Source: Octopus vulgaris (Eukaryota). From it: DNA of 64,000 bases. A program made the translations under genes and the position numbers. The notes below the pieces were generated by a model, which saw only the letters and a list, made by a program, of their open reading frames with translations, ran no database searches and was not told the origin of the DNA. Below, piece by piece: positions 1 through 64,000 of the stretch; the first letter of the stretch is position 1; the number at the start of each line of letters is the position of its first letter. The stretch lies in the NCBI GenBank assembly GCA_951406725.2, contig OX597814.1, positions 203,112,001-203,176,000 of the forward strand. Direction: 5' to 3'.

Positions 1-161
1 TGGGAATTTCAGGCATACTCACTTTTGCTATCTGAATGGACTGGAGAAATATAAAATGAAGTGTTTCGCTCAAGAACACAATGCATTGCCCAGTCCAGAA
101 ATCGAGACCACAATTTTATGATCAAAAGCCCAACACCTTAACCATTAAGCCATGCACCTCC
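1..161 (-). mobile_element. tRNA-derived SINE, head type D (truncated by the window edge)
   Basis: Reverse strand reads GGAGGTGCATGGCTTAATGGTTAAGG (A box-like) then TGTGTTCTTGAGCGAAACACTTCATTT, matching other copies in the window. Confidence 0.7.
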
Positions 162-865
162 TCTAAAATAATTTATTCTACTTTATAAACTCTTGTTCTT
201 AATATCTGCTGACTCAGACAATTTCTAATTTCCTCTGAATCTACCGTTTCACTTTGCTAGCCACACACATAGTGTAATGCCTTCAATGTCTCCAACAATC
301 TTTGATGTACCACTTGTAGCTTTCCCTGCTTTCATCTCTATAACTGCCTTGCTAATCACACTTGAAGCTAATCTCCAAAGCTGGTCTTTCTATCCCACTT
401 CATTGCTTTCTTCTTTTCACCGAGACCGAACAACAACACTTGCGTCTGTGTCACCTCATACATCACTTCTTCCCGAATGACATCCTTGTTCATACCTTCA
501 CACTGCCTTGTAATTTGCAATATCATTCTCTGTAGTATTCTCTAACCCTATTATTAAATCGGTGGTAATGCACTAACTGTGTCATCATCATTGTCATCAT
601 CATCATCATTTTCATCTTTTAATTCTCCTCGTTACGATAAGTAATTGCTGCATTATCAAAATAACACCTCAGCTGTATCCTACATCACAGTTTTTTTTTG
701 TTTCTTTTTATTTTCCTTCAATCTGATCAAATAATATTTTGATGTCGTATTTAATATACACTTTTTCCTCCCATCATGAGAATGAACTCCAGATGAACTA
801 AATATCATGATCTCTATGTAAGAAGTCAGTGCTTGAAACACTTGGACAGTATTTCATCTCATTGT

Positions 866-870
<5 letters not shown>

Positions 871-956
<86 letters not shown>
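871..956. repeat. (CT)n microsatellite
   Basis: Perfect dinucleotide run. Confidence 0.99.
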
Positions 957-960
<4 letters not shown>

Positions 961-1611
961 TTCTTTCAGGATTCCCTAATTATTTCTCTTACTTTTAAAT
1001 TATTGAATCTTTTCATAATTGAGCTTATCGCATTCTTATGAAATGATTTGATTTATTTATTGACTACTACTACTACTATTTCTACTACAACTACTGCTAC
1101 TGCTAATGTTTCTAAACACCATTATTCACTTTTTTCAAAGAACAAAAAATACAAAATACTTATTCTTTCAGCAAAACAAAGAAGCTTGATGTCCATTAAT
1201 TTCTGAAATTACTATCACATCACAGTGTCTGAAATGATTGCCTCTCTCTCTCTCTCTCTTTCTTTCTCGCTATATATATATTATATATATATATATAGAC
1301 AGAGAGAGGGGTTTATATAGGTTTTTATGGGCAATATTTTAGTTATGAAAAATTTTAGTTTATAGTTCAAAAGTAAATGATAAGTGAACTTTATGAAATT
1401 TCTTTCATGTCCATGTATGATGTGGGGGGGGGGGCGTGCACAGATAATGGTTATGGAATGAGTATGCTAGGTTATTGACCATAATTGCTTATTTTCTGTG
1501 TGTTTTACTTTGAGTTAATAAATAAGAATGATTTGATCTAAAATAAATGTGCTGTTTTAATTTGATTAATTATGTCATTTTGTCCCTTTTTCTACTTTTC
1601 CTTTTCGTTAG

Positions 1612-1710
1612 GGTGCATTGAAGGTTATTCGCAATCTCGACGAGATTGATAGTCCTGAAGACCATGTCCTTGTTATAAATGTGAGGTGTGGGAATAGCAT
1701 TACTATCGTG
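1612..1710 (+). CDS. Cadherin-superfamily gene, internal exon A (99 nt, phase 0/0): GALKVIRNLDEIDSPEDHVLVINVRCGNSITIV
   Basis: Polypyrimidine tract plus TTAG acceptor ending at 1611; GTAAGT donor at 1711; open frame; G-x-L-x-V-x-x-x-LD cadherin E-strand pattern; splices in frame to exon B. Confidence 0.8.
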
Positions 1711-2215
1711 GTAAGTATACCAACATTACCATTTTCCAAACTACCTGGTACATTATCTATCAATCTCAGAACGGTGAAAGTTTAACCCAACAAGATTTGA
1801 TCCCAGAACACAGAGAACTGGAGCAAATACTGCCAAGCATTTTATCCAATGTCCCAAAAATTTCTACCATTCTCTGCTGCTATAAATTTTTGTCAAGATC
1901 TATTTGCTATAACTGCTATAGCAAGCATTTAAAAGTATATATTCTTGATTTGTTTTCAGTATAAATTTATAAAATACACTGAATTAATTTTATTTTATTT
2001 AATTTATGGTAGTTCATAGATATTGTCATCTTCATTGCTATCACATATAATTTTAGTATGAAAATCCACATTGCTCCAGTCCACTCAGCTGTGAATGGGT
2101 GAGTCTTCACTGATCTGGTTCTGTTTAAGGGGACTGTTGTGACCTCGGTCACTTACATGCTTTTCAAATTGGGTTACCAGCCCACTGAGTCCTTGGACTT
2201 GAAATAGTGTCCAAC

Positions 2216-3335
2216 ACTGGGGTCTGTGGAAAGCTGCTGCAATGGATAAAGTGTTTCCTGATGAACAGAACCCAACATGTTGTGGTTGAGGGAGTCTGAT
2301 CAAGTCCATCCACAGTCAGTAGTGGTGTCCCACAAAGTACTGTGTTGGGCCCACTCTTCATTATCTACATCAGTGACACAGACATCATCAAACACTGTAC
2401 ACTGAAAATGTTTGTAGATGATTCCAAGCTCCAGAAGGCCAGAAATGGTATGGGAAACCAACATGCTTTCAGTCGGATCTGTTTGCTGTTGTCCAATAAA
2501 GACAAGTTCAATTTGATCCAATTTGGAAAAGAGGATGCTCTGAAACTACCATGTGCCCTTCCTTCAAGTGACTCCCTGGTGTCAACCAACAATACCAGAG
2601 ACCTTGGAGTAATTGTTGATAACAATCTAAGCTGGAGTTCCCATGCAAACAGTAAGGTTGACTTGGCCTGCAAGATGTGCTCCTGGATTCTGAGAAATTT
2701 CTGGTCTGGAGATGCTCACACCATCATCCTTCTCTGCTCTATTTTTGCTTGACCTCACCTTGAATACTGTTGCCCACTGTGGTTTCCCCACACAATGCAA
2801 AGCATTATGAAAGTGGAAGCATTCCAGAGGTCAATAACAAGAAAGATAGATGGTATGACAGGCATTGACTACTGGGGTCGACTAAAAAGACTCAATCTCT
2901 ACTCTTTCCAATGCCGCCATGAGCATGTGTATGATGTGGAAAATATTCCATCAATATTGCACAAACGATGTTGGCATCAGTTTTAAAATCCACCCATGCT
3001 ATCTACCCACTACAAAAATCAAACTCAAGACACATAACAACATAGTGACACAACTACTTTACCTCAACCAGTCCAGTTCTCTTTAATATTATACCAAAAA
3101 CATCAAAATGTAAAACTGATCCCGTAAAATTCAAAAGTTCTCTGGACAAATTTCTCAAAAAAAATCCCTGACCAACCTCCTACACCTGGATATGTCTCCA
3201 ACAATAAGTTTTTGCTAGTTTTGGTGTCCCATATATGACTGAGGTGTGAATCATGATCTAAAAGACTTCACCAGGTGGTGCTATTAAGTTAGACATAGCC
3301 TGGGCCTCTATACTGGCCGAAACCTATCTAAGTTA
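2216..3335 (+). mobile_element. CR1-clade LINE, 5'-truncated, decayed RT and 3' end
   Basis: Translates to VSSGVPQSTVLGPLFIIYISD...KMFVDDSKL (RT, YADD-like), DLGVIVDNNLSWSSH, PHLEYCCPLWFPH and KVEAFQRSITRKI; frameshifts and stops present. Confidence 0.9.
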
Positions 3336-3537
3336 TATCTTAGAACCAGCTGTTAAATGCTTACAATATATTTGGGGATGAAGTTACTTAATTGTAACAG
3401 CTTCCATTGTCTACTTTCCCCATTGCCTAGGTTATGGACGAAGTATGTTGAAATATAAATGAATAAAGAGTGAGATATTGACAAAGGATACAATTGAAAC
3501 ATTAATTGTAGGTCTGTGCACTCTCTGAAAACATTAG

Positions 3538-4055
3538 TCATCATCATCTTCATCATTTAACATCCGCTTTCCATGCTAGCATGGGTTGGACAATTGATTG
3601 AGAGCTGGCAAACCAGATAGCTGCACCAGGCTCCAATCTTGATCTGGCAGAGTTTCTACAGCTGGATGCCCTTCCTAATGCCAACCACTCTGAGAGTGTA
3701 GTGGGTGTTTTTTACATGTCACCGGCACGGGGCCAGTCAAGCGGTACTGGCAACGACCTCGCTCGAATCTTTTTACACATGCTACCGGCACAGGTGCCAG
3801 TAAGGCGACGCTGGTAACGATCACGCCAGTTGGCCACTCTGACAACGATCATGCTCGGATGGTGCTCTTAGCGCCCTACTAGCACAGGCACAAGTGCCAG
3901 TAAGACGATGCTGGTAACGATCATACTTGAATGGTGCCTTTTATCTTCCACTGGCATGGAAGCTGGTTAGCTGCTCTGTCAACGATCACACTCGTATGGT
4001 GCTCTTTGCACCCTGCTAGCACAGATGCCAGTCATCGAATTTGATTTTGATTTGT
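3538..4055 (-). mobile_element. RTE LINE 3' UTR remnant with internal ~60-66 bp tandem units and (GAT)n tail
   Basis: Reverse complement of the GGCATTAGGAAGGGCATCCAGCTGTAGAAAC...GATGATGA tail that is attached to an RTE ORF end at 37441-37907. Confidence 0.8.
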
Positions 4056-4926
4056 TTGAAAAAGTTATGATGGCTGAAATATATAGCTGGCTTTTTGAAA
4101 ACATGTTGTTGAAAGTAAGTTTATGAAGTAAATTGTCTTTAGATATTATACATGTACAATTGGCAAACCAAGCCCTGGACAGAGGGAGGGCATCTGGTTG
4201 ATGGCTGATGATGTACAATTATTAAACAATAACACAAGAACAATTTTGAACATGACTACAGTTAGTCTTCTGTCACATCAAGTTTTTTTTTTCTCTACAG
4301 CCTTCTCTCTGAATAATCACAATTGCATTGTTTGTCAGTACGTGATAGGGCTGGTCTGCTGCTTTCATTATTTTATTAATAATTATCAATAATTATAGAT
4401 GACAATTATAATTATACTATCAAAGCCAGGTTTGGATATGATATAAACTTCCCCTTAAGTAGTATTTCCTCGATATACATAAGTCACATACGCTCAGTGT
4501 TTTCTAGAGATAATGGAATATTGTGGGTATAAAGTTCTATTGTGAACATAAAGTTAGTTGTAATTCAATTGACATAATAGTAAATGGCGGATTTCATGTG
4601 ATTATTTGAACATATAATTTTAAAACTATTCTATTATGAAATAAATAAATAAATAAATAGTAAAAAGTATAAGTAAAATTACCTTCAGGTTTCATATAAT
4701 GGAATTATTAACTGTAAAGAAATTCTCTATTAAAAGACTGTAATTTGATATTTTCATATCTTTTTTATCGGGTTTTTGACTAAAAATGGTTATAGCAATG
4801 AAAAGTATTCAGTCTAAAATAATCAAAAGAAAATTTAGAGTTGTTGGGTCTCAACCACTGCTGACACTTTTATATCTTATTTCGCTTTTCCTTTTCCTTT
4901 TTCCCCCACCTCTAATATATTTTAGG

Positions 4927-5165
4927 GTGAAGGTGAATGACTTAGGGGTTTAGAGTGTTTGCACTTGCAATCAAAAGATTATGGTATTGATTCCTGGACT
5001 GGGGCTGTGTGTTGTGTTCTTGAACAAAATGCTTCATTTCAGGACACTTAGCTGTTAATAGGTAACCCTGCAATGGACAGGTAATGTTTTGGCCTTGGTC
5101 ACTTACATGCCATTGAAAGTGGGTAACTACCCCAATCAGTCCTTGGACTTGTGACAGTACTTACA
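4927..5165 (+). mobile_element. Diverged tRNA-derived SINE (head D), related to the copy at ~2063-2215
   Basis: TGTGTTCTTGAACAAAATGCTTCATTTC core; shares the GGTCACTTACATGC...AGTCCTTGGACTTG tail with 2146-2201. Confidence 0.6.
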
Positions 5166-7879
5166 TTAATATATTTTGGGACCAACTGTTGATAATTTTT
5201 TACCATATTTTGTGGATGAAGTTACTTAATTGTAACAGCTTCCATCATCTACTTCTTCCTCATGTATTTAAGACTGTTAAATATGAAACAAACAATTCTC
5301 TTATATATATGATCCTTGACATGCCACTTACTTTAAAATTCCTTAATCTAAAAACACCTAAATGATTCATCAAGCACTTAAATACTTGACCTGTTAGAAA
5401 TAGCAACCAAATCTCCCTTAAATTACATCTTTACTGTCTTTAAAATGGCAGGGTGCCTCTTATAATGTAATTTTAAACAGCAAGGCCTAAGATAAGAACA
5501 GGTTGGAACTGTTCCGAGGGATAAACAACCACCATCCAATGAGAGGCCTTTATCCACGTATTCTACTAAAAACAATACAGCCAAATCACTCTCCACCATC
5601 CTAAAAATGGAAAAAACACATTGGATAACCTTATCCTTGATTCACTCCACCTGATAACCAACTACTTAGGTCACAGCTCATGCCAGAGATCAATTCAACC
5701 AGAGCTGATCAGGAACTGGACAACTACAAAAATCAGATGTACAGCTACAATTGAAACAAAATGAAAAATCTACCTCCAACAGTCGTAAGAGTTGAAAAGA
5801 CAAGAACATGTGCTGATAAACTGAAATGATTATTTGTTGAGACAAAGGAATTATCATTTAATGTCAACTTTTCCTTGTGTGGCACCCAGGATGCCATACA
5901 ATGGAACTGGATCCCAAGATCACATGGTTGGGAAGCAAGCTTCATAACTACGTAGTTATGGAGATGGTATTTGCTATTAAACTCTACACATCCTGTTTGA
6001 AAATTTCTAAGTCCTTTAATGATGGAGCAGAAAATATCTCAAAATGGGTTTGATGATGCAAACAGATAAAATAGAACTCAAAACTGCCACACAGTGGGAC
6101 TGAACTCAGAACCATGTGGTTGGGAAGCAACACAGCCATGCCAGAGCACAGAGCTAGTTTAGGTATTTTATGGATGACCAGTAGTTGCCCATACAGAAAA
6201 GCTACCCCTCTCGTTGTTACCAATGTTGTCCAAGGATGATACTGCTTGGCACCAGTGTTATCACAGACAAACTCAAATGCAAAAACCTAGAACAAATACT
6301 GCAGGGCATTCTGTTTTATACACTTAACAATTTCACAGGTCCAAAACCCTGGACTTGTTTTTTTTTTACTTGAAAGGACAAAAGACAATATTGACTTCAG
6401 TAGGATTTGAACTCAGAACATAAACAGCCTCAACAAATGTATTTGGGTATTTTGTCCAGTGTTCTCATGGTTCTGCCAACCCACCAGCTTCACTGACATT
6501 ACCATAATATTCAGCTTAATAATGGAATATTTTAATTGTTGACATACAATAAAGATCATGCTATTTGATGTGGTGAATAATTAAGGAAGGCAGCAGTGGA
6601 AGGAGGGAGATAAAAGAACGAAACTATTTCATCAGTTGTAACCTATGTCACTCGAATTTACATTATATAATAATTATATTTAAGATCAAAGGAAATTAGA
6701 AATAGATTGGATTTTTCTAATTACATCTTAAAACAGTCATGTTTTCTTTATATCAACAAACTGAAATCTAATATAATTAACAAATAATCCAAATACATTA
6801 ATTTGGAGTCTGTACAACATCATAATAATTTCTAACATTGGTACAGTATCATAAATTGCAGTGGGTGGGGGTATGTGTATACTTCGTTAGATTGATCCCT
6901 AATAGTTGACTGATATTTATTCTGTCAAATTTATTCTGTCAACTCTGAAAGATGAAAGGCAAGGTGAACTTGGGCAGAATTTAAACTCAGTACGTAAAGG
7001 GACCTGGCTAAACTCTGCAAAACATTTTGTTTTATGCCTTACCAATTCTACCAGTCACTTCCCTTCTAAATGTCATGATATTGCTTCTTGTGTAAGTGAA
7101 TCTATGGGTTTGCTGTGTAATTATGGTCAAAAAGAAAGTTAGGCCCTCATGCAGATGCAGCAGTCACCAGACAGCTCAGATCAACCCTAGCAGAGAGCAC
7201 CATGAACTCCCACCAAAAACATTTGGAAGCTTAACGCTTCTAAAAGTTTGTTGGCACCATGTGCAGGCAAGCTGAAGTAGAACTTGTGAGACATGTACGG
7301 TTTAGGTAAACGCACTTCTGGATGTTATTGTAGCTCTTAACATTTTTCCCCATTTCTCACTGTTACAAATGTATTTCACTGTTCCATGCCTATAAAAAAA
7401 TATGTATAAGCAGAGAGACTCCAAAAGAAAATTGAAATCTTGGAGAGTAATTGAAGCTAGGAACTTGATATATTTCTAAAGGTATTGTATAAATAGTCAA
7501 CAGGAAATGCTAAAAGCAAACCGTCATGAACTCTACTAAATAAGCAATACAATTAGAAGTAGATACACAAGAAGCCTAGCGTGATACCTGGTATCTGATG
7601 TTGTATTCTGTATGCCATATATAACTGGTTCAGCTAATTCTAGCATACAAGAAATACAATGACTGTTTACTAACCTGAAGCTAGTTTACATATAAATGAT
7701 ATGTAGACTTTGGAGGACTTTCCTCTTTGTAACCATCCCATCTTTTGGTGGAATATTTCTAATAGGCTGGGCGTGTACAAAACCTGGATGCAAAAGACAA
7801 AGTTCTCTTTTATTTTTTATGTACCAGTAAAACAGACCTGTAGCAGTCTAACTGTTATAGTAATTCAATCTGAAATCTG

Positions 7880-8183
7880 TGGAGGCACATGGCCTAGTGG
7901 TTAGAGCAGTGGACTCACAGTCAAAGGATCGTGGGTTCGAATCTCAGACCGGGCGATGTGTGTGTTCATGAGCGAAGCACCTAAGCTCCACGCGGCTCTG
8001 GCAGAAGGTAATGGCGAACTTTTGCTGACTCTTTTGCCACAACTTTCTCTCACTATTTCCTCCTGCATCTTGCAGCTCACCTGCGACGGACCGGCATCCC
8101 ATCCAGGTGGGGAACCTATATGCTAAGGAAACTGGGAAACTGGCCCTTATGAGCCAGGTATGGCTCGAGAAGGAAGAAACAAT
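7880..8183 (+). mobile_element. tRNA-derived SINE, head C + tail 4, with TSD
   Basis: TGGCCTAGTGG A box and GGTTCGAATCT B box; flanked by CAATCTGAAATCTG direct repeats; closely related copy on the - strand at 36914-37204. Confidence 0.9.
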
Positions 8184-8969
8184 CTGAAATCTGCCAAGGA
8201 AAGTGATAAACAGGGGTGGGGTGGGACCTTAAGTCCATTTATGTAGCATGTGCTTGGCTCAGACGCACTGTTTTCATATTTCCAATAAACCTGTAGAAAA
8301 TGATGAACAGCTAAAGCTTCACCTACACCTTTCTATATTGCTGGGAGGAGTCACTACACCCTTCTATATTGCTAAGAGAGTGTAACTGTTGAATCTGAAA
8401 ACTAAAAACAGTTGTGAAAACTGAACAAGTATTCAAAAAATGTCCCTGACAAAGGACTGACAGAAACATAACGATATGTAAGTGCAAGATGCAAATGAGG
8501 CCTGTGTAATGTGTACACATGATGCAAATGAATCTGCATCACATGTATGCTTTGATTCCAGTCAGCTTGTAGAGGGTGAATAAGAAAGGTATTAGAATGC
8601 GTCTATGTAAACATGTTTGTATTCTCATCTACCACATTTTCTCTGCTAAAACTAACCAATTTGTAAAGCAAAATAATTTGTTAGAGAGTTCAGTTCTGTG
8701 AACTGCAGTTATGCAACATAAGGAGTTGCTAAGTGTTAAGCTTACATATATTCTTGGTGTGAGTTCATGGTGCTCCCTGCTAGAGTTGATCTGGGTTGCC
8801 TGGTGACTGCTGCATCTGTGTTGGTACTTCATGGCTGATCTACTGCCCTTACCTTTGGATCTGCACTTGTAAGATATAACGTGTCCCAAGGGGTGACAAT
8901 TTCAAAGAAGCTATATCTAGCCAAGTGATAAGTCTGAGTGTTAATGAACATTTAATCTATAATTGTAAA

Positions 8970-9233
8970 TGTAGTGTGATGGAGGAAAAAAGGACAACAG
9001 AAAAAGAAGCAACAGGAGAAAGAAATACAAAATCAGCGGTCACTCTCACAAATTCAACACGTCTTGTTGCTCTGCGCTCTTTGCTGGAACTTACCACACG
9101 TGCTTCCTGACCACACATGCCCCTTTCACTCTTCTGCCAGCCCCTGCAAGCCTTACTTCCGTCCACCTCATCTGTCATCCTCTCCACCAGCACCACATAG
9201 CTCATCACAGCCCATAACACTGCTAACACCACA
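8970..9233. mobile_element. Solo LTR (264 bp)
   Basis: TGTAGTGT...ACACCACA inverted termini flanked by an exact 5-bp GTAAA duplication (8965-8969, 9234-9238). Confidence 0.7.
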
Positions 9234-9883
9234 GTAAATCCAATAAAGTATATTTTGTTGGTCTCATGATTATGGATTAAATGTTTGTGTGTGTGCATTT
9301 GTGTATATATTTTTCATCATCATTTGACATCATTTGACATCCATTTTGGACAGTTTGACAGGAGCCAGCAAGCCAGAGAGCTACACCAGGCTCCATTTGT
9401 CTGTTTTGGCATGGTTTGATATGGCTGGATTCTCCTCCTTATACCAACCACTTTTCACAGTGTACTGGGTGCTTTATATGTGGCAGCAGCATGGATGCTT
9501 TTTACATCCACGCTGCTGCCGCATATAAAAAGCACACATACATGGCACCATGTAAAAAGCACTAGTGCAGGTGCTTTTTACATTGTGCCACATGTGTGTG
9601 TGTGTGTGTGTAACATGTATTTAGTCAAACCCATGTGATTATGGAAAAACTGAATGTAAAAATAATGGTGACGATGTATGTTTGTATATCTGTGGTGGGT
9701 GCAGGAATACATGTATATATATATATATATAACCAGTACAGATATCTATTTTTAGGGGGTTCTTAAAAATAAAGTGTATTTACTTTTATTGTAGGAAATT
9801 GACTTAGTTTTGAAGTTTCAGGTAATGGCATTTAATAGTTAGTGAGATTAACATTGATAGAACTTTGTTATAAAATAGACAGG

Positions 9884-10428
9884 TACGTGTACATGCATGC
9901 ATGCATACATACAGACATACATACATACATACATACATAAATACATAAATACATACAAACATGCATACATATATACATACAAACATACATACAAACATAC
10001 ATACATACTTATATACATACATACATACATACAAACATGCATACATATATACATACAAACATACATACAAACATACATACATACTTATATACATACATAC
10101 ATACAAACATGCATACATATATACATACATACATGTATACATACATACGTACGTACATACATATGTGCATACATACATACATACATACATACATACAAAC
10201 ATGCATACATATATACATGCATGCATGCATACATACATACATATGTACATGCATACGTGCATACATGCATATGTGCATACATACATACATACAAACATAC
10301 ATACATACATGCATACATACAAACATACATGCATACATATATACATACATACATGCATACAAACATACATATATACATACATACATGTGTGTATATGTAT
10401 ATACCCACTCATGCGCACACACACACAG
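9884..10428. repeat. Compound (CATA)n/(TATG)n satellite with longer repeated sub-blocks
   Basis: Tetranucleotide-based array; source of the MYVC/HTYI pseudo-ORFs in all frames. Confidence 0.97.
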
Positions 10429-11437
10429 AGTGAATCTCTAGCATAACTAATACACAAATTCATCTCTTTGCCTTTGACATTTTATTTTCAGTAAAAAAAT
10501 TTCTAATTGCAGTGAAAGTTCACTTGTCTCTCTTTAGTTATTTTCTTATTCGGATTTTCCTTTTAACTTGTTTATCTCTTAACTTTCTTATTTAAGAAAC
10601 TTTCAGTTTTATCCGTCGTCTGTCAAAATATTTGATAGATGACATAGATTCATTTCCATTTCTTCTTAATCACTTGTCATAATATTTAATCTTTAGATTT
10701 GTTTCAAGTCAATTTTAACTTAATCTTTTTATTGTTCTACTTTTTTCTTTTTAATTTTTTTTTTCTCGTCTTCGTTGTATTTGCATTAATTTTTCGGGTG
10801 TTTTGCTGCTGCTATTAAGTATTTGTCATTTAGTTACTTCAAGCATGATAATTCCTTTATGATAAACTCTATTTAATTTACAAGTCTGTGTGTCAGCCTA
10901 TTTTTTCTTTCTTTCTCTGTAAATCTAATTTGTACGCAATGAGATAATTATTATTTGGTTTTCAATCTGCACTCTACTTTTCCTGAAAGTTCTCTAAGAA
11001 TTTGTTGAAACTTTCTGTATTTTCCTAAATCAGACTTTACCATGATAAAATACTTGAGGTTCAAATTTAGATTTTATTCAAATTAATGTTTAAAATACAT
11101 AAAAAAAATTTTTTTTCCATTATTAAATGGTTTCATCATCAAATATATACAATGATTCATATGTTACGTTTAATGGAGAACATAATACAAATTTAACTCT
11201 AATTTAAAATCTAAGAGCTGCAGCTAAACACGCCATTTGGTCTGAGGTGAACAACCCATTATCCTCTCACATCATTTTCCGTTGTTTAATGAGATAGTTT
11301 TTTTGATTTTTATACTGTTAATGTTTTATCTTTTCTTTACTTCCTGTGAAAATATGTTTATAAAACATTAAATTTTCTGGAAAATAATTTTACATTAAAA
11401 TATTTATTTATTTATCTTTGTTTATCTTTTTTTTAAA

Positions 11438-11675
11438 AGCACCATTTGAGTGTGGCCGTTGCCAGTACAACCTGACTGGCCCTCGTGTTGGTGGCATGTA
11501 AAAGCACCCACTACACTCTCGGAGTGGTTGGCATTAGGAAGGGCATCCAGCTGTAGAAACTCTGCCTGATCAGATTGGAACCTGGTGCAGCCATCTGGTT
11601 CACCAGACTTCAGTCAAATCGTGCAACCCATGCTAGCATGGAAAGCAGGCGTTAAACGATGATGATGATGATGAT
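11438..11675 (+). mobile_element. RTE LINE 3' tail copy
   Basis: AAAGCACCCACTACACTCTCGGAGTGGTTGGCATTAGGAAGGGCATCCAGCTGTAG...(GAT)n. Similar copies at ~9315-9590(-), 13420-13638, 15600-15810, 18117-18480(-), 21018-21373, 27575-28233, 40200-40403, 44553-44700, 51806-52050(-), 53548-53872, 54385-54550 and 57245-57460(-). Confidence 0.85.
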
Positions 11676-11861
11676 CTTTGTATTTTTAAATCTGTCACTT
11701 CATAACCATGTAGTGCCTGGTTCAATGTCATTGTGTGGCAGCTTGTGCATCTTCAGAATGAGACAATTCTGTGTAGCTGTTCGGATACAGATGATTTGGC
11801 ACAGCTAACTGGACATCCAGCCTGTTTGGGCAGCAATAGTAAATTTTGGTGTTGGAGGCAA

Positions 11862-12185
11862 ACTGGTACTCTGTTGGTTACATTGATGAGGGTTCCGGTT
11901 GATCTGGTCAACAGAACAGCCTGCTTGTGAAATTAATGTGCAAGTGGCTGAGCACTCCATAGACATGTGTACCCTTAACATAGCTCTCAGAGAGATTCAA
12001 GCATGATACAGAATGTGACGAGGCCGGCCCTTTGAAATGCAGGTGCCACTCAATTTTTGTCAGTTCAGTGGACTGGAGCAATGTGAAATGAAGCGTCTTG
12101 CTCAAGGACACAACACACTGCCAAACCTATGATTTTACGATCATGTGCTGAATATCCCTAACCACTGAGCCATGTGCCTTCACTG
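11862..12185 (-). mobile_element. tRNA-derived SINE, head D + tail 1
   Basis: Head TGGCTCAGTGGTTAGGG, core TGTCCTTGAGCAAGAC, tail AAGGGTACACATGTCTATGGAGTGCTCAGCCACTTGC; further copies at 34418-34715(-) and 50584-50840(-). Confidence 0.85.
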
Positions 12186-12263
12186 GAGGTGAACACACAT
12201 GGAGAGAGAGAGAGAGAGAGAGAGAGATTACAAATTATTAACTGAACTCAACTGATATAAATA

Positions 12264-12905
12264 TTGGGTCATCCCATAAATAATGTGATTTTTTTTATAC
12301 TTCTTTTATTTTTCAAACTAAAGATAAACAAAGTTCTTTTTTAATCTAAAATATACTCTCCTTCATTTTCTACAATGCTCTTCCATCTATCTGGTAAACT
12401 TGCAAGGCCCCTCTTCCAAAATTCACTTGACATTGATGAAAACTATTCCTCCAGTACTGTTCTGACCTCGTCTACAGAATTCATATTTTTTCTGTCCAAA
12501 TGATTTTGAAGACTGCAAAATAAATGATAATCAGATGGGGCAATGTCCAATGAATATGGTGGGTGGAGTATCGTTTCCCATTCCAACTGCTCCAGCCTTT
12601 GGAATGTCATCTTTGCTGTATGTAACCGAGCATTATCATAATGAAAGAACATCTTTTGTCTTGAAACCAAAGATGGTCGTTTTCCTTTTAGTGCAGGTGT
12701 CGAATGGTTGAATGACCAAATCCAAGCTTCTCTGCTAATTCTTCAACAGCTATGATGGGATGTTGTTCTACCAGGGTTTGCAAGATGTCCTTGTCGAGCT
12801 CTGCAGATCTTCCAGGAAGAGACACATCTTCTAGGCTGTAGTTTCTGGCTCAAAATTTCTTACGCTTATTGTCTGATCCCCATAACTGCATTGATATTCC
12901 TCTCA
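12264..12905 (-). mobile_element. Internally deleted mariner (DD34D) transposon relic
   Basis: Catalytic C-terminus HYDNARLHT...HPPYSLDIAPSDYHLF joined to an N-terminal HTH fragment (VEELAEKLGFGHSTI); TA followed by the terminus TTGGGTCATCCCATAAATAATG at 12264. Confidence 0.9.
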
Positions 12906-15821
12906 CTTAACAAGTGACAAATGGGTGCATAGCATTGACAAGCTCCTTGTTGGATGAAATGCATTTGTCATTTACGTGAATGATTGTTGTAATGATGTCC
13001 ACCTTGCTATGATCGGTATATATTCTGTGTTTTTAACACATGTCTATGACAAGATTTTCTTTTAGTATAGTAATACCTACAGCAAATATTTGGACCAGGC
13101 TTTTGGTCTAACAATAACCTAGAAGAAATAATGATTTTTTTCCATCCTTCCCACCACCAGCTGCACCAGGACAAGTCTTGGAGGCTTTGCAACAAAGCTG
13201 CCATGATATTTTGAGATGTGCTACAGGTTTTATGGATAGGGAGTTATCTCCCTTGCTGGACATTGTTTACAGCACGTGACAGGAAGTGAGAGTATTTAGA
13301 TGGTGATCTCCTGAAATGCATGGGGGGGGGTTCTGCTGTGAGGTTCCCTGTGGTACAAGAGAACCTGGACATTGATATGTGATGTTCTTTGTAGTATTTC
13401 TTGATTTACAGACAATATTACCTGGGTGCTTGTGCCACATTAGAAGCACTAAGTCCACTCTGCTGAGAGGTTGGTGTCAGAAAGGACATCCAGCTGTAAA
13501 AAGCTTGCCAAAACAGTTGCAGAAGTCTGGTGCAGGCTTCTACCTTGCCGGCTCCAGTCAAACCGTCTCACCCATGCCAGCATGGAAGGCAGGCATTAAA
13601 TGATGATGGTGATGATGTTGATGATGATGATGATGATGTAGCAGTCTAGTGTTGGTCATTACTCTTTGACGTGAATCTGCTCCTACCAGCTAAGAAGGCA
13701 TTCCAGTGGCAAAAGCCAGTCCTTATTCAGTTCTGTTTACATCCAGAGTTCAAATCCTACCAAAAATCATACCATCTTAGTTTTCCTGGGTTGATAAAAT
13801 AAAGTATCAGCCAAATAATTGCCTGATACTGGTGTCTCCCAGATTTCTTGCAGCAAAATACTACAATGTTATAGTGGGGTTTTGGAGGGGGGGGGTTGTT
13901 GTTTTTTTTGTTAGAAGTATTCTTTTCAACTATCTACAAACACAGCCAGGGATGAATAAAAAATTCTCAAACTTGAGGGGATGGGCCCTCATATATGGAT
14001 CCAAATGGCACAGGGCCCACTTGCCATCGGGCAAGCTGACAACCTGGCCAGTCCATCACTGCATGTGAGGAGCAATGACCCCATCACCACCAGATGTTAT
14101 TAGTTTTGATAGACATTGTGTTTGGTGCAATCTGACAGAAGAACAACAACAGGAGACGGAGACAGATGGAGCTGGCCGTCTTAAAACTTCATATCTGAAC
14201 TAATAGACTGCTGGGTTATTCCAAATGACAAGATTGGTAACCTCCATGTCCTGAATCTACTCCACATGTTTCAATGAGATAAATACAAAATAATTATAGA
14301 ATTGTAAAGGTGATGGAAGAGAGAATAAAGATATGATGAGGAGGGAGATGGTGTGAAAGGATAAACAAAGACAAACACAGGCACATAATTTGAAAGAGAG
14401 TTTAAAATGTATATAATACAGATATAGTAATAATAACACAGTTTGGTTTTGTGTTACTTTGCATGAAATGTGTGTTTGTCTACAATCATATCTGTGGGTT
14501 GGTTGTGTTCTCACCAAAGAACATGAATAAAGAATATTTAATGCATTCATTTCAATGGAAATAGTTATTTTATTTGAAGGATATTTTATTCTTAACATAT
14601 GAGCAAAGAATTTTTCAAACTTTAGAAATATAGATTTTCTTATCAATCATTTTCCAATAAAGGGATTTTTTTTTTTTTTTTTTTTTTGAAGTTTGCTTTT
14701 TTGAAAAATTTTCAAAAAATTCTTACAGGCAGATGTTTTTTAGCATTGATTATCCTCTTTTTTTTTTCTTTTTTTTTTTTGAGGACATTTAAACATTGAT
14801 TTGGTGTTTGTTTACATTATTTTTATTATTTTATATTTTTATATTTAAATAATTTGTCTTTGGTGTGTATTTTTATTGGAGAAAAAAATATACAATCAAG
14901 CTTTTAGATCTTCAAAGAAAGCTTTCTAACATCTTCTGCATTAATTTGAAAAAGAAAATGTATTCCATTAATAAAGCCCACCTATTAAGGAATGTACTGG
15001 AACCTGGGTGTTAGTAACAATGGAGAACATGGTGGAGAGAGAGAATGTGTATGTGTTTGTGCATGGAAGAGACAGAAAAATACAATGTATGTGTATGTAT
15101 GAGATAGACAGATAGTTATTTAATCTAAATCATATCTAGCTTAAACATTTTATCTATCCCCATGATTCATTATATAGATATTATATGCATAGACATTTTC
15201 CACTTGTTTTGAGAAGATTCCATATCCTTTTATTACCATTCTCGATGTCGGCTTTTAAATACCGGTTTAGTGTAGTGAATGAATACTACATCAGAAACGT
15301 GTTTTTTTCCTCTTCTTTTCTCAGTACCAGTTTGGGATATATATAATAGAACATAGAACTAGTTCATTCTCACTTTGCTATTAAATGTTTCCATTGATAA
15401 ATCTCACAACTTTTACAAAGGCAAAACATAAATTATATTGAAAATATTTTTATTGTTCTTATAAATGTTTAGCTTGAAAATTGGCAGCTGCTAGACACAC
15501 TTGCAGTTTTGTTCTGTGACTGAACAAAAATGGAAAGCATTCACCACTATACAACTATACATAATATATACATATATATACATATATATATATATATCTG
15601 TCTGGCACCAGTGCGGGTGGCACGTAAAAAGCACCCACTACACTCACGGAGTGGTTGGCGTTAGGAAGGGCATCCAGCCGTAGAAACACTGCCAGATTTG
15701 ACTGGGCCTGATGAAGCCTTCTGGCTTCACAGACCCCAGTAGAACCGTCCAACCCATGCTAGCATGGAAAACGGACGCTAAACGATGATGATGATGATGA
15801 TGATGATGATATATATATATA

Positions 15822-16215
15822 CTCTTTACTCTTTTACTTGTTTCAGTCATTTTGACTGCGGCCATGTTGGAGCACCGCCTTTAGTCGAGCAAATCGACCC
15901 CGGGACTTATTCTTTGTATGCCCAGTACTTATTCTATCGGTCTCTTTTGCCGAACCGCTAAGTGACAGGGACCTAAACACACCAGCATCGGTTGTCAAGC
16001 AATGCTAGGGGGACAAACACCGACACACAAACACACACACACACACACATACATATATATATATACGACAGGCTTCTTTCAGTTTCCGTCTACCAAATCC
16101 ACTCACAAGGCATTGGTTGGCCCGGGGCTATAGCAGAAGAGACTTGCCCAAGATGCCACGCAGTGGGACTGAACCCGGAACCATGTGGTTGGTTAGCAAG
16201 CTACTTACCACACAG
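15822..16215 (-). mobile_element. CORE-like tRNA SINE with internal (TA/CA)n spacer
   Basis: GGCATCTTGGGCAAGTCTCTTCTGCTATAGCC core, microsatellite, then GTAAAAGAGTAAAAGAG tail; other copies at 31995-32402(+) and 50152-50530(-), plus many fragments. Confidence 0.85.
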
Positions 16216-16304
16216 TCTGGATTGTGTGTGTGTACATCATCAGTATTTTTTTGTCTGCTTTTCCATGCCTGCATGGGTTGGATGAGTCCTCGCTGACATA
16301 GTCT

Positions 16305-16700
16305 TACCATTTATTGCCTTTCTTTGTCATCTCCTTTGTGAAGTCCAGCATCCTGAAATCAATTTTAACCACTTCTACCCCATTTCTTCTTTGGTCTTTC
16401 TCTTCTATAGTTTCCTTCCATGTGGCTCTCAAGGCACCTCTTTACCAATTCCTCATCATCCATGTTCATTACATGACCCTACCCAGACCGTCATCTCTCT
16501 TACACTTTACTTTTGCTTCCTCTTACACCCAGTTTTTTCTCTCAGTCCATCTCTATCACAACACTCATGTACACTAACATTTCACATCTGCTGTTTTTAA
16601 TGCCAACGTCTCCCTACCATGCAGCATCACACTTCATACCAAAGCAACTTACATTCAACCCCATTGCTCAAAGAGCGAATCTCCTCTTTAGTCTTATTCA
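16305..16700 (-). mobile_element. Highly decayed RTE ORF C-terminal fragment
   Basis: Reverse translation gives GHVMNMD...EGNYRRERPRR...DFTKEMTK, matching the RTE C-terminal pattern. Confidence 0.55.
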
Positions 16701-16954
16701 GAACACTCTCCTCCACTGCTGAGTAGTTTGTCAGGCTGACAGAAGCCATCAACTACTTCTATGGAACCTTCCAAGCATCAAAATGAGTTTATTTTACTGG
16801 TGCTCTGACTGCTAACTACTCCTGTGCATCTACCACATACACAGTCTTAATTTGCCATCAACCTGCCTGTTTCAGTTGCATTCATTGATTTTTTTACAGC
16901 CCTGCTACCTTTATGCAATACCCATCAATGTATTATTCACTGTTTCCTATGCAT

Positions 16955-17266
16955 CAGTGGTTCTCAACTAGTGTCCATATGCCCTTGAGGTTCCATATAG
17001 GATTTTGTCATTAAAATTTGCCCCAGCATGGCCACAGCCTTAGGGCTGAAACATAGAAAAGAATAAAAGATCAAAAGTATAATAAATTAATTATATTTCT
17101 ATAATACACAAAATATTTTGCTAATTTTTTATACAGTTCCTAGTAATATTTAATTATGAAAATATAAAAAAAGGTATTTTTTAAGCATCAAATGACTATA
17201 GGGGTCCATTTTGAGTAAAATAGGGATCAAATGGGTCTACAGGCAAAAAACTGTAGAGAAACTCTG
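16955..17266. mobile_element. hAT (Charlie-like) non-autonomous element
   Basis: CAGTGGTTCTCAAC left end, degenerate GTAGAGAAACTCTG right end, 8-bp TSD CTATGCAT/CTCTGCAT. Confidence 0.7.
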
Positions 17267-17481
17267 CTCTGCATCAAAGCATGAATTATGTCTTAGCAAA
17301 TGACAAATGGATGCACAGCATTGTCAAGTCCCAAGTTGGGCAAAAACACATTTGTCATTCTTGGGAATCACTGCTGCAGTGCTGTTTGCCTCATTCTAAT
17401 ATACTTGCGTTATCACATTTGTGAAGAGATTTTCTCTCAGACAAAAACCACAGCATCATGCCTTTCAATGGTTTATATACA

Positions 17482-17788
17482 TCTCTCTATATATAAACAG
17501 CAAAATGTCTGTGTGTGTTCTTTATACAAATCCACAATTTTTCAGTTAGAGGGCTTGCACTTTCTATGGTCATTCAAAACCATCCAAGGATGGTCGTGCA
17601 CATCTTTACATTTCCCCAGTCACCCTGTAAAGCCATTAAAAAATCAATAGAAGTGACTTTTTTGTGAATTTTCTATCCAAAACCCAATCAAAATGCCCAA
17701 AACTTGATATGCCAATTGAATGCCAGCTAGCTGTATGTGATTGGTCGGAGATTTGGACAGTACTCATGTTGCTGGGTCATAGTGCTAG
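17482..17788 (+). mobile_element. Short non-autonomous Helitron
   Basis: A|TCTCTCTATATATAAA 5' end and ...GCTGGGTCATAGTGCTAG|T 3' end; inserted at AT without a TSD. Confidence 0.65.
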
Positions 17789-19451
17789 TTTAATATAATG
17801 GTGATTTTGATTTAATGCTTTTTAAATTACGTCCACTGCAGGTTTTTTTTCTAACCTAGCTTGAAATATTGCTTTCAGATTTTAGCACATGGCTAGCAAT
17901 TTTGTGTGCGCTAAGTTGTTTACATTGACACCAGTATACAGCTGGTACTTATTTTAATGACCTCGAAAGGACAAAAGTCAAACTCAACCTCAGCAATATT
18001 TAAATTCAGAACATAAAGCCTGAAAAAATGCCACTAAGCATTTTCGCCATCTCAGTGATAATTCTGCTAGCTTGACACCTTACTTTTAGCTTGAAATATT
18101 AAAATTATGTCTCTAATCATCATCATCATTGTCATCGTTTAATATCCGCTTTCCATGTTGGCATGGGTTGGACAGTTTGACTGAGGGCTGGCAAACCAGA
18201 AGGCTGCACAAGGCTCCAATCCAATCTGGCAAAGTTTCTACAGCTGGATGCCCTTCCTGACGCCAATCACTCTGAGAGTGTAGTGGGTGCTTTTTATGTG
18301 CCACCAGCATGAGGGCCAGTCAGGCGGCACTAGTAATGATCACGCTCAAATGGTGCTTTTTACATACCACTGGCATGAAACCAGTCAGACGGCACTGGCA
18401 TCAACCACACTCAAATGGTGCTTTGTATGTGCCACCGGCATAGGTGCCAATCGGGCGGTACTGTCATCAGCCTCAACAACAATTTCTAATATACATTGAT
18501 ACTTGTGAAAATGGTCATGGTGAAATCAACTACTTTAAACATTCAGTTGTAGACTGGAGAACAACAATTGGAAGCTGGATCATGCCCCCCCATAGTCATA
18601 CTGATCCTGGATCTGTGGGATTCCTTGACTGCAGGTTCCCCTTTATCAGGTGGGCTACATCAGCCATTCACATTTTGTATACTATATAAACATTTTAGCT
18701 CATTTCTCCCCTTTTCCTTCTTTTTCTTTCTCTTCACACCATTTCTATGTAAATCTCACATACAAATTGTAAATCATCCTTGTAATGTCCCCCCTCATTA
18801 ACCACCCTTCTAACCAATAAAAGTAATTGTTGTTTTACTTATATCTTTTTATGTTAGGATGGATGGGCATGCAATTTGTTGAAGCATTGGTTTTTACAAC
18901 ACCATTCTTATTCCTATCACCAATCCAGAAACCTGTCTTATTTCTTGACCATTGTGGTCAGTAGTCTAGCACTTCAATTTTACAGTATAATATCTTGTAT
19001 AAGATAGATCAATTTCCATCTCTGTTTGAGGCAGTAATTTTACTATTATTTTCTTAGCCTTAAAGTAAATATATTGTTTAGATTTGTGATGAACAGGAAT
19101 TTAGTTTGTTTACGAAACCTCTAGAATAACACAATGCTTGTCATTTCCAGACCTCATATTTATTGATCAGCTAAATTAATATTTCACAAATTTCTTAAAA
19201 ACTACTTTAATTTTAGTTTGCTCTTCTCGTGAAGAGCTGCTTATTTCAAATGACTATCAGAATGAAACCCAGGCCTTGTCAGCTATCTACTCATTCATTG
19301 TGCTTCGTCAGTAATCAGAGATAATTAAACACCTCATTTAAAAAATTTCTTATCAAAAGACTTAGCTCGTCAAACTTTGTAATTCATAACGAAACCATTG
19401 ATAGGCATCTGACAAACGCATAATAATGCTGCATGCCTTTTTAATTATTTT

Positions 19452-19452
<1 letters not shown>

Positions 19453-19498
<46 letters not shown>

Positions 19499-19530
19499 CC
19501 ATCGTCGTTGTCGTCATCATCATCTTCATT
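19453..19530. repeat. (ATC)n microsatellite
   Basis: Trinucleotide run. Confidence 0.97.
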
Positions 19531-21989
19531 ATTATTTGGTATTCCATAGCTTACAATACCTCTGACCTTTTCAAAGTCGAAGCTGCCACTAGCATTAATA
19601 CTGATCACATTACAAAAATCCAAACAGTTGGAAAAAAAAAAAGAACCAGTTATTGAATTATTGGCAGCTTTTGTCTTTTAATAAGAGATGAAATATATAA
19701 AAATGATGACATAGACATTATGAGAGTGTGTATGTATATATACATATATACATTCACACGCACACAAGCAAAAACTCATTTTCATTTTGTGAAGGTATTT
19801 TCTATAAAAATGCATTTTTTGTTTGTACATTTTGATTGGCAATAACTTTATGGATAAATTTCACTAATGCTGAAGATTAAATCGGAGGAGTGAGAATTTT
19901 ATTGTTGGCACTAATTGAGATTTTCTTTCTTTCTCTTTTCTAATTATTTCTTGTCTTTATTTTCATCACTTATTTTTCTGGCCAATCAGTGTTAAGTTTT
20001 TTAAAAAATGGAAGAATGATTTATGAGTGGAACCAGATGGAGGCAAGCAAAAATGGCCCCTGTCTTTCCAGTCGACCATACTTGTATCAAGTCAACGTAG
20101 GATTCTGTATAATGTTACCCATTCTGCTAGAGATAGCAGCAAAGTATCCTTTAAAGCACATCCTTCAATTTTAAAAGGAAAGACACAGTAGATAATTTGA
20201 GTTCTAGATAGCCCTAAATAAAGATAAGTGGAATGCTTTCTATCCTATATCTGCTTTATCAGGGTTGATGTGGGGCTAAACATTAAAGAACCTACTTTTA
20301 TGGTCCAACTTCATATAAAAGCTAAAGATGGCCAGTTTTATTGCATCCCACATACCCTATTATCAGTTGATCCAGATAGGAAAAAAAAGGGGGTTCTGTG
20401 TAAAAATACATCTTAATGTCATAATTTTCATCATTATTTTTACTGTTTTCCCTATTGATACAAGTTGGATGGGACTTTGAGGTAGGTTTTTGTAATTGGA
20501 TTCCCTTCTGGATGTCAACCTCTTTAGTCACCTCTAATGTTTAAACTTAGGACAGACAGACTAGTTTATTATAAGAAAGAAAGGGGGTTTTATTCCAAAC
20601 GCTTAAAAAACAATGAAAAACTAAAAAAGAACCCCACTGCCCTCTGTTACAGTAAACTGGATGATAAGCTTGACCTGTTGTCCAGTTTATCAATATGCCT
20701 CAACTGACCACTTAGGAAGCTATTGAAATGAAATGAAAATAAAAACAAACAGCAATCATCTCGTTATTGTTTCAACATCAAATTTCTATGCTTGCATGGG
20801 TTGGACAGAGTTTATTGAGGCAGATTTTTGACAGCTGGATGCCATTCCTGTCACCCTCACCCCATGGCCAGAAATGTTTTCACAGAATATTGAAAATGAA
20901 AGACACTGCTCGTGTGACAGTGACACTCATTTATAAGTATCGTCACACAATGTCAAAACAAGGAGACACACATCACATACACGTACACACATACATACAC
21001 ACATATATATTAAATACAAGAGCGTGATCGTTGCCAGAGTGGCTATCTGGCCTCTGTGCTGGTGGCACATAAAAGACACCATTTGAGCGTGATCGTTACC
21101 AGCATTGCCTTACTGTCACCTGTGCCGGTGACATGTGTAAAAGATTTGAGCGAGGTCGTTGCCAGTACCACCTAACTGGCCCTATGCTGGTGGCATGTAA
21201 AAAGCACCCACTACACACTTGGAGTGGTTGGCATTAGGAAGGGCATTCAGCTGTAGAAACTCTGCCAGATCAAGATTGAAGCCTCGTGCAGCCATCTGGT
21301 TCACCAGCTCTCAGTCATTCATCCAACCCATGCTAGCATGGAAAGCGGACGTTAAACAATGATGATGATGATGAATGGGCTTCTTTCAATTTCCATCTAT
21401 CAAATCTACTCACAAGGCTTTGGCCAGCCCAAGGCTAATATAGAAAACACCTGCCCAAGGTTCCACACACTGTGTTTTTGGGAAGCAATCTTCTTAACTA
21501 TGCAACCACGTCTGTGCTCGTCAACTTGAATCTGTTAATTATTTCATAAGATTGATTGATTGTTCATGATAAGAATATATTATAGTTTATAAATTGCTAT
21601 TCATCAGTCATTGTCAGTCACAAGAATTAAAAACAAAACATTATGTCATTGATGAATTCAAAACAAACATTGTATTGATAAAAGATTATACCATTTCTAA
21701 TTGGGAATATTCAAAACTAATTTTAAGCATGTCTGTGTAGTTAAGAGGAGAACTTGACAAACACATCAGTCTGGACACAGTCCTTCTGCAGCACCTTGGG
21801 GAAGCGGGGAGAGGGCTGGGTTTAGGAGGGATACTCAGTGCCAGGAACAAAATCAGGGGTAATGGCAGGGTGCTGCCATTGGCAAAATGAAGGGGTCTTC
21901 AGGGAAAAAAGGGGAGTTGAAATGGGCATTAATGAGTATTTCATGGAAAATTAAGTGGTAAGGAGATAATATTGAGTAGGGCCTCATTT

Positions 21990-23110
21990 TTGCTTGGATG
22001 GGTGAGTCTTCTCAATCACAACAAATTGCCAATCCTTTCAGTCTTTTGTCATCACCTCTGTGAGTCTCAACATCTGAAGGTCATCTTCCATTTCATCCCG
22101 TGTCTTTTTGGGTTTCCTTCTTTAACAGGTTCCATTCACAATTAGCAAGCAGCTCTTCTTCAATCAATACATATTGTATGACCATACAAGTGCAGTCTTC
22201 TCTCTTGCACATTACACCTGATGCCACTTGTGCCCAAATTTTCTCTCAACACGTTTGCACTTTGTTGTACTTGCACAGTTAACATTGCACATCTAGTGCA
22301 GCATGCAAGCTTCATTTCTTTCTAACATTCACATGTCTTTGATTACCTGAGTTCTTAGTAAGGCGGCGAGCTGGCAGAAACATTAGCATGCTGGGTGAAA
22401 TGCTTAGCAGTAGTTCATCTGCCGTTATGTTCTGAGATCAAATTCCGCCGAGGTCGACTTTGCCTTTCATCCTTTTGGGGTTGATAAATTAAGTACCAGT
22501 TACACACTGGGGTCGATGTAGTCGACTTAATCCATTTATCTGTCCTTGTTTGTCCCCTCTGTGTTTATCCCCTTGTGGGTAGTAAAGAAATACATTCACA
22601 TGTCCTCTACATTCACAGCTCATGTCTCACTACCATCATACACTCTGCCTTCCTCTTTGAGAGAGAGAGAGAGATAATAGCATTCCAAAGTTTCTTTAGT
22701 CAGTTCTTATTCTAGCCACTTCTTTCTGAGCATCTCCCTCCACTGCTAATTAGGGATCCTAGGAAAAAGAAACTATCAATTGCTTCTAAGGATCATCTCA
22801 GGCATTCGAGGAGAGGGATTACCTGTATTCTTTGTTTTTAGTTGTTCCCACACATCTACCACACACAAACTCTACTTTCACTTTTAATCTTCCTTTGATT
22901 CCACTGCACCTCTAACATGTCCACTGTATATGCTGTATGGAATTTCTACCTACACATTCTCTACATCTCAAACAGGGCCATTTTCCTGAAGGGTTTGTCT
23001 ATTTTCCTGCTCGTTAGAACTTTGGTCTTTACTAAGTTAAATTTAAGGCTCTTTGATACTAGGTTTTGCTTCCACACCTGGTATTTCTTCTCTAAATCTA
23101 TTGCAGATTT
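21990..23110 (-). mobile_element. Decayed RTE LINE ORF (post-RT region with Cys-rich insert), interrupted by a SINE
   Basis: Reverse frames give DLEKKYQVWKQNLVSKSLKFNLVKTKVL, GKWPCLRCRECVGRNSI, a GSET-like motif and ERNEACML...QERRLHLYGH. Confidence 0.8.
22360..22592 (+). mobile_element. tRNA-derived SINE family A (GCCTTTCATCC..GGGG..GATAAATTAAGTACCAG core, resembling the Meta/MESC domain)
   Basis: Full-length copy; 13-bp direct repeat ACATTCACATGTC at 22325-22337 and 22592-22604. Confidence 0.88.
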
Positions 23111-23855
23111 ACCTGTGACAGGCTTCTTTCAATTTGTGTTTGTTAATCCACTCACAAGGCTTTCCCAGAGTGCCACACAGTAGGATTGACCCCAAAATCA
23201 TATATTTAGCAAGCAAACTTCTTAACCACACAGCCATGCCTGAGAGATCTGCTTCCTCTGTTTGGTTAAGTTTTGCTTTTGGCTTCATTGGTTGTAATGC
23301 AAACTGGAAAAAAAGTATCTATTTGGCCTCAACCTGTTTTAATCTTGCTTCACTGTTTGTAGTTGAGTTCCCAATAGACATATTATTCTTATATTTTGAC
23401 ATTTTTCCCCACATAAAACTTAAACATTTTACTTTTATTTATCAATGTAGCATATGAAAGGCTACATGGGACATAGTTGTTAAATGTTGAAAGTTGTGTT
23501 TATTCTCTGGATGAAAGAGCAGAGCTTGTAAAACTATCATGCTATTTTAACTTGAAACATCTCACCAAATAACAACTATTAATTGGAAATAACAGCTTGA
23601 TGTATAATATTTAGATTGATATTAATATAATGAGCTACAGCCATAACATGGTTGTTAATGGGACTAGTTTCAATTATAGATCATTTACTTCCTTTCATCT
23701 ATGTAATTTACAAATTCTGAAAATATTTTCACTCAGAAGAATATACTTTCAAGAGAAATATAATTTTGATATCTTTCCATGTCCAGTGCAAATAATAAAA
23801 AAAAGAAAGAAAAGCAAGTCTTATTTATTTATTTTATTCTTTAGTCCTCTTATTT

Positions 23856-24155
23856 CTCAGCTCTGTAATGGTTCCAATATGTCACAGCTACTCAGAGACA
23901 CATAGATACATTGATAGAGATGTTTTGGGGTCTCAGGGAGTTTGGGGGTCTCTTAATGGAGAAAATATAAAGATCATTTTTTTGTATTTTTAACCCTTTG
24001 CTTCCTCAGTTCTGTAATGGTTCCAATATGTCACAGCTGCTCTGAGACACATAGATACATTGATAGGGATGTTTTGGGGGTCTCAGGGAGTTTGGGGGTC
24101 TCTTAATGGAGAAAATATAAAAAAACATCTTTTCGTATTTTTAACCCTTTGCTTC
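23856..24155. repeat. Direct tandem duplication, two ~149-bp units
   Basis: CTCAG(C/T)TCTGTAATGGTTCCAATATGTCACAGC starts at 23856 and again at 24005. Confidence 0.92.
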
Positions 24156-25084
24156 CCCAGTAGTCCCAAAATACATCACACAAATGCTCTGGGATCCATC
24201 ATTAATGATGTTTCTGAAACATTAGAAGGGTTTGCCTATCTTCACAGAGTGATATACAGTTATAAACAATAAAAGTAAACTTTTGGGAATTTTAGTCCTT
24301 TAATTCCTAACAGAAGTGTCATAGACGTCTTTTACATTGGACAAAACTGTATTTCATAGAGAGGGCAGGACCTTTCCATTGTAAGCCTTGCGTTTCCTTG
24401 TTATTGATGTTTATCCAAGTGAAGTAACATTGACTTGGGTCAAAACAATTTGACACAACTGTCATTGCAGGTATTGCTTTTGGAACACAGAGTCAGATAA
24501 GCCACCACAAAGAATTTTGCCTGCCCCTCTAATTGTTCTGCAAATTCACTTCCCTGGAATGGTACAGTATTTATCAACCGTGAGAGGAGGAAATGCAGAG
24601 TTGACCATAGCAGGGTTTCAACTCATAGCATGTAGTGTTAGAACATACTATCAAGCATTCTTAATAACTCTGCTAATTCACTGTCTCGGTAGATTTAATC
24701 CGATATCCACTTTAACATTCCCTGACCCTTGTGTGCCTTCAACGGAGTCTACTTTGTTCCAGGCCTTTGGTTTAAGTCTCCAGCCTGGATATATCTTCAG
24801 CCCTTCTTCCTAGCTCTGAATGACCTGTAAATGATGTACATCGAAGACAAAAATGATTTTTTTAATTTCAAATAAAATGCATTCTACTGTCTTTAAAAAG
24901 AAAATGTAATGGTTTTATAGTCTACTGCCGTTCCAGATGTATAAGACATTTGGTCTTGTCTTACTGAAGATATGACAACATCTCTAGTGCTGGTGCTATG
25001 ATACAATTCACCTAGCATGTGTTGTATAGTAGTTGGTGAAAGGAAGAGTGCCCAGCTGTAGAAACCATGACAATATTGAAGGGA

Positions 25085-25705
25085 AGATATTAGGATTAGT
25101 TGGAACACTCCAGTACTTGAATGGTACTTTATTTTATCAACCTCAGTCGGAAGAAAAGTAAGTTGACTCCAGCTGGATTTGAACTCAGGATGTAAAGAGC
25201 CAGAACAAGTATCACAAAGCATTTTTTCAGTACTTTAACAAATCTGCCATCTTACCATCTTTGTAATGACAATTGCTTCAAATTTTGGCATAAGGCCAGC
25301 AATTTTAGGAAGAGTAAGTCAACACACCAACCCCCAGTGCTTAAATGGTATTTATTTTATCACCTCCATCCCCAAAAAAAGGATGAAAGGCAAACTTTGG
25401 TGGAATTTGAACTCAGGGTGTAAAGAGCCAGAAAAAATACCACTAAACCTTTTTTCTTAAACTTTATTGATTCTACCAGCTTCATAATAATAATAGTTTC
25501 AAACTTTGACACAATGCCAGCAATTTTAGGAGAGAGGGCTAATTGATTACACTGATATAAGTACTTGACTGGTACTTTTACTGACCCTGACAGGATGACA
25601 GGCAAAGTTGACCTCAACAGGATTTGAACCCAGAACATAAAGAGCCGGAAGAAATGCTGCTAAGCATTTTTGTCTGATGTTCTAATGATTCAGCCAGATT
25701 ATTGG
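25085..25705 (-). mobile_element. Cluster of three diverged family-A SINEs just upstream of exon B
   Basis: Repeated TGGTACTT...GGCAAAG...TTTGAACTCAG blocks. Confidence 0.7.
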
Positions 25706-25916
25706 CTTTACCTTGGTAAGAACAAGAAGATTATGTTATTGTCTTCAGAACTTGCTTTATCATTTTCTAGAATCTTAATTCTGTTTTCATAAATTTCATT
25801 TGTTTTTGTATATTTTATGATTTTGTAACCCTGTTTCCTTTTTTTTCTTAATTAATTTTTAGTTACTCAGTTATTTGTTATATTACTATTTTTTTCTCTC
25901 TTTTTCCTTTTTGTAG

Positions 25917-26097
25917 CTGACCTTGAGTATTAAAAGAATCAATCGTTACGCACCTGTATTCACCCAAGACAACTATCTGTTTATTACGCGACGTAATGTT
26001 ACCGTTGGCAGCTTTGTTGGACAAGTCAGTGCTTTCGATCAAGATGTTGGCCCCAATGGTCACATACACATGTACAGGATTTATGGTGGCAATGATG
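25917..26097 (+). CDS. Cadherin-superfamily gene, internal exon B (181 nt, phase 0/1): LTLSIKRINRYAPVFTQDNYLFITRRNVTVGSFVGQVSAFDQDVGPNGHIHMYRIYGGND
   Basis: Long pyrimidine tract plus TGTAG acceptor; GTAAGC donor at 26098; cadherin motifs N-x-x-APVF, V-G-x-x-V-x-x-V-x-A-x-D-x-D-x-G-x-N-G and Y-x-I. Confidence 0.93.
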
Positions 26098-26147
26098 GTA
26101 AGCAAACTATTCTTTACAGCTATTACTAGCATATATAGATATATATT

Positions 26148-26528
26148 GTGGAGGTGCAATGGCCCAGTGGTTAGGGCAGCGGACTCGCGGTCATAGGATT
26201 GCGGTTTCGATTCCCAGACTAGGCATTGTGAGTGTTTATTGAGCAAAAACATCTAAAGTTCCACAAGGCTCTGACAGGGAGTGGTAGCGAACCCTACTGT
26301 ACTCTTTCACCACAAATTTCTCTCACTCTTTCTTCCTGTTTCTGTTGTACCTGTATTTCAAAGCACCAGCCTTGTCACACACTGTGTCATGCTGAATCTC
26401 CCTGAGAATTATGTTAAGAGTACACGTGTCTGTGGAGTGCTCAACCACTCACACATTAATTTCACAAGCAGACTGTTCCATTGATCAGATCAACTGGAAC
26501 CCTCATCATCATAACCAATGAAGTGCCA
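26148..26528 (+). mobile_element. tRNA-derived SINE, head C + tail 1, ~50 bp downstream of the exon B donor
   Basis: GGAGGTGCAATGGCCCAGTGGTTAGGGCAGCGG head; TACTAGCATATATA direct repeats on both sides. Confidence 0.9.
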
Positions 26529-26863
26529 TGATATATATATATAATACTAGCATATATAATGGTAAGAAATTCTCAAGAGAGCTAAACAAGGTTTTTGAAG
26601 AAGAAACACCACTACCACTGCCCCTCACCCTCAGACAGGTATTTCAGCCCTTAACTTCTTATATTCCTAGGGAGCCAGGCTGAATCCCAGTCATGACTTC
26701 TGGATGCCTTCTACTGACACTTTTTAGCCACTTGGATATTTAAACCACTCAGAGAAAGATAGGTGTATGTAGGTAGATATATGGGCTCACTCATACACAT
26801 GTGCACACACGCACACTCACACACATAGACATAAAATAGTTTTATTTTGGCCAAGTCAGTCTG

Positions 26864-26910
26864 CTGTTACTCTGGAGTTTCACCTGTGTATTCATGAGTT
26901 CATCAGACAA
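26864..26910 (-). ncRNA. Minimal type I hammerhead ribozyme motif
   Basis: Minus strand: TTGT CTGATGA ACTCATG-AATA-CACAGGT GAAA CTC-CA-GAG TA ACAG. Intact core, GUA site, stem II with 5 of 7 pairs. Confidence 0.75.
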
Positions 26911-27036
26911 ATTATGCTCCACAGTAACAAGAGGCTGACTAGACCAAAATAGATATTATGTTCTGCTAGAGTATTGAGTATTTTCTCTTCTGGCAGTTTA
27001 TACTAAATGTGTGTGTGTGTAAATATATATATATAT

Positions 27037-27263
27037 AAATTAATAAAATACATACATACATTATTAGATATGTACATATATACACAAGGGTACTACATGA
27101 GTACCTATATCGCTAATGATAGAAGTGAAAAAATACTTCTGTACCACCGAATGGTCACAGAAGTATTTTTTTCACTTTTATCGTTAGCGATATAGGTACT
27201 CATGTAGTACCCTTGTGTATATATGTACATATCTAATATTGTATGTATATATTTTATTAATTT
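27037..27263. repeat. Near-perfect palindrome (~110-bp arms, 5-nt loop) between (TA)n tracts
   Basis: Arms 27037-27146 and 27152-27263 are reverse complements with a few mismatches. Confidence 0.93.
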
Positions 27264-28699
27264 GCCTGTATGGCTGATAATTCACTTACCACTTGTGATG
27301 GTATTTTAATAATACCATCCCTATATTTATTTATATTCATATATATATATATATATACTTTTATTTTTAAACTAGAATATTATTGGCATTAACTTCAGTG
27401 TTTGGTCAAAACTTCAAAGTTACTATCAATAATGTTCTTATTTAAGAATGATATATTTATACTTTGCAAAAGTATAGAGTAACCCATCAGATTAATGTAA
27501 AATTGTTTTTATTATAACTGAACATAAAAACAATGTATTGATAATGTTGCTCCCCCGATGAAGAGGAGTGGCCTGCAAGAGCCATGTGCTAATGCCACAG
27601 ATAAAGCACTCATACCAGCACCACATTAAAAGCACCCAGTACACTCTGTAAAGTGGTTGGCATTAGGGAGGGCATCCAGCTGTAGAAACAAAGCCAAATC
27701 AAACTGGAACCTGGTGCAGCCCTCTTGCTTACCAGCTCTGGTCAAACCATCCAACCCATACTAGCATGGAAAATTGACATTAAAGGAGGAGGAGGAGGAT
27801 GTATGCATATAGATGCAAGAGTATGATCGTTACCAGCATCGCCTTACTGGCACTTATGCCTGTGCTAGTAGGGTGCCAAGAGCACCATCCGAGCGTGATC
27901 GTTGCCAGAGCAGCCAACTGGGTTCCGTACCCATGGCACGTAAAAGGGCACCATTCGAGCGTGATCGTTACCAACGTCACTTCACTGGCACATGCAAAAA
28001 GATTCGAGTGAGGTCGTTGCCAGTACCGCCTGACTGCCCCCCCCCATGCTGGTGGCACGTAAAAGCACCTACTAGACTCTTGGAGTGGTTGGCGTTAGGA
28101 AGGGCATCCAACTGTAGAAACTCTGCCAGATCAAGATTGGAGCCTGGTGCAGCCACCTGGTTCGCCAGCCCTCAGTCAAAATCGTCCAACCCATGCTATC
28201 ATGGAAAGCAGACGTTAAACGATGATGATGATGTTTTGATCAGTCTGGGACATTGATAAGAAATATTTGTGCCGTGCTTTGCTGTGGGGTTGAACTTGAC
28301 ACTGCTTAGTTATGAAACATGCCTGCACTCTTTGCATTGTCAGGAGATTTCCTTTTAGAATCCCTCTCTTTGTTTAAAACTCTGCAATGTAGCTTGTTAA
28401 TCTACAACAATAATACAGAACTTGAAATGTGAAATTGTATCACTGACCTTTCAAACTTATCAATATTCCACTAAAATTTTACATTGATTCTTAGTTTTTG
28501 TTATTGATTTTCATGATTAAATGGGAGAAAAAAATGTAAAATTGACTTTCTTTATAGCTTATTTCAACTAGAAATTCTTTTTTTTTTTTTCAATTTTATT
28601 TCATTAAAATGTCTTATTAAAAAAAAGAGTAATCTAAAAACAAAAAGTGGAATCTTTTGTTCAGTCTCTTTTATAATGTGCATGCATTATTTGAAAAGT

Positions 28700-28736
<37 letters not shown>

Positions 28737-28746
28737 ATGTAACACT

Positions 28747-28800
<54 letters not shown>

Positions 28801-29325
28801 GTAACATATATATATATATTATTTCATAAGTCTTTTATTCTTTCTTTCTTTTTTTTTTCATCCAAATAATTCACTATGGAAATATTCTTATGGCAACTAT
28901 TAATTAGAGGTTATGCTTTTTTTGTTTGTTGTTTTTTTGGGGGTGGGTTTTTTTTATATTGTAACCAAAAGATAATTCAAAAGACATCTTTAATTTTTTT
29001 TTTTTCCCGTTTACATTTATTATTATATTTCTTACAATGTACCACCAATTCTATCCTGGCTTTTAAGTAATTGAACAGTTTCCAGAATTGTTTTTGTGCC
29101 AGTGGGTCTGGTGGCTGGGTAGGTAGTTCAGTGGTTCCATTGCTTTCCATCTGATGGCTTTCGCCGTCTTACAATAGAGTCATGTATCTCATAGCATTAT
29201 CTTTACTCAATTTATCGTATTTGTAAAATTATAATTTCAAAAATAAATTTACAGGTGTTCAACCTGAAACTTTGAAATGAAATTTGTTTCAGACATTCAA
29301 ATATAATGGTATATCAGGAATTAAT

Positions 29326-29561
29326 AAGGCAGTGAGCTGGCAGAAACGTTAGCACGCCGGGCGAAATGCGTAACCATATTTCGTCTGCCGTTACGTTGTG
29401 AGTTCAAATTCCGCCAAGGTAGACTTTGCCTTTCATCCTTTCAGAGTCGATTAAATAAGTACCAGTTACACACTGGGGGTCGATGTAATCGACTTAATCC
29501 GTGTGTCTGTCCTTGTTTGTCCCCTCTGTGTTTAGCCCCTTGTGGGTAGAAAAAGACATAA
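29326..29561 (+). mobile_element. Family-A SINE, full length, 19-bp TSD
   Basis: GTAT(A/C)TCAGGAATTAATAA at 29309-29327 and 29562-29580. Confidence 0.92.
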
Positions 29562-29971
29562 GTATCTCAGGAATTAATAACAGCTTCAGTCATGTTTCTT
29601 CTTGTTTAACAGCTTCTGTCAAGGGGAGGTAACTGTGATGGTGACCTTCACTGCTTCTTTATGATTGGTCAAATCGATGTGATTGATCTTAAACCTGGCC
29701 AGCTGCCAGACAACATCTTAGCAGAAACATCGCTTGGGATGTTGAGGTGCTAGGGAGTTATGAAGAGCAAAGGCCATGGTAGTAGTGGTAGAAAAAAGCA
29801 GAAGGAAGAGACATGTGTCTGATGGTCAGAGCTTGTAATGTAGTTGTGAGTGAATCCATCAAATGTATGGTTGTGAGTGTAGCATTAATACATGGCTATA
29901 TAACACGCGGACCATTTCTGCTGTTCCTAACACTGTTCTCCCTTTCACAAACAAATGCAACAGCAGCAGCA

Positions 29972-30342
29972 GTGGAGGCGCAATGGCCCAGTGGTTAGGG
30001 CAGCAGACTCGCAGTCGGAGGATGGTGGTTTCGATTCCCAGATCGGGCATTGTGTGTGTTTATTGAGCAAAAACACCTAAAGCTCCACAAGGCTCCAGCA
30101 GGGGATGGTGGCGACCCCTGTTGTACTCTTTCGCTCCAACTTTCTCTCACTCTTTCTTTCTGTTTCTTGTCCCCGACTTCCTACGCAACTGCTGAGCCTG
30201 GATGCGCATTCATCCATCAGTCGATGCTCTCGGTGTTGGGGGTTGACCAGCTTTCTCTTCTGTGGATCTTACGAATAGCAAAGGACCACGTTTCGGACTT
30301 CTCCCACTACAGAAAACCACTTCGCTGAACAAACAGCAGCAG
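29972..30342 (+). mobile_element. tRNA-derived SINE, head C + tail 2
   Basis: Same head as 26148 but an unrelated 3' half; AACAGCAGCAGC direct repeats. Confidence 0.85.
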
Positions 30343-30374
30343 CTATACAACCACAACATCCATTTCGCTTTCTG

Positions 30375-30680
30375 TGTGGCCTTGTGGTTAGGGTGTTGCA
30401 CTCATGATCACTAGTTTGTGGGTTCAATTCCCAGACTGAGTGGCATGTTGTATTCATGAGCAAAGCTCTTCATTTCACATTGCTCCAGTCCACTCAGCTG
30501 TAAGTGGGTACACCCTGCAATGGACTAGCTTTCCAATTGAATGTGGGTGGGGGAGGGGGTAGCCAGTTCACTTATCCAACAGGGTGACATTGTTCAAAAG
30601 CTAAAAAAATTATGCAAAGTAGATTGTGACTAACGATGCACAGCAACATCCAGTAGTCTGGTCAATCGCAGTCAAATGAC
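30375..30680 (+). mobile_element. tRNA-derived SINE, head D + tail 3
   Basis: Head TGGCCTTGTGGTTAGGGTGTTGCAC; tail ATGCAAAG..ATTGTGAC..CAACATC..TAGTCTGG; another copy at 46268-46580. Confidence 0.75.
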
Positions 30681-31181
30681 TTTCTACAGAGAAATACAAA
30701 ATCTCTCTTAATAAAGCCAAAATAATGGAAGATATTAATCATTGTCAAAAACCGTCATATCTGAAAAGCTTGTTTTGTGTGTGTGTGCGTGTGCCCTTGT
30801 CTTGACATCATGTGATAATTGCAAATGAACATTATCATTATGCAAGTGATGTTGTTTGTTTCCATTCTTCCGCAAAAAACATGCTTGACCATGGGGGAAA
30901 ATATTACCTTGCTTGGAAACAGATGCATGTTGGTGACAGGAAAGGCATCCACCCATAGAAAATCTGTCTCTATGAATTCCATCTGATCATGCGATTATGG
31001 GAAGGTGAACTTTAAATGATGATGACAGTGGTGGCGGTGGCAATGGTGGTGATGATGATGATAGTGGACTTTTAGCTAAACAAGGACCATCATCTTTGTG
31101 TTGCTTTGTTTAGCAATCAGCCCATCTCTTTTATATTGTCTTTAACACAGTATAACAGAGATTGCAAGTCAAAGTTTTCCT

Positions 31182-31590
31182 TTGACCTTTTTTGTCACCA
31201 TATTTCTGTACAAATACACTGCTGTTGTTTCAATTGATTTAGAAAATAAAAAGAGAATTTGATAAAACAATGTCATCATTATTAACCCTTTAGCTTTCAG
31301 ATTAGCCTGTCAAACGCAATATTTATTGACATTGTTTTGAATTATTCATGCAATGTTTCACAGCTTTAAGATTTTGATGATGTAATTGTTTAATTTTCAA
31401 CTGATATTGTACAGTAAGGTATGAGAGGCCAGATACGGCCATTTAAAATGCAAATGGATTAATCTTGTGTTTGGAGCATAAATTTACATGAAATTTCGAT
31501 GGTAGGTATTAAATTAGATTACTTTACAACAGCAAGTTCGTATCTGAGAACCATGGATAGTGTCAGATAGGTTAGCATCAAAAGGGTTGA
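31182..31590. mobile_element. Nested piggyBac-like MITEs
   Basis: Inner element TTAA-CCCTTTAGC...GCAAATGGA-TTAA (31282-31462) inside an outer TTGA-CCTTTT...AAAAGGG-TTGA element. Confidence 0.5.
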
Positions 31591-32122
31591 AAAGAATTCA
31601 GAGTTTGAAAAATAAGTTAAGCAGTTCAAAAGACTGGAAATCTAAATATTTTTGTTCTGGTTCCTGATCAAATTCAAGTTTAAACATAAAGTTGTCAACC
31701 TCCAAGTTGCTTAGATATTTCTATGTCAACTTGTAACTTGCTCCAATATTTGTATGCCAACTTATAACCTTGTCCAATAAGTATGCTAGCTTGTAGTAAC
31801 CTATGTCAGCGTGTAACTTCTTCACACACCTGTATGCCATTAAACTGACCAATGTTAAACAATGGCATCACATAAATCTCAATTCCACACTAGTGTTACT
31901 GACAACAGGTTCTACATGAATCAATGATGGAGCCTCTACTCAGGTGATCAACTTGCTAGAAATAACAATCAAATCTCTCTCCAAATAACATTACGAACTA
32001 CATGGTTCCGGGTTCAGTCTCACTGTGTGGCACCTTGGGCAAGTGTCTTCTGCTATAGCCTCGGGCTGACCAAAGCCTTGTGAGTGGATTTGGTAGATGG
32101 AAACTGAAAGAAGCCCGTCGTA

Positions 32123-32195
<73 letters not shown>

Positions 32196-32410
32196 TTCTG
32201 TGTCTGTGTTTGTCCCCCCCAACATTGCTTGACAAACGATGCTGCTGTGTTTACGCCCCCGTAACTTAGCAGTTCGGCAAAAGAGACCGGTAGAATAAGT
32301 ATTAGGCTTACAAAGAATAAGTCCTGGGGTCGATTCGCTCGACTAAAGGCGGTGCTCAAGCATGGCCACAGTCAAATGACTGAAACAAGTAAAAGAGTAA
32401 AACTTATATA

Positions 32411-32793
32411 CTTTATTCATCAAGTTACAACAAAAGCATCCTGTTGCAGAGTCTGAAGCGACTTTTCTGCCAGTTCTTTGATCCCATGTTGATGCCAGTT
32501 CTTAGTCTTTGAGGTTAAGAACTCCTTCACTGAAGCTTCCACCGCCACTTGTTCCAATGCATGGCTCACTTTCTGTACTTCAATGAAGAGGAGGTGGAAG
32601 CTTCAATGAAGGAATTCTTTGTCTCGAAGGACCAGAACTGGCATCAGCATGGGATCAAAGACTGTCAGAAAGGTGACTTCAGACCATGCAACATGATGGC
32701 CTCTACTTTGAGTGTTAGGATGGGTTTGCTGTAACTTGATGAATAAAACAAATGAGTTACTAAACTGTTGCAAAACATTTGACTCAACACAAT
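32411..32793. mobile_element. Fold-back mariner derivative built from two inverted transposase 3' ends
   Basis: Right arm encodes AHFL..EEVEASMKEFFVSKDQNWHQHGIK (mariner C-terminus); 32411-32545 is its diverged reverse complement. Confidence 0.8.
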
Positions 32794-33117
32794 TGTATTG
32801 TGTGAAGGGAAGGATAAAGGATATATTGAGAACATAGCCTGTGGTAAACTGTCAGATAAGATAGAGGGGGTGGGTCAAGGCTAGAATGTCTTTGATCATA
32901 GGATTACTCTAGAGTTAACAACAACATCGGCAATAGGTTGTATTTCGATTAAACAGTTCTCTGATGAATGGTGGGAGTATATGAAATGTTAAGAAGTTTG
33001 CTCCCTAACCATATGGTTTCAGGTTTGGTCCCATTGTACAACACCTTGGCTGTCTTCTGCCATAGCCCCAGGCTAACCAAAGCTTTGTGAGAGGATCTGG
33101 TAGACAGAAACTAAAAG

Positions 33118-33350
33118 AAGGTGGCAAGTTGGCAGAAACATTAGCACGCTGGGCTAAAGGCTTAGCAGTATTTCGTGTGCCATTACATTCTGAGTTCAAA
33201 CTTCACCGAGGTCGAATTTGCCTTTCATCCTTTCGGGGTCGATAAATTAAGTACCAGTTACACACTGGGGTCGATGTAATCGACTTAATCCCTCTGTCTG
33301 GCCTTGTTTGTCCTCTCTATGTTTAGCCCCTTGTGGGCAATAAAGAAATA
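33118..33350 (+). mobile_element. Family-A SINE nested in a CORE-like SINE (32988-33117)
   Basis: 14-bp TSD AGAAACTAAAAGAA. Confidence 0.88.
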
Positions 33351-33439
33351 AGAAACTAAAAGAAACCTCTATGTTGTCATATAAAAGTAGGGACATATTA
33401 GATAATGCAGTCCTATATCCAAATTATATTATTTTTATA

Positions 33440-33830
33440 CTTGCTGAGTGCAAGGAAGGGTCAGAGCCCATGACCCTTTACAGACACTTCAAGACTGGTG
33501 AGATTGATTGGTGCTATTAATGTTGGTTTTAAACTGCTATAAGTCAACAATTACAGAAAAGACATAAGCAAGGTGGAGATTCCAGAAGGATGATGTCCAG
33601 AGGAAGAAAGACTGGGAATTGTAGTTGGTACAGTGAAAGGAGGTGGGTGGATGCAACAAGGGTGGATGAGAGACAGAAGTGAGTGAGTCAGGGATACCTG
33701 AGTGATTGAGGTATAATACCAGCTGTCTCTGAGAACTCAAGGCCTTTATAGGTGATAGAAAAGACAGAGAGAGTAGATAGTAAACCTGTGAGCCAGAGGC
33801 AGGATTTTGTCTGCTGGTGATGGAATGTCA
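33440..33830 (-). mobile_element. Decayed CR1/L2/Jockey-group LINE 3' end
   Basis: Reverse translation SFFLWTSSFWNLHLAYVFSVIVDL*QFKTNIN resembles the FF..T...WN.LP...F...DL..FK C-terminus. Confidence 0.55.
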
Positions 33831-35603
33831 ATCAGTTAGAGGCTCTTCTTTAGATATTGTAATCTCAATGCACAGTGTTTTGTAGAAAGATGGGATGGTC
33901 ACAACTGGAATGCCTTTGATCTTAAGTCTACATAATTGGAGCCAATTTGAAGCTAAGCAATAACAACTACTACAACACCGTCTAGTTTTAGTATGTGAAC
34001 CATTAATGCCAAAATCCAGAAGTATGTTTAAGTTGTAATACTTAATGCCAGTTATTTCCTTATTTTAGTGTCTGAAGACCTCATAAAAACACATCTGTCC
34101 TTTCCGCTCTCTACCGACATCATTTTGCTGTAAGAACAAGTTAATAATATTGTTGTGTTAGTCCAGAAATTCAATCTGCAGAACATTGTGGAATACAATA
34201 AAATTTCTTAACTACAGACTCCAGTTCCTACATCCAAGCCTTTCCCTTTGACTGCTTTATTGGTGACAGCTATAGATTATCTCTTGTACAATGAACTTCT
34301 TATCTTCCAACGGAAATCCTGGCATCATGAAATACAAGTGTTCTGTTCCTATACTGTTGCTTTGCTGTAGTTATTTAAAGTAATGATGCCTGGCTTAGTT
34401 GTATAGCAGATAACTAACTGGTACTCTGTTGGTTACAGTCAATGGTTGAGCCTTCTCATGAAATTAACATCCAAGTGGCTGAGCACTCCACAGATACATG
34501 CACCTGTAATGTAGTTCTCAGGGAGATTCAGTATGAATTAGAATGTGACATGGCTGGCTCTTTGGATTACAGGTGCAACACATTTTTACCAGGTGAGTGG
34601 CCTGGAGCAATGTGAAATAAAGTGTCTTGCTCAAGGACACACTGCACCACCAAGTATTGAACCCATGACCCTATGATCTTCAGCCGAACACCCTAACCCC
34701 TAAGCCATGTACCTTTGATGCATGGTAGATGCAGGGCAACTAGTACAGCTTTTATCTTTTACTCGTTTTCTAGTCATTAAACTGCGGCCATGCTGGGGCA
34801 CCACCTTGGGGAATTTTAGTTGAATGAATCAACACCAATACAATAAGTCTGGTACTTATTCTGTCAGTCTTTTTTGCCGAACTGCTAAGTTACAGAGACC
34901 CAACACTGGTTGTTAAGCAGTAGTGAGGCACAAATACAGACACACACACACCTTCCACATCCCAGCCTTCTCCCACATCCCACTCTTCTCCCACATGCCA
35001 CCCTTCTCCAACATTCCACCCTTCTCCCACCTGCCACCCTTCTTCACTATTCACTACATTCATCCCCTATATACATCTGACCATTTCCACTCCTGTATCT
35101 CTGTCTCCATCTCTCACAAGCCTCTCACACACCTGCAGCCTCTCCCACTTTCCCTGCTTCTTCTGTATTCATGCTTTCTTCTATTCAGCTTTTGGGCCAA
35201 GGGGCTACCATATTTTACTTCTCTTTTGAGCCCCACCCATCTACCCACACAAAATGAAAAGTAGCCATGAAGCTTTTTCCCAAAGATAAACCTGTTTCTA
35301 CTCCTCCCTTTATACTTTAACCTCCCAACATTTAGCATAAAGCTGCCCTCTCCTCTGCCAAGGAGGTTCTTTAATCTTTCAAGTTAATCTGGCAACCTCA
35401 CTAGTGATGGTGCCATACAAAAAGTATCCAGTACACTCTGTAAAGGGGTTGGCATTTAGAGGTCATTCAGCTGCAGAAATCATGCACAAACTAAGATGTG
35501 GTTCTCTGACCCATTGGATCCAGTCCAAATGTCTAACCCATGCCACAATGGAAAGCAGAGGTAAAAATGGTTATGTTGAGGTGTCTTATTCTTCAAGTAA
35601 CCA

Positions 35604-36080
35604 CATCATCATCATTGTTCCACCGTGGTCGAGACAATGGAATTTACTATGTTACGCCAGACTTCACGGTCCATCATAGCATTATGGAGGTCCTGTTGCT
35701 GGATACCTGTATCCCTCGAGATTACATCAGGGTAGGAGAGTGTGTGCCCTCTGGTATCGCGAGCAGATGGCTTCCAGAGGAGAAGAGTAGAAATTACCTC
35801 GTTTTCAGGTCTACAACAATGTCCAGCAAACTGGACTCTTCTACCTTTCACAAGAGATGATACAGGTGGTAATTTCCCATATATTTGTACTTTGGGTGGA
35901 TGACGCTTCCACAAGAGATTTTGAGCTCTCATATGGAGGCAAGTGTAAATTCCATCCAACCATCATTCAAGCTTCTTTGATAACATCCAGGTTTCTGAGC
36001 CATATAGTAGAATTGGTTCGACTGTGGCTTTGAAGATTTTAAGTTTGAAATCTCTACTTAGATTTGATGACCAGATCATT
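35604..36080 (-). mobile_element. RTE/RTEX-type LINE 3' fragment (second family)
   Basis: IWSSNLSRDFKLKIFKATVEPILLYGSETW and DGIYT...RRVQFAGHC...DREVWR, frameshifted, ending in (GAT)n. Confidence 0.88.
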
Positions 36081-36913
36081 ACAGGCTGACCAGTAAGCAC
36101 AATCAGCATGCACCCTGCAATGTTACCCAAGAATCTCTGTCTGTTATTACCTTGTCCACTGCTTGTAGACATTCTCCAGCAAACCTGGTGTGTTGTATAA
36201 AAACAATAATAATGATGATGATGATGACGACACTCACTGACAATGATGAAAATAATGCAACTGCTGCTACTGAAGTTGAGGATTATGATGATGATGCTGA
36301 CATTGAAATAAATATATTTAAACTACTGTCATTAACAATGCTCAGAAATCATTGTTGAATCAACTCCACTGAAAACATTACAAAATACATAAATACATTT
36401 ATTCATAAATTGCATTGAAATATTTAAATTGAATCAATTCTTTGCTACACATTCTTAACGACGTCAGGAAAATGACAAATGAAAGAATGTCAACCACCTC
36501 ATTATATAATATGCAAATGAGAGTAATCCTAATTTTCCCTCGTTTGCTTAGACTTGGTTGAATAAAAAGCTATTGGCAGTAATGAAAACTGTTGTCTTAG
36601 AATATTATTGGGATAAACGGAGAAAACAAAGTTGAAAGAACGAAAGGACAGTATATTTGCTCGATCAATTACAATGTTTTTAAGGGCCAAAGAAAGGTGA
36701 AATTTTACAATAGGTTGTGCCAAATGCTCATTCACTTATCCTTCTCCTCATCAAGATCCTCATCATCAATTAACATCTATATTCCTTTCTGGTATGGGTT
36801 GGATGGTTTGACAAGGATCCAATGGGTCCAATGATGGCATCATGCTCTAGTGTCTGCTTTGCTAGGGTTTCTATGGGTGCATGCTCTTCCTAATACCAAC
36901 AACTTTACAATAT

Positions 36914-37204
36914 GTTTGTTTGTTCCTTCTCAAGCCACACCTGGCTCATAGGGCCAGTTTCCCAGTTTCCTTGGCATATAGGTTCCCCACCTGGACAGGA
37001 CGCCAATCCATTGCAGGTGAGCTGCAAGATGCAGGAGGAAAGAGTGAGAGAAAGTTGTGGCGAAAGAGTCAGCAGAAGTTTGCCATTGCCTTCTGCCGGA
37101 GCCACACGGAGCTTAGGTGTTTCGCTCATAAACACACACATCGCCTGGTTTGAGATTCGAACCCATGAGTTCGCTGCTCTAACCACTAAGCCATGTGCCT
37201 CCAC
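36914..37204 (-). mobile_element. tRNA-derived SINE, head C + tail 4, nested in an RTE tail
   Basis: TTACAATATGT direct repeats; matches 7880-8183. Confidence 0.88.
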
Positions 37205-37440
37205 CTTACAATATGTACTGGGTGTTTTTTCCATCTCACTGGCACTAGTGAAGTTGCATGCAGCTTACAAGACTATGAAGCCCAAGGCAGGTTGTGGGTG
37301 GGTGAACAGCTTTATTCTACGAGATGAGAGGTCCTGCTTTAACCTCTCATCACGTAGAATAAAGCAGGACTCTCCAAAGTGGTCAATGGGACTATTCAAG
37401 GGGTTGATAAATGCACATCTACTTAATTATTATTAGTTAA

Positions 37441-37907
37441 GATAGTTGTGTGCAAAAGTGCCACACTCTAGCAGTTGAGGGAACCTGTGGAAGAGGTAGA
37501 CTCAGGAAAACCTGGGACAAGGTGGTGAAGCACGACCTTCGAACTTTAGGTCTCACCAAGGAAATGACTAGAGACCGAGACCTATGGAAGTATGCCGTGC
37601 GTGAGAAGACCCGGCAAGACCAGTGAGAACAGTCAAAATCAAACCAAATCAACATCAGTGGAAATTGCAGCTGTAGTTAAGCGAACCATCCGTTCGTGTC
37701 CATTGCCAGCCTCGCCTGGCCCCCGTGCCGTTGGCATGTAAAAGCACCCACTACACTCACGGAGTGGTTGGCGTTAGGAAGGGCATCCAGCCGTAGAAAC
37801 ACTGCCAAATCTGACTGGGCCTGATGAAGCCTTCTGGCTTCACAGACCCCAGTTAAACCGTCCAACCCATGCTAGCATGGAAAACGGACGCTAAATGATG
37901 ATGATGA
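37441..37907 (+). mobile_element. RTE LINE 3' end: ORF C-terminus, 3' UTR and (GAT)n
   Basis: DSCVQKCHTLAVEGTCGRGRLRKTWDKVVKHDLRTLGLTKEMTRDRDLWKYAVREKTRQDQ* runs directly into the dispersed AGGAAGGGCATCCAG tail. Confidence 0.9.
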
Positions 37908-38230
37908 TTTATTTATTTTCTTATACATGCCTGGGGGTCGATGAGGGGTCAAGGATTCCATGAAGGGAGTCGATGGTCTAAAAAGTTTGGGGACCCCAGG
38001 GTTAAAGTATGAGGTGGTTGGAGGAGCAGGTTTTTGATGTAGAGAATATATATGGCTACTCATATTTAGATGAGTGGCTGAGCATGTTCGGTAGGAGATA
38101 TCCAGGTGGCTCCTCAAGGCACGAGGTGAGGGAAGAGAAGTGAGGAGTGTGGTGAGTGGAGGGTTTGCAAATAGTGTAGGGGGGAGTAAGAGATGGAGAA
38201 ACGGGGTGGGTAGGTAACAACTGTAAATAT

Positions 38231-38387
38231 TTATTTCTTTATTACCCACAGGGGGCTAAACATAGAGGGGAACAAACAAGGACAGACAAAGAGATTAAGT
38301 CAATTACATCGACCCCAGTGCATAACTGGTGCTTATTTAATCGACACCGAAAGGATGAAAGGCAAAGTCAATCTCAGCGGAATTTGG
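38231..38387 (-). mobile_element. 5'-truncated family-A SINE
   Basis: 15-bp TSD ACAACTGTAAATATT. Confidence 0.85.
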
Positions 38388-38805
38388 ACAACTGTAAATA
38401 TTGGAGAGGGTTTGAGGGTGGTTGTAGGGAGTGACGTATAATGGGTAGGGAATGACCATTGATGCATGAGTTAGGTAAGTAGAGGAGGGTAAAGGGTGAG
38501 TTTAAGAATTAATTTCAAGTTCCATGCCTTGAATTCTTTACTTGTTTCTGTCATTGGACTATGGTCATACTGGAGCACCACTTTCGAAAGTTTACTTGAT
38601 TATATGATCGTTTTCAGGTTTGCTACTATTTTCATCATTCCCTATTTGCCAAACCACTAAATTGTGGGATACATAACAAAGGGCACTAGCTGTCATTTAA
38701 CATCAGCCCTGGGCCAATCAAAGCCTTGTGAGTGGATTTAACAGATGGAAACTGAAAAAAGCCTGTTGTATACACACACACAAAAGTGACAGTAATACAT
38801 ATGTC

Positions 38806-38851
<46 letters not shown>

Positions 38852-39028
38852 GGGCTTAGTAAAATAAATTACTTTGCCACATACTGAACTTAGTAGAAAT
38901 AGCAGCCAAAAAAAATTTTCTTAGCATTTCTACTACTTAAAGAAAATTTCTCTCAGATAATGTTTACTCTAGACAGCTCACGAAGGTTTGGGGGTAAATA
39001 CAGAAAAATATCACAAGTACATAGATCG

Positions 39029-39091
39029 TTTGAGTACGTCAACGTTTCAAGATTAGCCAAATAAAATCAGCATTTCTTTCGTCAGCTCAAA
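39029..39091 (-). ncRNA. Type I hammerhead ribozyme motif (left arm)
   Basis: Exact reverse complement of 39450-39512. Confidence 0.8.
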
Positions 39092-39449
39092 ATTTCTTAA
39101 TTTGGATTTGGAAACACTAAAAAGAAGGAACTTTACCTATCAGCGAACTTGTCGCTTCAGATGAACCACTGAATTCACTTTAAATGGTCCTTTTACATAC
39201 TGAACACTTGGTGAAATTGATTAATTAATTAATTTTACCCTCAATTGTTGATATTATAATTCATTTCTCGCGGTTAAAATATAATGTTTGCTAGATAGAC
39301 CACATGGGTGGAATGGGGAGTGCAGAATTTTACGCCTACGCATTTTGAATTTGTTGACACTGTTAGTTGGAGTGGTTCATCTGAAGCGACAAGTTCGCTG
39401 ATAGGTAAAGTTCCTTCTTTTTAGTGTTTCCAAATCCAAATTAAGAAAT

Positions 39450-39512
39450 TTTGAGCTGACGAAAGAAATGCTGATTTTATTTGGCTAATCTTGAAACGTT
39501 GACGTACTCAAA
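39450..39512 (+). ncRNA. Type I hammerhead ribozyme motif (right arm, sense to the host gene)
   Basis: TTTGAG CTGACGA AAGA...TCTT GAAA CGT-TG-ACG TA CTCAAA: 6-bp stem I, intact core, GUA cleavage triplet. Confidence 0.82.
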
Positions 39513-39717
39513 CGATCTATGTACTTGTGATATTTTTCTGTATTTACCCCCAAACCTTCGTGAGCTGTCTAGAGTAAACATTATCTGAGAGAAATTTTCT
39601 TTAAGTAGTAGAAATGCTAAGAAAATTTTTTTGGCTGCTATTTCTACTAAGTTCAGTATGTGGCAAAGTAATTTATTTTACTAAGCCCTAATTATATAAT
39701 GTAATATTTTGAATTCG

Positions 39718-39752
<35 letters not shown>

Positions 39753-40416
39753 TGCATGTATGTTTGTGCTTTTGTCTTGGCATTGTGTGGTAGTTGTAAA
39801 TGAGTATCACTGTCATACAAGCAGTACCATTCACTTCCAGTCTTCCATGTAAAACAGGTGAGGGTTGGCAACAGAGAAGGCATCAGCTGTAGAAAATCTG
39901 CATCAATAAATTTCGTCTGACTCATACAGTTACGGAAAAGTGGATGTTAATGCGATGTGTGTGTGTGTGTGTGCATATATCATCATCATTGTTTTGTTTA
40001 CTTGCCATGCTGGTATATATGTTTATGTATGTATGTATATATATATACATATACGTATGTTGGGCCTCATGGAAGCAAAGTGGCTGCACTCCTTTCGAAT
40101 GATGGTCCTCATGGAGGCAGTGACCAAGATCTTTGGCATTATGTCATGCCTGAAGAAGAAAACCCATCAAGCCTAGCAAAATTGCAGTCATGGCAGATAC
40201 TGGCACCATGCAAATGGCACCAATGCCGGTAGCATGTAAAAGCACCCATTACACTCTTGGAGTAGTTGGCGTTAGGAAGGGCATCCATCTGTAGAAAACC
40301 ATGCCAAATCAGACTGGATCCTGATGCAGCCTTCCAGTGTACCAGTCCAGTAAAACCATCTAACCCATGCCAGCATGGACAACGGACGTTAGATGATGAT
40401 GATATATATATATATA

Positions 40417-41594
40417 TCTCTCTTATTATAAAAGGCAGATTTTATCTGCCTCCCTTTGGGAGTTATACAAATCTACAATATAGGATTTCTTCAATTACAA
40501 TTTACCTAGCATTTTTAAGAGTAGAATGCATCGGGTCATGCCAGGTCCAGTTTTTAAAATTTAAACTCCAATTAAGCAAAATTTACAGAAAACTCACATT
40601 CTGGTGTGTATGTCAAATGCTTTTCTTAGTCTGGTTTACAGCACACGCAAACGCACACACACAGTGTGCAATGAATAAAGTGAAACTAGATGTAATATTT
40701 GTTTCTGTCTATCACGCTGATAGATACATGAGTAAAATGTATGGGAAGCTAACAGATAAGAGTGAGTGAAAATGTTCTTGGAAGAGAGTAAATTAGCGAC
40801 TGAGTGATTTGAGGAAGACTAAACTGAAAGTATGAAACAGTGTTTATGTATAAACAGACGACACTTATATAAACCCTTTCGTTACCAAACCGCCCGAATT
40901 TACCTATTCATATTTAAATGAGAATATCAGAGTAAATCTCTTTAGTACATTCGTGAAAACACGTATTATACTTCGTAAACACTTCAAATACAGTTTTGTA
41001 CAAAAATCGAAGTGTAATTTTAATTCCGTGAATTATGGGAGATTTTTTTCCGAAATTTGTTCCTATTGTGTTTTCAAAATTTGTAATTCTGACAAAAAAT
41101 GGATACGAATTTCATTATATCAAGCAGCGAGTCAGAATTCGAAGGATTTTCTACTGAAGACCTTCATAAATCTAACTCTATGACTGAAAAAAAAAGCATC
41201 TTTATATAAGAGTGAAGTTGTGTGTCTGTCCCCTTCGATTTAAATTCGTAACTACTCCCACATTTTGCAGTGCAGTTTAACCAAAAGCGGGTATCTTATA
41301 GTCGTGATTCATATCGAGCCCTTCTGGGTATTAGCGCACGTCTACGATGAGTCTACGATTTTAAAAAAATTTACCATCATATTTTTCCATTTTAATGCAT
41401 TTTTTTCGCTTTTATATAAGGGAAGTAACTCTCTAAAAATATCTACGATGTGTCAACGATTTAAAAAAAAATTTACCTTAATTTTTTTTCCATTTTTAAT
41501 GCATTTTTTTCCTATTTTTTGGCTATAACTCTCTAAAAATGCTTATATAGTTATTTCCCTTACAAACCCGAGCAACGCCGGGCGATACTGCTAG
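40417..41594 (+). mobile_element. Composite non-autonomous Helitron with two 5' ends and one 3' end
   Basis: A|TCTCTCTTATTATAAAAG at 40417; second A|TCTTTATATAAGAG at 41199; 3' hairpin CCCG-AGCAACGC-CGGG (41567-41582) followed by CTAG|T (41591-41594). Confidence 0.8.
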
Positions 41595-41608
41595 TATATA
41601 TATATATA

Positions 41609-41886
41609 TCACAGTGACACACAGTGACTGACCAGGCTATCAGATGTTGCTGGTCACAATGCGCTTCGCATTGTTTTAGCCTTCAAATGACGCCACCCCA
41701 CTGGCTAAGCGAGCAGGCCAACAGAACAAAGAGTGAGAGAAATTTGCGGCGAAAGTGTACAGCAGAGATCGCCGCCACCCACTGCCGGAGCCTCATGGAG
41801 CTTCAGGTGTTTTCGCTCAATAAACACTCACAACGCCCGGTCTGGGAATCGAAACCGCAATCCTACAACCGCGAGTCCGCTGCCCT
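41609..41886 (-). mobile_element. tRNA-derived SINE, head C + tail 3
   Basis: Head C (AGGGCAGCGGACTCGCGG...) joined to the tail found on head D copies at 30375 and 46268. Confidence 0.82.
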
Positions 41887-41899
41887 ATATATATATAGG

Positions 41900-41947
<48 letters not shown>

Positions 41948-42776
41948 GAGAGTGTGTGTGTGTTATATAAATGAAGAAGAGTTTGTTGCTTTTTCTTTTT
42001 TAATGTCATGTTAAACTTTACTTATATGTGCAGCTTTAAAATACAATTTGAATTTCTATTTTGTTACTGTTGGTTCTATTTTCAACAAAACCATTTACAT
42101 TCTCAGCAAACTCCATGAAGTTTTACTTGTATGGTAGGTACATTTACAGACTGGTCTATCTTAATTAGGTTTGTCTGCTTGTCCAGTGCAGTTTAGAATG
42201 TCACGAGTAGACAGTTCAAATGTCTCTCCAAAAATCATTGATGTAACAACAGTCTATCACAAGTGCTCTGATTAAGTGCACCAGACTTAATCCTCGGCGC
42301 CATTCAAAGATGGTTGTTGTCAGAGTGAGTCGGTTGTATTTTGGAGGAAGGGGTGGGGTTTTAAAAGAATAACAAAAGAAAAAGAGAGAGAGAGAGAGAA
42401 AGTGAGGAAAAGTTGGCAACAAATTCCTAGTGAAAGATGTGCTTTTGAATGTCACCATTTATCAAGTTTGGCGGCAATATCAATAGAAGAGAAATTTAAG
42501 CAGGATGACATAGCATTTTCTGGTTTGTATTCTATGAAGGAAGTTCAGATGACTTGAAAGGTGTTATATTTTCCTTTTCACTTGTCTAAACTGAAAAAGA
42601 GAGCTTTGTTAAAGTCAGCCATGTTCCATATTACAGAACTGAATGTTAGCAGAAGTGTTCGATATTGTGCAACAGATGCAGTCATAGCTGTGTGGTTAAG
42701 AAGTTCGCCTGACAACTATGTGGTTTCAGGTTCAGTCCCACTGTGTAGCTCTTGGACACGTATTTTCTACTATAGC

Positions 42777-43191
42777 TATTTCTTTACTACCCACAAGGGG
42801 CTAAACATAGAGGGGATAAACAAGGACAGACAAAGGGATTAAGTTGATTACATCGACCTCAGTGCATAACTGGTACTTAATTTATCGACCCCAAAAGGAT
42901 GAAAGGCAAAGTCGACTTCGGAGGAATTTGAACTCAGAACGTAACAGTAGACGAAATACCTATTTCTTTACTACCCACAAGGGGTTAAGCACAGAGGAGA
43001 CAAACAAGGACAGACAAAGGGATTAAGTCGATTACATCGACCCCAGTGCGTAACTGGTACTTAATTTATCAACCCTGAAAGGATGAAAGGCAAAGTCGAC
43101 CTCAGCAGAATTTGAACTCAGAACGTAATGGCAGACGAAATATGGCTACGCATTTCGCCTGGTGTGCTAACGTTTCTGCCCGCACACCACC
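42777..43191 (-). mobile_element. Head-to-tail family-A SINE dimer inside one TSD, nested in a CORE-like SINE
   Basis: Two units joined at 42960/42961; TTTTCTACTATAGCT repeated on both outer flanks. Confidence 0.88.
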
Positions 43192-43430
43192 TTTTCTACT
43201 ATAGCTCTGGGCTGCCCAAAGCCTTGTGAATAAATGTAATTGATGAAAACTGAAAGAAGCCTGTTGTGTGTGTATATACCGTATCGTTTATCTTTTACTT
43301 GTCTCAATCATTGGATTGCAGCCATGCTGGGGCACTGCCTTGAAATTTTAACCAAATGAATCTCAGTACTTTTCCTTTTCAAACCCTGGTACTTATTCTA
43401 TCAGTCTCTTTTGCTGAAATGCTAAATTAT

Positions 43431-43773
43431 TGTTGTAAAGCGATCTTTTGTCACTTTTGATGACAGTTGTCGCTCTGACAGATATTGTTTTATTCAAAAG
43501 TCATCCATAGAATGGTTCTGTCTGGCACTGTGTGACACCCCCACTAATACAGTGTTATTATCCTGAAAAGGTTGGATCATTATAATATCCAGCTCAGTAT
43601 CACAGTTTGATCACTATATCAGCACACACACACATGACTATCAACACAGTCTACATGTACTCTCGACCTTTCGACCTTCTTTTTCCTTCTCCTCTGTCAA
43701 CCAGCTGCTGGTTTATTTTTAATGGCTGGCTACTCCACTTTTTACTGGGAGGGGTGTACATTTTCACAGTACA
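43431..43773 (-). mobile_element. Candidate solo LTR inserted in a SINE tail
   Basis: TGTTGT...AGTACA termini interrupt the SINE sequence GCTAAGTTA..GGGGAC; AATAAA on the - strand; TSD imperfect. Confidence 0.5.
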
Positions 43774-43897
43774 ATGGTTATGGGGACATAAACAAACCAA
43801 CACCGGTTGTCAAGTGATGGTGGGGGACAAACAGATACAAAGGCACACTCAAACTAATATATAACTATCTTTCTCTCTCTCTAGCTCCCCCTCTCTC

Positions 43898-43944
<47 letters not shown>

Positions 43945-44356
43945 GTGGTGGTTGTCTACTCCTTATGCAAAGTTTGACCACCTCCTGTACCTACACTTTA
44001 GAACCATCATGGCATCTGATGTGGCTTTTTAAGCAAGACAATGTTTTTGAAAAGACACACCCAAGAGTTGCAGTTAAGTTCTGATCTTTGTGGATCTTAA
44101 AATGTCTTTGGGGGCCTCCGTTAGATTTGCAGACCTTATGGTATACATGGCATTGAAAGATGTGCTCAGACATATAAGCAGAATAGTTGGTGGAAGTTCG
44201 TTTTCTGTGGGTTTGCAAACAAGATTTGAGCCCAGCAAAAAAAAGGCATGGTCTGTCACAAACTGTGCACACAAAAAGGTCATTGTGATTCACCTTCTTG
44301 ATCGTAACATTCTTCTTTAAATCTCTCTTGAGTTTTGCATGCGTTATCCTGGACAA
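43945..44356 (-). mobile_element. RTE(BovB-like) LINE 3' end encoding up to three degenerate C2H2 fingers
   Basis: CTVCDRPCLFFAGLKSCLQTH, CHVYHKVCKSNGGPQRHFKIH and C..SKTLSCLKSHIRCH, then a stop, a short UTR and a microsatellite tail; no splice sites evident. Confidence 0.6.
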
Positions 44357-44507
44357 TATATATATATAAATTAGAAAAAACCAACTTTTATCAATTCAAA
44401 ATGAAAAATTGAATTACACCATCTAGAAAATTACATATAATAGAAATATTAAATATAAGATAAAAATAATATACCGATGATTAAGTAATGTGCAAAATAA
44501 TAAATAA

Positions 44508-44552
<45 letters not shown>

Positions 44553-44856
44553 TTGGAGTGGTTGGTGTTAGGAAGGGCATCCAGCTGTAGAAACTCTGCC
44601 AGATCAGATTGGAGCCTGGTGCAGCCATCTGGCTCACCAGTCCCCAGTCACACCATCCAACCCATGCCAGCATGGAAAGAAGACATTAAACGATGATGAG
44701 GATATAGTGTAGGTATCAGTTAGAGGTGTTTAATCCCTCTAAGGGATAAGTAAATCCAAAGTCACTCCTGGTTATTACCTGGGTAGATATAGTCTTTTGT
44801 AAAGTTGTACAGTAGCAGATGGTTCAGTTGGTAGACCATAGTTTAGGTTATATAGA

Positions 44857-45284
44857 AGAAGAAAATGAATGTAATAACAAGGGGAAACTCATGGTTTTCG
44901 CTGGTATGCCTTTAATTTAATTAGATAACAAATAAGGAAGAAGCAATGATGAAGGTAGCATTTACGATTGTTTCGATTTACTAGTTTTAGTAAATCTCTT
45001 CAGAATGCAAAAAATAGATTGATACATTGGTTAGGGTGTGAAAATAATTGATACATATGTGATGGTAATAGAAGCAAAGGTAGTAAGTCTTACATTAAAT
45101 TTTGTTCTTGCACTGGTAATTTCACTGGAGATAGGTTTCATTGTAATAGATTAGTTAGTTTCGTTGGGCAATTAGAGCGGGGTGAATATTATTTTGGTGT
45201 GGGGTTCATTCTTCTTTGTTATCTAATTAAAGCATACCAGTGAAAACGACGAGTTTCCCCTTGTGATTACATCCATTTTCTTCT
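44857..45284. mobile_element. Fold-back element with ~70-bp diverged inverted arms and a hammerhead in the spacer
   Basis: 44857-44932 versus 45215-45284 are reverse-complementary; (TA)n on the right flank. Confidence 0.8.
44958..45008 (-). ncRNA. Minimal type I hammerhead ribozyme motif
   Basis: Minus strand: GCATT CTGAAGA GATTTACTA-AAAC-TAGTAAATC GAAA C-AATC-G TA AATGC. Perfect 5-bp stem I, 9-bp stem II, GUA site. Confidence 0.88.
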
Positions 45285-45310
45285 CATATATATATATATA
45301 TACATATATA

Positions 45311-45353
<43 letters not shown>

Positions 45354-45454
45354 ACAGTTCAAATTGGGGTGTCTTACAAGGGAAGACACCCCAAGAGAGT
45401 TGGGGTGTGGTGTCGAAGGGAGGTGGCTTTGTGCCAGATGATAAGTTAGTTTGA

Positions 45455-45770
45455 TAATAATGAAATTATTGTGTACAGTGCTCAGGTGCACCACAACTCA
45501 TCAAAGGTGCATGTATAGTACATGGAATTATGTACAAAAGTCAGGAAAGTGAACAGTGTACAAGTTATGATATACATATGTGCATGCATACAGAGTGGGG
45601 AAGATCAGGTGTAGTGTTGGCAAATTTCAGGAAGCATGGAGGTTTTAAAGGATGCAATGTCTTGGCAACTAACAACTGATGCAGGTAGTTTGTTCCATGC
45701 TTCAACAACTCTGAGTGTGAAAAAAATGTTTCCTAAAGTCATGGGAGCTGTGCTGTTTTCTGACTTATAA
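45455..45770 (-). mobile_element. CR1 LINE 3' end
   Basis: Reverse translation FFTLRVVEAWNKLPASVVSCQDIASFK. Confidence 0.8.
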
Positions 45771-46140
45771 TTACATCTCCTGAACTTTGAATTTAAAACT
45801 GGAATTTATGAAATAATCATTTACAGATATCTGAAGACTATTGAAGTTTATTATTATTATTATTTGGTTATTTATTATAGAAATGATTCATTTATCTTCC
45901 AGCATCAGCATAATTTAGTAAAGCATAACATGTTTAATTAAATGAAGCACAAAATTGTAATTTAGCATGTTTCTCTACATCACGACATATACTTATTAAT
46001 TTAACGGATGCTGTTAATTGCATCATCATGATTTCCTGTGGATTTTTCAAAATTAATAAAAATATATGATTTAATTTCTTTTGAGTTTTAATTTGTTTTC
46101 ATTGTTTTAAACATATATAGATTTTGTTTTGTTTTTACAG

Positions 46141-46235
46141 ACAAAAAATTTTCCATCAATGAACAGGGCATGATTACAACTGCTTCCACATCAACTGTAT
46201 TCCCTGCAGACAGAATTTACACTCTCAATATTGAG
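46141..46235 (+). CDS. Cadherin-superfamily gene, internal exon C (95 nt, phase 1/0): (D)KKFSINEQGMITTASTSTVFPADRIYTLNIE
   Basis: TTTTTACAG acceptor; GTAGGT donor at 46236; the G from exon B plus AC gives GAC (Asp); F-x-I-N-x-x-G-x-I-x-T and Y-x-L-x-I motifs continue the EC repeat of exon B. Confidence 0.9.
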
Positions 46236-46793
46236 GTAGGTTTTTGCTTCTTTTGAATCAAATTACGTAATATATGTATATATATGTGGAAGGTATGTGG
46301 CACAGTGGTTAAGGTGTTGCTTTCATGATAACTAGATCGTAGGTTCGATTCCCAAACTGGATGCATGTCATGTTCTTGAGTAAAACACTTCATTTCGCAT
46401 TGCTCCAGTCCACTCAGGGTGTAAATGGATCACCCTGTGGTGGATTAGCCTTCCGATCAGGAAGAATGTTGGCCTGCTTACCTCACTTTTGAAGGGTGGC
46501 ATCCTTCAAAAGTCAAAACAATGCAAAGCACATTGTCAACAGCAGTGTATAACAACATGCAATAGTCTGGTTGATATCATAATATATATATATATACATA
46601 TATGTGTGTGTGTGTGTATGTTTGCATCTATATATATAAAATAGTCTGGTTGATATCATGATATATATATATAGCTTCTAAGCTGAAGTGAAGACAGCAT
46701 GTTTTTTGTCTATCTCCTTACCTTCTTGGAGGTTTTAGGTAAAATTATACTAATGTGTCCATCTGTTTTAATTTAATTTAATTCTATGTATTT

Positions 46794-46881
46794 ATGCAGC
46801 TGAGGATTGCTCTGCATTTAAATTGATGTAATGGTTGCATTGTTCAATTAAATGGAGTCGCTTAAAACGCTCATACTGCAT
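46794..46881 (+). ncRNA. Degenerate hammerhead motif (probably inactive)
   Basis: ATGCAG CTGAGGA [long imperfect stem II] AAAA (for GAAA) CGCTCA TA CTGCAT; 6-bp stem I intact; G>A-type decay in the core and stem III; lies between (TA)n tracts. Confidence 0.5.
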
Positions 46882-47071
46882 TACCTCTGGATATCCTGTT
46901 GCTTATTTTGGTGTGTCTGTATATATATATATACATATAGTTAATTCGAGGAAGTCATCTCCTCATTAGGTATTATATAATCCAAGATATTCCACTGGTT
47001 TAATCCCTATCATATAATGCAAAAGACATTTTGGTGTATGTTCAGGATTATTGAAATTATCAATATTGGAG

Positions 47072-47392
47072 GGAAAACAAGAAGAAAATGGAGAAGAAAT
47101 GGACATAGGTAATAATTTATTTGTATGTTACAAAAAGATGACACTTTTTTAAAAAAAACATAACAGTACATATAAATTGACTGACAGGTTGAAAGCTCAA
47201 AAAATAAATTAAGATAAAATATCTATTTTTATTTTTTATTTTTTATTCTAATTTATTTTTTGAGCTTTCAACCTGTCATTCAATTTATATGTACTGTTAT
47301 GTTCTTTAAAAAAAATCCGTCATCTTTTTGTAACATAAATATAAATTATTACTTACATCCATTTCTTCTCTATTTTCTTCTTCTTGTTTTCC
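47072..47392. repeat. Diverged AT-rich palindrome (~140-bp arms)
   Basis: 47072-47211 versus 47249-47392 are reverse-complementary. Confidence 0.88.
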
Positions 47393-47404
47393 ACCCAGTA
47401 TATT

Positions 47405-48060
47405 TGCCAGTGCTGCCTGACTGACTCCTGTGCCAGCGGCATGTAAAAAGCACCATTCAAGCATGGTCAAAGCCAGTGCCACCTAACTAGCGCCTGGGCC
47501 AGCGGCATGTAAAAAGCACCATTCAAGCATGGTCAAAGCCAGTGCCACCTAACTAGCGCCTGTGCCAGCGGCATGTAAAAAGCACCATTCAAGCATGGTC
47601 AAAGCCAGTGCCACCTAACTAGCGCCTGGGCCAGCGGCATGTAAAAAGCACCATTCAAGCATGGTCAAAGCCAGTGCCACCTAACTAGCGCCTGGGCCAT
47701 TGGCATGTAAAAAGCACCATTCAAGCATGGTCAAAGCCAGTGCCACCTAACTAGTGCCTGGGCCAGTGGCATGTAAAAAGCACCATTCAAGCATGGTCGA
47801 AGCCAGTGGCGCCTGACTAGCACCTGTTCCAGTGGCATGTAAAAGGCACCATTCAAGCATGGTCGAAGCCAGTGCCGCCTGACTAGCGCCTGTTCCAGTG
47901 GCATGTAAAAGGCACCATTCAAGCATGGTCGAAGCCAGTGCCGCCTGACTAGCGCCTGGGCTAGTGGCATGTAAAAAGCACCATTCAAGCATGGTCAAAG
48001 ACAGTGCTGCCTGACTAGCACCTGTGCCAGTGGCACATAAAAGGCACCCACTACACTCTC
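47405..48060 (+). repeat. Tandem array of ~10 x 66-bp units derived from the RTE 3' UTR
   Basis: GCATGGTC recurs at 47461, 47527, 47593 ... 47989 (period 66); the array ends in the GCACCCACTACACTCTC RTE tail. Confidence 0.95.
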
Positions 48061-48550
48061 CATTCGCTTTTGCCAAATGTCCTCAAATGCTTCAAAACAT
48101 CATTGATCATCCTCTGACAATTCTCATGCACAAGCTGATAAATTTTCTCCACATTTCTGGGGGTGATGCTCATGGCTGGTCTTCCACATTGCTCATCACC
48201 TTCCAGTTTTGAAGTGCCACTTGAAACATTGCATATGAGCCAGTGCCTTCTTGCCGTAAACTTGCCGAAGCATACTCAATGTCTCTGTAGCAGACTTCCC
48301 AAGTTTAAGGCAAAATTTTGCATTGGCTCTTTATCCCAACTTCCTCTCCATGACCAACATTGCAGACTACAGAATACATGTGATCACAAAAAACACAAAT
48401 TTCACAACTTGTGAAATAAACACAGGAATGCCACATGACACACTTACCACATGAAGGTCACTGTTAGTTCTCACTGCACATGCAACCATGTGCTGCCATC
48501 TGTTGGTGCGCTACAGAACTAGTTTGGGAACTTTTTGATGCCACCTTGTA
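48061..48550 (-). mobile_element. Mariner 5' relic (terminal inverted repeat and N-terminal transposase)
   Basis: TA-CAAGGTGGCATCAAAAAGTTCCC terminus; RANAKFCLKLGKSATETLSMLRQVYG. Confidence 0.85.
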
Positions 48551-48865
48551 TTTTTATTGACCCTGAAAGAATGAAAAGCAAAAGTGACCTTGGCAAAATT
48601 TGAACTCAGAACACAGAGACAGACAAAATACCACTAAAGCATGCTAACAATTCTTATTTCTTTTACTACCCACAAGGGGCTACACACAGAGGGAACAAAC
48701 AAGTACAGACTAACGGATTAAGACCCCAGTGCGTAACTGGTACTTATTTAACCTACCCCAAAAGGATGAAAGGCAAAGTCGACCTCGGCGGAATTTGAAC
48801 TCAGAACGTAGCGACAGATGAAATACTGCTAAGCATTTCGCCTGGTGTGCTAACGATTCTGCCTC
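48551..48865 (-). mobile_element. Two adjacent or nested family-A SINEs
   Basis: Two GGCAAAGT..ACCT..GAATTTGAACTCAGAAC-like blocks. Confidence 0.75.
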
Positions 48866-49669
48866 AAAACAAAAATTAAAATATAATAATAAATATAACT
48901 TTTATTGATGTCGGTGAGAGAGATAAGAAGTTTCAAGAAGTTATCATATTGTTTATTTTTGAAAGTTTCGTAGCAGAATATGGCAAATTGAGAATTGTAG
49001 ACCTTTGATAAGAAAGCAAACATTGTATACATACATTAATTTAACAGTATTAGACGAGAAGAAGAGCAAGAAGCATATTAAAATCTATGATTCTTGACTA
49101 CAAACATTTACTTTGTAGATTTAAATGACACCCAGTATTGACAATTTTATAACTTTAAAGTTCCCTGACATAATAATTATTGTAAACAAAATATTCATGT
49201 CATTGACATTGTGTAAACATCAAATATAAGTTGAACAAGAAAACTTTTGGAAGAGGCCGTTTAAAAGTTTGTTCTTTACTGTTGTTTGTTTGGTTTTTTT
49301 AGTGTCTTTAAATATTGCTTTTACATATAACCATGTAATTCTAAATGTTTAAGGATGTGTGTTTGTATGTGTGTGCATGTATATGTGTGTCTGTACACAC
49401 ACACTCGCATGTGTGTGTATAATATATATATACATATATACATACATATACATACCTACATACATATATGTATATATATATATAATTTCACATGTATCCA
49501 TGTTATTCAAAAATTTTATTCTCTCACACAGATATATAACATAACATATAACCGTGTAATTCTAAATTTTTACTTCGTGTGTGTGTGTGTGTGAAGGCAC
49601 ATGGTTTTGTGGTTAGGATATTTGGCTCGTGATCATAAGCTCATGAGTTCAAATTCCAGGGTAGACAAT

Positions 49670-50119
49670 GTATGCAATGGAAGGCTATATGTGTTTCAGC
49701 AAGTCTCTGCACTACCACACATGGCTCTAGTAACACAGGAATGGATGGCTGAAAATTTTCATGATCACATAACCCCTAACATGTGGCCTCCTAATTCCCC
49801 ATATCTCAATTCATTGGACTATTACCTGTGGTGCGTTGTTGAGAGATAGAGGTCAATGAACATGCCCATAACACCAAAGATTCTTTGGAAGTTGCCATAG
49901 TCAGAATAATGTCCAAAATTAACCAGGACCACTTGATTCGAGAATGTAGATGATTTAGATCTCATATAGAAGCAGTTATTGAAGTTGAAGGTGGCTTTGT
50001 TGAATAACATTACAGAAAAGGTTTATTTTTATCTTCATAGCACTGTTTGATAAATAAAGATATTATATATCTGGTTTTTTTATAACCATAAATCTGTCCT
50101 CAAATATCTTATGCACCCC

Positions 50120-50121
<2 letters not shown>
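49670..50121 (+). mobile_element. Tc1/mariner (maT/DD37D-like) transposase C-terminal relic with right end
   Basis: YVFQQ..A..H...VTQEW...WPPNSPYLNSLDYYLWCVVE...IEAVIEVEGGFVE*; terminus ...TTATGCACCCCGTGTGTA. Confidence 0.85.
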
Positions 50122-50156
<35 letters not shown>

Positions 50157-50987
50157 ACTTGTTTCAATCATTTGACTGCAGCCATGCTGGAGCACTACCT
50201 TGAGGGGTTTTAGTCAAACAAATCATCCTTAGGTCTTATTCTTTGTAAGCACTTACTCTATCAATTTCTTTTGCTGAACTGCTAAGTTACAGGGATGTAA
50301 ACACACCAACACTGGTTGTCGAACAGTGATGGGTGACAAACACACACATAAATATATATACATGTATGTACAATGGGCTTCTTTCAGTTTCCAACTGCCA
50401 AATCCACTCACGTGGCTTTGGGTGGCCCAAGGCTATAGTAGAAGACACTTGTCCAAGGTACCATGCAGTGAGACTGAACTTGGAACCATGTGGTTGGGAA
50501 GCAAGCTTCTTACCACACAGCCGTGCCTGTGTCTGTGACCTTATGATCATGAGCCGAATATCCTAAATATATATAAATATATAACTGGTACTTCATTGGT
50601 AATGAAGTTCTAGTTGATCCAATCAATGAAACAGCCTGCTCATGTAATTAACATGCAAGTGGCTGAGCACTCCACAGACCCATGTACCCTTAACTTAGTT
50701 CTCAGGGAGATTCAGCATGACACAGAATTTGACAAGGTCAGCCCTTTGAAATACAGGAACTATTCATTTTTGCCAGCTGAGTGAACTGGAGCAGTGTGAA
50801 ATAAAGTGTCTTGCTCAAGGACACAACATACCACTGGAATTTGAATAACAGCATACCACTTCATTTCCTGAGTAAGCTGAGGATCTGCCATTATTATTTT
50901 CTAAAACAAAGATTATACAGAGTTAGCAAAAAATGCAGCAATGATCCAAAAATGGTATGACCTCAAATACCTTACACACTCTGTATG

Positions 50988-51022
<35 letters not shown>

Positions 51023-53346
51023 TCTCACATATGCACATACACCATTCAAAGAATTATTGACTTAATCTAAGAAATTTCCTAATCTGCTCATCAATAATTC
51101 ACATCTACAGAAATTAGCAAGAATTGTGGGAACAAAATCTATGATCATACAAAATATAACTCCTGTTTAGTTTTGTTTTTTTTAGGTTGGAGGTGGGTGG
51201 AGCCATTTAGTGAGAATTTATTATTTCACTGTGAAGTTCAACAATAGATTTAAAAATCAGTCCTTTTATCAATTCATATCAATAATTATTTTGAAAGTAA
51301 AGTGAAAAGAAACTAGAATTTTCACAGAAAATTTGATCATGTTTTAAACACATCACAAATATTGCCAAAGTTAACAATCGAAAAAGTTGAAATTCACAAT
51401 CCATCAGTATTTTTGATAAATTATGGAAATAAACTTAGCAGAAAATGTGAAAAGACAATTTCATGTAGGTGTGTGTTCTACATTTATATTTAAAACTAAA
51501 TTCATTGTGAAGGTTTTCTGCTGATATATATATATATAGTTTAGTATATCATAATGAACAATCTTTTAACAAATTCTCAAGTTTAGATATAATCTTATTT
51601 CAAAACATTCATACGTTTGAGATATGGTTTAATTTGGAAAATAAGCAAAGCTCAGCTTGTTTTTTTGTTGGTGGTAGTGTTTATGACTACAATGACTATA
51701 TTATCTGCTTGACAGATAACACAAACTTTATAGAGAGAGATATGGAGATATCAGTGTAACCAAAATTAAATAATTATAACAAGTTCTTTCTCTCTCTTTC
51801 CTCTTCATCATCATCATCATTTTAACATCAGTTTTCCATGCTGGTATGGGTTGGACAGTTTGACAGGAGCTGGCAAGCCAGAGGGCTGCACCAGGCTTCA
51901 GTCACCTGTTTTGGCCTGGTTTCTTCAGCTGGGTGTCCTTCCTAACTCCAACCATTTTTACAGAGTGTACTGAGTGCATTTTTACATGGTGCCAGCATGG
52001 GTGCTTTTTTTATGTGGCACCAGCATGGGGACTTTTTATGTGATGCCAGTCAGAGTCTGCAAATTTTCTGTGTTAATGTAGTTGGGGCAGGCTTGGTAGG
52101 GCTGCCAATGGTCCGACCATGCAACAGGTTGTATTGAGTTACATGTGACCAGTAGCACTAGGAGTGACTTGATTTATGAGGGCTATATACTCAACTAAAA
52201 CCCTTAATGCTGGTGCCCCAGCATGGCAGTGAGCCCAAGACAGAAAGCAATAATACGTAAAGAGAGAAAGAAAAAAGAATTGAAACAGTTTCTCTTTTAT
52301 TCCATGTTTATAAATTGATTTAATATGTTCTTCCATTAAAATACTACATATTTACTGATCTTTATGCTTGACGCCGTTTCAAAAGATTCCTTAATGCTTG
52401 GAACAATGGCCTTTATTTATTTACTGTATTTGGTTGCTTGAAAATAGAAAATGACAATGTATGTCACAATACATATTGAAATTTCAAAAATAACCTCCTT
52501 TTTTCCCCCCCACTGACTTCCATTCTAAACTAAGACATAAATTTTAATGAGAAATGTTGAATCATGGAAGAGTTTTATTTAATATCTAAAAGCATATTCT
52601 TTGTCAAAGGGTTAAGAATAGGGTTTGTTTTGGGGTTTGTGTGTGTGTGTGTGTGTGTGCTAAAATTCTTCAGCGTCCTTTGATTGATAATATATATGTA
52701 TACATCAACTTCTTGGTTCTTTTATGTTGCTTTTCTAATTAAAGATAGCAACCGTGTTTAGAACTCTGCAACCATTCACGTATGTCTGTGTGTCCAACTG
52801 AATCCATTAAGGTCTTTCTGAAGTCAATTGTTTTCTTTCATCCAAATTTAATTATCCTTTTGTTCAAGATCGACATAAATACTAGCGATTATGTCATTAT
52901 ATCGAAATAGCACTTCAAGTTTGCAGTCATATAGGTTTCTCAGCGAACATAAGTTGTTTTTATTTTTATTTCAATTTGTTTTATTTTACTTCTTGTTTCG
53001 CTAACTTTTACAACAAGATTGTTCACAAACAGTTTAAATATATAACACAAAGACACACACATACACACACACACACACACATGCATTCTTAAGATTAATC
53101 TCCAGTGCTATTGTGAATTGATCTCCTACGTTCTTTGGTCAATTGTAATTTATGAAGTACATTTAATTCTATAGTCAGCTGTTAACAGTTTTTTTTTTCT
53201 CTATATTCAAAGATTAACGAATTTATTGGCGAACACAATTCTATATTAAAGTATCTCTGGAGAAAATATAGTTGTAGTTATTTGTTTATTTTACTTTTTC
53301 TTCTCTTTCTCTTATTCACTCTCTCATTTCCATGTGTTTTTTTTAA

Positions 53347-53377
<31 letters not shown>

Positions 53378-56079
53378 TAAGTGAAAACAGTGTCTTTAGC
53401 TTGAATTTCTCAATGGTGGGTGTTAATAGATAGTTGGTCATGCTTCAATGGTCTTTACATTGGATATTCCTTTAGTTTGCTTTTGAATTATATGGTTCTA
53501 GGTTCAATCCTACTGCATAGCATCTCAAGTAGATTTTCTTTAAAAAAATCAAATGGAAATTGTAGTTAAGATACCCGTACCGGTGACACATAAAAAGCGC
53601 CATCTGACTGGTGTCCGTATCGGTGACACATAGAAGCACCAGCCGATTGTGGCCATTTGCCAGCCTGCCCTGGCCACTGTGCCAGTGGCACGTAAAAAAC
53701 ACCCACTACACTCACGGAGTGGTTGGTGTTAGGAAGGGCATCCAGCTGTAGAAACACTGCCAAATCAGACCAGAGCCTGGTGCAGCTTCCATGGCTTACC
53801 AGAACCCAGTCAAACAGTCCTACCCATGCTAGTATGGAAAACAGACGTTAAATGATGATGATGATGATGATGAACCACAGATTATAAATCTATGTTTTGT
53901 GAGTGAAATTTGGTTGACAGAAACTGCAGGCACCTACTATATAAGAATACACACACACACACACATATTTTATATCATCATCGTTGTTTTAACATCCTCC
54001 TGTTTGCATGGCTCAGATGGAACTTGTTGAGGTAAATTTTCTATTATCAGATCCTCTCCCTGACGCCAATCCTCACCAGTTTCCAAGCAAGGTAATATTC
54101 ACCCATAGCCAGGCATGTAAGACTAGTTCATAACCATCATGTGTCAACACATAGATGCACGCAAACACACACACATGCACACAACAGGCTACCAAGTTCA
54201 CTCACAAAACTTTGGTTGGCCCAGGGTTATAAGAGAAGACACTTGCCCAAGGTCCTATACATTGGGATCAGACCCAAAACTATATCGTTAGAGATCAAGC
54301 TTCTTTACCTTAGAACCATGTGTATGTCTATATAGGTGTGTGTGTGTATATATATATATGTGTGTGTGTGTATAAAAATCATTGGTACTGGTGTCACATA
54401 AAAAGCACCCAGTACGCTCTGTATAGCGGCTGAGTTTAAGAAGGGCATCCAGCTGTAGAAACCATGCTAAATCAGATTGCAGTTTGGTGCAGCTTACCAG
54501 TTCTGGTCAACCCATCCAACCTATGCCAGCATGGAAAACAGATGGTGATGTGTGTGTGTGTGTGTGATAACAGTGAAAGATGCACATAGGAATAAGAAAA
54601 CTGGAAAAGCAATACATTGGAGCAAAAACCCCTTGTGGTATTTATTCCACCAGATTTGCACAGACACTCCCTTATCATTCAACCATCAGAAATACTGTGA
54701 ACAAATGATTGGTTTGTTGCATTTATAGCATTGTTGTTGTTTTTATCTGGAAACCAAAAACCAATTATGCCATTGTTCAGTAAATGCTGGATATAAAATT
54801 AAAACAAATAATTATAATAGCCATGTATTAAATCATCTTACATTGAAGTCTAGACATTTATTGCTGATAATTTCCAGTATTCGCTTTTTTTTTCTCGTGT
54901 TTTTAAGTATAATTTTTTTTTTTTCACTACTGTCTGTACGTTAGCGGTTACTGACATCAGCTTAGAAATAAGGTCTTAAAACTGAACTTAACAGCTCTGA
55001 TGTCTTCTTTCACAGCCTGTAATGATCTGTTGGTTATCTTGGTGTCTCAATCAGAGGAATGACAAACCCAAAGCCAGTGACATCCATCTATGCTCTTCAT
55101 GTGAAACTGACTGGTTTATATGAAGATCAAGGGAAGCTACTGACTATCATGAAAAACAACTTGAATCACTCAGTAACCTCCCTTAAGCTCTAATTTCCTC
55201 TTCACATGTCTGACACTTCTATGATAAACTTACTAACATGATTTCACAGATGATTGCAAGCAAAAGACACCTGTGGTATGAATGGTACCTCTTTAATGAA
55301 CAGAAATGTTGAATAAAAGTAGGAAAAATTACTCCAACAACTTCTAGTTATATAATTTTGGTTTGTCATGTCTTTATATAGGATGTAAATAGCAAAATAA
55401 GTTCATATAAGCTAGACCTGAAGATTGGCAATATAATCGTTTTAATATGGTATTGTATTTAGAGACATTCTATTTCAGCAATATTGTGGAATATGTTGTG
55501 AAACACGCGTAGTCTATATAATGTAAAGTATATGATTTAAAATAAGAATTGAAGGTATTAATTTTGATAATTTGGAATAAGAACTGTAGGTATTAATTTT
55601 GATAATTTTAATATTTAGGCCTATATGTACCTATTTTGGATAATGTCATTCAATGATGATTGAGTTGCTTGAGGGTGATTCTGTCTCTTAAATCTATCTA
55701 TTTATATGTATATAATACAGTGAGTAATTCATTTTAGTACCACTAAATTGAACTTCACTCCCCTGTGGACTCAGAAATAACTTCCCTAATATTAATATAT
55801 ATATATATAGATAAAAATTTGAGGATGCAATATCCCCATAAGGGACTATTAAAAACAATCCAGATACCAGCTGGGTTTAACCAAATATATTGATAGAAAG
55901 TTCCTCAATATATATGTATAAACAGTTTCATTGACTTTTCAATATATATATATATATATATATAGAACATAACATTTCAGTGTATTTTCCTTTTAATTTT
56001 TCTCTCCAATTCACCAAGTGGAAAAACATTTTGTTATTGAACCTTTTCAGTATCTGTGTGTGTGCATCTGCATGTATAT

Positions 56080-56385
56080 ATTTCTTTATTACTCACAAGG
56101 GGCTAAACATAGAGGGGACAAATAAGGACAGACAAAGGATCGAGTCAATTACATCAACCCCAGTACACAACTGGTACTTAATTTATTGACCCCAAAAGGA
56201 TGAAAGGTAAAGTTGACCTCGGCGGAATTTGAACTCACAATGTAACGGCAGACGAAATACTGCTAATGTTGCCCTGCTCACTTAGCCAGCAGAGTGGCAT
56301 CATTCAAAAGCTAAAACAATGCAAAGCACATTGTGACCAGCGATGTATAACAACATCCAATAGCCTGGTTGACCATGTGAGATAC
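56080..56385. mobile_element. Family-A SINE (-) abutting a tail-3 SINE fragment (+)
   Basis: Homology to other copies in the window. Confidence 0.75.
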
Positions 56386-57835
56386 ATGTGTGTGTGTATG
56401 TGTGATGGGCTTCTTCCATTTTCTGTCTCCTAAATTTCACTCACAAGGTGTTGGTCAGCCAATAAATATAGAAGACATCAGCTGATGATGTCCACACAGA
56501 AGAAGTGAACTTCTTGACTGCACACCCCAGCCTGCACCTTAATAGAAGCAAAATCCTAGCTATTACTAAAATGTGTTTAATATTGGAGAAGGGTTAAAAA
56601 AACCATACATAGAAAAAACCTGGTTGACAGGCCTTTAATCAGAGTTCTTCCAGATAAAGGTTAGTTGACTTAAGATTAAACGTCAACAAGATGGAAGATC
56701 TAAGTGAGCTTATCTTTCACTTTTAGACTGAAATTATTTTTTAAAAAAAGGAAAAGAAAAATCCTATAGAATTGTTATTTAAATTATTGAGCTAAGAACA
56801 GATTCAGTAAATGATTTTGGTGAATTGTAATCCCAGTTTATCTGATTAGATCTTAAGCAAAATTCCATTTTTAGATTTACTGCTAAATCTAATTCTTTGA
56901 AAAAATCTTGGAGTAGGTTTCTGTCTTTGACAAGATTGCATCAAGACAAATGTTCTTGAATGAATTCTATATTAAGAAATTTGCAAGCTTTGATCTTGCC
57001 CTGATATCATGATAAAAATATACCTAATGTCTCTTACATTTCTTGCAACAAGCTAATGTGGTGTCTCTATGTTGTCTCTTGACTTGCTAGTAATAGCAGC
57101 CAAATCTCCATCAAATCACACTTCACCATCTTAGTAAAGTTGGATAATGTGTATGTGGCTTCACTTCACATGGGAAAAAAGCAGAATGGTCATATCTGAA
57201 ATGTCTTTGAACATAGGTTTGATTTACCTAGGACTAAATAACAGCATCATCATCATCATCATCATTTAGCCTCCATTTTCCATGCTGGCATGGGTTGGAC
57301 AGTTTGACAGAAGCTTGCAAGGCCAGGAACCACACCAAGTGCCACAGTCTGCTTTGGCATGGTTTCTACGGCTGGATGCCTTTCTTAACACCAAACACTT
57401 TACAGACTATACTGGGTGCCTTTTTTACATGACACCAGTGCTTTTTACTTGGCACCAACACCAGACAGTAGCAGCAGTAGTAGTATTCAAACTCCATGAC
57501 ATTTCTGGTCAAACATGACTATGATCAAAGACTGGTGCCAGTTATGTCCATCCAGTTTTTTTAGGGACATCTAGGATGCTAGATTGTGATTTGAAGGCAA
57601 TTTAGCTGATGTTTCTAGCAAGTCAGGCAAACATTTAGAGGCACCCACAATTCACCCTAGCAACACCATATGTTGCTGCCTCTAATTCTGTTTTATTTTG
57701 TGTGCTGTACATGTCTTTCCCTCTTTCATTGCTCTTTTTTTCGTACTTGACTTAATATGTCTGCTTACTGTCTCTTCCTTTAACCTTTTCTGACAAGCCT
57801 TGTAAATAATAAGCTCATTATTATAATTATTTTAT

Positions 57836-58514
57836 AAAGGTGGCAAGCTGGCAGGATTATTAGCATGCCAAACAAAATTCTTAAAGCAATTTGTTCCTAT
57901 TTACATTCTGAGACTTTACCTTTCATCCTTTCGGGGTCGATAAATTAAGTACCAGTGAAACACTGGGGTCGACGTAATCGACTCATCCCCTCCCTCAAAA
58001 GGGCTGCCCTTGTGGCAAAATTTGAAACCATTATTATTATTATTATTATTATTATTTTCATATACACACAACAGATTATACTATTGGGAAAAAAAATCCT
58101 AACATCAATTTACAACAAATAACCTTAGATGCCAAGAACTCTCCTAAGTATCTTAGCTGTCCCAAATAACACCATTTTCTGGAGCTGTACGTAACTGGGT
58201 TTTAAGCCTATTTCCTCTATCCATCTGTTCAGATCTTTAGGGATAGTTCCCTATGCACCTATAACTACTGGGATACAGTTTACCTGCACTTTTCATAGTC
58301 TCTGTAATTCAATAGCTTGGTCTATTATTATTATTATTATTATTATTATTCATCCATCTTTGCATTCTGAGTTCAAATTCCGACTAGGTCAACTTTGCCT
58401 TTCATCCTTTCAGGGTTGATAAAATAATTACATTTTGAACACTGGGGGGTGGGGTCGATGTAATCGACTAACCCGCTCCCCTAAGCTTGCTGGCCTTGTG
58501 CCAAAATTTGAAAC

Positions 58515-58556
<42 letters not shown>

Positions 58557-59729
58557 AAATTTAAATTCTAAATTTTAAATTCCAGGAATGATAAGTTTTG
58601 TTGTTTTAAACTCATGTTTCTCTGGAATAACAGATGGATTCGACAGTTGGTTGTTGCGGTAAATTAGTATTTATCTATTCAGTCCATCCACAAAATTGTC
58701 TGCTAAAATATACTGAAACATTTCTGACCTTTCATATTATCATTTATCGAAGAGGCCCCTTGCTATCTGAGATGTTGGGTGTTCTTGACAAATGACAAAG
58801 GTCACATGATTAAATTATAAAGCATGTTCTTGTAAATGTCTTTTGGGTTTTTTTCCTCCAGTCATAAATGTTTTCCCTCTTGGTTCAATGGTTTATTTAT
58901 CCTGATGTTCACAAATAATCTAACACGATTTCTATAGCTTAAAAATTAAGATTTCATCCAACCCATGCCAGCATGGAGAACAGACATTAAATGGTGATAA
59001 GGGTTTTTCTAATATTGGTTATAAATTTTGGCACAAGGCCAGCAACTTTGGAGGAGGGGTTAAGTCAATTACATCAACAGCAGTGCTCAGCTGGTACTTA
59101 TTTTGTCAACACCAAAATGATGAAAGGCAAAGTCAACCTCGGCAGAATTTGAACTCAAAACAAAGATGGACGAAATGCTTCTCAGCATTTTGCATGGAAT
59201 GCTAATTAATGATTCTGTCAATTTAGCGTCTTAATAATAATAATAATAATAATAATTTCTCTGACATTGACACAAGGCCACACTCATTGTTACTTAATGT
59301 AGCAGACAAGCACTGGGGTAGCTTTATTATAATAATCCTTTCTACTAAAGGCACAAGGTCTGAAATTTGGGGCAGAGGGGCTAGTCGATTACGTCGTCCC
59401 CAGTGTTCCACTGGTACTTAATTTATCGACCGTAAAAGAATGAAAGGCAAAGTCAACCTCAGTGGAATTTGAACTCAGAACGTAACAACAATACTTTATT
59501 TCTTTACTACCCACAAGGGGCTAAACACAGAGGGGGCAAACAAGGACAGATAAACGGATTAAGTCGATTATATCAACCCCAGTGTGTAACGGGTACTTAA
59601 TTTATCGACCGTGAAAGGATGAAAGGCAAAGTTGACTTCGGCGGAATTTGAACTCAGAACGTAGCGGCAGACGAAATACGGCTAAGCATTTCGCCTGGTG
59701 TGCTAACAATTCTGCCAGTTTGCCACCTT
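57836..59729. mobile_element. Cluster of at least 5 family-A SINEs in both orientations, some with (ATT)n tails
   Basis: Copies at ~57836-58055(+), 58350-58555(+), 59020-59230(-), 59330-59490(-) and 59495-59729(-). Confidence 0.8.
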
Positions 59730-60776
59730 TGCTGCTTTCTTATAATAATAACCTCTGTAGAAGAAAAGCAAGTTGATCTTGTTCAAATTAGAACTCAGGA
59801 AGATGCAAGAATGGCTGTGTGGTTAATAAGGTTGCTTTGCAACCATTTGGTTTTGGATTCAATCCCACTGCATAGCATCTTGGGAAAATGTCTTCTATTA
59901 TATTGCCAGTCCAACCAATGTCTGAATGTTTTGTTTTGTTTTTTTCTCTTATATGTGTCTACAGGTCTACAGGCACTAGAGATATCAAATTTTAAAATGT
60001 GGCCAAAGTTGTTGGAATGGTGGGATGGATTTGTTTGTTGGTTTGTTTCCACCAAATCAGCTACTAAGCACCAAAACTTTGGTGTGTTGATTCCTAGAGA
60101 AGCAAGACTTTCAAAATATGGTGACTGATACTAGGTATTTGTCTAATTGCATGTGTCTGGACAGCTTCCAATCAATTCACATTCTGGATAAATCTCATGT
60201 CACAAACATATTTTACTGATGCTCTAATTATTCTCCTAATCCACCATACTATTGATTTTTTTTTTTATATTGACAAAAATTAAGAAATCTGCTGGACAGA
60301 GTGTATTTGGTTGAATCAACCCCAGCATCTAACCATTACTTAATACAAAACAAAAGCCAAATTGGTGCTTGTTGAACATTTTGGTCCAATACTCCTCCAT
60401 GTCCAATTCAGTTAATTGTTTTTCATTATGTTCTGTACAAGAGAATATTTACATCTTGTCCGAAAGTGTCTGATGAACAATCAAGATATATATTGATGAA
60501 TTAAAGAAGTTTGTGGTATGGTGGAGAAAACTCCCATTCATCAGATCCCCAGTTTGCAGATAGGGGAATGGCCTGTAGATATATAGGTTAGCTGTGAATT
60601 CACAATAAGCAGTCCTGGACAAAATCAAGGGTTACCCTTTGGCAAGGCATAGCATCCGTTACCCACCTTGGTCACAGTGAAATCCTGGGGCACTGAAATG
60701 AGTGGAAATGCTTCTATCATTAGAAAGAAGGATGGTAGTAGATAATGGAACGCAAAACATAAAATAAAATATTTTG

Positions 60777-61156
60777 TGTAGTAAAGATTGTTTGCCAACA
60801 TAACATGGTAGTAATGGTTTAGGATGAATGTTGCTGTAATTTAGCCCCTGGAGACATTGTCTCCAGCTGGCTGTACGACACAATCTGTGTCCTTATATTT
60901 TTGAACAAGGGAATCTAGCACCCCACTCAGCTCAAAACAATATCTGTGTATCATGATTTCTGGGTTATTTCCCTTCATCAGCACAGAATAATTGTTTTGA
61001 GCTGAGTGGGGGTGCTAGATTCCCTTGTTCAAAAATATAAGGACACAGATTGTGTCGTACAGCCAGCTGGAGAAGATGTCTCCTGGGGCTAAATTACAGC
61101 AACATTCATCCTAAACCATTACTACCATGTTATGTTGGCAAACAATCTTTACTACA
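60777..61156. mobile_element. Fold-back element: ~165-bp near-identical inverted arms with a hammerhead as the loop
   Basis: Arms 60777-60941 and 60991-61156. Confidence 0.9.
60944..60986 (-). ncRNA. Minimal type I hammerhead ribozyme motif with palindromic stem III
   Basis: Minus strand: CTGTG CTGATGA A-GGG-AAATAA-CCC-A GAAA TCATGA TA CACAG. Stem III ATCATGAT is self-complementary; AUA site. Confidence 0.8.
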
Positions 61157-61892
61157 AAGTACTGTTGCCGAATATCTCTCTTTGTGAGATTTAAAAATAG
61201 TAATTTTCTAAAATATTTTGTCTTTGGATCTCTTCCCACTTTGCAAATCAAATTACACTTTTATGAATCTTGGTCTGGGAAACCCATCAGATTGACTGGC
61301 ACTGCAATCAACTATAGCATCTGTAACAAGAAATTAGCAACCGAAAGACATTTTTCCAAGCAAACTCGACGAGATGATGTTGATGAAAGAAGTTTCATGG
61401 TTAATTTCTTTCTGACTGGTCCAGCAACCATGCAGTGGCTCAATTCAGTCTAATGTTCATAATCTTAGCTTATGACATTTATCTTTTACCTTCTCCTTGT
61501 TTTCAGTAATTAGACTGTTGCCATACTAGGGCAGTGCCTTGAAGAATTTTTAGATGACCAAATCAACCCAAGTACTCATTTTTTTTAAACCTGGCACTTA
61601 TTCTATTGGTCTCTTTTGCTGAACTGTTAAGTTATAGGGATGTAAATACACCAACACCAACTGGCAGGTGGTGGGTAAGGGACAAATACAGACACAAAAA
61701 CACACACACACAGCACATGTATATATATATATATATATATATAACTGTAAGATCCAAGGATCAAGGTACAGGAAGAAAGTGAGCTTTAAGCAATCTGTAG
61801 AAAATATTTTAAAAAACCCACCTTTCAGGAACTATAATGGTTTATGGTTTATTGGTGCAGAAGGTTGTGAATTTTTCCTGTATCGAAGTATG

Positions 61893-61945
<53 letters not shown>

Positions 61946-62005
61946 ACCATGATAGATCATTAGCCACTACACACATTTTTTTCTCTCCTTGTTTTTTCTG
62001 TGTCC

Positions 62006-62041
62006 CTTTCTGTAGAAGAGCGTAGGCTCGAAACGTAAAAG
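62006..62041 (+). ncRNA. Variant minimal hammerhead motif in a ~190-bp element (61942-62133) between (TA)n tracts
   Basis: CTTT CTGTAGA A GAGC-GTAG-GCTC GAAA CG TA AAAG; loopless ACGT stem III; core has T in place of the conserved A6. Confidence 0.6.
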
Positions 62042-62132
62042 ACTTTTTCTATTCCTGAGCGTTATACTAATACATCTGTTTGTTTTGTACACCACCTGTC
62101 TTCGTCTTTTGTTTTTTTCGTAAACTCTCCCA

Positions 62133-62207
<75 letters not shown>

Positions 62208-63172
62208 CACACATACATATATAGATATATACACATACATATATATATATATATAGATATGATGGGCTTCTTTCAATTTCCACCTACCAAATCCACTCTG
62301 AAGGTTTTGATCAGCCTGGGGCCATAGAAGACACCAGCACAATGTGTCACACCATTGGACTGAAACTGGAACCGTGTGGTTGGGGAAGTAGACTTCTTGC
62401 CACATAGTCATGCCGGAACCTATTTAGTTCACAGAAATCAAATTTATGTACATTTCTCTTAGTTTAAAAATAAAATCTATATTTGCAAAAATTTCACCTA
62501 TATGTGTATCTATGTGTGTGTGTGCACTTGTGTGTTTCTGAATGTGTCCATATACATCTGTATTAGGAAAGATTTTAGTTCTGTCAACTTACTCTTCAAG
62601 TTATTTCTACATTTTGTATTGGTAGGAGTGATTTCTTTCTGCTTTTATTTTTTGAATTAGTCTCTCTTATCTCCACCACCACCACCACCCCAACTCCCTT
62701 TCTGTGCAATCTTTAACAATATTATTGCAATTTATATTTTCCATACTGTTCCTATCTTGAAATATTTTAAGCAACACTCTGTTATTTACCCCCCAATGTA
62801 ATTTGCATACATTACTATAACAGATATAGCGACCATTTCACACACGAAAGTGAAACAATAACCACACCTGGATTACTTTACATTTCAGATTTGGTGTGAG
62901 GAAGAAGTCGGGGAGAGGCAGGGAAAAAAATCCCACTTAATGACCTAGGCTTCAGTAAAACAATTGATTTGAATTAACTACAGAACGCACCTAATTTAGA
63001 TTCATAACATTTGAATGGTGAATTAACTTAGACTTGATTTTCTTTGTGTACACTGGAACTGTAGGTACCATATTGGTGATGGCAGTAGGATTATGTGACC
63101 TCAAGGAACTCTGCTTGGTGTCTAAAGACACCCCAATCACACTAACATGAAATCTGTAAAATCCAAATTAAC

Positions 63173-63401
63173 ATCTTTAATGTATTTCGTTTTTGGATTT
63201 GGTTTGCAAGATTCTTTATATGAGTTCGTGTGTTGAAGCATATTCTATTGAGTCAAAACTATTGAAAAGGCTGCAAGACGCAAAGAAAATTTTAGGAAAA
63301 TAAAAATAAGAAAAAAGTGGAAATTTTACCAGTGAGTGTGTTACACAATAAGGCACAAAAAGAAAATGACTTTCCCCAGACACAATAGAATCTTTAATGT
63401 A
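63173..63401. mobile_element. Short retro-insertion with a 12-bp TSD and an internal inversion
   Basis: ATCTTTAATGTA at 63173-63184 and 63390-63401; ATTCTATTG (63242) and CAATAGAAT (63383) form an inverted overlap. Confidence 0.55.
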
Positions 63402-64000
63402 GTAAGCCAAATAAATTCTAATTAATGAAGATTACACTAGAAGGAAGAGAAAAAATATTTTTAGCATAATAATTCTTTTGCATTTTTGCTGCAGGCCAAC
63501 AATTTTTTAAGAGGTGGGGTCAATGTAGTCATTGACCCCAGTATATGGCCAATACTTCATTGACCCTGAAAGGATGAAAGACAAAGTTGACCTCAGCAGA
63601 ATTTGAGGTCAATTTACGCTCTTTATGTAAATTGACCTTCTGGCTCTTTAAGCAGGGTGTAAAGAACCGGAAGAAAAACATTCTGTCACTGCACTAAAAA
63701 TTCTGCCAGTTTGTCACCTTTATGTTTAATAATTAATTAATTCTTGATAATTAATTGTTGTTATGTAAGTTAGAGGAGACAACTTAGATGTTTTAATTAA
63801 ATAACATTGATTTGTAAATTGAATGGAAGTATACAGTGTGGAGTAAATGTGGTCTTTAGTGAATATGGATGACAACTTTGAACATATTTTAGTCTTATTA
63901 AATCTCCTCAACATAGCATAATTTGTACAGGCACTTGCCACCTCTTGAGATGACTGAGAGATATAAATATTGAGTGGATAAATACTGAGTCTGTTGTGTA

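Follow-up and report, generated by a model that had tools for sequence, protein, structure and literature searches.

Introduction

Penelope-like elements (PLEs) leave insertions of an unusual structure: as the sections on insertion structure of the published accounts describe them, an adjacent inverted, 5'-truncated copy is accompanied by a tail of 30–40 bp, and integration involves the cleavage and extension of both DNA strands with a bias towards (TA)n (PMC8557442, PMC3846280, PMC11167929). The origin of these inverted repeats is named as unresolved in one of these studies (PMC8557442), in whose supplementary sequences Hydra elements hold, by eye, about 150–250 nt of non-coding DNA between the stop codon and the ribozyme. 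Metazoan PLE hammerheads occur mostly as single motifs, and also as dual motifs on opposite strands 100–700 bp apart, and have been ascribed to truncated PLEs (PMC4209133). In octopus, Penelope has been recently active, with 30 families and 329 insertions (PMC13282606); a Hydra element that targets (TA)n is also present. The giant squid has 235 Rfam Hammerhead_1 loci (PMC6962438). In the literature on octopus and cephalopod hammerhead ribozymes, we found no octopus hammerhead survey.

Here, we analyse a window of 64 kb (the whole stretch of 64,000 nt of Octopus vulgaris DNA under study) in which an original prediction had placed seven hammerhead motifs at six loci, here called A to F, and had left open whether they were Penelope end remnants or a distinct class of fold-back elements. 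The six loci are very probably 5'-truncated insertions of several unrelated PLE families, reduced to their ribozyme-bearing 3' ends, four of them with an inverted copy likely made during integration.

The host gene

The loci had been assigned to cadherin introns, and the exons located in the window agree with this. These exons lie on the plus strand at about 1612–1710, at 25917–26097 (a Fat4-like exon, residues ~299–359 of P0065) and at 46141–46236 (the following exon, residues ~360–391 of P0065); the exon after the latter was not found within the window, and a protein search with the cadherin exon in a word-indexed database was empty. The host is an Octopus protocadherin Fat4-like gene, and all six loci are intronic.

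Hammerhead motifs and their statistics

A descriptor that demands both boxes, CUGANGA and GAAA, in intact form, together with a stem I of at least 4 bp, a stem II of at least 3 bp and a short stem III, matches the 64 kb window five times. These type I hammerheads with an intact core are spread over four loci, their cores being at 26906 (minus), 39085 (minus), 39456 (plus), 45003 (minus) and 60981 (minus). The boxes, stems I–III and the NUH site are all present at A, B (twice), C and E. All seven predicted motifs were recovered where they had been placed, five intact, one decayed (46794, locus D) and one with a variant core (62006, locus F). Neither of the last two passes the main descriptor: at D (46800, plus) the GAAA box is broken, and at F (62010, plus) CUGUAGA stands for the first box.

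Could such motifs have arisen by chance in an AT-rich, hairpin-rich intron? The original prediction had proposed to compare their frequency with that in shuffled sequence, and this comparison came out clearly in its favour: five matches stand against a mean of 0.02 in locally shuffled windows, none of 100 of which reaches five. In addition, locus A matches a published PLE hammerhead motif, that of the stem III/stem I region in the Hydra clade, which is found once in the window and in 0/100 shuffles; a downstream Hydra-like 12-mer at the same locus is not significant alone (23/100 shuffles). The proposed Rfam search, on the other hand, went against it, since the hammerhead models give no match in the window either at the gathering score or at E ≤ 10, and for none of the motifs is the hammerhead the structure of lowest predicted energy; both points would suit a chance origin. 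The same is true of D and F, which pass fitted descriptors only: these match 10/200 and 1/200 shuffles, respectively, figures that are optimistic because the descriptors were made post hoc, and a generic descriptor with one change allowed gives two non-canonical matches against a null mean of 0.67. Taken over the loci as a group, a chance origin is scarcely credible, and for A, B, C and E it is refuted. A relaxed core scan of five other local hairpins in the window found none.

The position of the motifs next to microsatellites, claimed for most loci, also holds, the ends abutting (TA)n or (TG)n at five of the six loci, with the locus at 60944 (E) as the exception. The core-to-(TA)n distance alone is nevertheless unremarkable, because (TA)n occurs no more than 300 nt away from 33% of the window, and the nearness of cores to microsatellites is weak as a statistic.

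Anatomy of the loci

Inverted repeats were found at A, B, C and E, the number that had been foreseen. Locus A carries on the minus strand a hammerhead with an intact type I core and a stem I of 4 bp (26864–26910), and on the plus strand a copy of the 3' end in inverted orientation (26917–27005), which starts from stem III and has an extension of ~40–45 nt, lacking in the other arm, before (TG)n(TA)n; the inverted repeat (26843–26951) reaches 70% identity over the BLAST span. Locus B is made of an inverted arm on the minus strand (38848–39170), which begins at (TA)17 and holds a whole hammerhead (39029–39091), a spacer of 200 nt with no recognisable ORF (39171–39370, plus) and a direct arm (39371–39720, plus) with the second hammerhead (39450–39512); this arm has a 22-nt tail, on one side only, and then (TA)14. 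Over 262 nt of the inverted repeat (38814–39748) the arms are 100% identical.

At locus C, the hammerhead (44958–45008), which has a stem II of 9 bp and a stem III of 1 bp, and its downstream arm occupy 44849–45008 on the minus strand; upstream of the ribozyme there is a spacer (45009–45204, minus), possibly the broken end of an endonuclease frame as seen by eye, followed by an inverted arm that repeats the 3' end only, without ribozyme (45205–45292, plus), and ends in (TA)n, and the inverted repeat (44849–45292) is 83% identical. Loci D and F have no inverted arm and are flanked by (TA)n runs: D is a piece of ~245 nt with a decayed hammerhead-like motif whose first box and 6-bp stem I are intact (46794–46881, plus), and F is a piece of 190 nt (61943–62133, plus) with a minimal hammerhead variant (62006–62041) in which the A6 position is U. 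At locus E, the 3' end with the hammerhead (60943–60987; a stem I of 6 bp and a stem III that is palindromic) spans 60777–60991 on the minus strand, and an inverted copy (60992–61185, plus) begins just 3' of stem I; the inverted repeat (60777–61156) is 98% identical over 148 nt, the inverted copy carries a tail of ~27 nt that the other arm lacks but that is common in family contigs, and no target-site duplication is seen.

At each of the four fold-back loci, what the head-to-head arms duplicate is the portion 3' of the ribozyme, and the cores lie 60–270 nt from the 3' ends. The inversion junction, in turn, lies at stem III in A and at stem I in E; in B, which has the 200-nt spacer, it falls 85 nt upstream of the core, and in C some 30 nt downstream of the ribozyme. 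When the six loci are compared with the window by BLAST, they resemble one another in nothing but microsatellites and flanking common repeats, in agreement with the proposal of independent families without mutual similarity.

The family of locus E

Only the family of locus E was examined beyond the window, in contigs of three genomic runs. The family is of very high copy number, with 3844–5472 contigs per run and a summed depth that, compared with 45–51 in unique flanking DNA, reaches 0.13–0.31 million over the core and up to 0.8–1.2 million near the 3' end, declining gradually from the 3' end towards the ribozyme. Among the 40 of 169 differences from the window that are listed, none falls in the core boxes, and the difference in stem III is explained by CpG decay. 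Upstream of the ribozyme, loose ends share a common non-inverted consensus in 34+32, 53+44 and 46+58 contigs of the three runs, respectively, the loose length having a median of 38–104 nt. At least 14 distinct inversion-type junctions, leaving the arm between 60807 and 60958, are present among those listed (8 of 15 in one table, with one contig per run each, and 6 from a second table), in a listing that leaves out contigs with exactly the stem I junction of the window.

An ORF starting from an AUG inside the core, as in anole Poseidon, was considered at E and rejected: it is 45 codons long here and meets stops with the family majority letters, as judged from just 12 listed family changes. In a further run, X8, of guessed RNA type, 439 contigs of this family occur, a count that has no bearing on expression either way.

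These data bear directly on the idea that the fold-backs are a distinct class with fixed boundaries, MITE-like or hairpin RNA replicons with a hammerhead near the apex. At E a 190-bp hairpin continues stem I without a break, the arms of B are perfect, and the apex region of E is also crossed, though with 21 gaps, by one other contig (X12 record 16). However, the junctions of family E vary over 150 nt and the sequence upstream is often non-inverted, and therefore the fold-back is not a fixed-boundary element; moreover, the four loci show four geometries, the tails are asymmetric, at A and B the ribozyme would by prediction be sequestered in the arm, D and F have no arm, and a visible target-site duplication is missing at E. 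For E this reading is largely refuted, and as a general explanation it is most improbable. As for the outcome that the original prediction had named as reducing its elements to ordinary Penelope debris, variable inversion breakpoints were indeed found in family E, while the mapping of every copy to a full-length Penelope terminus was not obtained.

Probable truncated Penelope-like insertions

The other option, that of Penelope end remnants, is the one that the structure of the loci supports through the inverted arms, the tails, the (TA)n ends and the depth gradient of family E. Hammerheads lie in the 3' end, or pLTR, as in PLEs; an adjacent inverted, 5'-truncated copy in head-to-head arrangement is present at four of the six loci; one-sided tails occur at A, B and E; and the gradient of family E corresponds to 5' truncation. 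We consider it most likely that the loci are ends of a known kind of jumping gene and not a new class of hairpin RNA.

In the mechanism that we propose, a GIY-YIG/RT protein from elsewhere would nick AT-rich DNA and prime cDNA near the RNA's 3' end, two cDNA start sites would give the optional tail, and cDNA synthesis would mostly halt early. The inverted arm could then be made either by priming on both nicked strands, with the two short cDNAs joined, or by snap-back self-priming, and the point at which each cDNA ended would decide whether the ribozyme came to lie within the arms, between them or at their tip. Cleavage by the hammerheads would chiefly take place in dimers formed via a palindromic stem III, with weak cleavage, if any, as single intronic copies; the predicted energy of the stem III self-duplex is –7.8 (A), –11.4 (B) and –7.8 (E) kcal/mol. 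Dimer-cleaving variants of PLE hammerheads have reportedly been described in one study. For B, the prediction is that a 320-bp duplex in the pre-mRNA holds the sense-strand ribozyme locked.

As had been anticipated, no convincing RT or GIY-YIG ORF accompanies the loci: near them, Pfam detects neither domain in 18 sense-frame translations or in 150 of 538 stop-to-stop frames, and a protein search with the spacer of C gave no candidate. Stubs of this length would not be expected to contain such domains. Searches of the window link no locus to a full-length element, and the direct-pLTR partial tandem arrangement, not expected in stubs, is not seen in it. Pattern scans of viral contigs and metagenomes gave nothing convincing; one metagenome match (L001) was rejected as chance, being DNA of 50% GC that BLAST does not align with the window. 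Names for these families may already exist in the octopus repeat library (Zenodo) or in the supplement of PMC13282606.

Some of the families (E, F and perhaps B) might instead be ORF-less, non-autonomous PLE derivatives amplified in trans, the fold-backs still being integration by-products. The 285 nt upstream of the core at B hold no coding remnant though the arms are 100% identical, E is of very high copy number, D and F are short with (TA)n on both sides, and derivatives of this kind appear among the elements described in Chlamys (PMC8557442) and among retrozymes (bioRxiv 10.64898/2026.07.22.740005). Short stubs, however, need not reach an ORF, because of the non-coding stretch that Hydra elements hold before the ribozyme, and the contigs of E run on upstream of the ribozyme with a gradual fall in depth that resembles 5' truncation. 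This reading, which we regard as somewhat unlikely, is compatible and partly overlapping with that of truncated PLE insertions.

Taking the loci as truncated PLE insertions, PLE ends are the likely identity of short octopus hairpins that Rfam misses and that automatic pipelines would class as MITEs, SINEs or unknown repeats. Should the local density hold genome-wide, few genomes would be richer in hammerheads than that of octopus, a figure to be read as that of one window picked for the feature, and dual priming could be tested directly against snap-back, as the source of PLE inverted repeats, on the thousands of inversion junctions of a single family. What remains beyond this is a possibly very high density of hammerheads in octopus. 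A broader picture is doubtful: of the order of 100,000 octopus hammerheads in many PLE-related families, some of them short, ORF-less and mobilised in trans, helix I being the site of RT stop and snap-back where junctions cluster, and long intronic dsRNA silencing the ribozyme and feeding RNA editing.

Comparison with known elements

Non-LTR retrozymes, as far as their descriptions in PMC7229834 and bioRxiv 10.64898/2026.07.22.740005 go, are likewise non-coding, carry type I hammerheads and measure a few hundred bases. The loci could be monomers of such tandem, circRNA-forming hammerhead repeats: type I hammerheads sit here in AT-rich units of 190–350 nt, the elements are known in molluscs (PMC7229834) and monomers are common in the account of bioRxiv 10.64898/2026.07.22.740005. 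Retrozymes, however, consist of tandem head-to-tail units, whereas inverted arms are found here, no head-to-tail repeat covers any locus in the window, and inverted arms and tails are features of PLE insertions, so that a retrozyme origin is very unlikely.

Truncated insertions of endonuclease-bearing PLEs (Penelope/Poseidon, Neptune, Nematis, Hydra), by comparison, have a type I hammerhead near the 3' end, together with a head-to-head inverted truncated copy, a one-sided tail, (TA)n or AT-rich targets and a 3'-anchored copy gradient, as here. The window differs from published PLEs in having no ORF and in its families, none of them matched to a published consensus, and the tails at B and E are somewhat shorter than those published. 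With Hydra-clade PLEs, such as Hydra-2_Amil, Hydra-2_Ajap, Penelope-13_HM and Hydra-1_Obim (File S1, S2, S7, PMC8557442), A has the stem III/stem I motif in common, an assignment to the clade that rests on about 18 nt. By eye, no resemblance to the published 3' end of Hydra-1_Obim is seen at any of the six loci, and three short probes gave no match in that supplement, in which wrapped lines can hide matches. Hydra-clade PLEs also prefer (TA)n and, like E, have bases left unpaired at the foot of stem II. The hammerheads of metazoan PLEs (PMC4209133) share with those described here the short or palindromic helix III, the extra base between 9 and 10.1 and the many unrelated families per genome; F is unlike them in its changed A6 position, and four intact-core loci in 64 kb, if general, would exceed their 2,000–9,000 per genome. 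Finally, Penelope-13_HM (Repbase Hydra) has, in its supplementary entry, hammerheads on both strands derived from an inverted copy, like locus B (PMC8557442).

Hammerhead Motifs

The original prediction placed seven hammerhead motifs at six loci, A (26864), B (39029/39450), C (44958), D (46794), E (60944) and F (62006). A descriptor that demands intact CUGANGA and GAAA boxes and a short stem III and permits one extra base at the foot of stem II recovers five of these: one each at A, C and E and one on either strand of B. In 100 locally shuffled windows it averages 0.02 hits and never gives more than 1; a stricter form finds four, versus 0–1 in eight shuffles. At D the first box is present, stem I (6 bp) is perfect and stem II is long, but the GAAA box is broken; at F position 6 is U. 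Neither passes the generic descriptor. Since descriptors fitted post hoc match 10 of 200 shuffles for D and 1 of 200 for F, the sequence makes F a probable hammerhead and D a plausible one. Rfam did not bear out the call, its search of the window reporting no hammerhead, and comparison of the six loci found no shared sequence outside the core, as had been claimed.

In constrained folding, which leaves out some upper stem II pairs, the hammerhead lies 1–9 kcal/mol above the minimum-energy fold at A, B, C, E and F. The stem III self-duplex is favourable for A (–7.8), B (–11.4) and E (–7.8) and only weakly so for F (–2.3), and C has none; these predicted energetics agree with the minimal dimer-dependent hammerheads described in PMC4209133. 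Loci with intact cores number four in the 64 kb of this one selected window, with none in the first 26 kb; as no survey of octopus hammerheads was found in the octopus/cephalopod hammerhead ribozyme literature, it may be that neither these families nor their density has been reported before.

Host Gene Context

The expected cadherin introns were confirmed by tblastn, which places three consecutive exons with AG/GT borders on the + strand (about 1612–1710, 25917–26097 and 46141–46236). The 60 residues of the exon at 25917–26096 match P0065, a protocadherin Fat 4-like protein of Octopus vulgaris with 10 cadherin stretches, whose cluster also includes proteins of O. sinensis, O. bimaculoides and Argonauta; its residues beyond 391 of 2017 have no tblastn match in the window. 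From these positions and this absence, A, B and C share one intron of the Fat 4-like gene, and D, E and F most likely lie in the following one.

Only B(+), D and F are on the sense strand in the host pre-mRNA, a pattern of three cases that is no proof of selection. Because B(+) is predicted to be wholly paired with its own inverted arm, D is decayed and the core of F is changed, efficient cutting of the host transcript would be expected from none of them. The near-perfect intronic hairpins at 38848–39720 (320 bp) and 60777–61185 (190 bp) would give long double-stranded RNA in the pre-mRNA; the octopus is an animal known for heavy RNA editing, and both hairpins are presumably candidate A-to-I editing substrates.

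Anatomy of the Fold-Backs

Inverted repeats are present, as predicted, at four loci (A, B, C and E), each with a different junction. In all four, what has been duplicated is the stretch on the 3′ side of the ribozyme, in some cases together with the ribozyme itself, and the duplicate sits inverted on the 5′ side of the ribozyme, with 3′ ends outward. At A, the inverted arm runs from stem III and the direct copy from 10 nt above the core; at B, each arm contains a complete ribozyme and a 200-nt spacer separates the two; at C, the arm starts about 30 nt below the ribozyme (spacer 196 nt); and at E both pieces stop at stem I. One-sided extensions are carried by the direct arm at B (22 nt) and by the inverted arm at A (about 40–45 nt) and E (about 27 nt); at C such an extension is ambiguous. 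The predicted microsatellite neighbours, (TA)n or (TG)n, adjoin the ends of A, B, C, D and F and are missing at E. A 34-nt direct repeat (46561–46594/46640–46673, 97%) with (TA)n at its end lies just upstream of D. A retrozyme array was rejected, there being no head-to-tail repeat at the loci.

Further local inverted repeats lie at 27037–27263 (93%), 27348–27461 (70%), 32437–32698 (75%) and 57080–57625 (78%), in all of which scanning found no hammerhead core, and at 47063–47401 (84%, aligned only). As 27037–27263 begins at (TA)n and is extended on one side only, it may be the end of a Penelope-like element (PLE), both cDNAs stopping short of the ribozyme. A tandem array at 47406–48048 holds 9.7 copies of a 66-bp unit (93%), with related shorter arrays at 18286–18441 and 51974–52049.

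Family E Beyond the Window

The high-copy repeat family of locus E was the one family followed outside the window, in contigs of four of 24 listed public runs, aligned to 60500–61050 at 80% identity. Summed depth is 45–51 in the unique flank and leaps at 60777, reaching maxima of 0.78 (run X1), 1.18 (X2) and 0.88 million (X12); the corresponding values for the core are 0.13, 0.31 and 0.20 million. As rough ratios to the flank, which are not copy numbers, these come to about 10,000–20,000 at the 3′ end and a few thousand where the ribozyme lies. The gradient is 3′-anchored, and may in part reflect how far the window copy has diverged.

Above the ribozyme, the loose ends with most support share a single non-inverted sequence (34+32, 53+44 and 46+58 contigs), so a fold-back is not what the family normally has on its 5′ side. 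Among the best 15 of 94 and best 12 of 42 joint rows, at least 14 distinct inversion-type junctions leave the arm between 60807 and 60958, eight of them (from the best 15 of 94) with one contig per run each. A fold-back element with fixed boundaries was therefore rejected for E, on its variable junctions and common non-inverted upstream sequence. The region of stem I could still be preferred to a degree, since the junctions listed omit contigs with the window's exact junction, clipping blurs resolution near 60991, roughly half of those listed come back in at 60991–60996, and one X12 contig, with 21 gaps, spans the apex. By eye, the native upstream bases add five stem I pairs past an internal loop, and the window junction lies right there. 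Loose ends at 60777–60780 have a consensus resembling the tail found in the window only on the other arm.

The arms (60777–60924/61009–61156) are 98% identical, and because they differ at about four places yet have at least seven common bases unlike the family majority (three CpG-type), both come from one source sequence (a subfamily) or were homogenised arm to arm. A separate low-copy repeat (60526–60667) beside E has a depth about 20–40 times the unique flank. In the family E loose ends (60992–61020), the native sequence directly above the ribozyme has a G/C-rich motif of 13–15 nt that may resemble the CTCF binding consensus; it would be present in thousands of copies.

Search for Coding Sequence

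That no convincing reverse transcriptase (RT) or GIY-YIG endonuclease ORF accompanies the motifs is corroborated by Pfam, which found no PLE protein domain in 18 sense-frame translations around the loci or in 150 of 538 stop-to-stop frames; its only output was the cadherin exon, under the cut-off at E 0.004, plus two unrelated matches, both weak. Read by eye in two frames that contain stops, the C spacer resembles the last part of a GIY-YIG domain; 'ETY' in its translation also occurs in Neptune-1_Ac, the remaining resemblance is putative, and a database search with the spacer gave no match. No family was linked to a full-length element. Broken LINE RT-like and mariner-transposase-like frames were seen by eye at 2300–2750(+), 35612–36046(–), 12443–12742(–) and 49595–49849(+), with no Pfam match at E ≤ 0.01 in the 150 of 538 frames; the LINE RT-like frame at 35612–36046(–) matches P0142 (tblastn, E 3e-9).

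Comparison With Penelope-Like Elements

The loci behave like 3′ ends of truncated PLEs and are best classed as such; between the two origins originally offered, Penelope end remnants are retained, and a distinct class of fold-back elements is dropped for E. A PLE RT/endonuclease would mobilise the elements, cDNA synthesis would halt early, and inversion would follow by two-strand priming or snap-back. The evidence points both ways: one-sided tails on the direct (B) or inverted (A, E) arm fit two-strand priming best, and the E junction at helix I fits snap-back.

In published work, a PLE protein cuts AT-rich DNA, extends both strands and starts from two sites on the RNA, which set the tail, ribozyme cleavage being dispensable in vitro (PMC11167929); head-to-head inverted pseudo-LTRs have palindromic junctions, with self-priming proposed (PMC3846280); and hammerheads that occur mostly as single motifs, along with opposite-strand pairs 100–700 bp apart, are ascribed to truncated PLEs (PMC4209133). 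Octopus PLEs are already known (PMC13282606, PMC8557442). Related literature includes PMC7229834, PMC6765202, PMC6962438 and bioRxiv 10.64898/2026.07.22.740005. Apart from one extra base, A fits the stem III/stem I motif found in Hydra-2_Amil and Hydra-2_Ajap, this Hydra-type motif having one match in the window versus none in 100 shuffles; a downstream 12-mer, alone not significant, also fits the extension of A. The PLE anatomy described in PMC8557442 is exactly that of these loci: high 5′ truncation, an adjacent inverted 5′-truncated copy, a tail of 30–40 bp at either end and a microsatellite bias. Its listings include an octopus Hydra element preferring (TA)n and another Hydra element in which an inverted copy puts hammerheads on the two strands.

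Follow-up and report, generated by a model that had tools for sequence, protein, structure and literature searches.

A hammerhead motif at the joint of a 431-bp inverted insertion in Octopus vulgaris, probably a non-autonomous Penelope-like element

An insertion of 431 bp (60778-61208), in which two inverted arms meet at a hammerhead motif, was identified in the window, i.e., the whole 64-kb stretch of DNA that was analyzed. With a probability of about 0.6, it is regarded as a non-autonomous Penelope-like (or retrozyme-derived) element formed by inverted cDNAs joined via helix I of the hammerhead. The copy itself is probably a decayed passenger and not a working RNA gene. The coincidence of the joint with helix I is new; the component parts are all known from the biology of Penelope-like elements (PLEs) and retrozymes.

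Structure of the Insertion

The inverted repeat consists of arms of 164 nt (60778-60941) and 165 nt (60991-61155) separated by a spacer of 49 nt (60942-60990). The arms differ from each other by three substitutions (60849, 60858, and 60859) and one 1-nt gap (60920). Near-identical arms of about 165 bp around a spacer of about 49 nt had been described in the initial annotation, and this description was confirmed, as was the prolongation of stem I by the arms, helix I passing into them via a 3x1 internal loop.

A 13-bp direct repeat (target-site duplication, TSD) was found on either side of the structure, at 60765-60777 and 61209-61221. An anchored match as long as this was obtained at 8 of 3000 random positions (fraction 0.0027). 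Since the direct repeat flanks the structure, the insert amounts to 431 bp, including 53 nt on the right that have no partner on the left. The following features were assigned:

60765..60777, no strand: left TSD copy, 13 bp, AT-rich, with a 10-bp palindrome inside (random-position test)
60778..60941, minus: left arm, downstream of the hammerhead, presumed 3' end pointing left, no tail
60943..60948, minus: 3' strand of helix I, beginning at the predicted cleavage site 60949/60948
60949..60981, minus: hammerhead core with CUGAUGA, extra A, helix II (3 bp, 6-nt loop, purine-purine mismatch at its base), GAAA, palindromic helix III, and UA
60982..60990, minus: 5' strand of helix I and the 3-nt side of the 3x1 internal loop
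60991..61155, plus: right arm, inverted copy of the downstream sequence, presumed 3' end pointing right
61156..61208, plus: one-sided extension of 53 nt, tail-like; other copies carry the family beyond 61211
61209..61221, no strand: right TSD copy, 13 bp, the first 3 nt of which also match the family sequence

Six-frame translation revealed no long reading frame in the insert, and the RT and GIY-YIG ORF of an autonomous Penelope-like element was absent. Three features had been overlooked previously, namely the TSD, the extension on one side, and the high copy number reported below; taken together, they identify the insert as a copy of a mobile element rather than a locus-specific RNA gene.

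Two observations concern the target. The duplicated sequence contains a perfect 10-bp AT palindrome at 60766-60775, which would be an appropriate substrate for double-strand cutting by a dimeric endonuclease. The insertion is also nested in an older low-copy repeat, with raised depth at 60526-60667 and 61210-61310, and paralogous contigs join 60661-60667 to 61210-61249, the flanks of the 431-bp insertion.

Identification of the Hammerhead Motif

Within the spacer, a minus-strand type I hammerhead motif of 45 nt was recognized at 60987-60943. Its elements are, in order, helix I (UCUGUG/CACAGA), CUGAUGA, an extra A, GGG-AAAUAA-CCC, A, GAAA, UCAUGA, and UA, and cleavage is predicted between 60949 and 60948. 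All type I core boxes (CUGANGA, GAAA, and UH) were present in the right order. A minimal hammerhead of 43 nt had been proposed to fill the spacer; the motif as such was upheld, with its length corrected to 45 nt and the term minimal replaced by a canonical-like geometry.

Helix I, with 6 bp and pair probabilities of 0.84-1.0, closes the motif at the predicted cleavage site. Helix II comprises three G-C pairs (P ≈ 0.97) and one unpaired purine per side next to the GAAA box, where two other copies show G. Helix III is short, with 2 bp and a palindromic tetraloop; pairing in the monomer was close to zero, and the 8-nt palindrome is able to form a dimer duplex of -7.2 kcal/mol.

The motif grammar was matched by 3 of 3,000,000 shuffles of the 33-nt core on either strand, and four strict hammerhead motifs were counted in the 64-kb window versus a mean of 0.01 in 100 shuffles. 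A search of the whole window against Rfam yielded zero matches at gathering level, and no hammerhead family was among the 26 matches up to E = 10 in the region 60000-62500; the hammerhead call therefore rests on motif grammar. As for a microRNA precursor, the best Rfam score was 55.8 bits against a cut-off of 100, with generic miRNA-hairpin matches only.

The motif is closer to the canonical animal type I geometry than to the minimal PLE form, and its extra nucleotide after position 9 is typical of PLE hammerheads. According to PMC4209133, hammerheads in pLTRs carry this extra nucleotide together with a palindromic helix III, and PLE hammerheads occur as opposite-strand pairs 100-700 bp apart. 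The present motif resembles the min-HHR of that source in its type I topology, the extra nucleotide after position 9, and the palindromic helix III, which implies cleavage as a dimer. It differs in helix I (6 bp plus an internal loop, compared with 4-5 bp), in helix II (only 3 bp and a mismatch, compared with 7-8 bp), and in the presence of helix III. A mismatched base of helix II is already known from the axolotl retrozyme Amex2 (PMC7229834; bioRxiv 10.64898/2026.07.22.740005).

At position 60954, in helix III of the hammerhead core, the majority letter of the family differs from the copy at 60778-61208. Together with the letters of two other copies, this points to a formerly CpG-rich palindrome in helix III that has decayed in the present copy.

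Folding and RNA Evidence

In the nearest-neighbor model, helix I was 99% formed with just its 6 bp, the probability of helix III was close to zero, and the core mispaired with helix III. The active fold was predicted to lie 7.0-7.2 kcal/mol above the ensemble whatever the length of the arms (additive model with no tertiary contacts), with the active fold of the monomer at about 1e-5. The expectation that the long stem stabilizes the ribozyme was not borne out: the gap of about 7 kcal/mol between active fold and ensemble stayed much the same when the arms were included. The energy model gives no support for such stabilization, but the ribozyme may still be active.

The full hairpin was predicted to be very stable, with an ensemble energy of -314 kcal/mol. 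For the plus strand of the DNA, fold-back on helix I gave values from -7.2 to -18.4 kcal/mol.

RNA evidence was obtained at the family level from about 6% of one raw run with another species label, and no site was observed at which many molecules begin or end. The proposal of a long dsRNA with defined ends was accordingly not sustained, this being a weak test. Both strands were about equally covered, and only 30 of 4321 family reads were at least 99% like the copy at 60778-61208. In 254 RNA reads, loose ends were found behind 61211, and the family thus continues past this position in other copies.

A functional host gene, whose self-nicking hairpin RNA would give rise to dsRNA or small RNAs, would be compatible with the predicted stability of the hairpin and with the occurrence of the family sequence in RNA reads of both strands. 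This reading is very improbable, given the lack of a pile-up of RNA ends in the run, the small share of closely matching reads, the low modeled occupancy of the active monomer fold, and the departure of helix III from the family majority.

Abundance and Junctions

Among the public runs, 20 of 24 listed rows contained the stretch or part of it, and four runs were examined: three contig sets with different species labels and the one raw RNA run; X19 and X20, with shares of 0.06 and 0.04, were left out. Summed contig depth was 43-67 in the single-copy flank and reached 140,000 to 1,030,000 between 60778 and about 61210, loop included. The ratio of loop to flank depth was 3,278, 6,362, and 3,951 in the three DNA runs (3/3), summed depth not being a copy number. 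At 60778, the depth jumped from below 1,000 to above 200,000. As the step falls at the TSD boundaries, the unit is a very abundant repeat.

Single-copy contigs carried the left junction in X1 and X2 (60450-60801), and the right junction was found in a single-copy contig of X9 (61188-61622) that showed 25 differences in 434. Because both junctions occur in single-copy contigs, the insertion is real; an assembly artefact was ruled out by these contigs, the TSD, and the non-identical arms. None of the listed contig records covers the whole element, and no empty orthologous site was encountered. The insertion is probably older than the split from the X9 lineage.

In all four runs, pooled depth climbed from the loop toward the outer arms. 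Such a gradient is expected from outward-pointing 3' ends combined with 5' truncation and would fit the Penelope-like reading. Both inner arms together had 1.8-2.6 times the depth of the loop, which fits a family dominated by hairpins and also a smooth truncation gradient.

Within the 64-kb window, no second copy was detected by blastn or with a motif taken from the continuation of the family. A 22-nt stretch of the arms gave 0 matches against the metagenome contigs.

Joints in Other Copies

The account of other copies is based on 15 of 234 joints, 40 of 427 variant rows, and 24 of about 59,600 pieces. Eleven arm-to-arm joints were found among those listed; they start at varying distances from the cleavage site, and two of them lie within the ribozyme. 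A diverged single-copy contig of X1 (record 6, 60964-61105), with 17 other letters and 5 gaps, leads from helix II across helix I and on into the right arm for over 110 nt. The same joint is therefore present at one other locus at least. Record 5 of X1 continues 18 nt beyond helix I. Record 4 departs from the element 9 nt past helix I and then shows 63 unlike letters, which may be the true upstream sequence of the parent. In X9, a joint deleting half of the ribozyme occurred at about six times single-copy depth, and because of this depth, hairpin derivatives may be able to multiply.

These records bear on the possibility that the hairpin arose once and spread as a fixed unit by means of PLE proteins into thousands of copies, its arms being kept alike by conversion. 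It would agree with the shared joint in record 6, the course of record 5, the multiplied half-ribozyme joint in X9, and a loop depth similar to that of each inner arm in all four runs; the ratios of 1.8-2.6 fit a fixed hairpin master and recurrent events alike. It is opposed by the exit of record 4 shortly after helix I, by the many other joints, and by an outer-arm depth several times that of the loop, and a smooth truncation gradient accounts for the depth equally well. On balance, a single fixed origin is possible but rather unlikely.

MITEs and foldback elements are non-coding, high-copy repeats with long inverted repeats. Assignment of the insertion to such a DNA transposon, with the hammerhead present by chance, would agree with these properties and with the TSD. 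The right inverted repeat, however, is not terminal, as 53 nt lie between the right arm and the TSD; the family runs past 61211, the joints vary, and variable ends are suggested, with the ribozyme in a central position. Such an assignment is hardly credible.

History of the Arms

At five paired positions (60809/61124, 60813/61120, 60814/61119, 60873/61060, and 60902/61031), both arms share a letter that differs from the family majority; further shared minority letters were listed on one side at 60882 and 61108. At several of the shared sites, the majority letter accounted for 96-99% of the depth. As the arms have rare variants in common, one arm is a copy of the other, made at the time of insertion or later.

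The arms differ at 4 of 164 positions versus about 9.5 expected at the 5.8% divergence of the flank from X9 (Poisson P ≈ 0.04, calculated by hand), a deficit also compatible with a fixed master whose arms are kept alike. On these sequence data, the evidence leans to conversion after insertion. The shared variants by themselves leave the copying undated, and later conversion fits them at least as well.

One further observation concerns the outer arms. At 60805-60835 and 61098-61128, the majority letters would give a small stem with an AC-rich loop near the left end, which is lost in both arms of the present copy. It recalls the AC-rich stem-loop at which a PLE starts reverse transcription (PMC11167929).

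Other Hairpins and Hammerhead Motifs

The window is AT-rich DNA of animal type with many microsatellites, and long hairpins are common in it. A ribozyme at the apex was found in one of the six inverted pairs examined. Two ordinary head-to-head pairs, at 38841-39693 and 44849-45292, carry hammerhead motifs away from the joint. The younger of these (38841-39712), located in a (TA)n tract, has arms of 329 nt that are 99.7% alike, a 200-nt spacer, a short one-sided tail, and one hammerhead motif per arm (39085 minus and 39456 plus), and corresponds to a textbook Penelope-type mini insertion. The older pair (44849-45292, 83%) lies beside (TA)n and has a minus-strand hammerhead motif at 45003 in its spacer, with a helix II of 9 bp.

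Three hairpins of more than 100 bp with short loops are free of a hammerhead. A near-perfect 110-bp hairpin with a 5-nt loop lies between microsatellites at 27037-27263; beyond a microsatellite, a weak hammerhead-like motif occurs at 26906 (minus), which may have no connection with the hairpin. The hairpin at 47063-47401 is AT-rich, with 160 bp, a 15-nt loop, and 84% identity by blastn, and neither a hammerhead nor a TSD was found there. The third, at 32437-32698, is a decayed 114-bp hairpin with a 35-nt loop, which may represent the 3' end of a mariner-type transposase gene folded on itself.

These hammerhead-free hairpins argue against a need for the ribozyme, as they imply that fold-back requires none in this region. 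They would also agree with an incidental origin, in which a replication template switch or repair folded an ordinary PLE or retrozyme copy at its strongest short palindrome with no role in retrotransposition, helix I being an obvious local palindrome. Nevertheless, both arms and the tail lie within the TSD, the right arm extends 53 nt beyond any template offered by the left arm and does so in family sequence, and the joint recurs in one or more other diverged copies. An incidental fold is therefore considered improbable.

A minimal hammerhead-like motif was also noted on the plus strand at 62006-62041; its first box is a variant one (CUGUAGA), its helices measure 4 bp, and it contains a CG palindrome. 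It is located in a common repeat beside (TA)n, and its fold alone was not significant (z 0.81).

A scan of contigs with the hammerhead grammar returned at least 124 loci (4 viral and at least 120 metagenome), most of them chance matches that provide a weak background. Among the 124 loci listed, none was homologous to the present motif and none had helix I drawn out into a long hairpin (best extension 20 versus 317); at 19 of the 124, the search for any inverted repeat gave one 24-nt pair only. Seven metagenome loci (L007, L013, L038, L048, L056, L070, and L078) form a type I motif family with a 4-bp helix II and a 6-nt helix III insert. These motifs are mostly palindromic and belong to the same architecture class as the motif at 60987-60943, with no inverted arms.

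Origin of the Joint

The initial annotation held that the inversion was generated at the ribozyme. This view is supported by the coincidence of the joint with helix I, which fits priming or annealing at that place. The preferred Penelope-type route would begin with a reverse transcriptase/endonuclease acting in trans, which would nick the two strands 13 bp apart. cDNA would then be primed from both target ends, one start lying 53 nt farther out than the other. The left cDNA would pass through the ribozyme and its helix I, and the right cDNA would end near the 3' strand of helix I, i.e., at the end of a self-cleaved RNA. The two cDNAs would subsequently anneal via distal helix I, the natural 3x1 internal loop being kept, and the arms may later have been partly homogenized by conversion.

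A close alternative is that a single cDNA snapped back on helix I, leading to a nearly identical product; the DNA fold-back values given above make this feasible. Priming at two ends followed by annealing is favored over simple snap-back because it explains the one-sided extension and because a cDNA made from a self-cleaved RNA would stop exactly at the 3' strand of helix I.

The Penelope-like reading is supported by the TSD, the one-sided extension of 53 nt, the high copy number, the fold-back of the plus-strand DNA on helix I, and the two head-to-head pairs with hammerheads in the same window; the depth gradient and the variable joints would fit it as well. Against it, no autonomous partner was found among the ORFs of the insert or in 18 of the 68 long ORFs of the window. 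No relative was seen in the window or in the scanned contigs. In the same 18 of 68 ORFs, Pfam revealed no PLE domain and one sub-threshold DUF match.

Comparison with Known Elements

Several of the components have been described. In Penelope-like elements, an inverted 5'-truncated copy is accompanied by a tail of 30-40 bp at one end, and the role of the hammerhead is stated to be unclear (PMC8557442). Palindromes at head-to-head junctions and a TSD of 8-10 bp have been described, and self-priming has been proposed (PMC3846280). A PLE protein nicks AT-rich DNA and extends both strands, starting at two sites that define the tail, with hammerhead cleavage not needed in vitro (PMC11167929).

The insertion shares with endonuclease-positive PLEs with an inverted pLTR the head-to-head segments, the palindrome at the joint, the tail at one end, the TSD, the AT-rich target, and a hammerhead in the terminal repeat (PMC3846280; PMC8557442). 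Unlike these elements as described there, it has no ORF, its joint is helix I, and it bears one ribozyme at the apex. Its tail of 53 nt (longer in other copies) compared with 30-40 nt and its TSD of 13 bp compared with 8-10 bp exceed the ranges in these sources, which counts against the Penelope-like reading.

Animal non-LTR retrozymes have been proposed to be non-autonomous PLE derivatives and, like the insertion, are short, AT-rich, non-coding repeats with a type I hammerhead of canonical size (PMC7229834; bioRxiv 10.64898/2026.07.22.740005). In contrast to the retrozymes described in these texts, the locus contains a single unit without tandem arrangement, in the form of an inverted, TSD-flanked insertion.

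The accessible parts of PMC6431247 and PMC6962438 contained nothing further on a hammerhead-at-joint layout. In the open literature, at the level of titles and the first lines of abstracts, no long genomic hairpin tipped by a hammerhead was encountered; supplements of PLE papers may show this layout.

Implications

In the rare variants common to both arms, concerted evolution of short genomic hairpins becomes measurable.

The significance of the joint itself depends on its distribution. If joints were not enriched at helix I, the insertion would be an ordinary decayed repeat copy whose joint had fallen on a local palindrome. If independent insertions were joined at helix I more often than elsewhere, a structural role of the ribozyme in building the inverted repeat would follow.

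A further reading, conceivable but doubtful, is that helix I is a programmed joint at which the PLE machinery connects its two inverted cDNAs, one of them made from self-cleaved RNA and thus provided with a run-off end that would pair with the other, and that the genome holds thousands of ribozyme-tipped, self-nicking hairpins of 170 bp, representing an undescribed type of element. If true, it would account for the retention of a hammerhead that these elements can do without in vitro.
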